Below, piece after piece: positions 1-64,000 of a stretch of 64,000 nt of DNA (its first letter is position 1; each line of letters opens with the position of its first letter). A model generated the notes under the pieces. It searched no databases. It saw only the letters and a program-made list of their open reading frames with translations, and was not told where the DNA came from. The DNA is from Cyanophora paradoxa CCMP329 (Eukaryota > Plantae > Glaucophyta). Location of the stretch: assembly GCA_004431415.1 (NCBI GenBank), contig QPMI01000657.1, forward strand, positions 62,001-126,000. Reading direction: 5' to 3'. Position numbers and translations under genes: made by a program.

Positions 1-1767
1 CCTGTACCCTTAGACCTTCCTCCTGTCCTCTTTACGCGGTACGCTGCAGGCGGGGACGGCGGAGGCGCCGCGGACGGCCCACGACCTCTTCGCGATCGAC
101 TGGCCCACCGCCGCCCGCGTCCGCCCTCCGCCCCCCCCGACCCCCAAGGCTGCCTCTCCGACACGCCGCGCACGCAGCTCCTAGGACGGGTACAGCTGCT
201 GGGCGGAGACCTGGGCTCCGCCCCGGGCGCCCTCCGCCCCAAGGTCCTCCTGTTCAGCGCTATGCTCTACGATAGGGTACCCGCTTCCCCCTTCGAACCC
301 CCCCCCCCCCCCCCCCCCCCCAATCCCCCCACGCCCGCGGCCGCAGTACGACAAGCGGGAGGAGGCCATGGGCCTTTACTTCGAGGTCCGTACCCCTCTC
401 TCAGAACTATTTCTGTACCCGCCGACCCTCGGCAGGCGTGGGCCGAGCTGGTGAAGCGGCAGCTGACCCCCGGGCCGCTGGAGGCCGTTCTGATCCCCGC
501 CCTGGCCGACCTCCACTGCGCGCCCCACTCTCAGAAACGCTTCCGGCCGGAGCTGAACGCCGCGCAGTCGCGTACATGATGGCGAACCAGGGGCAGCACA
601 TCGCGGACAAGGCGTACGTGCTCGAGGGCGCTGGCGCCGCCACCCGCTACTCCCTCTACCTCGTAAAGCACCTGGAGGGTAGGCCCCCCCCAGGCCTTCC
701 CCGGGCGCCGGCTCTGCGCTCGATCGAGCCTCGACCGCAGTCGCTTCGCTGCGGGCGAAGCGCGACGCCTCGCGCGCCACGGCAGCCTCTCGGGAGGCCC
801 TCGCCCTCGCCGAGTCCCTGGGACCCGACTACGGGTGCGGCGCCCCCCGCCTCGAATCCCTCCCCCGCCCTCCCCGCCCGACGCGCCGCAGCCTGCTGCT
901 GGGGCGCATCCTCTCGGTGCACGCGCAGAACCTGCAGTTCAGCAGCCGCCTTCACTCGGTGCGCCCCCTCGAGCTCCCCTCTCCCGATCTCCACTCGAGC
1001 CCGCCAGGCGGCCGCGACGTGGGTCCGCACCCTGCGCGCCCTCATGGCCCTCGGCGACCCATCCTTCGCCGACCTCGACTTCGTACCCCACCAGCTCGTG
1101 CGCCCCCGTACCCCCCTCCCCTCCCCCCCGGGCGGCCCTCAGGCGGGCCCTCCGGCGTAGGTCTTCGCGGCCCGGAAGCGCATCTCGGCGCAGGCTCGCT
1201 CCCGAATCCTCGCCGTCGTCGCCCGCCTCGTCTCCGTGCGCTCCTCTCCATTCTCCTTACAGCCAATTGGCCCTTTATGAAGATTCGATCTCACGATAAC
1301 GAGCAGAAAGCGGACCCGAGGGGCGAGAGCCCGATGGCGGCGCACGTGCACTTCCACCGAGGCGAGCACTTCGTGGAGCTGGGTACGCGATTCCTTTCCT
1401 CTTCTGTTCTGTTTTAGGACCGAGGAGGGCTGAGAGCCGCGCAGGCAATCCGGCGCAGGCGCGGGAACACTACGAGGCGGCCCTGCGGATCTACCGCGGC
1501 AGGTTCGGGGATCATTTCATGGAAGACAACACGCGAATAAGGCACATTGTGGAGGCCCTGCGCGAGATCCATGCGACCGCCGGCGGCACGGACGGCGCGT
1601 CTGCGTCGGCCTTCCGGCCCGGCTTCCTCGCGCGCCTCTTCTCCCGGTCCCGCGCGCCCCCCGTGGCGCCCGCGGGCGACGGCCCGGGCCCACCCCTCCA
1701 GCTTCTGAGCACGCCCCGGGCCGTCACGGCAGAGCTTGAGCCGCTCGAGCGCGCGCGGGACCACTAA
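1..1767 (+). CDS. Multi-exon host gene, 5'-truncated, hypothetical protein
   Basis: Coding-like segments (VAYMMANQGQHIADKAYVLE; TWVRTLRALMALGDPSFADLDFVPHQL; MEDNTRIRHIVEALREIH) are separated by short GC-rich GT..AG introns and end at TAA 1765-1767. No family recognised. Confidence 0.5.
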
Positions 1768-1931
1768 CGATCGATCCTCCAATTTAAGGCTTTTTTTTTG
1801 GAAAAGCCCGACCGGGCCAGGTTCGTATTAAGGACAACAACAGCCGCCCCGTCGCTATCATCGACTGGGGGGGCGCCTAGGCTAGCTCTGAGACTCTGCG
1901 GCATAGAAGGAAGACGTCTTGCTACGTAGGC

Positions 1932-2647
1932 CTAGCTATCCGCGATCGAGCTGGAGCGTGTGGGGGTCTTGAGGCGGGAGTGTCCTTGGCCCTGAGGGGG
2001 GGAGGGGGGGGAGGGCACTTTCTGCCCGGAGACGCCGCGGAGGACGGCGGAGACGGCGTTGAGGTGGCGGGCGTGGGCGGTGGTGCCCGCGCGGCGGGAG
2101 ACGCGGCCGCCGACGTCGACGCCGTCCGGGTAGTAGACCCGGTGGATGTGGGCGAGCTCGTCGGAGCCTGCTGCCGCGCGCAGCGCGATCTCGTCGGCGT
2201 AGATGGCGTCGGGGCCGACTGCCATCTCGCGGCCGATGATGGCGATATCGATGTTCGGGAGGAAGGGGACGGCGCCGGCGCGGGGGGGGGGGGCGGGGTC
2301 CTGGCTCGCTCCAGCGATCCGCACTAGTGACTGCTTAGTGACCTTAGGGCGGGGACGTCTACGCAGCCTGGTCGGCCTCGCGGGCGGCGAGGAAGGCGAG
2401 GGCGGCGGGGTCGCCCTGGGCGAGGAGGGCGGCGAACTTCGCAGCCGCCGCGGCGTTGCAAATTGGCCGCGACGTTGGCATCCTCCGGCGGGGCGGACTG
2501 GGCGGGGGCCTCCTCGCGGGTCTTCTTGGCGGCCTCAGCGGCGGCGGCGGCCGCGGCGCGCTTGCGGCTGGCGGCGGCCTGGCGGGAGACGACGAGGAGG
2601 GCGTTCTCGAGGGACTCGCCGCTGAGCACGAGGGTGATCTCGCGCAT
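1932..2647 (-). CDS. Hypothetical host protein (intron or frameshift near 2450)
   Basis: ORF 2324-2647 (MREITLVLSGESLENALLVV) and ORF 1932-2324 (PFLPNIDIAIIGREMAVGPDAIY...HIHRVYYPDG) look coding and abut in different frames. Confidence 0.35.
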
Positions 2648-3012
2648 GTGGCGGGCCTTGGTGGAGTAGCCCGTGTTCTTCGAGATCAGCTAGACGCGGC
2701 CCGGGGATAATAGCTATATATATGTAGTACTATAGCTAGTACTAGTACTGCGACACATGCCGCCGCCACTTATAATTATTAGCTTATTATTATTAGCAGC
2801 TTACTGCATGCATGCATGTGCATTGGATTAGGAGAGACACCACAGTACTAGTACTAGTGACCACACCCCGAGCTCGAGGCCCGCTAGCGCTCATCAGAAA
2901 CTGGCCAAACTGACTGTACATCTATTCACGAGAACCGGGCAGAAGAAACGGCGGCAGCGGCAGGCACCGGTGCGGGCCGGCAGATGGCCGGCCCTCGAGT
3001 CCCTCGAGCGGC

Positions 3013-4293
<1,281 letters not shown>

Positions 4294-4380
4294 CTACGAG
4301 CCCGGCGCAGAGCGCCTCTTCCCTCAGCCACGACGAGAAAGCACCCGCGATCAACTGAGACGCTCGGAGGCGCCGCGCAA

Positions 4381-4873
4381 ATGGCGCAGCCGCCAGGCAC
4401 GGCGGGCGGCCTGCAGAGCGTGCGGGACATGCTAGCCGAGAAGGTCGGCTTCATGCCAAAGGGTGCGCGCGTGCAGACTGGCGGGTGTATGCAAGCAGCT
4501 GACGAGGAGCGCCGCAGACCCCGTGGGCTGGCTGTACGTGGCGCGCGGCCTCTACAAGCTGCGGGAGTACAACCAGGTCATCGAGGCAGCGAGCTACTGC
4601 CTGCGGAACGAGAAGACGCAGCGGGAGGCTCAGCACCTGCTGGCGTTCAGCCTGCTCAACTCGGGGCAGTCCGAGGCGGCCGCGAACGCCTTCCTGAAGT
4701 CCGTGAGCATGGGCAACGAGAGCGACTGGCAGCCGCTTGTCGAGCTCGCCCTCGACAACCCCCGGGTCCGCCGCCGCCGCCCTTCAGCTTGCCCGCCGGC
4801 CCCGCCCGCCGCACCTCACGCGCACGCGTCGGCCCCCCGCGTGGCGCAGATGGTCTTCAAGAAAGTCAAGTGA
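4381..4873 (+). CDS. Small TPR-repeat protein, 3 exons, divergent from DPM1
   Basis: DPVGWLYVARGLYKLREYNQVIEAA / AQHLLAFSLLNSGQSEAAANAFLKSV fit TPR helices. Introns lie at about 4462-4517 and 4766-4849. Confidence 0.65.
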
Positions 4874-5012
4874 AGGCGGCGCCTACCGACGAGTCCGATC
4901 CCTCGCCCTAGCTTAGCGCTAGCTTGGCCACCCCACGCCAGGATTCAGCAGACAGGGCCTCAGCCTTCAATTTGATTAGACGGCGGTGCTTGGGTAGAGG
5001 AGAGGTGCGGTC

Positions 5013-6966
5013 CTAGAGGGAGCGGAGGCAGGCGAGGAGGCGGGCGAGGGCGCGGGGCGCCTCCCGCTCCGGGGCGTGCAGGCAGTGCAGCCCGTGGCGC
5101 GCCACGGCGCTCGCCTCGAACCTGCCGCCCCGTCAGTCAGCGGCGTGCCGGCGGCCGGGCGGCGGCGGCGACAAGCGCAGCGGGCACCACTCGGCGCGCT
5201 CGCGGGCGCGCGCGGCGGCGGCGGGGGCGACGGCGGGGCCGATGCAGGCGGCGGCGGCGGCGGGCCCGGTGCGCGCGAGGGCGGCCTCGCAGCGGGCGAG
5301 CAGCGGCTGCACGCCGACGAGGAGGAGGAGTGTGCAGGCCGGGGGCGCCCCCGCCGCCAGCGCCGCCAGCAGCGCGTCGGGGCCGGCCTCCCGGGTCCGG
5401 GCCGGGGCCGGCGAGGAGGGCCCGCAGCAGCGGCGCGGCCGGCAGGACGAGGAGGCGGCGGGGCGGGCCGCGGGGCGGGCGGGCGGAGAGGGCGCCCCAC
5501 CACGCGCCGGGCGGGGCGGCGGCGGGTCCGCAGGGCTCGAGGAGGACCCCGGGAGGGACGCGAGCTCGGCCCGGGCCTGCGCGCGAGGAGGCTCGGTCCG
5601 GGCGCGGACTGGAGGGGAAGGGGCGCGCGGGGCGGGGCGGACCGCGGCGGCAAAGGGCAGCGAGTCGAAGGCGCCCTCGAAGCGCACGCAGACGGGCGCG
5701 CCGCTGCGCCCGGGGCCGGTGAGGGGGCCGCGGGGCGCGCTGGGCCGGGCCGGGCCGGGGCGCACCCGGCGGGGGCCTCGGAGGGGGAGGGCAGGGCGAG
5801 GGAGGCGCCGCGCTCTGCGGGGGCGTGAGGCGCGCTCGCTCGGGCGCTGCGGGGCCGGCGGACCCGAGAGGGGGAGCGAGGCGAAGGAGTGGCGGGCGGC
5901 GAACTCGCGGTACGACCAGAGGGCCGAGGGGCGCCGCGCAGGGCCGGCGCGGGGCCGGCGCCGGCGGGGCCGCGCGCGCCCCGCAGCGGCGGCGCGCGGG
6001 TCGTGGGCGGCCGCGAGGAGCCGAGCGACGGCGCACAGGAAGCTGCCGGGCGGGCGGGGCGGGGCGGGGCGGGTCGGAGGGGGCGGGCGGGCGGGGCGGG
6101 GCGGGCGGGGGCGGACCGGGCGGTGGCGGCGATGTCGGGGAGGAGGAGGGCGCGGAGGGCGCCGTGGGCGGCCAGCCCCGCCAGCAGCTCCCGCACCTCC
6201 TCCCCGTCCCGCACCGCCCGCGCCCCGCCCCGCCACCCCGCACGGCCCGCCGCCGCGCCGGTCGGCCCAGAGGGGCGCGCGGGCGGCGGCGGCGGGGCTC
6301 CCTCGACGAGGAGGAGGGCGCCCCGGGGGCAGGCCGGCCGCCCGGAGCCGGGCCAGCTGCCGCAGGTGGTCCCCCGCAGCGACCGCGCCGCCAGGTCCGG
6401 CACCTGCCCCCGCCCGCCCGCCCCGCTCAGCCCCGCGCACCACGCGCCCGGGCGCCCCGGCCCGCACCGTCTTGCGCTCCGCGGCGGCCCCGAGGAGGTA
6501 CTCCGGCCCGCCCGCCTTGCCGCCCACTGCGCGGCGCCGGTCAGCGCGGGCGGGGCGCAGGGGCGGAGGGGGAGGGGGGGGGGTACGGGGCCGGGCGACG
6601 AAGAGAAAGTCGGCGAGGGGCAGCGGACGGCGCTCGACGAGGAGCGCGAAGCCGCCGCAGGGGCCCGCCCGCGCCACCGCCCTGCGCCGCCGCCCCGGGG
6701 CCGCGCTCGAGCGGGCGGGCCGGAGGGGCGCGGGCGGGCGAGGGCTGACCGGTGGACGGCGGCGAAGAGGGAGTCGGCGATGCGCTCCCCGTTGCGGAGG
6801 CGCTCCCGCGAGTCGACGAGCAGCACCAGCTCCGCGAACACCGCCGCCGCCGGCGCCTGCGGGCCGGCCCCCGGCCCCGCGGCGGAGGAAGCCGCCGGCG
6901 GCGGCGGCGCGGCGGCGGCGGCCTCGGCCTCGGCCTCGGCCTCGGCCTCGGGCTCGGGCTCGGCCT

Positions 6967-7000
<34 letters not shown>

Positions 7001-7500
7001 GCCTCGGCGGCCTGATCCTCCTCGCCCGCCCCGTCCTCCTCGAGGTCGATGACCTCGGGCCCGCCGCTCGCGCCCGACCCGCGCCCGCCGCTGCTGCTGC
7101 TGCTCGCGCTCGCCCGCCCCCCGCCGCCGCACTCCTCCTCCTCGCCGTCGAGGTCGATGCAGACGGGGGCGGAGGCGGCGGCGGGCCTCGACGCCGCGGC
7201 CGCCTCGTTGGCGGCGAGGGCCAGGGCGACGGCGGCGGCGTGGGGGCAGGGCGCGGGGCCCGGGGCGCCGCAGCCGCAGGAGAGGAGGGCGCCGCCGGGG
7301 CTGCTCGCACGTCGTAGGCGTCGAGGGTGCGGGAGGAGCGGCAGCGCCCGCGCAGCGACCCGTCCCCGAGCCGCTCCGCCGCCAGCACGCTGCGGGGGCC
7401 TCTGAGGCCGCGCGCGACCCACGCTGACGGGGCGCACCACTTGCGGGCGAGCAGCGCGCGGGCCCGGCGCTCGACGCCCGCCGGGTCCAAGGCCGGCCCT

Positions 7501-7537
<37 letters not shown>

Positions 7538-8586
7538 GTGCCGGAGCTGCTGGGGCGGCCTCCGGCTCGCCCGGAGGGCCGCCGCGGTCGCCACCTCGCC
7601 GACAAGCTCGCCCTTCTCTGCGGAGCGCGTGAGGGGACGTGGGGAGGCGGCGGGGCGGGGCGGGGCGGGGCGGGGCGGGCCGAGGGCGTGGAGGCGGGCG
7701 GCGAGGGCGGGGCCGTGCCCGACGAGGCGGAAGCGGTGCGGGGCGTAGAGCTCGGCGGAGACCTCGCGGCGGACGAGGCCCCGCCCCACGAGGCCCTTCA
7801 TCCCCTCCCACGCGCTCCGCCCCTGCCCCGACTGCCCCCGCCTCAGGCCCAGGCCGAGGGCCCCCAAGGCGAAGCGGAGGGGGGAGCGCGGGCCCACCGA
7901 GTGGAAGGAGGTGTGGGAGTAGGGCTGGGCGCGCCGCACGAGCTGGGCCTTCGTCACGAAGCCCGGAAAGTCCGGCCGCTGCGCCTCCGCGTGCATCGCG
8001 ACGAGGATCGCGTACGCCCCGGAGCCCTTCCGCGGCACGTAGCTGCGCCCCCGATCAAATCGGGGGCGGCGGGCGGCCCGGCGGGTCGAAAGGGGCGCAC
8101 TCAAAGGGGCTCTGCACGGCGGTCGGCACGCGCTCCTCTGGCGACGGCGCCGCCCGCTTGCGGCCCCGGCCCAGCTGGCCACTCGTCGGCTTAGTGGACA
8201 GCGGCGGCGGCGGCGCGGGCGGCGGCGGCGCGGGCCGTGCGGCCTGAGGGCACGTTGGCGCCGCGCCGCCCTCGACGCGCCGCCGCTTGCGGGCCTCCGA
8301 AGCGTCGACGGGCTCCTCGCTGCGCCGGCGGCGTCGGCGGGCGAAGGCGGAAGCGGGGCGCGGCAGTGCGAGGAGCGCACCCTGAGAGGACGCGGCGCAC
8401 TGCCTCGACGACGTACGCGGGCGCGGCCCCGCCGGTCGCCTTGATGAACTGCCAGACGTCGGCGACCTCCACGCGAGAGCCGCGCACAGCCGCGAGCGCT
8501 TTGCTCCAGTCGAGCTGCCGGGAGCTGCTCTCTGCTCGCGCGAGCTCCAGTCGCGAGTCCAGCGCGCTCAGCACCACGTCGGTCAT
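5013..8586 (-). CDS. MUS81: MUS81-like structure-specific endonuclease (winged helix + ERCC4), multi-exon
   Basis: Winged-helix motif YVPRKGSGAYAILVAM...TKAQLVRRAQPYS; ERCC4 motifs LVLLVDSRE, VERRPLPLADFLFVAR, AAERKTV-PDLAA. Some junctions need frameshifts in GC homopolymers. Confidence 0.7.
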
Positions 8587-9025
8587 CGCTGCAGACGACC
8601 AGGGCCGCTGCCGACGGGTGAAAAGAGCTGCTCTACTAATGCGTCTACCGCATTGCCGCTCCTTAGCGCTCTGGCTGCTCCGACGGGCGGCGCTCCTCCT
8701 CCAACGGTCCGAATTCGAAAGCGGGCGCTCCCGTGTCGAAACTAGATCTTCTCTGCGAGCTTCTGAAGCGCGCGATCACAGCGAGGCGCGTGTGCGGAGC
8801 CTCTCTGCAAGCCAGGAAGGAGGGGTACAGGCATGTCGACGAGGGGGGGAAAAGGGGGAGAGCGGGGTCGTGCCCAAAGCCATGTCCGTCGTGCCCCATC
8901 GTGCCCGGCCCGTGTCCCAGTCGGATCTGCGAACCCGCGAAAGCGCACCCGCAGCGCTCAGCACACGCTCGGCGCAAGCTCTAGCTGCAGTAAAGCTATT
9001 AGTCCGCCAGCACCAGCGCTGAGGA

Positions 9026-11294
9026 TGGTTCTCGCCGCGGTCGCGGCGGTCGCGATGGTCGCGATCGTCATTATCGCCATGATGCAGCGGGCTTCCAGAG
9101 CGAAGGTCGCGGGCGGAGCCAGCAGCGCGTCGACGTCCAGAGACTCTCAGCGCGCCAGCCGGCGCCGCGGGGCAGATCCTGCGGATTCTGCGGTACGGGC
9201 CTGCTCGTGCTCTACCGCGCCTAATGGCCGCGCTCTGAGCCGCTCTCGGGCCGCGGTGCACGCGCAGGATTCGGCCCTCCTCGGCCTGCCGGACGCTTTG
9301 CTGCTCCGCATCGTCCGGCTGGCGTGCGCGAGCTCCAGCGAAGACCTTAGCAGCCGCGGTCCCTTTTGCTGCGACCCGCTTGAGGCGAAGCTTCGTGCCA
9401 TATGCATCGACGTCGCAGCGAGCCCGGAGCCGAACGCGTCGGCATCGGAGTCGCCCGCGGCCGGCCCTGCGGCCGGCGCCGATGGGGAGCCGTGGGTTGA
9501 GTTGAAGCAGCTCTGCCGCCTGCGGGGCGTGTGCCGGCGGCTCGCGGATCTGGTGGACGCCGGCGGCGCGGCGCCGCGGGCGCGGCTGCAGCTCTTCTTC
9601 GGGGCGGACCCGAAGGGCGCGGCGGTGGAGGCGGCGCTGGAGCGCGCGTGCGAGGGCGCGGCGCGCGTGGCCGGCATCGAGGAGCTCGACCTCTTCATGG
9701 ACGTCTACGACGACAAGAGGGTCCGCCGCCCCCGGACCCGTATCCGCTCGCCCCGCCCCGCCCCGCCTGACGCCGCGCGCACCGGGCCGCGCGGGGCGGC
9801 CGCAGTACGCCGCCGGGGCCTACCGAGGCCTGCCCGCCTTCTCGCTGGCGCCGCTGGCGCGCTTCGGCGCCTCGCTGCGGGCGCTGCGCGTGGACGCCCC
9901 CGTGTTCCTCCACGCGCACGCCATGGAGCCGCGGCACGTCGCCCCGCTCGCCGCCCTGCCCGGCCTCGCCTGTCTGGACTTCCGCGGCGTCGCGATCAAG
10001 CACGCCGCCCTCGCCGACCTCTCCCCGCTGCCCCTCGCCGCGCTCCGGGTGGGCCTCTGCTGCGGCGCCCCCGCCGACGCCAAGGCCGCGCTCGCCGCCC
10101 TCGTCGCCTCCTTCCCGCGCCTCGAGCGGCTGCTGCTCCAAGTCCGCCTCTTCGCCAGCGCCGAGGCGACGGCCCTGGGGTACGGGCTCCGCTACGCCTC
10201 CAAGCTCTCCCTGCTCCCCATCGGATCCCTCTCCAATCTCCGATGTGCGCGAGCAGCCGCCCTCGCCCTGCCTGGGCGTGGCTTCCCCTCCCGACCGGGG
10301 GCGCAGGCCTGAGCGTGGACGTGCTGGGCTCGCTGGAGATCCTCTCGCTGGATTTCCTCCCCCCCCTCGCCCGCCTCGAGCACCTCCGCCTCCGCCTCGA
10401 CCGCGGCCTCGACCCCCGGCCCCTCGCCTCCCTCCCCGCCCTCCAATGTGCCGCCCCACGCCGCGCTCTTCGCTCTGCGTGCGATCGCCTTCGCACCTAA
10501 GTTCTTCGGGCAGCGCTGGACCTGGACCTGGTGGGGGACCCAGAGGAAGAGGTCCCCCGGGACCTCTCCTTCCTCGCCCCGCTGGCCCGCCTGGGGGCCC
10601 TTGAGCTCTACGCGTACGCCCCGCTGGACCCGCGCCAGCTGCTGCCCCTCGCGCCCCGCCTCCGCTGCCTCCGCCTCCAAGCCGAGCACCTCGAGGGCCG
10701 CCCCGCCGCCGCCCTCGCCGACGCCCTCCTCCGCTTCACCGCCCTCCAGGCGCGCCCTCGAGCCCGCACCGGCGCGCCCCGGCCCGGCTGACCGAGCCAC
10801 GGGCGGCGCCGTCCCGGCAGGATCTGAAGTTGGAGGTGCACTGGGACTGCGCGGAGGCGCTCGCCGCGGGGCGCTCCCTCGCCGCGTGGCGCCGCGTGCG
10901 GACCCTCGACCTCGACGTCAACGGCGGCCGCCGCGCCATCCGCGCCCCCTTCCTCGCGGTGCGCCCCCCCACACCCCGCCCCTCGGCAGGCTCCGCCTCC
11001 GGCTCCTCACCCTTGGGCGCAGCGGGTGGCGTCGGACATGAAGGGTCTGCGGGAGCTGGCGCTGGCGGGCAAGCCCGAGCTGCCCCTTCCGCTCGCCCCC
11101 GACGTCGCCGCCGCCCTCCGCCGCCGCCTCCGCCGCCTCCGCCTCGACATGCCCTCCACGCAGCGCGGCCAGCGCGCCGTGCGCCCGCCGCCGCCGCCGC
11201 CGCGCGCCCGCCCCCGATGCAGAAGGCTGAGTGCGGGCCGGCGCAGGAGCTGGAGAAGGCCCTCGGCATCCGCGTCGAGCCGTACTCCCCCTGA
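9026..11294 (+). CDS. F-box / leucine-rich-repeat protein, multi-exon (start approximate)
   Basis: F-box-like LLGLPDALLLRIVRLA...LRGVCRRLADLV, followed by LRR-like units (LDFLPPLARLEHLRLRL; LSFLAPLARLGALELY); ends ...LGIRVEPYSP* at 11294. Confidence 0.65.
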
Positions 11295-11819
11295 GCCTCC
11301 CGGGGCCGGCGGGTGCGCCCGGCGAGCCGACGCCGCGTCCCCCGCTCCCAGCGCCAGCACCGCCTCGAGCTCGCCGCGCGGAGCCTCGCGCCTCTCGCCG
11401 CGCCTTCCCGTTTTTTTTTTGGACAACCTGTTGCATTCGTACACACTTGACAACAGTCCCCCGCTCCTCGCCTACCGGATACTGGGATGCTGACTGCAGG
11501 AGGAGATAGGTGACAAGAGTGCTACAGCTACTAGTCGTGTCGAGCTGGTGCTTTAGCTGTAGTCTACCGAGTCGCCTCCAGAACATAATATGCGCCGGTC
11601 CTCTAGCAGTGAGCGCGGCATTATGAGCTCCACGGTCCTAGATGCCCGCTTGATGTCTCGTACGCGTAGAACTTGGCCGTGGTGCGCTGTGTCCTATCTA
11701 ATAGTGGCGGAGATGCGGTAGGGGGGAGAGTCCGCGGTGTCGTCGCGCCCGTCGTCGTCGCCGCCGTTCGAAGTCCAGCTCCGACCAGTAGGACGAGGCG
11801 CCGCGCTCCGAGACCTGCG

Positions 11820-12285
11820 CCACCCCCCCCCCCCACCCCCCACCTCCTCCCCCCCCGCCCTCCCCTCCCCCCCTCCCCCCGGACCTCCTCGCTAGCCTTT
11901 GTATTTCAGGATGTTGTGCCCCAGGATGTTCGCCGCGCCTTCCCGCTTCGCGCCCCCGCCTCGCGCCTCGCCTCGCGCCCCCTTATTCCCCCCGTTCTCC
12001 TCTCCCCCGCCCCAAGATCCGAACGCGTGACTCCCTCCTCGCCCTTGGCCCGTGATGGGGGTGGGGTGGAAGGTGGGAGAGCAGGGGGGGGGGGGGGGGG
12101 GGGGGGGTGTGGAGTGGAGGGGCGGGGGGCGGGGGGGGGGGGTGGAGTGGAGGGGCGGGGGGGCGGGGGGGCGGGGTGGAGTGGAGGGCGGGGGGCGGGG
12201 GGGGCGGGGGTGGAGTGGAGGGGCGGGGGGGGGGGGGGGGGGGGGGGGGAAGGGAGGGAGGGAGGGAGGGAGGGAGTGGGGGAGC
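11820..12285. repeat. Poly-C tract followed by poly-G/GGAG low-complexity tract
   Basis: C-runs at 11820-11880 and long G-runs at 12080-12280. Confidence 0.8.
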
Positions 12286-12286
12286 G

Positions 12287-12821
12287 ATCGCCGCCACCGC
12301 CCGGTCCGCCCCCGCCCGCCCCGCCCCGCCCGCCCGCCCCCTCCGACCCGCCCCGCCCCGCCCCGCCCGCCCCGGCAGCTTCCTGTGCGCCGTCGCTCGG
12401 CTCCTCGCGGCCGCCCACGACCCGCGCGCCGCCGCTGCGGGGGCGCGCGCGGCCCCCGCCGGCGCCGGCCCCGCGCCGGCCCTGCGCGGCGCCCCCTCGG
12501 CCCTCTGGTCGTACCCCGAGTTCGTCGCCCGCCACTCCTTCGCCTCGCTCCCCCTCTCGGGTCCGCCGGCCCCCGCAGCGACCCGAGCGAGCGCGCCTCA
12601 CGCCCCCGCAGAGCGCGGCGCCTCCCTCGCCCTAGCTGGCCTGCCCTCCCCCTCCGAGGCCCCCGCCGGGTGCGCCCCGGCCCCGGCCCGCCCGGCCCGG
12701 CGCACCCCGCGGCCCCCCTCACCGGCCCGGGCGCAGCGGCCCGCCCGTCTGCGTGCGCTTCGAGGGCGCCTTCGACTCTCTGCCCTTTGCCGCCGCGGTC
12801 CGCCCCCGCCCCGCGCGCCCC
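12287..12821 (+). pseudogene. Inverted partial duplicate of the MUS81-like gene (copy of 5620-6133)
   Basis: Near-identical to the reverse complement of 5620-6133, with introns retained and small indels. Confidence 0.85.
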
Positions 12822-13116
12822 GCGGCCGCGCCCCCCTTCTCAGCCGCGGGGCAGAGAGCTGAGGGGAGATCACCGTGCACGTGTTAAACGTTGCAATCAC
12901 CGCTCGCACATGCATGCGCAGTATTCAATTCCATTTCCAGGATCCCGGAGTGCCCTCATGATCGATCATTTATAAAATTATGTATATCCCATGCAACGAT
13001 CTGATATCGGGGGGGCCTCGAGCTCCTTGAAGCTTCAATTGCAATGATCGAGTGAATATTTATAATTATAGCTTCGAATTCATCGGATATCATGGCACAA
13101 AGCTGCGTACGCGTAG

Positions 13117-14510
13117 CTAGCGCTTTGCCTTGCGGAGAGGCGCGGCGGCGGCGAGGATGCGCTTGCGGACGCCGAGCTCGGCGACGCCGACCGAGTCGCG
13201 CAGCTCTGCGTCCGACAGGGACGGGAGGAGGACCAGGTCCACGTCGGCGTTCACGAACGCCGGAAGGTACCTGTCGACCCTCGCGTATCGTCCATGTCCA
13301 GGTGTTGCTAAATGGAAAATTTGCGAACCGTTCAGCGTCAGTCTTCTGGAGGAATTCTCGGAGGGGGGCCCACTTGCCGTCTGCGCAGCACGCGGTGTTG
13401 ACGTTGCGTTGCGTTAGATCAAATGTAAAAGTAGATTTAAATGCATATGCATTTACGTGTAGGCATGTTAACTTAAAATCAAAGGTGTGGCGGCCGACGC
13501 CGCGCGCCACCCGGCCCACGAGCCCTGGCATGCATATATATGGCGGCTGGCGGGGTGTCCTAAGGGCGGGTGCCGACGAGGTCCGGCAGGCGTTTATGAG
13601 GTTCCCGCTTCCTGTCAATTGTGATTGCATGCGCAAGAGGGACGACGCGGGGGTTGCAATAAACCGTTTACGTATATACGCTTTCGCAGAATATTGCGGC
13701 ATGCGCACCATTGAGTTCCGCGATGTTCACAGCGGGCCGGGGGATCACGGCAGAGGCGGGGCCTGCCACGACGGGACTATTGCCCACCGCGAAAGCGGCC
13801 TGGGGGATGCTCCACGGTTGCAGCTGCGTAGGGGGCTGCTCCGCGTCTTGGGGCCGGACGCGTTCGGTGGCGCCGGATCCGGATCGGACGAGGTGGCGGG
13901 TCGCATACACAAGGTCGGCCCCGACCGCCAAGGAAGCAACAGCGGAGATGACGCACAGCCCGAACGACGCTCCTGGCGTACGCGTCTTGATGTCGAATCT
14001 CATATAAATTGGGGCTATAATGAGACAGAGAACGACGGAAACGACCGCGGCCGCCTGCATGCCCCACGACACAAAGATAACCATGCGAGCGGAGGCCTTT
14101 GCTGCGATGCGGCTACGCGGGAAGAGCAGAGCTGCCGAGTGGGCGAGCTGGAGAAGCGCCAACGCCGCTGAGAGGACTCCGAAGGCAAGGGCTGCTTCCA
14201 GTGCTGCTGCGACGTGGCATAGAGATGATCCTAGCACGCGGCATCCGTCCGCGTACGAGACCGCAGCTTCAGGCAAGTTGACAGATGCCATATCGGAGCG
14301 TTCGGTGCCAATACGCACAATTCTGGAAAGACCGAATCCGTAACGAAATGAAACTTCCACGTTAACGCGTTCGTTCGCATCGAAATCGTCTCTGTATACA
14401 ATTCTTTTCGCGGAAGCCCATTCGGGCAGGCCGACGGCGATAAGGATCAAGATTACATGCACGAAGCTAAGCGTGACGCGAGCCGCTGCGTGCAGGTCGA
14501 AGGCTGGCAT
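13117..14510 (-). CDS. Four-transmembrane (claudin/PMP22-like) protein with C-terminal SAM domain, multi-exon
   Basis: ORF 13668-14510 has four hydrophobic segments. Downstream exons splice to LREFLQKTDAERYLPAFVNADVDLVLLPSLSDAELRDSVGVAELGVRKRILAA (SAM consensus); stop TAG at 13117-13119. Confidence 0.6.
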
Positions 14511-15839
14511 CCTCGCCGCTGCCTCTTACGTATACGTATACGTTTACCAAATGCAGCGGCGCGCGCCGGCTAAAGCTTGCCGCACTGCGGCAGTGCAATT
14601 GCTATAGCTAGCTATATATAGTGGTTTAATAAATAATGTGTTACTAAAAAGGTTATAGTCCTACAGACTCCTACGTATACTCCGAGGCTCGTACGGCACG
14701 TCCTACGTACGCGTATACATGGGGGAAACGTACAGTCCGTGACAGTACTAGTCCTACATGCTACATAGTAGATTAACCCATGTTCCCCTTGGAAGAAAAT
14801 TCCGTTTAGTACTACGGCAGACTCAAACTGCCAGCATTGAGAGCGGTGCGAACAGTCAAAGTCACTGACTGGACTGTGCTCCATGGGTGGTCCAGCCTGG
14901 GCTGCCAACAGTCGTGCCAGCATGTTTGGTAAGTGGGGAACTTGTGAATCGCAGGCCAGTGGTTGAGTTGTCGCTCTCATTGGTATACTCAATTCGATAT
15001 GCACTTGAAGGCTGCCAGTGCTGCCTTGACTCACTGTGGTCACTGAGACAGGCTCCACATGAGAAGGAAAAGTCACTGAGTGATGTATGACTCTGTGACT
15101 TCTTAAAAAAAGTAGCGGCAGCCGCTGCCCTTGCCAGTGAGCTTGGAAGTATGAAGTGGGAAGATCTGCCACAGAGTGGAGTTTTGTGGCTGAAATTGGG
15201 TATCCGGCAGTTCTGTCAATGGAAAGTCCCTTTTTTTCCTTTTTTCTTCCTGAAGTGCTGTGCCTGTTCAGTGCCGATTCAGAACCTGTGTGATTCTGCG
15301 GAAACAAGAAATAATGAACATGTTCGCATGTTGATCAAAAAGCATATGCCATATTCACACTGCACTGTACAGTGTGATATCAGAACCATCAGAAATGGTT
15401 GGACTTTTAACAAGCAACATACAATAAACAAAACAACATGATAAACACCAACAGAAGAAAAATCAAGTTGGGGGGGGGGTGCGGGGGGGCACAGCCCCCC
15501 CGCCAGAAAATAAGCACGAGAAAGTAATTGTTTCTTTTTTGTCGTTGGGTGACACTTGAACTGGTTTTTACTGACCATGATGTAGTATGTTGGACTGTAA
15601 TTGCTTTTTGTTCGCTGAACTGTATAACTTTGGTGTTGGTCCTTTTTTCGTTTCGAAAAAAAATGTCACGCGAATTCCATAAAAAAAGATTTTCAACAAA
15701 AAAACCACGCGGTTTTGAAAAAAAAGATCCGGAAAAAAAACGTCCTTGACCCATCAGGTTGATGCTGGAAGGGAGGCACACTTGTTACCTGAAAGGTTTT
15801 CCTATCTGCCATCAAGCACTCATCCACAGCTGCTGCAGC

Positions 15840-18800
15840 ATGGGCAGGAAAACTGGCAAGAAGCATTCTGGCACTGCAGCTACCAGTCAGCCTGCAGAAA
15901 CCAGCAATTTAGAGGAAGTTGAAGCTCCAAATGGAGAGGAGGATTCTGGAAGCCCAGTGCAACAGATTGAAGCAGGAGAAGGTGGACAGCAGGTACATTG
16001 TGATGCTGGAGTCTAAGCGCACCTGAAATCCTGACACGCGCAACGAATTTGCTGACACGCGCGCTGTGCTGCGATCAGGTCGCTGCCGGATGTGAAGAAA
16101 TCGCTCAGGTATTTGCTTTTGTTTTATGTTTGGCCAACAAACAAACAAAACAAACTTCTTAATAATCAAACTGAAACCAATGTCTTACTTGCGCCTGTTT
16201 TTGCAGATGGAACGAATGGAATGTCAAGCCAGAGGCACTGCACATGTACATCTTGTTTTGTGGGATTTTCAGAAATATCCCAATCGTTTCTGAGACATTG
16301 AGTAGTATTGATGGTATAACTATGCACAGGAATCTGGAAACAACCATATTTGCAAATTTTGTGGGAAAGGATATCCTACTCCAAATGCTCTGGGAGGTCA
16401 TGTCAATTTTTGTGTCTTGAGGCCGGGAACCGAAAGTGATGTAAGTGACATGTATTTGTGCTTCGAAACAAAAGCATGACAAGTACGACGCAGGCATCAT
16501 TTGTTTGCAAAATTTGCAATGAAACATTTTCAAACCTTGCTGCTCTTGGAGGACATGCCAGTTATTGCTCGGGAAGCAAGAAACGATCAATGACTGTTTC
16601 GTTTGGACCAGGTGATACTAATATGTGCTCAACTTATGTATGCACCTCTTAAAATTGACACGTATTTCCCAGAAAATTCGGTACTTGACAGCCGGGTGTC
16701 TGATTACACGAAATCGTTTGTCGGTGGCGTCACTTTAGGTGGAATTGGTGGTCTTCCTCCTGGAACAGCTCACCCTTATCCATTTGATGCCCCGAGTTCA
16801 TCATCTGGTAAGACATTCATGACTTTTATCAGTTCATATAAGCTTTTTGTATTATCGTACTGACAACTGGTTTCCAAAGGTGGGCTTCAATTTTCACCAG
16901 CACCGACTTATTCATGTGATGCTGCTAAATCATCATCTGGTAAGAAATGCATTGTTCTTATTATTGTAAATGATAGCTGTTAACATGAAAGAGAAGGCAT
17001 TCCTGCAGCAGATGGTCAGGTACCCAAGTACAAGCGGATGCAGTTGACATTTATGAATGGGAGTACAGGCGAGTTGAAGTGCACATCAAGTGACAAAAAA
17101 GGTGTGTTATTCGTTGTCATTTCAGAAGCAAACCTTTTATTCTGATCACTACTTCTTTTAAACAGGTCATGGTCTTTATTCTGGATCTGAAGCTGGATAC
17201 GTTTTCAAAATCCCAGGTGCATAGTTTGGTTGCATATTGGGCAATGAAATACACAACATACTTAATGTTTTCCCAGAAATCCAGCATTTTAGTTCTTCGG
17301 ATACCAGTCACCAAACAAATTCCCCATTCTCAATGGGATCATCTTCAACAAGCACTCCTCCGCCGCAAACTGTGTACACCCCAATCTCAACTCCGACAAA
17401 ATCAATGCCCCAAGTACCACCAACGAATCAGAAGTCTAGTATTGGCACATCAACCTCAAAACGACAACTGTCTTTTGCATCTCCAGTTTCAAATTCGGTA
17501 ATTTGTTTGCTGTTGTTCTCAATAGACTGCTGTTTCTTACATAAATGGAGTACAGATTGGATCTCCGGCTTCAGGCATGCAATCCGATGCTTCTGCATTG
17601 GATGCTCTCCGTAAGGTGCAAATATATATGTAATATGACATGCATTACATAATAAATTCGAAATATTTCTAAATGGCCGATGGTCAGATATCGGCATCCA
17701 AGCTCAATGTTGTGCCAACGTCTCCGAAAGTCATTGAAACACTTCCTGCTAAGGTAAGACGTTTGTCTCATATTACTACACTTATATTACAATGCTAACA
17801 AACATGTTCGGTTTTAGGGCAGTGTCTATGTTTTCTTGGATGAGCAACAACCGCCAGCAGTATTCAACAAGCAATTTTTGTTCGATCTGCAAGAGAATGC
17901 AAGCGATGAGGACTTCACAAATGCCGTCTTCTACATGACGGACCATTGTTACTCGAAGCATCCAACAAAAACTGTTTTTGACAGGCCAGCAAAAAAGGAT
18001 GCCTATTGGACGGAAGAAAAGTGCCAATCGGAATTTCCTTTGATTGGCATTGTTCCCGCAGGTGAAACATTCATAATTGCTTTGTTTTCCAAGAAATGCA
18101 ATTTATACTATCCGAACAATTTTAGATGACCAAGCATCATCAACATTGATCATGACTGGACCAGCTGCCATCTGTGGATGCCACATTCCTGTACTTTTCC
18201 GAGGCAAAGAAGAACCGAGAACGTGGTTAGTATGTGGAAATGCTGCTGGAGCTGCTAAATGCCAGAAATATCTGCAGCCGAGGAAAATTGATTGTGCCGA
18301 TGCACGAGTATGCTTATTTCATCACTGATTTGTATTTGTCCAACTCTGATGTCCAAACGGCAGACTCGTAACATCCTTCTTTCAGGAAAGTATGCTCAGT
18401 ACTTTCCTAAAAGCAAAGCTGACATGCAGAAGAATTCATACTCACTTTTTGCGGTCAGTAAAAGTTGACTTCATTTGCTTTCTCAAATAAATATTTACAG
18501 AAACATACAGGCTGTTTTGCCTTTTGACGATGAACAGTACAAAGGGAAATGGAGACCGCTTATTCTTCCATCGGTTGAAGTACCGCACCTGGAAAAACAG
18601 CAAAATGATCATGAAGATCTTTTGGGGATTTCATCGTCTCTGTTACCTGCTACTTCTCCTTCAGTTACATCAAGTCTGCAGCCACCATCTGGTACTAGGT
18701 CATCCACTACTTCTTCTTTGGGTGCATCTATCAATCCAAATGATGTTGATATGGTACCTGTTTTCCAATAATCGAATAATTATATGTTTGGAAACCGTAT

Positions 18801-19350
18801 TAACAAACTGTGCTTGCAGACAACTCCACTGCTTTTTGCTTTCCAGAAAATTGGAGACAATATTTTGCACGTCTACCAAGTCGAAAATGCTCTTACAGGT
18901 GAACATATTTTTGAACCTTTGTCTTTTATCTGATTAAACTGTTAATGTTACTTACTTTGCATTCCAGATGCAATGCTAAATTCCGCATTTGCTTCTGGAG
19001 CTGCATGTGTTGCTTACCTTGGAGATGAAGTTCAGCTATATTTGAAAACTGGCCAATTTTACGCTCCTACATCAACTTCCCAGCTTCCGGTGACTATTGC
19101 TTTGTAGAGCATCAAGATTCATGCGCGTAACCAAACTCAATTCAGGCATGTAAAAGTGTTTGCTTCCGCTCAATAGAAAATCAAGATTCCCACATATCTG
19201 TTTCTCTTCCAGATGTAAAACAGGTAACTGGTTTTGTTTTGTTGGTTTTGTAAACTTATATCCACTTTTCAGATTGAGCATGTTCTCACTGAAATTTACG
19301 AGCAAAGCAACACTCAAATGAAAGAATGCCGCTCATATCCACTGCAATCT
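15840..19350 (+). CDS. Multi-exon zinc-finger protein (C2H2 plus Cys-rich), Helitron-associated
   Basis: Starts MGRKTGKKHSG; C2H2-like FVCKICNETFSNLAALGGHASYC; ICGCH...WLVCGNAAGAAKC; many 45-60 nt introns. Confidence 0.5.
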
Positions 19351-19395
19351 TCAAGTTTGGTGCGCATTGCTATGATTTTACCGGTAGACAAGTGA

Positions 19396-20106
19396 CTAGT
19401 AGAAATAAGTGTAGATCATCGAGAAAAGAGTATAATTGACACCTTTTCCGACAATTTCCGGACACAAATAATAATAAAAACACTTCCGGTAGGCGATATT
19501 TGTTTTACTATGTGTAGTGACCCAACCCGATACCGCTGGTTAGATTTTGTCATCGAACGCAAACACCCTGTAGATGTTTTCCAATCCTATGTAGATGGTA
19601 GGTTATATTCTCAATTGCGTAGGCTTTATACATTGCCAGCTCGGTTTCTGTTTCTTATTGGACCAGAAAGTAGCCTCATACACAAACCCGAATATCATCA
19701 AACCTTGCGTATAATCAACGAGATAGGAGTGGTTTTCACTGTTCCCTGTGCATTTGCAAACACAGTTTCTGACATCGAACAATTGTGTGTGAGATTGAGG
19801 TCAGTAATGTTATATCCTACATCATGTAGATTGAGATACCAACTTCCCTATAAGTGTCTTCAACAATTGAGCACCATAGATGCAAGAGAATTCAGTGAAG
19901 ATCAACAACTTTTACGTAGCATTCTATATCAACTTCCACAGATAGGAGAGAAAACTTCAACGTGTATTGCTAAAAGCTTTTCCAACGTAGGATCTTTTGT
20001 TCATTTTCTCCAGCATGCGAATGAGGAAAGCATCAAAAAATTTGTAGATCAGGCTCGATTAAAAACTAAAACATTTTACCGCGTCAAAAGCTTTTTTATA
20101 GCGTGA
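19396..20106 (+). CDS. ERCC4 (XPF/Mus81-family) nuclease with HhH tail
   Basis: In-frame ISVDHREK, KTLPVGDI, VIERKHPVDVFQSYVDGRLYSQLRRL and LPQIGEKTS. A TGA at 19393 precedes it, so the 5' end is spliced or mutated. Confidence 0.75.
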   Translation, partial: LVEISVDHREKSIIDTFSDNFRTQIIIKTLPVGDICFTMCSDPTRYRWLDFVIERKHPVDVFQSYVDGRLYSQLRRLYTLPARFLFLIGPESSLIHKPEYHQTLRIINEIGVVFTVPCAFANTVSDIEQLCVRLRSVMLYPTSCRLRYQLPYKCLQQLSTIDAREFSEDQQLLRSILYQLPQIGEKTSTCIAKSFSNVGSFVHFLQHANEESIKKFVDQARLKTKTFYRVKSFFIA

Positions 20107-20329
20107 TTATCTTACGTACTCTCAGGTTGTATTTGCCAAACATCTTCTTCTTCTATACTTCTTGTGTCTCTTCTGTTTTGCAAATGCATCTGGGGAATCA
20201 AATGTGCGCAATACACTTGTTTTACAAACATAGCAATACATTTGCTAAATTTAAATCCAGATATACCAAATGCCGTCCGACTATCTCGTAAATTTGCAGC
20301 TGGCATGTCAAATTTGCCATTTAATAACA

Positions 20330-23300
20330 AATTATGCTGGTAAACTGTCAGCTTTCGTTCCTTCTTGTCATCACAACCTCAAACAATTTTCTTGGGCTTG
20401 TTTATTGTGTCCAAAACAGGTATGATGCATTTATCGAACTTGCTTTCCAAATACTCACTATTAAAATTTGTCTCAGAAATTTCAATCATTTGCTTTTCAT
20501 CAAACACGAATCAATAACCACTTCAAGTCGGTCCACGAGGACAACTTCTCATTCGTCCAAGCAGGACAAGAACATGGTTCTTGTCCTCACACTGATCCAA
20601 CCAATATGGAATGCTTGTTCATATGCTGTGCGTCATGCTTCACGAAACATCAAACAAGCTACAATGTCTTTCATACATGGTCAAGCCTTCCATGTGGACA
20701 TGATAGAGAAATGTCTATATGGTCTTGTTCAATTTGCAAGGTAAATAAACTTTCGGGTTTCGTGATTTTTCAACTCATTTGATTTCTGCAAAGTCCCAGT
20801 ATGCTACAACGAACAAGTTTAAGATTGCCAATCATTTATCTAATACTTCTCACTTGCATCAACTACATCTTGTTGCTGGAGCACCGTTACCACATTTGTC
20901 TACCCCAGCTGGGATTGACAAACCTCTCCCACCTTGTCCCCAGGAATGTCACTCCTTCTTTCCATTATGGCATTTACACCCAATGCTATTCTCCCAAACT
21001 CTACAGCACCCACTGCCTGGAAGGCAAGGCAAAGCAGCGTACTGTGCCATTCCAGGATGTGTACTTCCTACTTCACTTTGTCCAACAACTTATGATCTCT
21101 GGCCTCCTTATGCCATGTCGCATTGCTGGTCATTCCATTCGCGTCAGATGCACCGTCTACAAAAAGTAACATTTGCTACCTATTACATGAACAGCGATGA
21201 ATCGAATCACATGTGGTGCGACGGCAACGGAGCACCTGAAGTTCGCGCTGCACGAGAAACCTGGAAACTACGTTTCTGGGAAAAGCTCAATCTTCGACCC
21301 CTTCTTCATTGTCACTACGATGGAAAAATGATGTATCCTTCAGAAATCAATTTTGCGTCCCCCGACAAGTTCTCCGATTTTCACAATACCGTCGTTCAAG
21401 CTCCAGGTTTTCTTCTGAACTTTTCCGATACATTTTACAGCTGATTCACTATTGTCGTGCTTCGCGAAGGATCTATTGCTGGTTTTGTTTGCGGCCGATG
21501 CTACAATTATATCAAGAAGAACGAGCTACAATTTTTCAAACCTCTCGAAATTCCATGGGATTATGGGCAACTTCCCGAGTGCATTTCAAGTATGTGTACT
21601 TCTGATACACCCTGTACTAGTTTTGACAAATTATTCTTACTTTATCTCTGTACAGAGCTCAATTTCATTGAACGGTCATACTTGGGAGACGTTCAATTCA
21701 TCAACAAACTCAAGCACAAGGATTGCTTGGGCAATACTTTTGCTTATGCTCACCAAACTGGATTTGGGTTTCCTTCGCTTCGATGTGGTCAGTACGATGG
21801 CCTTACCGGAATTCCCATAATCAGCTCAACGTTGGCATCAAAATATCCTATTCGTCCGGATGCTATTGCAGAAGCTCGTCAAGTTCTTCACAATGTAAGA
21901 TCATCATCTCTTGTGATTCAAGATCTTCTTGCTCGTACTTCTCTTCATTCTCAACCTAAAACGGTTGAAACTGTCATGCAAGAGTACTATAATTGCAATT
22001 CAAGAACATTCAATCAGGTCAGTATGTTAACTCATGAACAATATTCCTTTCTCATCGACTAAATTTCTTTTTTGTAGTCCGACAAGCGTGATATGAAAGT
22101 TATCACTTTAACTTTGTCTTCTGGTCGAACAGTCAGTGTATCAGTTCCTTTAGTGACACCCACTACACCTCTTCATGAATTACCAAAAAATCACGTCATT
22201 GTTCCTTCAGAATATATAACCAATGCTGAGGAATGTGGATTGTTATCGACATCTGCACCATACCATCCTGAAATTGGGGATTTGGACGGACGGTACCCAC
22301 GTGATGTCCTACTTGCATTCGAACAGCGAAATGGTATTCCTTTGCAATATCGAGACCTTGGCCGGTTGGAGTACGAAATATTTCCATACTTATTCTTCAA
22401 TGGACTTGGTATTTACAATGGAACGACAACGTTCCGTGAACATCTTAAAATTCTCTTGCTTGGCTTTGAAAGCCGATTTCGTAATTGCTTCCAGTTCATT
22501 GGTACTGGAAGCTCAATTCTAGACGAACAAGTAAGTGTTTTTTGTTTTCGACATCGTGAAACAAACGTAATTTTTCCGTTCCATCAGAAACTTTGGGGTA
22601 TGCCAATGAGAAAAGTACTGTCAGCTTTTCAGCTTGGAGACAAGAACACACTGGTAAACTCAACTACATTCATAAACCAATCTTTAACAGGTGACGTTCG
22701 TTACAAACAAGGCCCATCAATTTCAATTTCTGCACCAGCTCGTGGAAGTGTACAGCAGAAACTCAGCCACCGATATGATATCTACGCAATTGTTCGAGAA
22801 CATGGACCCCCTCGCTACTTCTTTACCTACTCGTTGAGTCACATATGGCAATTTTGGAAGAACTTGACAAAAGAAGAACTTCGATTTCGCCCTGTGGAAA
22901 CGATAGAAGGCTTTCGTCACTTCCAAAAATACATTCAAGAAGGACTTTTCGGAAGCAAGCATGCTGTTTTCCGGAATTTCAGCCATTACTACATGATTAC
23001 AGAGTACCAGAAACGTGGTTTGCCTCACATTCACATGCTGATTTGGATGAAGCCAGGTACATTTTAACATCAATACATATTTGAAAAAGTTCTCATCCTA
23101 TACATACTCTCATTACAGGATCTCCATCTGTACCTATTACAGCATGTATGGATGACTTTACCGAACGAGTACGTGAACGTGTTATTCGACGATTCAACAT
23201 ACATGTCTGCAATCCCCAATACTGTCAAGAAAAAGGTTCAGAAGTAGTTTTTCAAGGAAGGTTACATTTTGTGCTTATTGTTTATCTCAAGGTCAATGCC

Positions 23301-26300
23301 GCTTCCATTATCCCCAAGATTTGCACATTCATGGAAAAGACTGCTCGGATCCAGCAAACTGTTGCATTCCGGAACGACGCACAGAGATCGACCGCTACGT
23401 TGTGCCTACAAATAATGATCTTGCAGCATTTATTCCTTCGAACCAGTGCCTTATTGACCTTGGACTGGATGTTGCCAAAGCAATGGAATTCGTCTACAAG
23501 TATCTGTCCAAGTACGTATCAAAGCCAGAACCATCTGAAAATAACGACATGACTAAAGACTTTATGTCATCACTTCACGAGGCTATCACCGGAACAGATG
23601 ACAAAGAGGTCTGTCGTCTATACGTATGCAATTTCATTTCAATCTTCTCATCATAAACAGAATGATACACAAGTTCATCCAAAATCAAATACCACTGAAT
23701 CCAATCAATCAGATGAAGCGTGTAAAGAGGTGCCATGTTTTTGTTTTCGGCGACAAATCGTTCGTTGTTAACATTTCATGAAACCAGGACTACGCCGTGA
23801 AATTTAATACAAAAGCACGAAATGAAGTCCGACATCGCATTCAAGGGACTCCAGAAATGGTCACTAATATTCTCAGCAGACGGACGCGGAAATCTACTGA
23901 TGCAGTTCGCTACATTGAAGTAGCGCCTCCTGGCCAACGAAATCGATTTCTACAAACTATCAAGACTATGCAAGAACGATTTCAGTTGGAGGACAATCCA
24001 GTTCTCACGGCCGAGGACATCATGATTGTAACCAAATGGGATAATTATCTAAAACGAGATGCTCAGTACAAGTCCTATCGTTACAGTGAGTTCTGGTCCA
24101 AATTCGACAAAGTAAAAGAGGAGTACCGGCCAAGATCGAAGCCAATCATTGTCAGAACCCACATTCCTAACATTCATCACAAACGCGAGAACTACTTCTA
24201 TTTACTTTTGGTGTCATTGTTTCATTGGGAAACCGACCTTATTAACACTACGGTATGATTGTTTTTAAAACAAACAATGCATTCTCTCTGAAATTGTTGT
24301 GCAGGGCAAAACAGATTTTTATGAAAACCTTTTCACTACTCTCATGACTTCGACTTCCAAACTGCAAACATTAGCACATGATATAGTCACAAGTGCAACA
24401 CAACGTCATCTTGACACTCATATCACCAAACCTGAAATTGACCAAAACTTATTTGCTCACGGACAATTGAAACTTGATTTTCAAGACAACGACATTCCGT
24501 ATTATTTCAACCATCAATCAATTGAAGAAACACTGCAAGAAATTCATGATACCATCTCAGCTGGCAAGGTTTCATCACAATATATTGAACAAGCTCTGAG
24601 TGAAATAGAACACATTCAAGAACAAGCAAAACAGACAATTGATGAAATCAATTACATTTCCTCTTCCCTCTCCAGACAACCAGACAATGTAGAGCTGCAT
24701 CCAATGGAAGACATGATTGTGGACCCGACTTCTTCGGCTGAAACTACTGATAAAAAACAAACAAAGCGACGATCGAGCTACAAGCCACGAACGAACCGTG
24801 CAAAAAGACATAGAACTTCTTCTTCTGAAACGGGTGTTCCAGCATCCAGCGCGGATTTCCAGGGTAAACATATCTTGTATTGTTTGTTTCGAACTCTAAT
24901 ATTTCATTCAGATGGGAATGACAACGACGATGCTGCAAATTTTGAATGGACAGAAAAATTATCTTCAGTACAGTGGAACTCGGAGCAAGAACAGTTCTTC
25001 AATGCTATTTCATCCACTTCGCACAATTTATACTTAAACGGCAAAGCTGGAACTGGAAAATCTTTCACGCTTTTACAGAGCATTCGAACTCTACGAACTA
25101 CAGGAAAACATGTCCGTTGCGGAGCCTGGACACAAAATGCTTCACAGCGGATTCACGGCTACACAATAGCATCGTTGACTGGTGTTTATCTGGAGAGCGA
25201 GAGCATTGAAACAATTGTCAACCGAATTAAAAATAACCGATCCTTATTGAACTTCTGGCAAGATACCGACGTTCTCTGCATTGATGAGATATCAACATTA
25301 CACGCAAACATCTTTGTTGTGCTGGATACACTCGGAAGAATTTTTCGATCGAACAATACACCTTTCGGCGGAATTCGAATAATTGTTGCAGGCGATTTCT
25401 GTCAGCTTCCACCTGTCCAGACAAGATCGCCCGTGCCATTCCCGGCAGGCATTCCATCAGCTCAATTGAAGGAGTGTGTCTACGCTTTCACAACACAAAC
25501 CTGGGCAATGTGTGAATTCAGAGTCCACGAGCTTTCACTTGTTTACAGACAAATTAAAGATCCGAATTTTATTGATATTTTAAACGAGCTCCGACTTGGT
25601 CAGTGAAAACCAATTTCATTGATCACATGCAATCATGAACACTGCTCTAATCGTTATTTCTCAGGTCAATTACTTTCTCAGCGTACACAGGACTTCATTA
25701 TATCAAGATTGGTTTTTGTGCCTGCAAACAGGCAGTACGAGCTTGTTGATTTGAATGGGAGGCGAAGTGGAGTTGATCACATCAATATGAAACGTCTGGC
25801 TTCTCATCCAGGTCAATCAGCCACTTTCTGTTCATTTGACGACAATCCATTCAACGGAACACAAATTGCATCCACGGGTCTACTTCCATCTCTTACACTG
25901 AAACAGAACGTGCCTATTGTCTTATTAAAAAACACCCGGCAACCGCAAGTGTTCAACAGTGCTATAGCAACGTTCCTGTACTACGACTCCACAGCTCTGT
26001 TGTCAGATGATGATATCTATCCTGTTCACAACCGTGTCTCACGAGCGTCTTTGCCCGAACATTTAAAAGGCGTCCTTGTTGTTAGGGTGCATCATATTTT
26101 TGATTTCCTATTCCTGACTTACTTACTAATTGCAACGCTAAATCAAAAGATGCACGAGAGCAAAGCTATTGTTCGCCTTCCAGCCTACACAGCAATAACG
26201 ACCAAATATAATCCTAATGTTCAAGATATGTGCAAGATTTCCCGAGTGCAATACCCCATTCAACTTGCATGGGCTGCAACAATACATCGCTTGCAAGGAA

Positions 26301-27590
26301 TAAAAGTAAATGCTCTTCGTACAGCTGTCGGTCGATCTACAAACTGGGACGCTGGAATGTTCTACACTGTTTTCTCACGTGTCGAGTGCGGTGACGATCT
26401 CTATATTCCCATTCCCCAACCTGCAAGACGCCAGAAATTCATTGACAGCCTCAAGTCCTTCGTACCATTTACTCATCCTCTCGTGAAAGTGGCTCTACAA
26501 ATTTTCTCCGAATGTGCAGCAAGCAACAATCCTTGCCCACACATACCCACAAACACGACCACCTCTGGCAATGCAAGTACAGTGTTTTTGAGTGGAGAAT
26601 CTCCATGGACGGATCAAGCACTCCAACAGAGATATATGTGGTTCCAAAACAGCTGCTATTTCGATTGCTTCCTAATTTGCTTTGAGGCGTTATTCCACGC
26701 TTCTTCAATTCTCGCTCCAGCTTCTCAAATGAACAATCTCACTGCTTCTGAACGGCTTCTTCTGTCTCTGTTTCGTCAACTTCCACTGGGTACTTTATCG
26801 GCACAAATGATGAACCAAGCTCGAGATTCTCTGAGACAAAACTTGGTCGATATCGCACACCAAAGGTTTCCCCGATCAACTCTCACTACAACATGTACCT
26901 ACAGTGTTCTTGACACCATCAGTCTTGCTGTATTTCTTTTTCCGAACCTTCATCCTTTCTTTTCTATGAAGCGACAAATTACATCCTCTTGCCCAACCTG
27001 CGACATCAGCGTGAATTCTGCTGAGCCCGTAAGGCCATACTTGTCTCTCACTCCCTCAACAAATAACTCTTTGGAAACTCCCTGGAATATTCAAGAGCAA
27101 CTTCTCAAAATCTACTCAGGACAAGTACACACACACATTTTCGCCAACAACTGTAATAGCTGCAATGCTCCATATATACCAAATGCATCCATTCTTCGCT
27201 GGCCTCAAATGTTAATACTGGACATAGGAGTGCCTTCTGCGCCGTGTCGGTTGCAGCGGCTGCCACTACTTTTTCAAGTACGTTAATTTGCTTCATAAGT
27301 GCATTCAATTTCGCAGTGTTCTTACGTCAATGGTACTTCAGATTCCAAATGTGGGAATCTACAAACTTGTAGCTGTTATTCAAGCTTTACCCAACCACTT
27401 CAGTGCTCTCATCAAACTATCCTATCAGCACCACAGGAATTTTATTTATAAATACGACGATTTGAGATCAGGCACAGATGGATGCTTAGTTCCCATTTCT
27501 CCAGAATTTGATTCAGTACCAGCAAACGCCTTCAACAGTACCCTGACTCATATACTATTCTTTTCTTTGGAAACAGTATCTTCAGGATGA
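20330..27590 (+). CDS. Helitron RepHel: HUH Rep + PIF1 helicase + C-terminal USP-like cysteine protease, multi-exon (start approximate)
   Basis: Rep motifs PRYFFTYS, EYQKRGLPHIHMLIW, YLSKYVSKPE. PIF1 motifs GKAGTGKS, IDEIS, PFGGIRIIVAGDFCQLPPV, VYRQ, QYPIQLAWAATIHRLQG. Protease-like WFQNSCYFD ... YKLVAVIQALPNHF ... YDDL. Confidence 0.85.
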
Positions 27591-27787
27591 TGACCATTTC
27601 TTGTGTTATTAATAACTAATGAAATATCTGGAATTCACATCAATTGAAGACCTATGCACTATTGGCTTAATCTTATAGCAACCCACTATTGAAGGCAGCA
27701 TCTGCTTAACAATACAGTTCATAAACACAATGTGTATTGTTTCTTTCACATTCGTGCAAAACAAAAAATCTTTTCTCCTCCGCTGGC

Positions 27788-29849
27788 TCAGCCGTTATCA
27801 TCCTCCATATCAGCATCAGACTGTGTGACTTGCTCATTTTCTGTCTGAGAAGGACCAGCAACTGGTACAGGTAGAGCTTGACCTGGTCGAGGCTGCGATC
27901 ATATTAAAAAAGAAACGAAAAGTCCTTTCGAATAACATAAAACGCACATAAGAATACATTGTGCTCAAGCGATGAAGAACAAGCTCACGTCCAATTACAT
28001 CGTTCGACGATGTTGGATATGCAGCATGCATGAGCTGAACAGGCAGCTAAAAAGGAAAAATATGTCAATCAATTGCAATGCAGACAAACAACAATGCCTT
28101 ACCGCATGTGATGGCCGACGATCAGCAAAGAACACCTCGTACTTAGGAATTTGGCGAACAGCATTTACAAGTTCGCTGGCCGACAAATTCTGTTCACAAA
28201 TATCAATTTTATTTTCAATGAACAAAAACAATTGCTCGCACCTCGGCCGAGAACCGCCAGTCCTTTGCATCTGTGCAAAATTTGGACTGTCCTCCACAAA
28301 CAGCAACCTGAGCTTCAGATTTAAAGATAGCAGAATCCAAACAAATAAATTTGCTTACCATATCGCCAACTATCATACGAAACAACGTCTTCTTTAAAGC
28401 AGTTTTCTCCAGTGGAAAGCAATCACGAATGAAGAGATAAGATGTGTTCCCAGGAGTTCCACGCATGTCGTGAACGCCTGAAAGAAAAGCATTCACTTGC
28501 TTGAAAGAATCCAGAGAGGTGAGTGCAACTCGGTTGTTCCCCAACGAAAACAGAAGGAACTGTGGAAAATCATTACATAGGATTGCTTTGCCAAGAACAC
28601 AAAAATAAATTGCACCGAGCATTTCCCTTGGTTTGAAGCGAAAAATTGCATTGCTTCGGAGAACCCTCGGATGTCAATCTCCTCCATTGCACCTTGCATT
28701 CCATCATCAAAAATCATCAATCAACCCAAACCGCGTTAAATGAAAAGAAAATGCACTCAGGTTATCCGTCAAAAACGCCGATCTGTTGACCTTTGCCAAA
28801 GCTGCAAGATTTGGCCCCTGAAAAAAAAATTACACATGAAGTCTGACATCATGAATATTTCTTTGCACCTGAAACGAACAAGTTTCTTTTTCGTGCCAAA
28901 GCTGGACGAACTTGGCAATGTCTTCCTTGTTCCCAGCACGCTTTAAAGCGTTCAGTTCCCGAACCTGACATCGTTTATAATGTATGTCAGCGAACAAAAT
29001 TAATTGCTCATGTATTGCGTTTCAAAAAAAAACCAATGACGGGCCTGCTCAAAGAACTCCTTTTCCGCCAGTTTCAGAAGCATGCGTTCGACCACTCCGT
29101 CCGACGAGTAGTCGTCAAGTTTCTCAACTTTGAACTTCGTGTTCTCTTTTGCAGTTCCCATACCTGTCAGAAAGTAGTTTGCTCCTTTATCAAACAACAA
29201 ACACTGCTTTCAAAAGAAACACACCATTTCCGATTGAAAAGAAGCCTTTCGCCACGAAATGTGTATGCTGCTTCTTCTCATATCTTGCATCCACTTCAAG
29301 ATCTGCAACATGTTAATTTGTTTGTCGTCCAATTGCTCTACAAAGAATCCCTCACTGTTTGCAGTTGCTGCAAGCACAGCATCCAAATTCCGACCTCGGA
29401 ACGGATAGTTCTTCAGACGGTAAACAAATCCCTGTTCGCTGTTCAATACCAACAATACACACTCAGCAATCACTTCAATTAGACGCACATCTTTGGCCCT
29501 TTTCCGCATGAACTCTTCCAGAAACGGCTCCAAAATTTCTTGTGGTGGCAAATCCTCGAAGGATACAGGCTTGACACTGTTGACGGAATATGACCCCTGC
29601 ATGATCATCAGTACATGCACACACTCAAAACAAACAAATGTGCACCTTGTCATACCAATTTTTCTCATCGTTCTTCGCAACACCAGAGTTAATGCTACCA
29701 CATACGCGGAACATTACAATCTGCTCTTTAATGAATTTCAAAGCAAACCTCAACTGCCATTACACTTGCTCACCACATTAGACATCCTCAGTGCCGCGTA
29801 TGTGTTCTCAGCAATCAAGAAGCCTGTGCTGTTCGCCATTGTTGTCGAG
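27788..29849 (-). pseudogene. 3' half of an unknown multi-exon gene interrupted by the PLV
   Basis: Spliced coding segments end ...QSDADMEDDNG* (stop 27788-27790). The reading frame runs continuously across the empty insertion site. Confidence 0.6.
29844..29849. repeat. Left 6-bp target-site duplication GTCGAG
   Basis: Identical to 57985-57990 and directly flanks the TIR. Confidence 0.95.
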
Positions 29850-30701
29850 ACACATAGAGAAAGCCCGCGTTTTATCCCTCGGCTAAGTTTAATTATAATT
29901 TGTTTATATTTTACCTATATTTCTTGCATATTTTACGATAATTTATGTGTATTTTATCCTTTATTCTTGTCTTTTATGTGTGTAATTCATATATTTTACT
30001 ATCCAAACCCTTACTGAAATTTAATTTATTCGTAACTCCGATGTATTTTACGTTTATCTCTCGTAATCACTTGTATTTGAGGTTGATTTTAAACTTAGAT
30101 AAATTATATCACGCCTCCTGATAAAACGCGGGCTTTCTCTATGTGTGATATTACGCATTATCGTGTATAATGATATGGAAATAATATGGGTATGCATTAT
30201 ATGAAAAATATGTATTTAATTATACAAGAAATATGTATGAAATTATAATGGAATTCCATCGAAAAATAATAAAATGTACTTTCTCGATTAAATGCGATGA
30301 TGATATGGAGCGCATATGGCGTGTATGGAGCGCGGGACGTGTATTATAAGAAAGATATGTTAGTATTCTTTATGATTCTTATGTTATTATAATGGTATTT
30401 TATGACTGATATTTTGTTGTTTTAATGGGTTCTTACTGATAATGGTATGTGTTACAGGTGTTACAGGTTCATCCCAAACTTTCCCCTAGGAGGAGGTCGG
30501 CGGCTTGGAACTTTGGGATAGACCTGTAACACCTGTAACACTACACTGAATCACAATTAATTAACCTGTTACATCTTCTTTTACCACTTATTACCGTGTC
30601 GGAAATCTCGATACTTTATGTCTCTCCGTATAAGGAGATCCACCAAAGATACCTATTATCCTTTCTTTTATTAACGATGATATATTACATGTCTTTCGCT
30701 C
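29850..30701 (+). repeat. Left terminal inverted repeat (852 bp)
   Basis: Begins ACACATAGAGAAAGCCCGCG and is the reverse complement of 57133-57984. Only one mismatch was seen by eye (30668 vs 57166). Confidence 0.95.
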
Positions 30702-30919
30702 TGAAACAAGAAAAGATCTTTAAATTTAACAGTAAAATCAGTTTATTGTATAATTTACAAACATTGTTTGGTTGTTCATCAATAAACACTTACAGTAAAC
30801 TGTTTTACTGTCTGTTCTATCGTTAACTCTTTCACATTTTGCGAAAACATTGACAATAAAACAGTCAGGTAGCCTGATTTTATTGACAGTAAAATGAAAA
30901 TCTCACTGTATATCGTGCG

Positions 30920-31021
30920 AAAAATGAAAGCCCCGTGAGCTACACAAATTGATTTAAGGAAGTTGCGATATAGAGGTGTAAGAAAGAAAATTATTTTCTG
31001 TGTAAGAGATAAGTAACGATG
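30920..31021 (+). promoter_or_regulatory. About 100-bp upstream cassette, copy 1
   Basis: Near-identical to 31709-31810; both copies end exactly at an ATG. Confidence 0.7.
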
Positions 31022-31705
31022 GAACCCGTAGCTGATATACCTGCTTTGTATGAAAATAATAATAGAATTCGCGCTTACAATATTCCGATAGAAGGAAATC
31101 CTGCTTTTTCAGAAATTCTTAAATTAAGTATGTTTGATAATATGCAAATGCTAACGGTTATACAAGCTATTGAATTTGGACGACATGGATTCGGTGATGA
31201 TCTTAAACTTACTCATATCTCATCTATTGGATATTATCCGTCAAATACCAAAGAAGTATATGTTCATACTTATGATAATCGGTTTTGTCGGTTGTATGAA
31301 GATGAAGTAGATGAGGATGTAAGGGTAAACATTGATAATTATCGAAAAATCTTAGACTTAACGGAGGTTTTCAATGATGAAATTGATCTACAAAATGAAT
31401 TAACATTTCTTTTAATTCGTGTAAGGGATTATATAGGTAAAAATGCTCGTCGGCTCGAAATTGAAAGGTTGCTACGTCGGGTTTATCTCGATGTGCCAAA
31501 ACGTGATCTATCACGTGTTCATGATAAATTCGAAAAATATGGTTTAGTCATCAGAAGCCGTGTAAGTCTCCGTAAGTTGCTATATAAACATGGTGCAATT
31601 TGGACAACACGGACAGGATGGTATATAGCCGAAAAAAATGAAAGTAATGAAATACTTGTGGACATTTTCGGTGCGCGGCATTACCCATATATTGATGAGT
31701 TTTAG
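31019..31705 (+). CDS. PLV hypothetical protein (228 aa)
   Basis: Intact ORF behind the repeated cassette; local similarity to the 31808 ORF. Confidence 0.75.
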   Translation: MEPVADIPALYENNNRIRAYNIPIEGNPAFSEILKLSMFDNMQMLTVIQAIEFGRHGFGDDLKLTHISSIGYYPSNTKEVYVHTYDNRFCRLYEDEVDEDVRVNIDNYRKILDLTEVFNDEIDLQNELTFLLIRVRDYIGKNARRLEIERLLRRVYLDVPKRDLSRVHDKFEKYGLVIRSRVSLRKLLYKHGAIWTTRTGWYIAEKNESNEILVDIFGARHYPYIDEF

Positions 31706-31708
31706 GCA

Positions 31709-31810
31709 AAAATTGAAAGCCCCGTGAGCAACTCAAAATGATTTAAGGAAGTTGCGATATATAGGGGTAACAAAGAAAAACATTTTCTGTGTAAGAGATA
31801 AGTAACGATG
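31709..31810 (+). promoter_or_regulatory. About 100-bp upstream cassette, copy 2 (contains AAAATTGA)
   Basis: Direct repeat of 30920-31021. Confidence 0.7.
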
Positions 31811-32086
31811 TCGCGCGCTGAAATGTTTAAGGAGATCTCCGATATCATGGAAGCCGCCGAATACTTCTATAAACAAAATGACACCCTTTACCCTTCTCTG
31901 TCTCATATTGTAGCGATTGGTTTCTTAGCTGATAGACCCGATCGACTGTATGCAAAGAGTGATGAAAACCACTTTTTCCACTATCAAAAGCAAACTTTAA
32001 AAAGAGGAAAGGTGGAATACAACGTTAAAGCACTGTTTAACTTTGGCGGCGAGTTCATCCCTCTTATCGAATTCAAAAACCACTAA
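31808..32086 (+). CDS. PLV hypothetical protein (92 aa), probable paralog of the 31019 ORF
   Basis: LSHIVAIGFLADRPDRLYAKSDENHF resembles LTHISSIGYYPSNTKEVYVHTYDNRF. Confidence 0.65.
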   Translation: MSRAEMFKEISDIMEAAEYFYKQNDTLYPSLSHIVAIGFLADRPDRLYAKSDENHFFHYQKQTLKRGKVEYNVKALFNFGGEFIPLIEFKNH

Positions 32087-32994
32087 TCAATACCTAACGC
32101 TAAAAATTCCAACTGGAACGAATTATCGATACCGTTCATATCAACAACATCACCGTAATAATCACGAAACTCTACCGTTAACTCATTAATCACCAAATTA
32201 CGATCGTTTATTTTTATGTATTCGCCATGCTCTCCGCTATGGTATATATACTTTCCGATGTCCTGACTTAATTGTAAACGCAAAATTGCGCCTTGGTTCT
32301 GTGGTTGCGATCGTGGGACTATATTATGGTTTGCCGCAAATGTGGCAATTTCTTTAATGTGCATATAAATGTATTGTTCAGCGTTCATGTCTGCCATCTT
32401 TGGACTAACCGCTTTAAAAGCCATCGGTGCCGCTACTAACTCCGCTCCCTCGAATGTTATCCCCCACTGTGGGTGATCTGGTGTTATCGGAGTCCCTGCA
32501 TAAAATAAGATATTTTCGGGAGCATATAAAGACCTATTATTATCTATTATCTGTTCTGCGCTACCTAATAACGTTGTTGCACTTAGACCCAATAACTTAG
32601 CTATTCTATTGTTTCCGGCGATGAGTTCAAAAGCGAAATTACTATAAAACTCTAACTTGTATGTCATCGGATTATAATAGATCTTAAATAATATATTCTC
32701 TGTAACCGCAAAGTTCAAACCATAATTATATGGTTGTGTTACTCCGAAATGCCCTTGGTTTATATAACCACTCGGTAATGGGTATACTTGCTGATTAAGA
32801 TAAACACCATCAATATTATAACGTATGTTTATAAAATCGGTTCCTATTGAATTATATATACTGTTCGGAATCTCAGCATACAAAACACGACATTGCCGCG
32901 GTTTGGTTATTGGTCTTGTGAGAGCAACCCTATAAGAGTTTTCTTTTTGTCCTTGTTGTCGATCTCTACTATCGACATTGATAAGACGAATCAT
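32083..32994 (-). CDS. Minor capsid protein (penton) 1
   Basis: N-terminal MIRLINVDSRDR, AEIPNS, and C-terminal LTVEFRDYYGDVVDMNGIDNSFQLEF are typical of single jelly-roll pentons. Confidence 0.8.
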   Translation of the reverse strand: MIRLINVDSRDRQQGQKENSYRVALTRPITKPRQCRVLYAEIPNSIYNSIGTDFINIRYNIDGVYLNQQVYPLPSGYINQGHFGVTQPYNYGLNFAVTENILFKIYYNPMTYKLEFYSNFAFELIAGNNRIAKLLGLSATTLLGSAEQIIDNNRSLYAPENILFYAGTPITPDHPQWGITFEGAELVAAPMAFKAVSPKMADMNAEQYIYMHIKEIATFAANHNIVPRSQPQNQGAILRLQLSQDIGKYIYHSGEHGEYIKINDRNLVINELTVEFRDYYGDVVDMNGIDNSFQLEFLALGID

Positions 32995-33023
32995 TTTATT
33001 ATATGAATATAGATTAAAGAAAC

Positions 33024-34034
33024 ATGCCGGTCGAATATGTCGAAGTTTCATCATTTAGACAGGCTCCTAATCTCGATGCGCCGACGTCTAAGTTTATCGC
33101 TGAATTACCAAAGATGTATGAGAATGTAAGAGCTGTCCGACTTGTTTCGGCGGAATTCTATAACTCCATTCCTCTTATCAGCGGTGAAAGTGTCCCCGGA
33201 GATGTCACAGTTACTGATTCTTTCACTATTAATTTTAGTATCGCTAATTCAGCGATCAACTCTACCAATGCACCCGCTCCCGGTTTTGATGTTTGGCGCT
33301 CGATTCGTCCCGGACAAGGTGGCGGAAGCTTAGTAATTAATACGCATCAGGAATTAGTAAACCGTATTAATACTCGGTTTACTGGTTTAACACCCGATCC
33401 TCAAATTAGGTGTAAATGGGATACCGTAGATAAACGCGTAATATTCTATGCTCCACATGAATTTTACATAGCATTCACAACTGCTAAGGATCCTTCTAGT
33501 TCGATGGCTGAAAAATCAAACCGACACGGTCGTATGCTTGGTCTCGATGCCGGAAGAGCCGGTAACCGATTTATCAAATCTAACATTTACTCAACTGAAT
33601 ATGATCCTATCTTTACAGGTGCTAATGTTCATGGTATCATCTCGACATTCCCTACTGAGAGTTGCAAAGATAATGTATTATTCGTGAGAGTAAAAGAACT
33701 GGGTGACCTCGTTCAATGTGCCGACGGTCTCCTTTCTGGATACTTCCATAAACTCGTGGTGCAAGATAAAGACTTTGCGGAACACGTTGTTTATAACTCA
33801 ACAGAAGCAAACCCATTATATAAGTATTACGGGAAACCATTCGCAATCTCTCAAATGTCCGTAGAAATTGTGAATGCTCAAAACGAATTAATCGATTTTG
33901 AGGGGCAACCTGTGCATTTAACTTTCGAAATCCGATATGGTGAAGAACCCGCCGGTGATCCTATTTATGAGTATTTCAAAATGAGAATGAGAGAAACTCA
34001 CCCAAATTATCCGGTGATTTGCAATTTTGGATAA
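33024..34034 (+). CDS. Minor capsid protein (penton) 2
   Basis: FIAELPKMYENVRAVRLVSAEFYNS and MSVEIVNAQNELIDFEGQPVHLTFEI show the same family signature. Confidence 0.75.
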   Translation: MPVEYVEVSSFRQAPNLDAPTSKFIAELPKMYENVRAVRLVSAEFYNSIPLISGESVPGDVTVTDSFTINFSIANSAINSTNAPAPGFDVWRSIRPGQGGGSLVINTHQELVNRINTRFTGLTPDPQIRCKWDTVDKRVIFYAPHEFYIAFTTAKDPSSSMAEKSNRHGRMLGLDAGRAGNRFIKSNIYSTEYDPIFTGANVHGIISTFPTESCKDNVLFVRVKELGDLVQCADGLLSGYFHKLVVQDKDFAEHVVYNSTEANPLYKYYGKPFAISQMSVEIVNAQNELIDFEGQPVHLTFEIRYGEEPAGDPIYEYFKMRMRETHPNYPVICNFG

Positions 34035-34085
34035 TTAAGGATCATTCACAGAATTTTTATATTTTATTATTGTAAAAGAGAAAAC

Positions 34086-35483
34086 ATGGACGTCACAACA
34101 ACCCTCCAACGTCTTTCCCTCAAAGAGGCGCTAACCACCCCCGAAGAGGCAAAGGCGTTCTTCCTCGATAACTCGCTTATGCTTGGTCTGGAATCGAAGA
34201 CGAAACCCGTTCTCGTTACTGTTAGCCCATCGACAACCTTCCCTAACAACGCTGCGCAACGCGTAAGTTTCAAACTTCCACGTTACAACTTTATCGGTAA
34301 GCTGGAACTCGCTTTCGATCTTAGCGAAATTGCTGGTTTCATCGGTGATACCGATTTGGTTCGTAATGGTTATGTCCGCCCCGTCGGCGCTCTCGTAGAG
34401 CGTCTGGAAATCTCGTATGGCTCTTACCTTTTCACTGTGCCTTCTGATTTCCTCGCTCATTTCCCGCTGGTTTACTATTCGGAGGATCAGCTAGCGAAAA
34501 AGAAACGTTCGGCTGGTTTCCTGCACGGCATCCCACAACACGGAACTAACCGACTTGGTGGGTCATTCTTTGTGGAAATCCCCGTGCCATGGTTAAATAG
34601 TTACCTACCGCTTGGCGCGCTCTCAGGCGAAATGGTAGTTACCGCATGGTTCCGTGACCCCGCTAAGGGTGGATTCATTGAGACTTCTTATGGTGGTCGC
34701 GCTCTTCCGGTTGTCGGAGCTGCTGCCGATCAAACCGCTAATGACGGTCTCGGAAGCGCCACCGGTGTAACCCTTGCTAATGTCGGTCAAAACATCACAA
34801 CTGGAACCATTACCGGTCTGTCCATTCCATCATCTGCACCCGTGGATACTATTATGATCACCAACCCACGCCTTTACATGCATGCCGTCAATGTTTCCGA
34901 TGAGCTGTTTGCTACGGTCATTGAAAAGGTTAAGACTACTGGTATTGCGATTCCGGCTATCGACATCGGCTACGTCGATGCTTTCGATGTTGCCGCCAAC
35001 GGCAATAACCAACCTAACCGTATTAACATTAGCCAAATGTCGGGGCTTGCTTTCGCTCTTCTATTCTCGGTTCGTGACTACCTTAAAACCGGTCAGGATA
35101 ACAGCGGCTCCCACAGTGTCCTTAAAACATATGCGGACTCGAAGGATATCACATACACGGTGGAGATTAACGGACAGCGTCTTTATTCCACGGAGCCTAT
35201 CCCACTCCTCAAAGGTGCGGAACTCATCGCCGATGCATTCAAGTGTTCTAACATGGACAAGGAAGCTAACCGCTATGTCCTGTCCGGTCTGCCTTTCTGT
35301 CTGGACGGAGAGAAGGCGATTCGTAACATCGCCCAAAGTGGTTATGTCGATCTAACTAACTCCTCATCAAGTTTCCTAACCCTCTACGTCCCACAAAACA
35401 TGCGCCTTACTGTTAACGTGCGCGCTCTCATGCACACGATGCTCATAGCGGACCGCGACGGTCTGCGGCGAGTCAATCTATAA
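34086..35483 (+). CDS. Major capsid protein (double jelly-roll)
   Basis: 465 aa, beta-rich, with VSFKLPRYNFIGKLELAFDL and YLPLGAL...MVVTAWFRD; lies between the penton and the ATPase. Confidence 0.8.
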   Translation: MDVTTTLQRLSLKEALTTPEEAKAFFLDNSLMLGLESKTKPVLVTVSPSTTFPNNAAQRVSFKLPRYNFIGKLELAFDLSEIAGFIGDTDLVRNGYVRPVGALVERLEISYGSYLFTVPSDFLAHFPLVYYSEDQLAKKKRSAGFLHGIPQHGTNRLGGSFFVEIPVPWLNSYLPLGALSGEMVVTAWFRDPAKGGFIETSYGGRALPVVGAAADQTANDGLGSATGVTLANVGQNITTGTITGLSIPSSAPVDTIMITNPRLYMHAVNVSDELFATVIEKVKTTGIAIPAIDIGYVDAFDVAANGNNQPNRINISQMSGLAFALLFSVRDYLKTGQDNSGSHSVLKTYADSKDITYTVEINGQRLYSTEPIPLLKGAELIADAFKCSNMDKEANRYVLSGLPFCLDGEKAIRNIAQSGYVDLTNSSSSFLTLYVPQNMRLTVNVRALMHTMLIADRDGLRRVNL

Positions 35484-35565
35484 TAAGCACTGTATGTGTT
35501 TGTTACCATTATTTAGTCATATTTCGTTATTTTTATCTGTCTTTATTAAGAAGATCTACAACACC

Positions 35566-36351
35566 ATGGATGATGTCCCCGAATTTAACGCTGGTGAGAT
35601 GATAAAACCACCATTTCGCGTCCTTGCAATCGGAAAATCGGCTACGGGTAAGTCGGAAGCGGTAAAGTATTGGTTAAAACAGTTACATGATGCTAAAAAG
35701 TTAGATGTCGTTTTAGTTGTAAGTGGAACCGCATTTAATCATTTCTGGAATAATGTAGCTACTATACAGCTCGGTAAATGGGATGCGCCTTACATCGCTA
35801 AACTTCTCGATGAAAGACAAGAGAAAATAGAGAAAGGAGAACCTGTTAACCAATTGTGTGTAGTTCTCGATGATCTTATAGATAATGAGTTAGTCGACCT
35901 AACCCGTGACAAAATTATTGGCTCTCTTTACAGTCGGGGGAGACATTCCCAAATTTCTATTATCTGTATCACACAGAAACTGCGTAAGGTTTCTTCCACT
36001 ATTCGCGTTAATTCGGATTATGCGATGTTTCTTAGCGCCGCTAATCGGAAAGAACTCGAAGCGATTGAAGAAGAATACAATATAATAAGAGATAAAGACG
36101 CTTTCTATAAGATGTTTGAGGAATACGTTCATTCATATCAGTTTCTCATTTGGTCATCCGCTGATTATTCGGTAAAGTATTATGTAGATAAAGCGGATCT
36201 CGTTAAAAACTTTGGATTCCCGCGGTTCCATCGCAAACCTAAAAAGAAAGAAGACGAATTACCACAACCACAGAAAGAAGAAGAAGCGCCAAAAGAGATT
36301 AAAAGCGCTATTCATACAAATAAATTGATGCGATATAAGAGAGGACTTTAA
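35566..36351 (+). CDS. A32/FtsK-like genome packaging ATPase
   Basis: Walker A GKSATGKS, Walker B VVLDD, RGRHSQISIICITQ and IRVNSDY. Confidence 0.93.
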   Translation: MDDVPEFNAGEMIKPPFRVLAIGKSATGKSEAVKYWLKQLHDAKKLDVVLVVSGTAFNHFWNNVATIQLGKWDAPYIAKLLDERQEKIEKGEPVNQLCVVLDDLIDNELVDLTRDKIIGSLYSRGRHSQISIICITQKLRKVSSTIRVNSDYAMFLSAANRKELEAIEEEYNIIRDKDAFYKMFEEYVHSYQFLIWSSADYSVKYYVDKADLVKNFGFPRFHRKPKKKEDELPQPQKEEEAPKEIKSAIHTNKLMRYKRGL

Positions 36352-36379
36352 AAATATCTTCCATATAATTAAAGATACA

Positions 36380-37111
36380 ATGCCGCCAAAACGTAAAGTA
36401 GGTGTCCCCGCTGGGGCTATTTCATATTCCGGTGGTGAAAGTTACGGATCTCTCAATACTACACCTATGAAATTCGACGGAGTTAATCAAGTGAAACCAT
36501 CGCAACCCGAAGAAGATCCTTTAAACGCCGCTTATGAAGAATCGCCGGCGGACAAAGCGCCGCAAGCATCGACAAGTGAAACACTCAATGTATCACCGGA
36601 TGCATCGAAGATGAAGGCGGTCGGTGAGGGTGCGCGTCGTATTATCGGTGCCGCTGATGATCGCGGTCTTGGTCTACAAGATCTTGCACTTGCCCGCAAA
36701 GGTCAAGGTGTTTCGAAAGAATCGGACAAGGTTATCCAATCGATGGCGGGTGAGGTTACTTATAAAGTCGCTCCGACTCAAAACGTCCACCGAATGCCAA
36801 AGGCTGAATGGGACACAATGACCGCTAAACTACGTGATCTCGAAGCTAAGTCAAGTGCGCTAGAACAGTATGTTATGGAGAAGAAAGAACGCGCTAAAAT
36901 GAAGGAGATGTTACGTAAAGAGGTTTTCCGAATGGGTATTACGGGACTTCCTGATACTCAATTTATTCGGAAGAAAGAGACACAAATAGATGAGCAAGCG
37001 GTGGATGAAATGAATACTAAAAAGAAGGGAACCATAGAGCCTGGCGCTACCAAAGCGGAAGTAGAGAAAGCCGTAGCACCAACAGTTTACAAGCGGAGAG
37101 TTTGGCTTTAA
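36380..37111 (+). CDS. PLV hypothetical protein (243 aa, charged; possible virion core protein)
   Basis: Intact ORF in the structural gene cluster. Confidence 0.7.
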   Translation: MPPKRKVGVPAGAISYSGGESYGSLNTTPMKFDGVNQVKPSQPEEDPLNAAYEESPADKAPQASTSETLNVSPDASKMKAVGEGARRIIGAADDRGLGLQDLALARKGQGVSKESDKVIQSMAGEVTYKVAPTQNVHRMPKAEWDTMTAKLRDLEAKSSALEQYVMEKKERAKMKEMLRKEVFRMGITGLPDTQFIRKKETQIDEQAVDEMNTKKKGTIEPGATKAEVEKAVAPTVYKRRVWL

Positions 37112-37138
37112 ATATATCTGATTAATAAAGGATTCTCG

Positions 37139-37387
37139 ATGGACTTTCTCCAAAAGATCATAGAGATGTTTAACCTGCACATTGTAAGCAATTGTCACAG
37201 CGGATGCTGTGATACAACCGTAGAACTTGGTTTTTCAGATACCGAAGATAATGTAACGGAAGGTAGAGAGTCCCGGAGACATTCGGTAGATTCCACACAT
37301 TCAGAACCCGCTACAAATGGTCGCCGTTTTTCGGTAGATCAAAGCGATAATTTACGAAGGCAAGCGTTTGATCATCGAGGTAATTAA
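37139..37387 (+). CDS. Small protein with CxSxCC motif
   Basis: LHIVSNCHSGCC followed by an acidic/Ser-rich tail. Confidence 0.55.
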   Translation: MDFLQKIIEMFNLHIVSNCHSGCCDTTVELGFSDTEDNVTEGRESRRHSVDSTHSEPATNGRRFSVDQSDNLRRQAFDHRGN

Positions 37388-37589
37388 AATATTTGTAATA
37401 AGTATCGGAAAATGCTCGAAGAAGTCTATAATATTATTTTAGCGAAACATCAGATTTACGCCGTTGCATCTGCGATAGAAAAACGTAGACATGAGCTTGT
37501 CCGGTCGCCAAAAAATGACAACCCTAAAAGTATTTAAAGAAACAGCGATATTACAAACTGATAAAATATTTTCTGTGCTGAAAGTAAGA

Positions 37590-37865
37590 ATGGCTGCTAT
37601 CGCCGATGATGTTAGCGTTATTGAATTCGAATTCGAAAGTGACAGCGATGAAATTGTTAACTCACCACCAAAGGTTAAACTTAATCCTAAGAGTGCCGAT
37701 GGGTTAAATTATCGAATCCGTGAAGTGCTGAGACTGCGAAAGAAGTATGAGGAAGACCCCGAATACCGCGAATTCAAAAAAAAGCAAGCTTTGGAGAACT
37801 ATTACCGTCGGAAAGAATTGGAAGGTATCCATTGTGCAAAGCGTGGACGCCCTCGCAAATACTGA
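37590..37865 (+). CDS. Small AT-hook DNA-binding protein
   Basis: C-terminal KRGRPRKY; preceded by a degenerate copy of the upstream cassette. Confidence 0.65.
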   Translation: MAAIADDVSVIEFEFESDSDEIVNSPPKVKLNPKSADGLNYRIREVLRLRKKYEEDPEYREFKKKQALENYYRRKELEGIHCAKRGRPRKY

Positions 37866-38055
37866 AATGCCGCTATTGCCGCTGAAACATCATTACTTAT
37901 TTTTCGAGCGGCTTACCGACGATAATCGGTAATCGCGTTACAGAATCCGGTTTTTTAGCATCGAGGAAAAAAAGTGTAGGGCATTTAAAGGTTAGGCGCC
38001 AAAAAATGATCAACAAGAAAAATTTTTATCTTTCGTTAAAGTAGAACGCGCAACG

Positions 38056-40395
38056 ATGGACAGCAAAAGTAAAACCCTGCTTACGAAACTCGCTAATTGG
38101 CTCCGCTCTAACGATGAGCTGGCGAAAAACCTTCTGATTCCCGTCGATCCTGTCAAAAAGCTTCCCGCTTTCGGTCATAAGGACGATACATGGAATTGGA
38201 AGAGATACGAAGAAACGGTTAAGTCAAACAAGTATGTCGCGTGGGGTATCCTCGCTAAAAACATCATCTGTGTCGATTTCGATCAGGAAGAAGACTTTAA
38301 CAAGTTCGAAGAACTCTTTCCTGACGATTTCAGCGCCGCTATTCCAATCGAAAAGACTAAGAAGGGCTACCATGTGTTCTTTGCACGCCCTCCTAAGTTC
38401 GATGAGCTGAAACTATTCGACAAAGCGCCTGCTTTCAAAGGCTACGATAAGATCGATTTAAAAACGAGTTGCTCTACCGGAACCGCCGGCGTTATCAATG
38501 TTTGCCCCTCTCCCGGTAAAACATGGATTCGCGAGCCATGGGCTACGGGATGTGAGCTTATCGAGCCATCGGAGGCTTTCCAAAATTGGATGATCGAAAA
38601 CTATAAACACAATGTTGTTATTAACATCGACAAAGCAAAGATTACAGGCAATGAATTCTTAACCACTCTCAATGAGAAACTTATTGAGATTGGCTTTGAT
38701 TTCCCTTCTATCATCAGTCAAACCGAAAATGGCTATAACTTTACTGCTCAGAACAAAGGCGGAATATGCCCCTGCTGCAATAATACACATGATAAGAACA
38801 ATTGGTATGTGATGAAAGCACAGGGAAACGATAAGGACAAATTCGTGGTTTCTAATTACAGTTCCCGATGCAAAAAACTATTTGTTAACATCGTAACCAA
38901 AACAGAACAATATATTAAGCTTTCCGCTCTTATTGATCTGGCGATTGGATCTAATGGCGCTCATTACGATGTCGCAAAAGTAGCTTATGAAGTCCTGAAA
39001 GATGATTACCGCTACTCAAATAAGACATGGTTCGAATTCGACACTAACTACGGTATTTGGGAGACTGACGAAACCTCAAAGCGTATTTATCTTGCTATGA
39101 GCTGCAAGGTTTGCGCGGCATTCATGAATCGTTCCTATGAGCTTGGATTTAAAGCCATGAGAGACGAAGAAAACCGCGAATCCTTAGATGAAAAGAGTAA
39201 ACTGGCTCTCAATATCGCAAAGAATCTTAAACAGACTGCTTACCGCACTTCTCTTATGACAGACTTAACCGTTATGTTTAGTCGTCCGACCTTTTTCGAA
39301 AGATTGGATACAGTGTCTAACATTATCGGTTTCACTAATGGTGTTTTCGATCTTAACACTATGACCTTCCGTAAGGGAAAACCCGATGATATGGTTAGCA
39401 AAACCGTAGGCTACGAATTCATGGCTGCTGACCGTCAGAAAATCGCTAAGATTCAGTCCATCTACGCTGATATTATCGAAGATCCCGATGAGCGTAACTA
39501 TATTATCGGAGCGCTTGCTTTCGCTCTCACAGGTCGGACTGATATCCAAAAATTCAATTTCTGGTCTGGAAAAGGTGCTAATGGTAAATCGCTACTGCAA
39601 GAAATGGCTAAGAAAACATTCGGCGATTACTACGGCTCGATCAGTATGAGCTACTGGACAAAGCCTAAAAAGAATTCATCAGATGCTACGCCCGATCTTG
39701 CCGCAATTCTTGGGAAGCGAATCGTATTCAGTAACGAAGCGGAAGATGGCGATAAGTTGCAAATCAGTAAGATTAAGGAAATCACAGGTGGAAACGAAAT
39801 GAAGGTTCGCGCGCTCTTTAAGGATCCCGTCGCCTTTATTCCGATGTGTCAAATCTTCCTATCCACCAATGATAACCTTTCTCTCAGCAAAGCTGACGAA
39901 GCCATATTACGTCGGCTCATCTATTGCACATTCAAGAGTGTGTTTAAGCCGAATCCTAAGGAAGGTGAAAAGAAAGCCGATATTACCCTAATGCATCTTC
40001 TCGATGACGACGAGTATAAAATGGCTCAAATGTCTATCTTCTTGGACATGTTTAGAACGCAAGACCTTGCCGACCTTATGCAAAATCCGCCCCAATCTAT
40101 CATCGATTACGGATCGGAATATTTCGCTGAAAATGATAAGCTCGGTGAATGGATCAGAAATACTTATGAAAAGACAGGAAACCGTGATGACTTTGTTTCA
40201 AGTGATTCTATTGTGAAGAAATACAGACAAATGGATGATAAGGTGGAACCGACAAGCATCGGTAAACGGATGCGTGAGGTATTTAATGTTAAGTCTGAGC
40301 CGAAACGTGAAAGGGGTGTATTGATGCGTGGGTATTTCGGAATTAAAGCCATTAATCACCGAAACGAATTTGTGGATGATGACGTGGAAGCGTAA
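38056..40395 (+). CDS. Primase-polymerase fused to D5-like SF3 helicase
   Basis: Prim-Pol motifs ICVDFD and TKKGYHVFF; Zn site CPCC..H; D5_N-like IGFTNGVFDL; Walker A GKGANGKS; GKRIVFSNE. Confidence 0.92.
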   Translation: MDSKSKTLLTKLANWLRSNDELAKNLLIPVDPVKKLPAFGHKDDTWNWKRYEETVKSNKYVAWGILAKNIICVDFDQEEDFNKFEELFPDDFSAAIPIEKTKKGYHVFFARPPKFDELKLFDKAPAFKGYDKIDLKTSCSTGTAGVINVCPSPGKTWIREPWATGCELIEPSEAFQNWMIENYKHNVVINIDKAKITGNEFLTTLNEKLIEIGFDFPSIISQTENGYNFTAQNKGGICPCCNNTHDKNNWYVMKAQGNDKDKFVVSNYSSRCKKLFVNIVTKTEQYIKLSALIDLAIGSNGAHYDVAKVAYEVLKDDYRYSNKTWFEFDTNYGIWETDETSKRIYLAMSCKVCAAFMNRSYELGFKAMRDEENRESLDEKSKLALNIAKNLKQTAYRTSLMTDLTVMFSRPTFFERLDTVSNIIGFTNGVFDLNTMTFRKGKPDDMVSKTVGYEFMAADRQKIAKIQSIYADIIEDPDERNYIIGALAFALTGRTDIQKFNFWSGKGANGKSLLQEMAKKTFGDYYGSISMSYWTKPKKNSSDATPDLAAILGKRIVFSNEAEDGDKLQISKIKEITGGNEMKVRALFKDPVAFIPMCQIFLSTNDNLSLSKADEAILRRLIYCTFKSVFKPNPKEGEKKADITLMHLLDDDEYKMAQMSIFLDMFRTQDLADLMQNPPQSIIDYGSEYFAENDKLGEWIRNTYEKTGNRDDFVSSDSIVKKYRQMDDKVEPTSIGKRMREVFNVKSEPKRERGVLMRGYFGIKAINHRNEFVDDDVEA

Positions 40396-40497
40396 ATATA
40401 AATGAATTGAATGATTACTTTCTTACTATTTTTTATAACCTTACTGTGTATGGTAAGATAAAACAATGTTACAGGTAAATTTCCGGTTTTCAGTAAG

Positions 40498-40590
40498 GTG
40501 TTACAGGTGTTACAGGTCTATCCCAAACTTTGGAACCGCCGACCCCCTCCTAGGGGAAAGTTTGGGATAGACCTGTAACACCTGTAACAC
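40498..40590. repeat. Perfect 34-bp inverted repeat with TGTTACAGG iterons (candidate replication origin)
   Basis: Arms at 40498-40531 and 40557-40590; homologous copies at 30449-30541 and 57293-57385. Confidence 0.85.
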
Positions 40591-40738
40591 ATACCATTCT
40601 CAATAAGACCCCTTTAAAAACATAAAATCTCAGTGTGAATATCCTTATTAATATTATTTGTAGTGTTTTATTACTATAATCTGTAAAAATTGAACAAGAT
40701 ATTTAAGCATTTCTTTGTTTGACTATACGAAGTTATCA

Positions 40739-40993
40739 ATGGCTACCCGTAAGTTTGCTTTCGAAATGACCGATGAAGAATTAGACCAAACCATGAAACA
40801 AGAAATTACCATAGAAGCAACAGCGGAATATTTAAAAAGGGTATTCGGTTCTAATCCGTTATTGGAAACAAAGAAACGCCGCACTCATGTTATCAAAGCG
40901 AATAACGTCCAACTTAAACTTATACTTCCTGAGGGCGTTAAAGTGCGGATTCGTGGAGTTACCGTTTATGATCCGAAATGTGTCCAAAAGTGA
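40739..40993 (+). CDS. PLV hypothetical protein (84 aa)
   Basis: ORF preceded by AAAATTGA (40686-40693) and ATTTAAG. Confidence 0.55.
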   Translation: MATRKFAFEMTDEELDQTMKQEITIEATAEYLKRVFGSNPLLETKKRRTHVIKANNVQLKLILPEGVKVRIRGVTVYDPKCVQK

Positions 40994-41054
40994 AATAGAA
41001 ATGCTCAAAAATCTATTAAACCACAAAATAAAAAAGATTTTGTTAGTTTTTTTT

Positions 41055-41939
41055 TCAACCTTGCACAATGTAATGATCGCTGCATATTCTAAATCGTATG
41101 CTTGCCAATTTAAAATGTTTTTTTAACAATTCAACAACTTGTTCGATTGTATACGCCACTGAACATTTAGTATCGCGATCCCATAAACAATCTAATTGTT
41201 TGGGAATATCTCTACGTTCCCATGCAACTTTGAAATGTAAGCGTATTTCAATACGTGGACATTCCATGTATTCAGCGAGCCATTCGAGGAATTGTTTCCT
41301 TTCAGCTCTAAATTTATCTATATCCTGTTTTCTCATTTTATCCATGTTTGGAACGAAGTTTTCACACCAACTAATAAACTTTCTTGCATTTTCCTGATTA
41401 ATAAGCTGTTGTCGTTCCCATTCTTTCTGTCTCTGTTCCCATTCTTCCTGTCTTTGTTTTCGTTTTTGTTCTTCTTCTTGTCGTTTCTTCTCTTCTTCTC
41501 GCCGTCTCTTTTCTTCTTCTTGCCGTTTCTTCTCTTCTCTTAGCCTTTTTCTCTCTTCTTTTGCTTTTTGTTTTCTACAATGATTACAATAGTCTTCTAT
41601 ACGGTTCCAATGCCTTTCCCCACATTGATGGCATAAGTCACCTCTGTGTTCTTCTGGCAAAAACCGTTTTATACAATGATTTCCAACCAAAACGATAATT
41701 TTCTTTTCGACATGCAATATATAACATTGCTCTTCTATGTGATGAGAACAGGCACATTTATTATGTTTTGGAGGAAGCTTTTCAATCCCTAAATTATAGT
41801 GTGCAAGTTTAGCGACTATACGAGGCATATTTAACTCACTTCCCAACTCAACATAATCTAGGAAGTTATCAGAACCACATAGATTACGTAAAGTCTCTTT
41901 TAACTGTTCGAGATAGCTATTTTTCTTTTCTGTCGTCAT
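41055..41939 (-). CDS. Zn-binding protein with coiled coil and DUF5710-like C-terminus
   Basis: CACSHHI..CYI...VGNHCIKRF; K/E/R/Q coil; LHFKVAWERRDIPKQLDCLWDRDTK. Confidence 0.65.
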   Translation of the reverse strand: MTTEKKNSYLEQLKETLRNLCGSDNFLDYVELGSELNMPRIVAKLAHYNLGIEKLPPKHNKCACSHHIEEQCYILHVEKKIIVLVGNHCIKRFLPEEHRGDLCHQCGERHWNRIEDYCNHCRKQKAKEERKRLREEKKRQEEEKRRREEEKKRQEEEQKRKQRQEEWEQRQKEWERQQLINQENARKFISWCENFVPNMDKMRKQDIDKFRAERKQFLEWLAEYMECPRIEIRLHFKVAWERRDIPKQLDCLWDRDTKCSVAYTIEQVVELLKKHFKLASIRFRICSDHYIVQG

Positions 41940-42061
41940 TTCTGTATGTGTTACACATAAAATGTTTTCTCATCTGTCATTTTTTGAGTTGTCTTTAAAT
42001 ACGTTTCTACATTTTTAAACGCGTTTCATTTCCGAAAAAATAATGTTCCTATAAATCAAAG

Positions 42062-45000
42062 ATGCCCCGCCAAACTAATAGACTTATCAAAGAAAAGAAA
42101 AATGAGATTATCGGACTGTTAGGAACCCTTTTAGTCACCGGTGAAATCACAGAAGCCGAATATGATAGAGAAGCCGCCATTTTAGATCGGAAGCCGCGAC
42201 TACAACAACTTACCGATATCGCTAATGACCTCTACGATCGCATGCAACGAATGGAAGACTTTATGGACGAAGGACAACGCTTAGGAGCGATTGAACCCGA
42301 AGTAGAAGATGGAGAGGCAATGAATCAGGCTTACTCGTGGCATTCTTACCGCGCAAGAAATCAAATAGTTGTGGATACTATCGATTATTTGGAACGCATC
42401 GCTACTAACCTTCCACAGCGAATTAGAACGAAGTTAGAACAACTCAGAGCCGTTAAAGTCCGTCTTACATTCGTTTGTCGGTTCGTTAAAGTAAGTAATG
42501 AACGCATTTTTATTACTAAATACATTTACAGTGACTACTTTGTTATCACACGATCCCGTAATATAAATACGGAATTGCGTAAAGCTCTACAAGAAATGCA
42601 AGAACAAATGAAACAAGTAGATAGTTATCGTTTGGATCGCTTAGAGATCCTTAGGGTAGTTATCATGTCTTACGCACCGGTGGGTGGTTGCTATTTTGCT
42701 ACTCCCGAATGGATCGCAAGAAAGAAAGCAACCGTTAACGTTAAGAATATCGACGGACAAGATTGTTTTAAATATGCTATTTTGGCTCGTCTACACCGAA
42801 AGGACATTAACCGCCATAAAAGCTATGATCCCATTCAATATCGCCGATGGCTTAATGAACTGAACTTTAATAATATCGAATTTCCGGTAGCATGCGATGC
42901 TGATGTTATCGATCGATTCGAAGAACAGAACCCGGACTTATCGGTTAATATCTACGGTGCCGATAACGAAAAGGAGTCATTCTATCCGTTACATATGTCG
43001 AGCAATCCACGTAGAAAGAATAAGATTAACCTTTTACTCATCGAAAATACGGAGGAGAATAGAGGACATTATGTAGCTATTGTGTCTCTAAGTCGCCTCC
43101 TTAAAACCACGTTTGATAAAGCATGTGATGGACGCATTTATTACTGTGAAACCTGTCTATCACGTTTCCGATCTCAGGCGAAATTAGACCTACACATAGA
43201 AGCTAATCGGTGCATCGATTGGAGGGAAAGTAAAGGAAAATGTCCAAAACCCGATACTTACATGGAATTCGGATTAAAACACCTAAGAAAGACTGTATGG
43301 CTTCCTGTGATCTGTTACGTGAAAATCGAAGATCATTCGGTATCTATCGGAGCAAATAAAAGTAAACGCGAAATTAAAGCTGTGTCACTGAGAGTGGTAA
43401 TAGGAGAAGAGGTAATAGCTTTTCATTTTGAGGGAGCCGATCCTTTGGGTTCGCTGTTTGCCAAACTCATAGAAATAAGACCGCATGTAGTGCAAACCCT
43501 ATTTAGAAATATTCCCATGCATCCACTCACAGAAGATCAGAAGGCGGAATATAGAACCACAAAACATTGTTATATTTGCTTGCAACGATTCACAGCTGAA
43601 AACTTTTCGGTTCGCGATCACTGTCACCAAACAGGCGATTATATCGGGAAAGCATGCCGAAACTGTAACCTCCATAGGCGAATCTCTAAACAAACAAAGG
43701 TAGCTATTGTCGTAGATCAAATGGACGAATGCGGACATGGGATATTCCGAAAGATAGCCCAACAAGACGATACGCTACGTGTGGAGATTCTAAGTAAAAA
43801 TTTCGATCAATATCTATCGCTACAATGGGGCATGTGGAAATTCATAGATGCATCGCATTTTATGGATTTCCAAAGTGCAAATGTCGATGATCTTATGTTT
43901 AAATTCGAAGAATTCCGTAAATTGGCGTTCTCTCAATATGGATTAGATCCATGTCATTATGTTAGCGCTCCTGGTCTATCCTGGGATGCTATGTTAAAAC
44001 ATACAAAAGCAAAGATTGAACTTATCGATGATGTAGAGAAATACGAATTTATTGAAAGAGCTATTCGGGGTGGATTTGCTACTATGCCCACACGATATGC
44101 AAAGGTCGAAAATCCCGATGATCATATTGTTTTATTGGACGCAAATAATCTTTATGGTTATGCACTCAGCCAACCTTTACCTATTGGTGATTATCGATGG
44201 GAAGAAACCACAGAGGCACTGAAAGAAGTAGAAGGACGAAACGCATTTATTGAGGTCGATTTAGAATATCCTATTTCCCTCGAAGATCATTATGACTTCC
44301 CACTTATTGTGAATAAAGAAGTGATCACGACAGATATGTTAGGTGAATACCAACAAAACCTATTATATATGACAGGCGAAAAATTAACCAAAGATCCACG
44401 ACTTACAGCAACATTTACACCAAAGACTAACTATGTCATATCACAACCTCTACTTATCTATCTCGTTAAAAAGGGTGTAGTCATAAAAGCGATTCATAAG
44501 GTGATCTCATTCGCTACTTCTTCTTTCATGAAATCTTACATAGCTCTGAATACAAGACTACGACACGAATCAGGGAATAGATTCGAAAGCGACTTTTTTA
44601 AACTCATGAATAATGCGATATATGGAAAATGCTTAGAATCTTGTAGGGGTCGCTCTTCTGTAAAGATCGCCAATAGTGAGAAACTATGTAAGAAATATGC
44701 CGCAAGTCCACTTATCAAAGCAACCAATGTATTAAACGAAAATGCCGTAGCCTTTGAAATGTATTCGAAACATGTAAACTTAGATAAACCCGTAGCTATT
44801 GGTGCTTTCGTTTTGGATTTCGCGAAGTTACATAATTATCAATTCTTTTATGAGGTGGTAAAAAAGAAATGGGAAATGGCTAAGCTACTTTTCCACGATA
44901 CCGATTCGTTCTGTCTACTACTGAAAACCGATAATCTAAATGCGGACATGAAAGCCATCGGTGAACACCTCGATAGGAGTAATTATAATCGCGATCATCC

Positions 45001-45343
45001 ATTATATAGTTTGTCGAATCGATTGACACCGGGGAAGTATAAAAACGAATTCCCAAATGCAAAGATCTTAGAATATGTGGGTTTGAGATCGAAACTTTAC
45101 GCTTTCAGAACTGAAACCTATGAAAAAATAAAAATGTCCGGGACAGCATCGAAAGAAGTCCATTTCGACGATTTTAAAAAATGTCTATTCGAAGGCATCA
45201 CCAAAACAGTAACAGTAAGAAACAAGCGACGGCAAGACCACAGCCTATATGATTTGGAGAGTAGAAGGGTTGCCCTAAATCAAATCGATAGCAAAAGGAA
45301 GATATCAAACGACGGCATTCACAGTATCCCATTTGGTGTCTGA
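42062..45343 (+). CDS. Protein-primed family B DNA polymerase (Maverick type)
   Basis: Polymerase motifs LDANNLYG, KLMNNAIYGK, HDTDS, GKYKNE, LRSKLY; EndoVII-like VRDHCHQTG..CRNCN; RGG motif. Confidence 0.95.
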   Translation: MPRQTNRLIKEKKNEIIGLLGTLLVTGEITEAEYDREAAILDRKPRLQQLTDIANDLYDRMQRMEDFMDEGQRLGAIEPEVEDGEAMNQAYSWHSYRARNQIVVDTIDYLERIATNLPQRIRTKLEQLRAVKVRLTFVCRFVKVSNERIFITKYIYSDYFVITRSRNINTELRKALQEMQEQMKQVDSYRLDRLEILRVVIMSYAPVGGCYFATPEWIARKKATVNVKNIDGQDCFKYAILARLHRKDINRHKSYDPIQYRRWLNELNFNNIEFPVACDADVIDRFEEQNPDLSVNIYGADNEKESFYPLHMSSNPRRKNKINLLLIENTEENRGHYVAIVSLSRLLKTTFDKACDGRIYYCETCLSRFRSQAKLDLHIEANRCIDWRESKGKCPKPDTYMEFGLKHLRKTVWLPVICYVKIEDHSVSIGANKSKREIKAVSLRVVIGEEVIAFHFEGADPLGSLFAKLIEIRPHVVQTLFRNIPMHPLTEDQKAEYRTTKHCYICLQRFTAENFSVRDHCHQTGDYIGKACRNCNLHRRISKQTKVAIVVDQMDECGHGIFRKIAQQDDTLRVEILSKNFDQYLSLQWGMWKFIDASHFMDFQSANVDDLMFKFEEFRKLAFSQYGLDPCHYVSAPGLSWDAMLKHTKAKIELIDDVEKYEFIERAIRGGFATMPTRYAKVENPDDHIVLLDANNLYGYALSQPLPIGDYRWEETTEALKEVEGRNAFIEVDLEYPISLEDHYDFPLIVNKEVITTDMLGEYQQNLLYMTGEKLTKDPRLTATFTPKTNYVISQPLLIYLVKKGVVIKAIHKVISFATSSFMKSYIALNTRLRHESGNRFESDFFKLMNNAIYGKCLESCRGRSSVKIANSEKLCKKYAASPLIKATNVLNENAVAFEMYSKHVNLDKPVAIGAFVLDFAKLHNYQFFYEVVKKKWEMAKLLFHDTDSFCLLLKTDNLNADMKAIGEHLDRSNYNRDHPLYSLSNRLTPGKYKNEFPNAKILEYVGLRSKLYAFRTETYEKIKMSGTASKEVHFDDFKKCLFEGITKTVTVRNKRRQDHSLYDLESRRVALNQIDSKRKISNDGIHSIPFGV

Positions 45344-45501
45344 TACACTGTATCTATACTTCTCTTTTTATTTTTTCGGTCTCCTAAAAGTAATATACCT
45401 CGGAGGATGTGTAATAACCATATACATTTTTGAAATGGATCTTTTGGGTCAATTTCATAGAAATTAGGTATGGGGTTCTCTTTCCATACTGGGTCGTCCA
45501 T
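45319..45501 (-). CDS. Small hypothetical protein (60 aa)
   Basis: Short ORF converging on polB in a gene-dense region. Confidence 0.35.
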   Translation of the reverse strand: MDDPVWKENPIPNFYEIDPKDPFQKCIWLLHILRGILLLGDRKNKKRSIDTVYQTPNGIL

Positions 45502-45527
45502 TATAAATATATCAGAGATTAAGTAGG

Positions 45528-45677
45528 ATGCGCACCATCTTAGCGAAAGTATTCCCGTATGAGCTTGTCGATATCATAATGATCTATTACCATAAGACGT
45601 GTCCGAATTGCTTTGATACTCGTATAATCACCAAAGGTAAATGTGGAAAGATTCTTATTTGTATGTCTAAAATTTAA
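45528..45677 (+). CDS. 49-aa micro-ORF with F-box-like start and CxxC
   Basis: MRTILAKVFPYELVDIIMIYYHKTCPNC...; fills the gap exactly and is below the ORF-track size cutoff. Confidence 0.35.
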   Translation: MRTILAKVFPYELVDIIMIYYHKTCPNCFDTRIITKGKCGKILICMSKI

Positions 45678-45946
45678 TCAAAATACAACATAACGGGTTT
45701 CTCTTCTATGACTATTCCCCATGTTGTCCTTTTTCTGTATGCATGAGAGTGTTTTTTAGAACACTGTCGGCAACCTGACCCCTTAATATGATTAAATCCG
45801 TAGGTTTGGAACGTTTTATTACATTGTAGGCATCTAACAGATACCTTTTCTTGTGCTTTCTTATAAACAGTGTCGGTATAATCAAATTTATCCTTACCAT
45901 GGACTGACATAGCGGTATCTATAAACTTTCTTGTTTTTTCATCCAT
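45674..45946 (-). CDS. DUF723-like Zn-ribbon protein
   Basis: FIDTAMSVHGKDKFDYTDTVY...KVSVRC..C..F...H..GSGCRQC. Confidence 0.7.
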   Translation of the reverse strand: MDEKTRKFIDTAMSVHGKDKFDYTDTVYKKAQEKVSVRCLQCNKTFQTYGFNHIKGSGCRQCSKKHSHAYRKRTTWGIVIEEKPVMLYFD

Positions 45947-45966
45947 TCCCTATATATACCTTAGAT

Positions 45967-46812
45967 TTATGGTTGTGGATCGCTACCGCCGACGGGATTG
46001 TATAGATTGGTATTTAGATATTGACCGAATCGGTTAGCTGTTGCGATTGCGTCGTTTCTTTCGGCATACATAATAACTCTATAATTTCCGAGTTGTGTAG
46101 CTCTTATTATAAATTGGTTATCTTGCGTATCTAAAAGAGGTATTGAGTGGAACGCCTGACCGAAATTATCTATGGGAATAATATGTATCGTTAGGCGCGG
46201 TCTTGCTCCGTCGGTTCTTCTACATAATGCGTAAATGTCCTCTGGTATCGTGTCTCTATATCTATAATGATTTCCTAAGGGTTCTAATACATCGGCTACC
46301 GCTGTTTGTAAACTAATAATGATTGTATAAATCTTTATTAGGTAAGGCTCATTCATACCTGGGCAATATGTCCTAATTCGTGTGTTCTCATCATCGGGAT
46401 TTGGTTGATCATTAACCAAAAGAGGCGCTCCAATGATACCACCCACTCTTAGACCATCACCAATATAAGCGCCTCCCGATCTACATTTAATTGCTCCGTT
46501 TCTCGATTCATAAGCAAAGTTAGTAACCTTGTTATCATCATTATAACTATCGGGATCTCCATAAAAAGCGTTAAAGTTTGCATTTGTAACAAGAAGTTTC
46601 GTAGTTTTCACAATTCCGTTATTTTTGTCACATCGTAACTCTTTCAGTCGCAATTTATGCGTATCACCAAAAGTATTAAGAGTAGGTGCAAGTTCGGTAG
46701 ATTCGAGACCATCGACATTATCGATAACAGCATGTTGTAATACGTGATTTGCCGGCGCGGCTAATGAAAGTTGCGCTGTTAAGATACGCTCGGGTGGAGC
46801 GGGTGCCGCCAT
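45967..46812 (-). CDS. Putative fibre/structural protein, paralog A
   Basis: Shares ELRxDKNxGxVKTTxLLVTNANFNA and RSGGAxIGxGxRVxG with the neighbouring ORF. Confidence 0.6.
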   Translation of the reverse strand: MAAPAPPERILTAQLSLAAPANHVLQHAVIDNVDGLESTELAPTLNTFGDTHKLRLKELRCDKNNGIVKTTKLLVTNANFNAFYGDPDSYNDDNKVTNFAYESRNGAIKCRSGGAYIGDGLRVGGIIGAPLLVNDQPNPDDENTRIRTYCPGMNEPYLIKIYTIIISLQTAVADVLEPLGNHYRYRDTIPEDIYALCRRTDGARPRLTIHIIPIDNFGQAFHSIPLLDTQDNQFIIRATQLGNYRVIMYAERNDAIATANRFGQYLNTNLYNPVGGSDPQP

Positions 46813-46831
46813 TTAATATATTAAAACATAA

Positions 46832-47674
46832 TTATGGTGTGGGATCACCTGGGAACGGATCATCGTAGAAGTTATTTAGGTTGTTATCGGGATTGAGACC
46901 ACGTGTAGCCGCCACAGCGGCTGGATCTGTTCGCATTCCGAAAATGAGAATATCGTAACCTCCTACTTCTGTTGTCCAAACATTAAACGTAGCGGGGTTC
47001 TGGTTGTCGAATTCCACCCAACCTCTACCGCGTCCGATTCCCTGAACAAAGAAAGTATAAGCCGGTCCGATAATACCATTTTGTGAACGACATATAGACT
47101 CAATAGATTTAGGAATAGCAATATTTGGTAGTAACCAATTTCCCATAATTCCATCGGGTTGTGTTGCATTTACGTTATCTACCCCAACTCTGACCATTCC
47201 AAACACATACGGATAATCTCCACATGGGGTATACATACGGATACGTTGCGGATTCTCCGCATGCTCAGGTAGAGTATCGGGAATATCGGTAACAGCAACG
47301 GAGGATGCAAGCATACCCGACACACGACAACCGCCACCAATAACAGCGCCTCCTGATCGGACAACAGCGGCGGCACGTTCTCCGTCAAAATCTAACGTTC
47401 TAATATCCACACCCCATGCATCGGGTTGCCCGATACCCGCGTTAAAATTCGCATTTGTTACAAGAAGTTGAGTCGTTTTAACCACTCCCGAATTCTTGTC
47501 GGCGCGTAGTTCTTTAACACGTATCATGCTGTTTTTATCAAATGCATTCGCGGAGTTAGCGCGTTCCGTCGATTCCACACCGCGAATTTCGTCGGCAACC
47601 TCGTGTTGTCGAAAGTGAACCGCGGGCGCACCCAATGCGTAAACTGGTAATTGGACTCGATTATATTCGCCCAT
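46832..47674 (-). CDS. Putative fibre/structural protein, paralog B
   Basis: Tandem paralog of 45967-46812. Confidence 0.6.
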   Translation of the reverse strand: MGEYNRVQLPVYALGAPAVHFRQHEVADEIRGVESTERANSANAFDKNSMIRVKELRADKNSGVVKTTQLLVTNANFNAGIGQPDAWGVDIRTLDFDGERAAAVVRSGGAVIGGGCRVSGMLASSVAVTDIPDTLPEHAENPQRIRMYTPCGDYPYVFGMVRVGVDNVNATQPDGIMGNWLLPNIAIPKSIESICRSQNGIIGPAYTFFVQGIGRGRGWVEFDNQNPATFNVWTTEVGGYDILIFGMRTDPAAVAATRGLNPDNNLNNFYDDPFPGDPTP

Positions 47675-47710
47675 TGCTTCTTTTACTAAGAAGGAAAGAA
47701 AAATAAACCA

Positions 47711-48019
47711 TTAAGCCAATGTGATAAGATTCGATCCAAGAGATTGGTAAGCGGTCGAAAGACATTGAATATTTGATGTCATCGCTTTTAGGTTAGAATC
47801 ACATTCGGCGTAACGTGCTACGGGATCACCATAAGCCGATTGCGCAAGGACATTAACCAAGAGGTTTTTATATTCATGAACAACTGGGGACAGTTTGTTA
47901 GTTTGCTGAATTGTTTTTTCGACATTTTGTAGTGCGGCTACAAGTTTGATAGTATCGAATGCAAGAGCAACAGGCTCAGAAGTAGTAGAAGGAGATCCAC
48001 CAAGTGGATAGGTCGCCAT
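47711..48019 (-). CDS. PLV hypothetical protein (102 aa)
   Basis: Intact ORF tightly packed in the minus-strand cluster. Confidence 0.6.
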   Translation of the reverse strand: MATYPLGGSPSTTSEPVALAFDTIKLVAALQNVEKTIQQTNKLSPVVHEYKNLLVNVLAQSAYGDPVARYAECDSNLKAMTSNIQCLSTAYQSLGSNLITLA

Positions 48020-48022
48020 TTA

Positions 48023-51000
48023 TTATACTGTGACATTTTTAATTTGATCTATTTGACTTTGGAGATTTTCACATGTTTGTGTTAAATCTTTGCATTTCTT
48101 AGATAACTCTTTAACGGCTTCTATGAGAACTGGAATTAAACCCGTGTATTCGAGAGAAAGGTAACCATCTTCTTTTGTGACACTTACAATTTCTGGTATT
48201 ACCTTTTCTACATCTTGCGCAATTAAACCTAATTTTGTTCCGTCTTTTTCACTCCCAATTCGTTTAAAACTCACTCCTTCTAATTTTTCGATTGCTGAAA
48301 GAGCGCCGGTTATCTTTTTAATATCTGTTTTGTATCTTCTGTCACTTCCTTGTGTTAAATAATTGTTTATCCACATCCGCCCGTTATGATCGATCCAACA
48401 AATATCAGAATCTAATTCATTTCGAAATACAATTGGATAATCTCCCCTTCCTTTCAAATATGTAGAAGTATTATTACCGAAATGGATACGATTGTATCCA
48501 TCACTGGAATTAAACCAAGTCCCCACAGCTCCTGTTAAGATATTTGGTTTACTATAAACATTATTCCAATGAATATAACCGGTGTGACCTCCATAACTAT
48601 GTCCAACCCAAATTTTCATGTAACTTATACCCATAATATGAACTCTTCCAATCTTTGGTCTAATCCGAATAGTCAAAAATCGATTACCGAGATGTATAGG
48701 AACATTATTTAAACCGCTGTGGTTACTGTCAGGAGATGTGGCGTATGGTTGATAACTATTCACTGATGTAATAAAAACTTCATTTCCTTGTCGATTTACT
48801 CCCCAAATTTCAAAAATTCGTGAGTTAGTCCAAGGTAGATAAGTTAAAAACGCTGTTCCTTTGAGATATCCTTCTGGAATATCGAAGTCTATCCAAGCGG
48901 TTGAAGTTTGATCATCCGTTTGATTATTATAAACATATGAACCATAATTATAATATGGATCCCATGCTGCACTCCACGCCCATGTCCAATCGTTATAAGA
49001 ACATCTATTAAATTCAATTCCTCCTTTTGTTGAATCCGCTGTGTGAAACTTTGGGACATCATTACCATTTATTTGGAGTTTGGTAGTAGCATTAATAGTG
49101 GGTGCTGTAATAGTGTTTTTCACCCAAAAGTTACCATTGTTATAAGACTTTAATATTGCTCCATCTGCTGAGTCTCTGAATTCAATTGAAACACCATCAC
49201 CATTTCCATAACCTCGAATATATGTGCAATCACCATTTCCAAACAAAATTCGCGGAACAGTGTCGGTTGATTTTAACCATGTATTTGTTGCCCATGTCGC
49301 TGTTTGTGGAAGGTCTGCGGCTGTAATTAATGCGGGGCGACTGTAAATATTATCCCAAGAGATCATACCAACATCATTATCTGTTGCCCTCTGCCTACTC
49401 CAACCAAAAACTCCTGTGAGATGAATGCGACCTTTTCGACCTTGAACATAAATATACTTGTAAAACTCGCAATTAATTGATACAAACAAGATAGTATTAT
49501 TTGTCCCATCATGATTTACTGACTGTATTCCTTGATAATCGTTTACACGTTTTAAGAAATGCTGATTGTTATTGAGAGTCTGACCATAGATATCAAAATA
49601 TCTGCCATTATACCAAGGCATATGCTGAATATAAAATGATTTCATACCTGTGGGGACAGTCCACCTCATAAAACAACCGCTACAATCTTCATCATTTTGT
49701 GGTGTTGTATAACATCCTGTTTGTCCTGTTCTTGGTGACCAATTCAAATTCCAATTATTTGCGCTTCTATCTGTTGATACTACATCTAATTGATCGAAAT
49801 CATATCCTTTTGGAATTGTGTTTCCACCAATTTGTAGACTAGTAGCGTTTACAGTTCCATTAACTGTCCCACCTGTAAGAGGTAAATAATTTCCTAGAGC
49901 TGCTGTTAACTCTGCATCTGTTGTATAATTATTTAGAGTCGTTCCCAATTCACTTTCTGTTACATAGCTGCTTAAATCTGCTGTTGTAAGATACCCTTTA
50001 TTGGTTAGGTAATCATCTGTAACAACACCTGAAAGGGTTGTATTGTGTAAGTTTTTCGCCGCCATTCTCTGATTGACTTCTAAGGCGCCACCTGATGTTG
50101 TTTTTATCCACGCCATCTCACATTTACCGTGATCATCTGTGGGTTGTCCCGCAACGGGAAGATAGTTTACAACTTTCTCCCTTGTGAATACTATTTTAGG
50201 TCTTGCTCCATCATATGCGCTTTGATCTGTTACGTTAATTTGAATAGCTGCTGAAAAATCCGCTACTTGTCCTATTTCTCCTGGGTGATAATTCGTAACA
50301 TAGATACTGGGGAAAGTATCGTTTACTCCTACATTGAAATCGCCACTATACACTCCATTTACGATTGGATCCCTGGGTAATCTTACTGCAAGAGTTCCCA
50401 CCATCGGTGTGCCTGTTTCACCTGTAAATGAACCATTGAGACTAACATAATGATCATTCAAAAATAGCCTTTCAGGTGTATTAATTGATTGGTAAAGTGT
50501 GACTCCATTAAAAACGTTTCCGATTGCATTCAATTGGGCAAAAACTGGCTGTTCGTCTATTTCGCTCCATGGGTGCCTGTGGTTGCTATTTGTAATCTCT
50601 GAATAATCATGAGTGTGTGAATCAGGTGGGAAGGTTAACGGAGGATTTGTGATATGCTCCCATAAATGAGTATGGGCGAAATCTGTTATTTGATCTTTTG
50701 TGTGAGTATGTGCGAAATCTGTTATTTGATCTTTTGTGTGAGTGTGTGCGAAATCTGTTATTTGATCTTTGGTGTGTGTATGGGCGAAATCTGTGATTTG
50801 ATCTTTTGTGTGAGTATGGGCGAAATCCGTAATATCTGCTTTTGTGTGTTTTTGTTTTGCTAACCAATCTAAAACAACATTCGATGTTGGATGATGTGGT
50901 AGAGTTGCATTTTTGGTAACTGTGAGATTTTCAATAAATATATTGCTCGAATTAATTTTAAGATCTTCATTATTCAATATGGGCTGCGTATTTGGAAATC

Positions 51001-53914
51001 CATACAATAATTGTATATAATATCTAACCGCGTTCTTTTCTTCAATAGATAACGCACGATTGAAAACGATAATTTCGGCAAGATCTCCATTAGCAACAGA
51101 AGAACCAAATGATGCAAAATTAGAAGGTGGAAGAAAATCACCCGATGATGTTCCAATATCAATACCACCCATTCCTACGACAATTTGCTCTGAGGAAACA
51201 GTGAAATCCCAATAATTCCACGAATTATAAATATATGATGCATCGAATAATGGAGGAGTTGCATTTTCTATATCGTTTTGAATTTGTAGTGAAACACCAA
51301 ACTTTTGATTTTTACAACCATATCCAATCCAATTTTGATAAGAACTATCCCTTATACTCAACATATAAGAAGGATTTGTAGTATTGATCCTACCTATAAA
51401 GAATAATGTAAGACCTAATGACCAATCTATTGAAACACTATTCCTATAAGCCATGTTTAATTCTTTCCCAATCGAAATTTGATTGTTTAGGGTTGCATTC
51501 AAATAATAATAAACAGTTTCCCAATTCGAATAATTTGTTAGATATGGTATCTGTGTAGTAACTCTGTTATATATCTGACCTTGATAATATATCAACTGAC
51601 CATGTTGACCTGATGCTTTCCATGCAAATATACAATTTGGAATAATTGGGGCTGGATCAATGACAGTAGTAACAGCATAGTAAGGTCTATAAAGTATTTG
51701 TATAGTATTTTGTGTTCCAATTGTTATATTTCGATACACTGTAAGATTACTTGTGTAAATATCATCTGCCCATAGGTTACTTGCCCATATGTTACTTGCC
51801 CATATGTTACTTGCCCATATGTTACTTGCCCATATGTTACTTGTATAAATGTTACTTGTGACTGTAAGGTTTGTATCATTTTTTATCACGAATAATGAAA
51901 GAATATTAGTAAGTTCTCCTTCATCGATGTATCCCTGTTCTTCTAAATAATCTTCTGTTACCACTCTCGAAATATCTTCATTGTGTATATTTTTGGCGCT
52001 TGCTCTTTGATTGATTTCTAATAAACCTTCACCAACTCCGCCATTATAATTTGTTTTTATCCATGCTACCTCACATCTTCTATAATCATCTCGATTTCCT
52101 ATAAAAGTATTTGGTAAAAGACGCTGCCGACTAAATACTAATTTCGGTCTCGATTGGTCAAAATCGCTTACATCTGTTACATTAATTTGGATTGCGGCAT
52201 CTTTGTTATCATAACTATTTGGATCTAATGGAAGTGACGGTATCGGAGGTAATACATCTGTCATCGGGATATCCTCAGGGTAGAAGCTTGTTAAATAAAT
52301 TCCGGGTTTCGTCTCATATAAACCAAAATTACCATTGATTGGTAAAATCCCCTCTCTTCTGGGTGGTCTAATGTATAATTCGGCTTCCATTCCTGTGCCT
52401 GCTTCTATTCCCATGCGATTAAGGTAGTGGTCATTTAATTGTAATCTTTCTTCTATGTTAATATTTCTATAAAGACTTACACCATGTTGAAAATCTGTTA
52501 ATACATTTCCTGCTGATGCAAAAGTAGGCTGTTCGTCGATTTCGTCCCAATTATGCCTATGGTCTTCTGGCGGAAACTCAGTAGGTATGTTATCCAAATC
52601 TTCCCAATCATGGCGATGCTCTGTGGGTGGAAATCTTTCCGGTTTGTTTAGAATGTCATCCCATTCGTGTTCGTGGGGATCTGGTGGGAATGTGTCGGGT
52701 TTGTTAATAATATCCCTCCAATCTACGGTAAAATCGAAAAATCCCGGCTGTAATCCGTCTGGTAATAGCTCTTCATCTGGTATATGTGGTTGTTCGTAAT
52801 CTATGTTAGGTGGATCTAATCCATGTGGTAAAAGTTGTTCGTCGTAAGGTTGAAAACGATCATATAACATATGGTTAGGATCAAATCCATCGGGTAATTC
52901 TTCCACGTCTTCACATTCTTTATGTTCGAGAGGTATAACATTAATATCTGGTGCTAAAAGTTCCTCAGCGGGCGGTTTGTAATCTTTAAAAACTGGTTTA
53001 TTATGGACTTTTTCCCAACTAACAAAATGTTGCCCAAACGCTACCGTCTCATCTGCTGTGTATTCTCTTCCGGGTTGTTTCTTTGGTGTAAGATCTGGTG
53101 GATCCCATGGTAGCGGAAAGGGAACCGGAGTAGGTCCGTAATGCTCTATGATCTCTCTTATCGTTTTCTCACTAACAAGCCGTTCCCCATTTGCATAAAC
53201 ATTACTACCATGAATATTTCGCCATTGTCGGGTTCTAATACCAAGGTCTTTGGTGTTTGTGACCAAAGGTAGTAAATGCCGATCCATTTCGACAAGATCG
53301 GGATGTAAATGTATAGCTACTGGTTGAGTGGGGCTACTGTTGACAGTGACAGACGCCTTAGCTTGCGATGTATCATCAGGTAATCTAAAACCGAATTCTT
53401 CATTAGAAGCCGCATTTCGCACAATATCCTGCGGGTAAATGTTATTAGTATACGTGAAATTGTTCGTGTCACCATGTGGTGCAATTTGCAATATTTCAGG
53501 GATTTGTGTAATCGCATTTGATCCTTCATTATAGATTCTCAAACCGCTACGATGAACTCCCTTCTCATCCTGGACATTAAAAACCAAACGTCCGCTATCA
53601 TAACGTGTGGGAATATCGGGATGCGTTCCACTTGCTTTAAGTTTCCGTGGTCTCCTTCTGGTTGCCTTGATCTCCGCAACCGCGTTTTTTTTTACATTCC
53701 CCAAACTGAAAGCTATACTTACATCTTCTTTCTCTGGGTCTGTTTGATTCAGCGATAAAGCATGAATTCTGGGATGCGTCTTACTGGGTTTATCGGCGCT
53801 CTGATCAATTGACGCCGACCCTTTAATGGTGATATTATCAAAGTTTACATGTTTAGTGTTTCCTTTACCACTACCTGTTATGGTTTGTAAATTTGCTGGA
53901 TAATTGAAACTCAT
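48023..53914 (-). CDS. 1963-aa fibre protein with C-terminal peptidase S74 intramolecular chaperone
   Basis: SDRRYKTDI...GLIAQDVEKVIPE...LEYTGLIPVLIEAVKEL; HTHTKDQITDFA repeats; LamG-like GDLAEIIVFNRALS. Confidence 0.88.
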   Translation of the reverse strand: MSFNYPANLQTITGSGKGNTKHVNFDNITIKGSASIDQSADKPSKTHPRIHALSLNQTDPEKEDVSIAFSLGNVKKNAVAEIKATRRRPRKLKASGTHPDIPTRYDSGRLVFNVQDEKGVHRSGLRIYNEGSNAITQIPEILQIAPHGDTNNFTYTNNIYPQDIVRNAASNEEFGFRLPDDTSQAKASVTVNSSPTQPVAIHLHPDLVEMDRHLLPLVTNTKDLGIRTRQWRNIHGSNVYANGERLVSEKTIREIIEHYGPTPVPFPLPWDPPDLTPKKQPGREYTADETVAFGQHFVSWEKVHNKPVFKDYKPPAEELLAPDINVIPLEHKECEDVEELPDGFDPNHMLYDRFQPYDEQLLPHGLDPPNIDYEQPHIPDEELLPDGLQPGFFDFTVDWRDIINKPDTFPPDPHEHEWDDILNKPERFPPTEHRHDWEDLDNIPTEFPPEDHRHNWDEIDEQPTFASAGNVLTDFQHGVSLYRNINIEERLQLNDHYLNRMGIEAGTGMEAELYIRPPRREGILPINGNFGLYETKPGIYLTSFYPEDIPMTDVLPPIPSLPLDPNSYDNKDAAIQINVTDVSDFDQSRPKLVFSRQRLLPNTFIGNRDDYRRCEVAWIKTNYNGGVGEGLLEINQRASAKNIHNEDISRVVTEDYLEEQGYIDEGELTNILSLFVIKNDTNLTVTSNIYTSNIWASNIWASNIWASNIWASNLWADDIYTSNLTVYRNITIGTQNTIQILYRPYYAVTTVIDPAPIIPNCIFAWKASGQHGQLIYYQGQIYNRVTTQIPYLTNYSNWETVYYYLNATLNNQISIGKELNMAYRNSVSIDWSLGLTLFFIGRINTTNPSYMLSIRDSSYQNWIGYGCKNQKFGVSLQIQNDIENATPPLFDASYIYNSWNYWDFTVSSEQIVVGMGGIDIGTSSGDFLPPSNFASFGSSVANGDLAEIIVFNRALSIEEKNAVRYYIQLLYGFPNTQPILNNEDLKINSSNIFIENLTVTKNATLPHHPTSNVVLDWLAKQKHTKADITDFAHTHTKDQITDFAHTHTKDQITDFAHTHTKDQITDFAHTHTKDQITDFAHTHLWEHITNPPLTFPPDSHTHDYSEITNSNHRHPWSEIDEQPVFAQLNAIGNVFNGVTLYQSINTPERLFLNDHYVSLNGSFTGETGTPMVGTLAVRLPRDPIVNGVYSGDFNVGVNDTFPSIYVTNYHPGEIGQVADFSAAIQINVTDQSAYDGARPKIVFTREKVVNYLPVAGQPTDDHGKCEMAWIKTTSGGALEVNQRMAAKNLHNTTLSGVVTDDYLTNKGYLTTADLSSYVTESELGTTLNNYTTDAELTAALGNYLPLTGGTVNGTVNATSLQIGGNTIPKGYDFDQLDVVSTDRSANNWNLNWSPRTGQTGCYTTPQNDEDCSGCFMRWTVPTGMKSFYIQHMPWYNGRYFDIYGQTLNNNQHFLKRVNDYQGIQSVNHDGTNNTILFVSINCEFYKYIYVQGRKGRIHLTGVFGWSRQRATDNDVGMISWDNIYSRPALITAADLPQTATWATNTWLKSTDTVPRILFGNGDCTYIRGYGNGDGVSIEFRDSADGAILKSYNNGNFWVKNTITAPTINATTKLQINGNDVPKFHTADSTKGGIEFNRCSYNDWTWAWSAAWDPYYNYGSYVYNNQTDDQTSTAWIDFDIPEGYLKGTAFLTYLPWTNSRIFEIWGVNRQGNEVFITSVNSYQPYATSPDSNHSGLNNVPIHLGNRFLTIRIRPKIGRVHIMGISYMKIWVGHSYGGHTGYIHWNNVYSKPNILTGAVGTWFNSSDGYNRIHFGNNTSTYLKGRGDYPIVFRNELDSDICWIDHNGRMWINNYLTQGSDRRYKTDIKKITGALSAIEKLEGVSFKRIGSEKDGTKLGLIAQDVEKVIPEIVSVTKEDGYLSLEYTGLIPVLIEAVKELSKKCKDLTQTCENLQSQIDQIKNVTV
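50666..50848 (-). repeat. 5 x 36-bp coding tandem repeat (HTHTKDQITDFA)
   Basis: Read directly from the sequence. Confidence 0.9.
51767..51858 (-). repeat. 15-bp coding tandem repeat (SNIWA)
   Basis: GTTACTTGCCCATAT units. Confidence 0.9.
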
Positions 53915-53963
53915 CCCTGATTACTCTAATAATAGAGATTTATTAAATTTCAATAAAGTAAAG

Positions 53964-55502
53964 ATGCCCTTACGCGTAGTTTTAGCATTGTCCGGCGGCG
54001 GCGCACGTGGTATTATCATAACAAGGTTGTTAAAAGAAATAGAAACAAGAACGGGTAAACGCGTTATTGATTTGGTCGATCTTGTAAGTGGAACATCCAC
54101 AGGCGGTATTATCGCTATCGGTCTCAATGTGAAAAATCCCGAATTTCCCGATGAACCTAAATTAACAGCTACCGACCTTCACAATACTTACCTATATCAT
54201 CTTCCTCTCATCTTTGCGAATCCGCGGAATATTATAGAGAATGCACTTTTCAATACTAAATATGATGTATCACCATTAGAAACCGCTATTTTCTCTGTGA
54301 CTGGGGAAGCTCTCATAAAAGATTCACTAAAAGATGTGGTTATTACGACGTTCGACACTGTAAGCATGAAACCAATTTTTATAGCAAATGATAACGATTA
54401 CAAGACTATACCAAGTAAAATAGCGGCACGTTCTACTTCCGCCGCTCCTACATATTTTGCTCCTGTCGATTACGAGGGGATGTGTTTAATAGATGGTGCG
54501 ATATCAGGTAACAATAACCCAAGTGTTTGTGGTTATAGTCACGCAAAAAAGATTTATGATAACGATGACGATATTATAGTTATTAGCATATCATGTGGTG
54601 AGGTTAACGAAACGGACGCACCTAATGTGGGTTACTCTTAGGAAAGTGTGAATACCTGGGGAATTCTATCATGGATTGCTTCCACCTCAGGGAGTCCATT
54701 AATCAATATGCTAATGGCTGCAAGTGAATTATCGGCTCTTGAAAAGATGCAAGAGTTTTTACCATATAATGATGACCAAGGATATGCGCGATACTACCGT
54801 ATCTCCGTGCCGCTTCCGAAAGATATCTTAAACTCCCTCGATGATACTTCTAAGATTCCGGACATGATCACGGCGACTGAAACGTATATACAAGCAAACA
54901 ACGCCATGATAAATCGACTCTGTGAGTTACTTGTAACAAACTACGAAATTAAGAACCCTGTAAGATCCTATGTATCATCCACTCTTAATAACATACCTCC
55001 TATTGACGCTAACTGGTATCTTCTATCGGATAATGCGTTTACCGCTTCTTCTGCAAAATTCGGAAAAGAGGCATTTAAAGCCCGCCCATCATTAACAGGA
55101 TGGGAAGCGAACGCATCCGCCATAAACGGAGTATGGGAAACGCCAACTGAATATTTGCAAATTGCTTTTCCATATACATATGAAATCGCTTCTATAATTG
55201 CGTATGGTTCAGGTATAACAACTGCATTTATTAAAACTTTCAATGTTGCGACGTCGCAAGATGGTATAACATGGTCATTTATCAAATATGAGGGTGTAAA
55301 TCGAATGTTTGTATGTGAGAATATAAATAATGCTAATAACTCTGGGGATGTATCATATGCTCTGGGGTTCCCGCTTTCGATTAACGATGTATTTTATATA
55401 GGTTATCCATTAAGAACACGATATATACGTATTTATCCTTTGGTATATATAAATGCCCCGACTATGAGAGTCGATGTAACGGGCGCATTTATTAGAAATT
55501 AA
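53964..55502 (+). pseudogene. Patatin-like phospholipase + F5/8 type C (discoidin) domain, split by one in-frame TAG at 54639-54641
   Basis: GGGARG, GTSTG, SAAPTYF, DGA. The same frame continues GYS*ESVNTWGILSW into discoidin motifs EYLQIAF, SQDGITW, RYIRIYP...MRVDVTG. Confidence 0.8.
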
Positions 55503-56797
55503 AGTTTTTCAGTTCCATTTATTGTAAGTTTCTTTAATTCTCTTGTAATTTTACTTTTTTTCTTTAATCTGGCTTGTAAAAGCGGTTCTTCTGGGACATC
55601 ATCCGCTTTTTCGATGCCTTCCTTTCGTATCGCCGAATCTATCCGCGCTTCTTCTTTGGCTTGTTCTAATGCATCACCTGTGGGCGCCTCATGATACTCT
55701 ACACCTTTGATAGGTAACAGTTCGTGGAAAGCAAACCTCCCATCGACCATTTCACCATTAGGATTTCTTAACCGAAACTTAAAACCCTCTCTACCCTCGA
55801 CAGTATAAACGATCCGCGACCAATTGACACCCTGTTTAGCGAATGGGTTCTTTTCTATTCTCACCCGCACAAACATACCCTTTTGAATACCGTCTAAGTA
55901 AGCCATCGACTTCTTAAACTTCTCGTCTTCTAAACCTATGATTTCTCTATAATGCTCATCTGTGGTTTCTGCGGGTTTTCTCTTAGTCGCTGAATGAACA
56001 GTATGATTATAATTATACTCAATGTCACCCAATACATCGAAAAATCGCGCTGTGTTGTTTGCTATGCAATAGTTCGTAATAAGCCGCTTGATCTGCTTGT
56101 TAAACGCTTCTATTCTACCCTGACTACGATGATCTGCGACATCGCTAATCTGATGATCGATGAACTTCTTAGCAAGGTAGTTAGTGAACACTGTATTAGT
56201 AAATTCGCTCCCGCTATCACTTTGGACGCGTGCAATAGGTCGTGGCACTCTCTTTTGTAGCTGTTCGAAAGCGGCAAGAGTCGTAATAGCGCTCTTATCT
56301 CTCATCGGAATTATATAACCTGTTCTAAGCGTTGATTCCATAGCCGACATAAACGTATCGTATCCGTCATTTTGCTTCTTGTAAGCCGGGAAAAACAGAA
56401 GATCTATAACATAGGTATCGAGAGGTTGCCTAATTGGTATCATCGGGTCTCTCTTTCTTGAAAGGGTTGGCGCGTTAATCTGAACGACTTCCTGTTTATC
56501 ATACCATTCTTTCATCTTCTTATAGTCCTCATCCGGTAGTTCTTTTCTCATCGCTCCGAAACCCTTGTATCCGGTGCGCGGATCATAAAACTTCTTAGCA
56601 ATCTTAGACTCTTTCGTTACAGTCTCAGTAGGCAATGCCTCCGGGATCAGTTCTTTAACTATCTCAGACTTCTTTAAAATTCGTGTGTTTTTCTGTTCTA
56701 TCGGAATGGTTATAGGTAGCATATTACCTTGATCTTCTTTCATGCTCTTCTTTACGATCTTAGGAATGGGTCTTAATCCTATCTGTGCTGACGGCAT
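55499..56797 (-). CDS. Retroviral-type (RVE) DDE integrase
   Basis: YVIDLL, VQSDSGSEF, GRIEAFNKQIK and YNHTVHSATKRKP; the DDE triad is intact. Confidence 0.93.
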   Translation of the reverse strand: MPSAQIGLRPIPKIVKKSMKEDQGNMLPITIPIEQKNTRILKKSEIVKELIPEALPTETVTKESKIAKKFYDPRTGYKGFGAMRKELPDEDYKKMKEWYDKQEVVQINAPTLSRKRDPMIPIRQPLDTYVIDLLFFPAYKKQNDGYDTFMSAMESTLRTGYIIPMRDKSAITTLAAFEQLQKRVPRPIARVQSDSGSEFTNTVFTNYLAKKFIDHQISDVADHRSQGRIEAFNKQIKRLITNYCIANNTARFFDVLGDIEYNYNHTVHSATKRKPAETTDEHYREIIGLEDEKFKKSMAYLDGIQKGMFVRVRIEKNPFAKQGVNWSRIVYTVEGREGFKFRLRNPNGEMVDGRFAFHELLPIKGVEYHEAPTGDALEQAKEEARIDSAIRKEGIEKADDVPEEPLLQARLKKKSKITRELKKLTINGTEKL

Positions 56798-56841
56798 CTT
56801 TACCTTATTTCCGTAATTTAATTTTTCTATATAATTCATAA

Positions 56842-57243
56842 ATGAACCATCGGGGCTTCCATGTGATGTTAGATTACAAGTTTTCGAGTCCGCTAATTAC
56901 GGGAGTGGACAACTTAGAGACCACAACGAAATGGTTAATGCACTTTTTACAAGATATTATACAAGAACAAGGTATACGAGTAGTTCACAAGCATTACGAG
57001 ATTTTCGATGGTGGTCTTTCACCTCCTGGTTTTACATTAGTTCTCCTATTAGATGAGAGTCATTGCACCGCTCATTGTTACTCAGACGAGGGCATGTTAG
57101 CAATCGATATATTCAGTTGCGGAAGGGAAGCGGAGCGAAAGACATGTAATATATCATCGTTAATAGAAGAAAGGATAATAGGTATCTTTGGTGGATCTCC
57201 TTATACGGAGAGACATAAAGTATCGAGATTTCCGACACGGTAA
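56842..57243 (+). CDS. speD: Prokaryotic-type (class 1B) S-adenosylmethionine decarboxylase proenzyme
   Basis: GFHVMLD, PPGFTLVLLLDESHCTAHCYSDEG and AIDIFSCG, including the ESH self-cleavage motif. Confidence 0.85.
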   Translation: MNHRGFHVMLDYKFSSPLITGVDNLETTTKWLMHFLQDIIQEQGIRVVHKHYEIFDGGLSPPGFTLVLLLDESHCTAHCYSDEGMLAIDIFSCGREAERKTCNISSLIEERIIGIFGGSPYTERHKVSRFPTR

Positions 57244-57984
57244 TAAGTGGTAAAAGAAGATGTAACAGGTTAATTAATTGTGATTCAGTGTAGTGTTACA
57301 GGTGTTACAGGTCTATCCCAAAGTTCCAAGCCGCCGACCTCCTCCTAGGGGAAAGTTTGGGATGAACCTGTAACACCTGTAACACATACCATTATCAGTA
57401 AGAACCCATTAAAACAACAAAATATCAGTCATAAAATACCATTATAATAACATAAGAATCATAAAGAATACTAACATATCTTTCTTATAATACACGTCCC
57501 GCGCTCCATACACGCCATATGCGCTCCATATCATCATCGCATTTAATCGAGAAAGTACATTTTATTATTTTTCGATGGAATTCCATTATAATTTCATACA
57601 TATTTCTTGTATAATTAAATACATATTTTTCATATAATGCATACCCATATTATTTCCATATCATTATACACGATAATGCGTAATATCACACATAGAGAAA
57701 GCCCGCGTTTTATCAGGAGGCGTGATATAATTTATCTAAGTTTAAAATCAACCTCAAATACAAGTGATTACGAGAGATAAACGTAAAATACATCGGAGTT
57801 ACGAATAAATTAAATTTCAGTAAGGGTTTGGATAGTAAAATATATGAATTACACACATAAAAGACAAGAATAAAGGATAAAATACACATAAATTATCGTA
57901 AAATATGCAAGAAATATAGGTAAAATATAAACAAATTATAATTAAACTTAGCCGAGGGATAAAACGCGGGCTTTCTCTATGTGT
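57133..57984 (-). repeat. Right terminal inverted repeat (852 bp)
   Basis: Ends ...GGGCTTTCTCTATGTGT; reverse complement of 29850-30701. Confidence 0.95.
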
Positions 57985-57990
57985 GTCGAG
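57985..57990. repeat. Right 6-bp target-site duplication GTCGAG
   Basis: Identical to 29844-29849. Confidence 0.95.
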
Positions 57991-60510
57991 CTGATGCCAA
58001 GACCAAGAAGATAAGACTGCAACTCAACTCCTTTCTTCAGTACAAAGCCTTCTTGGCGGTCGACTCGCTGAATGAGGAACTGCAAGGCAAAATAAGAGAG
58101 TAAAGAGAACTTTCAATGATCATGTACAAAGCAACAAGCAATGCCGCACTGTATCAGAAGGCAACTGTCCCAGATTTCCGACCTTGGATGCCCAATACTC
58201 AAATTCCTCCATAGGGCCAGAATCGGCGACCATGTCCGGCTTGCACATCAGATCCTGTGCCTCCACCGAATACCTGTTCAAGGTTGTTTCTTGACAAAAT
58301 GAAACGCAAATTCCACTATAAACTGCTCACTGCTTGGCCGAAAAAATCAAATCGCTTTCATTTGCAAAATCTTTCTCCTCCAGCGACCAGTCCGCTTTCG
58401 CAACAGGGACAGCCACATCAGAGCTTGCCTTGACGTTGCTGTCTTGCGAAACAGCGTGCACGACTTTCTCGACAGCCGGAGAACCTTGTGGAACTGCTGG
58501 CTGCACTCCTGTGATCGGATCGGAAGAAGAGTCTTCCGGATCGAGCACGACCACAGTTTCAATGTTCATTGCTGAGCAAAATATCAATTTCGCAAACCGA
58601 CCAAGGTAATTCACACACCTGCTCGAACTTCAGGATGCCAGGGCATCACTCCAAAACGGTAGCCTGCAGGGTAGACTTTCCCCTCGTGGTCGTCCCACAA
58701 TTTCGCTGAAGGGGGTTGCGGATTGTATACGTACAACGTGTTCCGGTCTGCATCTTGAATGTAAGCCACCAGCATCTATACGAACAACGAGCACAGTACT
58801 AACCAATCGATTCAAAGTGTTTTGCCCAATTCTTGCCAGTTAAGTAGAAAGACACTTTCGTCGGATCGAGAAAGTAGAAGAACTTGCCGAGTTTCTCATC
58901 GAGCCCCATCACGAGTTTCATTCCTGCTTTAACGTCAAACACCATTTGAATAACAACCAAACTGAAGTTCATCACTAACCCAGATCATGATGGCATCCCT
59001 TGTCTTGACGTGTGATCTTCATCATGTGGTGCTTTGAAGTCAGGTCATAGAAGATGAGATTAGCCACTTGAAGCCACTCTGCGCTCGTGTTTGGTTGGTT
59101 GTTTGGTTTGGTTGGTCCCAATTGCAATAAACACTAACCAACAAGCAAAACAAATGGATCGCGAGCGCCAATTTCCTCCTTGATGTTGCTCGGGATATCA
59201 GATGCTATCATGACCTCCAACAGCATCGCGTAGAACGCTGACAAAGACTGAGCTAAAGGCAAAGATTCATTTCAAGCAAGCATACCGGAAAGAGCGTTTG
59301 GCCCGCCTTGCGAAACAACGTGCTCAAAAACAACAGCTTGCATGATCATTACTGAAGCATGGGGGATATCGTACTCTGAGAAACGTAAGCATGTCAGTAT
59401 AACGAACTCTTTGGCCTTTCAGTGATCAAAAGCGCACTTGTGGTTACAGTCTGGTTCGATCTCTTGGTTTTCTGCTTCGAAGTGAACTTCTTCATGTGCG
59501 TCTCTACTGCCTCCATTCTGAGAGTTCAACTTAGTAAGGATCGTTTGTCACTTCTTTAAGACCATTGCAAGGACCACACCTTGCCGAAAGTGCATCAGGA
59601 AGAGAAGGAGATTGCTTGGAGAACAGCTTGAACCCGCTTTTTATAATCAAATTGACTTCCTTCAGCTCTTTCCACTTGTTCGCGATCTTACGTACACCGC
59701 GATCTGCGACTCTTGCTTAGCTTCGAACATTCTCATGGCCAGACAAAGAAACAGCACACGAGTCCCGTACTCCTCCGCACGCTTGCATGTCTCTGGCGTG
59801 ATCCGGTAGAAGAGATTTCCCTGCGCATTCCTGTTAACCGCCAAACTTCTCCCTGTCTATACTCATGGACCAAACAATGGCAATAGCTTGAGAAAACTAT
59901 GACCATTATAGTTTGTCCAGAATCAGACAAAGCAACGTTAACTGCATAGAAATCTACTTCGACTGCTCTAGCTTTTGACTATGAACACTAGTAGTCTACT
60001 TGACAGCTGACCTGCGAGCACTAGCATTCCACTGCCCTAGGCTTCCCATCAACGCATGCGCAGTAGCCTAGGAGCTTATAATTCGCTAGAATGCGCGCAA
60101 AAGAACAGAAACAGCTGCACGCACGCCTCCTTTGTCTGCCGACGCATCGTCCATGGCCACCTTTGCTCCGAACTACGACCGAGCAAACCATCAGCACTCG
60201 AAGCGAGCGGCTGCCAGCGCAGCAAGCGCACGATTTTCATCATCATGGCGTGTAGACCACTCCAGAACACCGCCATAGCCATCCTCACTAGCTCGGATGA
60301 GGATGCACTGGTGCGCGACCTCTTCCGACGTCCGCCATTCCCAGCAGAGGGATCGCCGGAATAGCTGCCTTCCTCGTACTCATACTCCTCTTCGTCCTCA
60401 TTCTCCTCGCGGGCGGCGGCCGGTTGCTGCTGCATGGCTGCCGCAGCGGCCGCCGACGACGACGACGAAGCTCCATTCCTGTCCTTCTTAGAGCCCGGTG
60501 GATGCTTCAT
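57991..60510 (-). pseudogene. 5' half of the gene interrupted by the PLV (start uncertain)
   Basis: An exon beginning at 58079 (FLIQRVDRQEGFVLKKGVELQSYLLGLGISST) joins 29849 in frame. There are further upstream exons and a possible ATG at 60510 (MKHPPGSKK). Confidence 0.55.
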
Positions 60511-61177
60511 TGCTTCCTCACACGCGCACTGAGCTTGCGTTCGACTGTGCTCGCTGGCGCTAGCTCTCCTGGCCGCGTTCGGCTGCAAGAGCAACAATGA
60601 ACCTGTACTCCCTTTTCTTTCTCCCCTTCCCAAAGCGGCCCACCAACGTCTAGCTCTACGGATCGAATCGACGGCCGCCGGCCGATCAAAAACACGTTGA
60701 CGTTCCTGTACAAAGCACTTTTGATCACAATCTCAAGCTCTTCACACTTCTCAGCTCATACATCTCAGAGTCTAGCTATAGATCATCCTGGGGGGGTGCG
60801 GGGGGGCGGAGCCCCCCTGCTTGTGGGGAAAACAACTGGCAAGGGCCTGCCACTGGCAGCCAGTTGCAGGCCCTGGCTCGGCGGCGACTCGCCGGCGACT
60901 CGGCGGCGAGTCGACCTCGGCGGCGAGTCCGCCGACTCGGCGGCGACTCGCGATCGCGATCGGGGCCGACTCGCCGCCGAGTCGGCGGCAACCCGCGCTA
61001 CCGTAGTACCATGGCCATACGATAATATTAGCGCGCTCAAAAGTTTTAGACGCGGTAATGTGCACGTGGTAGCGCGTGCTGCGATGATGCGCAGTAATTG
61101 ATGATGCTCACACTTTTCCGAAAAGGTCTATGGGCGGTACCCGGTCCGATGAAAACGCGCTAATTATACTATGATAA

Positions 61178-62100
61178 ATTTTTTTTGGTGAATTACCGGC
61201 CACAGTCTTTTTTTTTGGTGAATTACCGGCCACAGTCTCTAGACACCAGCACTGCGGGGGCTGCCCAGGGGGCATAAAGACAAAAAAGCAAAATAACTAA
61301 GACAAGAGCACGAAGAAAGATAAGACAAAGAGCCAAAATCGACAATAAAAAAGGAAAGACACAGAGCTCGAGACAGATCGATAGCGAGAAGAGACGATAA
61401 ATCGAGCAGATCTAGGGACAGAGGATAACTGACACGAAGAAGAGCCAGAGCTAGAGATACCATCAATATCAGAAGGAATTACATCACTAAGAAGCGGGGG
61501 ACAAAATTGAGAAAGATAAATAACAGGAAGAAGACAAGTAAGAGGAACAACAAGACGACATGGAGGCGGAGGCGAAGCAGGACGATGCGAAAGGGCAGAG
61601 CTACGGCACGAGGTCGAGGAGGACACAGGAGGCGGAGCAGGCGGATCAAGAGCAGGCAAAAGGACAGTCAAAGGAATCACTAAAGTCTCTAATTTGGTAT
61701 TTATACGTACCGCGCCGAATTAAAATTGTTTTTTTGCGTGGGGGGGCCGGGCTGCCCATGGCCAGCAGGGGGCATGCACGTGCACAGAGACACCAGCGCT
61801 AGCACTGCGGGGGGCCGGGGGCTGCCCAGGGGGCATGCACAGAGACAAAAAGCAAAGGAACTAAGACAAGAGCACGAAGAAAGATAAGACAAAGAGCTCG
61901 AGCCAAAATCGACAATAAACAAGGAAAGACGACGTCGATCGCGACACAGAGCGCGAGACAGATCTAGATCTAGATCGAGAATTCGAAGAGAGGAGAAGTA
62001 AACCAGACCGAGCGGATCTAGACGGAAGACGTCGACGCGGTAATTTGTGGTGCTGGTGTCTAGATCGAGACTGTACATGTGGCCGGTAATTCACCAAAAA
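61178..62100. mobile_element. About 0.9-kb non-coding MITE-like element with imperfect TIRs and an internal direct repeat
   Basis: TTTTTGGTGAATTACCGGCCACA..TCTAGACACCAGCAC on the left (first part tandemly doubled) is inverted at 62050-62100. About 61242-61415 is repeated at about 61789-62020. Confidence 0.55.
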
Positions 62101-64000
62101 CAAAACATTTGTGCATGGCGCGGTATTTAAATTTAAGTTGTCTTATACTATGATACACGGTGCAGCTGCATATATATATACAAATATGGGCCAGCTAAAT
62201 TGGAAGCTAATTAAAGCCAGCTACATATTAATTGGCAGCTATATCGCTAGTGCGCTAGCTTCAGCTGGCTTCAGCTTGGGCTTGAGCTTTTCTGACATCG
62301 CGTCGATGGCCCATTGATGGGTAGAGGTATCGCGGCATACTAGTACTGGTAATAGTCTGGTATAAACATTATGTGTCATTTTACCCTCGCCGCTGTACCC
62401 CCGCCGCTCTTTAATATTTAAATTTTAACCCCGCATGCGGATTGGGCGTAGTCTCCATGAATGCCAAATAGTGAAAGTCACGGGTGACTCACGCAGCGAG
62501 TCACGCGCGGTCATGCATATTTGGGATCCGGAGTCGGGACTAGGGCTGGGTCCAGTGAGATCAGTGGAGGGTCGAGGGTCTCACTCTACTCACTGAGTGA
62601 GGATTTTGGCTCACTCGTACAAAGAAAAATGTATGGGGCGAGTGAGCCGGACCTCAGCCCGCGCAGCGCGGGGGGGTATCTGGCGCCATAAAATCACGAC
62701 CCAGGCGCCCCACCTAACGATTTGGGGGTACTTTTGAGTCAGATCTACATGCGTATAGCGTAGCGCTAGCAGCACCGCGCGCGATGCTGACCATGACCAA
62801 TTTGAAATTCGAAACGACCTCTCAGAGTCTCGACATTTTAAAAGCCCGCGGAAACAGCTGGCAGTTACGGCACGTATACGTAGCGCCTGAAAACACGGCG
62901 AAATCTGGGTCGTTTTAGGTCGTTTTAGGTCGTTTTTCGCGTATACGAAAACGTACCCCCTGCTCACTACAGTGACTGAGTGAGTGGGACGCAAAAAGCT
63001 CACTCACAAAGTGAGCCCGCGGACCTCACTGGGCGCAGCCCTAGTCGGGACTCGGGAGTCGGTACTACTCGGTAGTAACTCGGTACGACTCGGGTCGCTC
63101 GGTAGGCGAGTCGGGACTCGGGAGTCGGGACTCGGGACTCGGGAGTCAGACTCACTCAGTCAGTCACTGAGTCATTCATTAATTCTGAATCATGCAGGTC
63201 CACTGGGCCACTGCCAGTCTGCCAGCGACTGCAGCTGGCCCGCGGCCGCCGGGGGCCCGGGGCCGGCCGGCGCCGGGCAGTCACAGACCGTCGGACTGCG
63301 CACGGCGCACAGGCTGCGCACAGCTGCGCACTGCGCCGTGACTGCGGCAGTCTAGATCTGCCACAGACTGCCAGCCTGGCAGTGCCGCAGACTGCCCGCA
63401 GTGCATGCGCAGCCTGCTGGTCCGGGTCCGATGATCCGTGGGCCGTGGCACCACTGGCACGCGCACGGTGCAGCTGACTGGCACCTGGACCTGAGGAAAT
63501 GACCCGGAATTTACTAAGTAACGGCCGGAAATGCCCCAGATGCGATCCATCTAGATCTAAGTTGCTGTGGCCCAAGCACAGTGCCACGGTGCGCCGCGGG
63601 CCCGCGGCGCCGGCGCGGGCGGTATACGTAGCGACGAACACTGGAGAAAGGAATTCGGCCCCTGGCACCCCTGCCACAGGCTGCCAGGCGATTTCTTGAA
63701 GATTTCGACGACATGTACAGAAGATCATTTTTCGGTCGACCCAAGTCAAGCTTCAGATCATGAGATTGGGGAAAAGCCTGCAGGGGGGCACGGCGGCACG
63801 TCCCCAGCTGTGTACATGTGTTGTATCAACTTGTATGCATATGGGACTGAGATCACAGAGAACCTCAGTCGGCCAATTTGGTGACTCAGTCGGGTCAGTC
63901 AGTCGCCGAGTCGGGTCAGTCAGGAGACTGAACCGGGGTCCGGCCGCGGGGCGAGTCGACGATCGCCGCGGATCGCGACGTCGACGTCGACTCGACGTCG

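Follow-up and report, generated by a model that had tools for sequence, protein, structure and literature searches.

A Polinton-like provirus of Cyanophora paradoxa with an exonuclease-deficient protein-primed polymerase next to a primase-helicase gene

The 64,000-nucleotide stretch of Cyanophora paradoxa DNA analysed here (the window) contains a complete, young, rve-integrated Polinton-like provirus which belongs to a multi-copy family. Judging from its sequence, the protein-primed polymerase (pPolB) of this provirus has lost its proofreading residues, and it is encoded in the neighbourhood of a gene for a primase-SF3 helicase. The favoured reading, to which a probability of roughly 0.55 is given, is that the exonuclease-dead pPolB and the primase-helicase would act as one coupled replisome, and the provirus would likely add one more independent example to the exchange of an exonuclease for a helicase that is known from mavirus and Tlr1. 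A preliminary description of this DNA proposed two replication modules; pPolB and Prim-Pol/SF3 are indeed both present, but they are better read as a single exonuclease-dead pPolB with a helicase-bearing partner.

The provirus proper occupies 28,135 bp (29850-57984), and the interval 29844..57990 that was originally reported is this element plus its two TSDs (Table 1). Its ends are as first described, with near-identical TIRs of 852 bp that differ by one mismatch at TIR position 819 (99.9% identity) and a perfect 6-bp TSD. The termini read 5'-AC...GT-3', and the first 27 bp of the left TIR are present again in inverted orientation at 30120-30146. The 22 main ATG ORFs (82-1963 aa), close to the 24 or so intronless ORFs counted earlier, are largely non-overlapping, cover 87.7% of the provirus and can all be read without introns. 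The sole visible gene break is the in-frame stop that separates patatin from discoidin, and the core genes are all open. The earlier view of a complete and young virus is supported. Pfam supports the A32 ATPase, Prim-Pol with D5_N and DUF5906, S74, patatin, F5/8C and AdoMet_dc; its support for rve is weak. Of the features of Polinton-like viruses (PLVs) in the broad sense (Polisuviricotina), a DJR MCP, an A32/FtsK ATPase and a genome of 14-40 kb with TIRs, integrase and TSD are present. No tRNA was found in the examined sequence, and Rfam gave zero matches.

Table 1. Features of the provirus, by position in the window.
Feature	Position	Strand	Remarks
Left TSD	29844..29849		GTCGAG
Left TIR, 852 bp	29850..30701	+	
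93-bp palindrome, left TIR	30449..30541		33-bp arms, two TGTTACAGG units per arm; z -9.1
ORF, 228 aa	31019..31705	+	no assigned function; between 105-bp direct repeats 30917-31021 and 31706-31810
ORF, 92 aa	31808..32086	+	
Penton-like minor capsid protein A (likely)	32083..33054	-	faint similarity to penton B (z 3.8, 0/200 shuffles)
Penton-like minor capsid protein B (likely)	33024..34034	+	Atlas 0.97 to viral clusters
MCP, double jelly roll	34086..35483	+	Foldseek E 6e-11 to SGIV capsid; low-confidence model
A32-type packaging ATPase	35494..36351	+	Pox_A32 1.1e-10; Walker A/B present
Three ORFs, 243, 82 and 124 aa	36380..37865	+	no assigned function
Prim-Pol (AEP) + D5_N + SF3 helicase fusion, 779 aa	38056..40395	+	motifs present by eye
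Internal 170-bp copy of TIR sequence	40466..40634		84% identical; ~100 bp past primase-helicase stop
Internal 93-bp palindrome	40498-40590		perfect 34-bp arms; z -13.3
ORF, 84 aa (+) and ORF, 294 aa (-)	40739..41939	+/-	294-aa ORF Cys/His-rich, charged coil
pPolB, 1093 aa	42062..45343	+	TP, vOTU, exonuclease remnant (containing an EndoVII-like insert), palm
Zinc-finger ORF, 90 aa	45674..45946	-	resembles parts of phage HNH endonucleases
Paralogous ORF pair, 281/280 aa	45967..47674	-	35% identical; Atlas leads <0.9 only (281-aa ORF)
ORF, 102 aa	47711..48019	-	
Fibre, 1963 aa	48023..53914	-	internal repeats, C-terminal S74 chaperone
Patatin-discoidin (F5/8C) fusion	53964..55502	+	split by in-frame stop 54639-54641
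rve-type DDE integrase, 446 aa	55499..56839	-	D-D-E by eye; PHROGs/NCBIfam transposase matches
AdoMetDC/SpeD-like proenzyme	56842..57243	+	ESH motif; last 111 bp within right TIR
Right TIR, 852 bp	57133..57984	-	holds third palindrome copy
Third 93-bp palindrome copy, right TIR	57293-57385		
Right TSD	57985..57990		GTCGAG, perfect match to left TSD

In pPolB the ExoI and ExoII acids are absent and a deletion of about 93 aa lies over ExoIII, while the Pol A, B and C motifs are intact. The same lesions, again with Pol A/B/C present, are found in a relative of 46% identity (P0004; palm 51% identical), and in a palm-only tree the two polymerases form one branch with a support of 100/100. The ExoI pattern is present in 116/119 and the ExoII pattern in 117/119 of the other homologs, and the FxD-to-LDP spacing, which is 34 in both the provirus pPolB and P0004, has a median of 127 across 117 homologs. 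Residues 411-1073 of the pPolB model (pLDDT 85.8) superimpose onto phi29 polymerase (Z 20.5, rmsd 3.2, 486 aligned), and residues 77-207 align to the Pol eta little finger, a fold reported for PRD1-like TPs. No relatives of the exo-less pair were found in viral or prokaryote genome contigs; the only locus retrieved with P0004 (L001) belongs to an unrelated PLV that retains the exonuclease motifs. In the accessible parts of the literature on PLVs no description was found of exonuclease loss in a pPolB of the TP-vOTU-exo-palm type, and the word 'exonuclease' is used 0 times in the available main text of Bulzu 2025 (PMC12220804) and is absent from that of Barth 2026 (bioRxiv 10.64898/2026.10.13.758929).

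In other PLVs a Prim-Pol/SF3 protein constitutes a full replicase type by itself, which weighs against the coupled replisome. The palindrome that follows the primase-helicase gene recurs in both TIRs, and a 17-mer of this palindrome has six occurrences in place of the 0.01 expected. The 93-bp palindrome is a candidate origin. Palindrome patterns gave 0 matches in viral contigs and metagenomes, a search for the loci of primase-helicase relatives returned none, and no report of palindromes as primase-linked origins in PLVs was found in the accessible literature. As far as its sources are accessible, the literature searched has no counterpart to the apparent loss of the pPolB exonuclease or to the placement of the palindrome in both TIRs and after the primase-helicase gene. 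Both the exonuclease loss and the three palindrome copies are absent from the preliminary description.

In the favoured reading the integrase would have inserted a linear genome and in doing so duplicated 6 bp of the target. Once the provirus is activated, the vOTU protease would release the TP domain, which would serve as primer at both termini, and the SF3 helicase, likely loaded at the 93-bp palindromes, would unwind the DNA ahead of the exonuclease-dead polymerase. The particle would be assembled from MCP, two pentons, ATPase and fibre without a maturation protease, and the lipase of intact copies would help entry. The co-occurrence of exonuclease loss and helicase in this form is known from the provirus alone, and the pattern scans of viral contigs and metagenomes yielded no comparable palindrome that would back an origin role.

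The strongest rival, which is considered less probable, is a chimera in which a capsid and Prim-Pol/SF3 module (30405-40634, between inverted palindromic repeats) joined a transpoviron-like module of pPolB and integrase. The primase-helicase would then be the real replicase working from palindromic origins, with pPolB retained only for end processing before integration. The internal repeat does lie directly after the primase-helicase gene and brackets a 10-kb block together with the left TIR copy, and Barth 2026, in its accessible part, reports dual-replicase genomes, including one Cyanophora contig, with one of the replication sets enclosed by internal repeats, and ties pPolB to DDE integrases. 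However, any such join must be old because the internal copy and the TIR copy share 84% identity, the interior of the element shows neither another TSD nor another full TIR, and the pPolB palm has kept every Pol motif and its similarity to P0004.

The MCP is recognised by its fold. Structure prediction, which had been asked for, gives a double jelly roll and confirms the MCP; the low-confidence model (pLDDT only 48.9) aligns with VIA (Z 12.7, rmsd 3.8, 150 aligned) and ranks NCLDV MCPs (Z 10.2-12.7) above those of mavirus and Sputnik (Z 6.2-6.6). At the sequence level the MCP is very divergent, with three phmmer matches among 1.84 billion representative proteins (two true relatives and one low-complexity match), no match to the MCPs of polintons or of the TsV/PgVV/Dino groups in that search, and no relatives among viral or metagenome contigs. 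A Mavpol-clade MCP, which marks the Polintoviricetes, was not found, since there are only the two true relatives and the Cyanophora MCP clusters, inspected by eye in the accessible part of Table S4 of Bellas 2023 (PMC10120064), carry no Mavpol label. The earlier claim of two pentons is weakly supported by an Atlas lead and the mutual homology of the two proteins, but BLASTP of penton A against penton B is not significant (E 0.093); one viral cluster matched by penton B has DUF5901 on 13% of its members, with recognition below the 2300 mark. A vUlp1/adenain maturation protease was found neither by Pfam (22 ORFs), PHROGs (18) and NCBIfam (15) nor by a motif check, in agreement with what had been noted at first.

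The preliminary description went too far in suggesting an undescribed lineage and an unusual gene set. Compared by eye across the approximately 400 residues displayed, the MCP matches a 465-aa C. paradoxa MCP from an unnamed cluster in Table S2 of Bellas 2023. The lineage is catalogued, though unnamed and, in the literature consulted, uncharacterised; the accessible parts of that study report 366 Cyanophora MCP hits in two clusters marked 'new' (by eye clusters 21 and 29). The repertoire is tabulated across 156 glaucophyte elements in Table S6 of Bulzu 2025, the accessible part of which lists rve in 85/156, lipases in 89/156, AdoMet_dc in 66/156 and S74 in 37/156, 0/156 in all nine protease columns, and, with co-occurrence not given, PF03175 in 49/156, D5_N in 40/156 and PIF1 in 34/156. 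The S74 fibre and the patatin-discoidin fusion were rejected as unusual traits, because the available text of Bulzu 2025 calls S74 fibres ubiquitous and mentions a discoidin-patatin fusion in a passage on glaucophyte and rhizarian PLVs. The missing protease was likewise discarded, a protease-free reduced morphogenetic module being a stated feature of Aquintoviricetes, as was AdoMetDC as a lineage mark, which occurs too in PLVs of Cryptomonas (10, 17) and of Rhodomonas (45) in the accessible part of Bulzu 2025; no report linking AdoMetDC with Polintons was found in the literature searched. Viral homologs of SpeD are reported to have changed their substrate (PMC9992855). The provirus shares its MCP family and group-level repertoire with the Cyanophora elements of Bellas 2023 and Bulzu 2025, whose accessible parts contain no individual-element description of the provirus family, its exonuclease loss or its palindromes. 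The first identification of the S74 fibre, the patatin-discoidin lipase and AdoMetDC is supported by Pfam throughout, the lipase being broken in this copy, and the 281/280-aa paralogues are perhaps virion- or fibre-associated.

The search for further copies that had been proposed revealed the multi-copy family among read-derived contigs, with variants at 90-99% that include deletion variants; the 228-aa ORF is missing from a high-depth variant form and the 294-aa ORF from some copies. In two runs a unique left-flank contig reaches 30 nt past the left TIR boundary and agrees with the sequence throughout, and because it enters the TIR without a branch no empty site is seen. C. paradoxa is grown axenically and has a published methylome. 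Its viral-origin genes and repeats are methylated and mostly silent; the provirus would likely be silenced by host CpG methylation, and it may need a giant-virus helper. That methylation, the nonsense break, the deletion variants and the lack of a visible empty site would fit a silenced, decaying copy of a family that spread formerly or now moves solely as a transposon without particles, yet 99.9% identical TIRs, core genes that are all open and the synonymous nature of 12/13 listed core-gene differences between copies make this improbable. An assembly artefact of collapsed repeats, affecting either the whole locus or the deletion in the polymerase, is most improbable, for although several copies with variants at 90-99% exist and the element is not covered end to end by any contig, the TSD is perfect, the unique flank contig runs into the TIR unchanged and the unrelated record P0004 has the same pPolB deletion.

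A bolder form of the coupled-replisome reading, doubtful as a whole, would make the provirus family an unnamed class-level capsid lineage and the third independent trade of proofreading for a helicase in the phylum, caught midway with the exonuclease fold emptied, in which the primase-helicase brought a palindromic origin that was copied into both TIRs and the provirus can still be woken. If true, a culturable model alga would harbour a virus that combines ends primed by protein with origins at which a helicase is loaded. One more example, taken from another polymerase stock and with the dead domain retained, would make the compensatory idea of Krupovic 2024 directly testable with two purified proteins, and the intact copy offers an immediate reference genome for a glaucophyte capsid lineage that has no name. 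The provirus as such will not surprise the specialist, since protists are rich in endogenous PLVs and the family is in public tables.

Among the named groups, mavirus (Virophaviricetes, Lavidavirales) resembles the provirus in that its pPolB has no functional exonuclease and its SF3 helicase is encoded separately, and also in its rve integrase and TIRs, and the Virophaviricetes combination of exonuclease-deficient pPolB, separate SF3 helicase and rve integrase is present here. Mavirus has a TSD of 5-6 bp. In contrast to mavirus, the MCP fold of the provirus (low-confidence model) is nearer to NCLDV capsids, no vUlp1 protease was found, the helicase is fused to Prim-Pol, and the polymerase retains a folded exonuclease remnant and has its nearest relatives among exonuclease-intact polinton-type enzymes. 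Maverick/Polintons and Alpha adintoviruses (Polintoviricetes) share with the provirus the TP-vOTU-exo-palm pPolB, rve integrase, ATPase, DJR MCP and 6-bp TSD, and the Polintoviricetes combination of a pPolB with TP and vOTU domains and an rve integrase is also present. Unlike polintons, the provirus shows no MCP sequence match, no detectable protease, lost proofreading motifs and an extra primase-helicase, and its AC...GT ends differ from the AG...CT of polintons. Its pPolB is 28-33% identical to animal-type homologs, and relatives of Alpha-like PolB and integrase are known from C. paradoxa contigs (Starrett 2021). Tlr1-type PLVs and transpovirons (pPolB-S1H) also pair exonuclease loss with a helicase, but those have lost the exonuclease domain and carry a fused SF1 helicase, whereas the provirus keeps a remnant and encodes its SF3 helicase in a separate gene. 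Exonuclease loss accompanies helicase gain in the polymerases of mavirus and the Tlr1 type, the two groups from which a compensatory link was proposed (Krupovic 2024). The dual-replicase polisuviruses, as far as the accessible part of Barth 2026 describes them, resemble the provirus in having two replicase classes and internal repeats beside a replicase.

The pPolB of the element (TP, vOTU, exonuclease remnant and palm) is matched over its full length by the database relative P0004 at 46-47% identity, and the other 119 homologs used (the best 120 of 242) align over just 53-61%. Pol motifs A-C are retained in both proteins, as are the vOTU Cys and His. Neither protein has the ExoI DxE or the ExoII N-x-YD pattern, which are present in 116 and 117 of these 119 others, respectively, nor a narrower ExoIII pattern found in 76 of them. 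They share a deletion: two anchors lie 34 residues apart in both, where the median for 117 homologs is 127. Their mutual identity is 51% in the palm and 54% in the vOTU versus 20% in the ExoI strand block. The predicted structure (pLDDT 85.8, from a 42-row alignment) aligns to phi29 polymerase starting at phi29 residue 3 (Z 20.5), which points to a folded exonuclease remnant, the alignment being mostly of exo-intact homologs that may bias this fold. Residues 77-207 of the model resemble the little finger of Pol eta (Z ~9), a fold reported for PRD1-like terminal proteins (PMC11161782). An EndoVII-like zinc-binding insert within the dead exonuclease is 59% identical to P0004, above the surrounding exonuclease strands, and may serve a separate function. 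A tree of the palm alone was built from 34 rows (element pPolB, P0004, 31 of the 119 others and the contig L001, a set free of mavirus and Tlr1 sequences); in it the element and P0004 form a single branch (100/100), the stem of which is long and uncertainly placed. We infer that the exonuclease was probably lost independently of mavirus and Tlr1, because a remnant is retained and the relatives are polinton-type. L001:33-11639 itself belongs to an unrelated Polinton-like contig from IMG/VR; its pPolB is exonuclease-intact, and its other ORFs were named by eye as MCP-like, penton-like, ATPase-like and GIY-YIG/HNH-like. The passages covered on inactivated pPolB exonucleases in Polintons hold no account of this variant, and those of PMC12721341 and PMC13215967 describe mavirus and Tlr1 cases of exonuclease loss only.

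Each terminal inverted repeat (TIR) carries a 93-bp palindrome whose arms contain two TGTTACAGG units each. The palindrome recurs ~100 bp 3' of the stop of the primase-helicase, where it sits in a 170-bp block that is 84% identical to the TIR; motif scans of viral contigs and metagenomes beyond the element gave no matches. Primase-helicases of phage satellites use origins adjoining their own gene. It is proposed that the TP-primed, exonuclease-dead pPolB would work with the SF3 helicase in one replisome, which we consider the most likely mechanism at a probability of roughly 55% and which agrees with the exchange of exonuclease for helicase described in mavirus and Tlr1-type polymerases (PMC11161782). 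The main rival, replicase turnover in a chimeric element, finds a precedent in the main text of Barth 2026 and appears rather unlikely. That the element is an inert copy is improbable, and an artefact is hardly credible. According to PMC12344493, viral-origin genes of C. paradoxa are methylated and mostly silent, and giant-virus insertions are present.

The element spans 28,135 bp (GC 38.8%), and 22 main ORFs cover 87.7% of it. The preliminary description of a complete integrated element with one visibly broken ORF is borne out: the 852-bp TIRs differ by a single mismatch, GTCGAG is present at both outer ends, and one in-frame stop divides the patatin-discoidin gene, no further gene breaks being seen in the element. 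The terminal 27 bp reappear inverted 270 bp inward, mirrored in the right TIR, so that each end is a ~300-bp panhandle; the internal copy may offer the integrase or the terminal protein a second site. The right TIR starts inside the AdoMetDC gene and the last 37 AdoMetDC codons are therefore also found in the left TIR; the sole TIR mismatch falls in this overlap. The 105-bp leaders upstream of the first two ORFs are 90% identical and likely represent a promoter cassette by which genes are gained and lost. The fibre gene contains two in-frame tandem arrays.

The surroundings are an AT-rich stretch, itself flanked by GC-rich host regions. A fragmented Helitron Rep/PIF1 gene lies upstream of the element and is adjoined by an ERCC4-domain nuclease ORF. 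The virus was likely inserted into a large AT-rich Helitron-type element, the ends of which may be marked by a 31-bp GC-rich, hairpin-capable direct repeat close to the edges of the AT-rich stretch.

Coordinates of features in and around the element (window positions)
Feature	Position	Strand	Remarks
Element	29850-57984
Terminal 27 bp; inverted copy	29850-29876; 30120-30146
105-bp leaders	30917-31021; 31706-31810
First ORF	31019..31705	+	228 aa
MCP	34086..35483	+	465 aa
Primase-helicase	38056..40395	+	Prim-Pol, D5_N, SF3 helicase
294-aa ORF	within 40739..41939	-
pPolB	42062..45343	+	1093 aa
EndoVII-like insert	43550-43680		pPolB residues 498-540
Fibre arrays	50667-50848; 51767-51858		36-bp; 15-bp
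AdoMetDC part in TIR	57133-57243
Likely Helitron-type element	~15500-60800
31-bp direct repeat	15473-15503; 60790-60820
ERCC4-domain nuclease	19396-20106	+	3.2e-12
Helitron-like Rep and PIF1 ORFs	20749-27286	+	Helitron_like_N 1.5e-18; PIF1 1.8e-26
Inverted partial duplication	5629-6133; 12287-12811		GC-rich host gene region; MUS81-like winged helix match

The 20 listed DNA runs, all from one organism, contain 0.69-0.73 of the sampled words. Three runs that possibly derive from one strain (X1, X3 and X13) were compared over 24000-43900, where the flank forms one contig of even depth (75, 24 and 40). This contig extends 29-30 nt into the TIR without change in X1 and X3 and stops short in X13, which is uninformative here. 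The search for an empty site proposed in the preliminary description yielded a left junction in X1 and X3 consistent with the site being occupied and an empty allele being absent. As to other copies, also to be sought, the reads gave 701-1005 contigs per run inside the element, with identities of 90-100%. Near-identical contigs individually attain ~5-12x flank depth, and variants skipping the first ORF and the 294-aa ORF reach ~18-21x and ~3x, respectively, their short sides being <30 letters and depth a rough guide, which is why a family numbering some tens of copies that vary in gene content is suggested rather than counted. Of the 40 copy-to-copy differences shown (of 539), 21 lie in ORFs and are synonymous in 12/13 cases in core genes versus 3/8 in the first ORF.

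The MCP gave no match in Pfam or PHROGs profile searches, and just two proteins are true relatives of it, P0001 (58-61%, named C. paradoxa) and P0002 (37-38%). Structure prediction, as had been advised, returned a low-confidence model (pLDDT 48.9) that matches the double jelly-roll capsids of SGIV, PBCV-1, EhV and faustovirus better than virophage MCPs. The A32 ATPase gene comes after the MCP gene. Judged from sequence, the two pentons claimed earlier are likely the divergently placed 323- and 336-aa ORFs: one matches viral Atlas clusters at 0.97 with recognition below threshold, and the two resemble each other weakly (z 3.8, with six pairings of a penton with other ORFs all at z <1). No protease was found by profile matching against three libraries.

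The proposal of an undescribed lineage with an unusual gene set is not supported by comparison with the literature. Bellas 2023 lists 366 C. paradoxa MCP hits in two 'new' clusters, one listed MCP matching that of the element by eye, Bulzu 2025 tabulates the same gene repertoire across 156 glaucophyte elements (Table S6), and Starrett 2021 reports Alpha-like PolB and integrase relatives in C. paradoxa. Both family and gene set are already catalogued; the new part appears to be the exonuclease-dead polinton-type polymerase combined with a separate primase-helicase and the triplicated palindrome. None of the tests run supports a virophage assignment, and the element is an unclassified Polinton-like virus. 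On the evidence of its MCP it is not classed as a polinton, and it appears to work in the manner of mavirus, as an integrating DNA virus.
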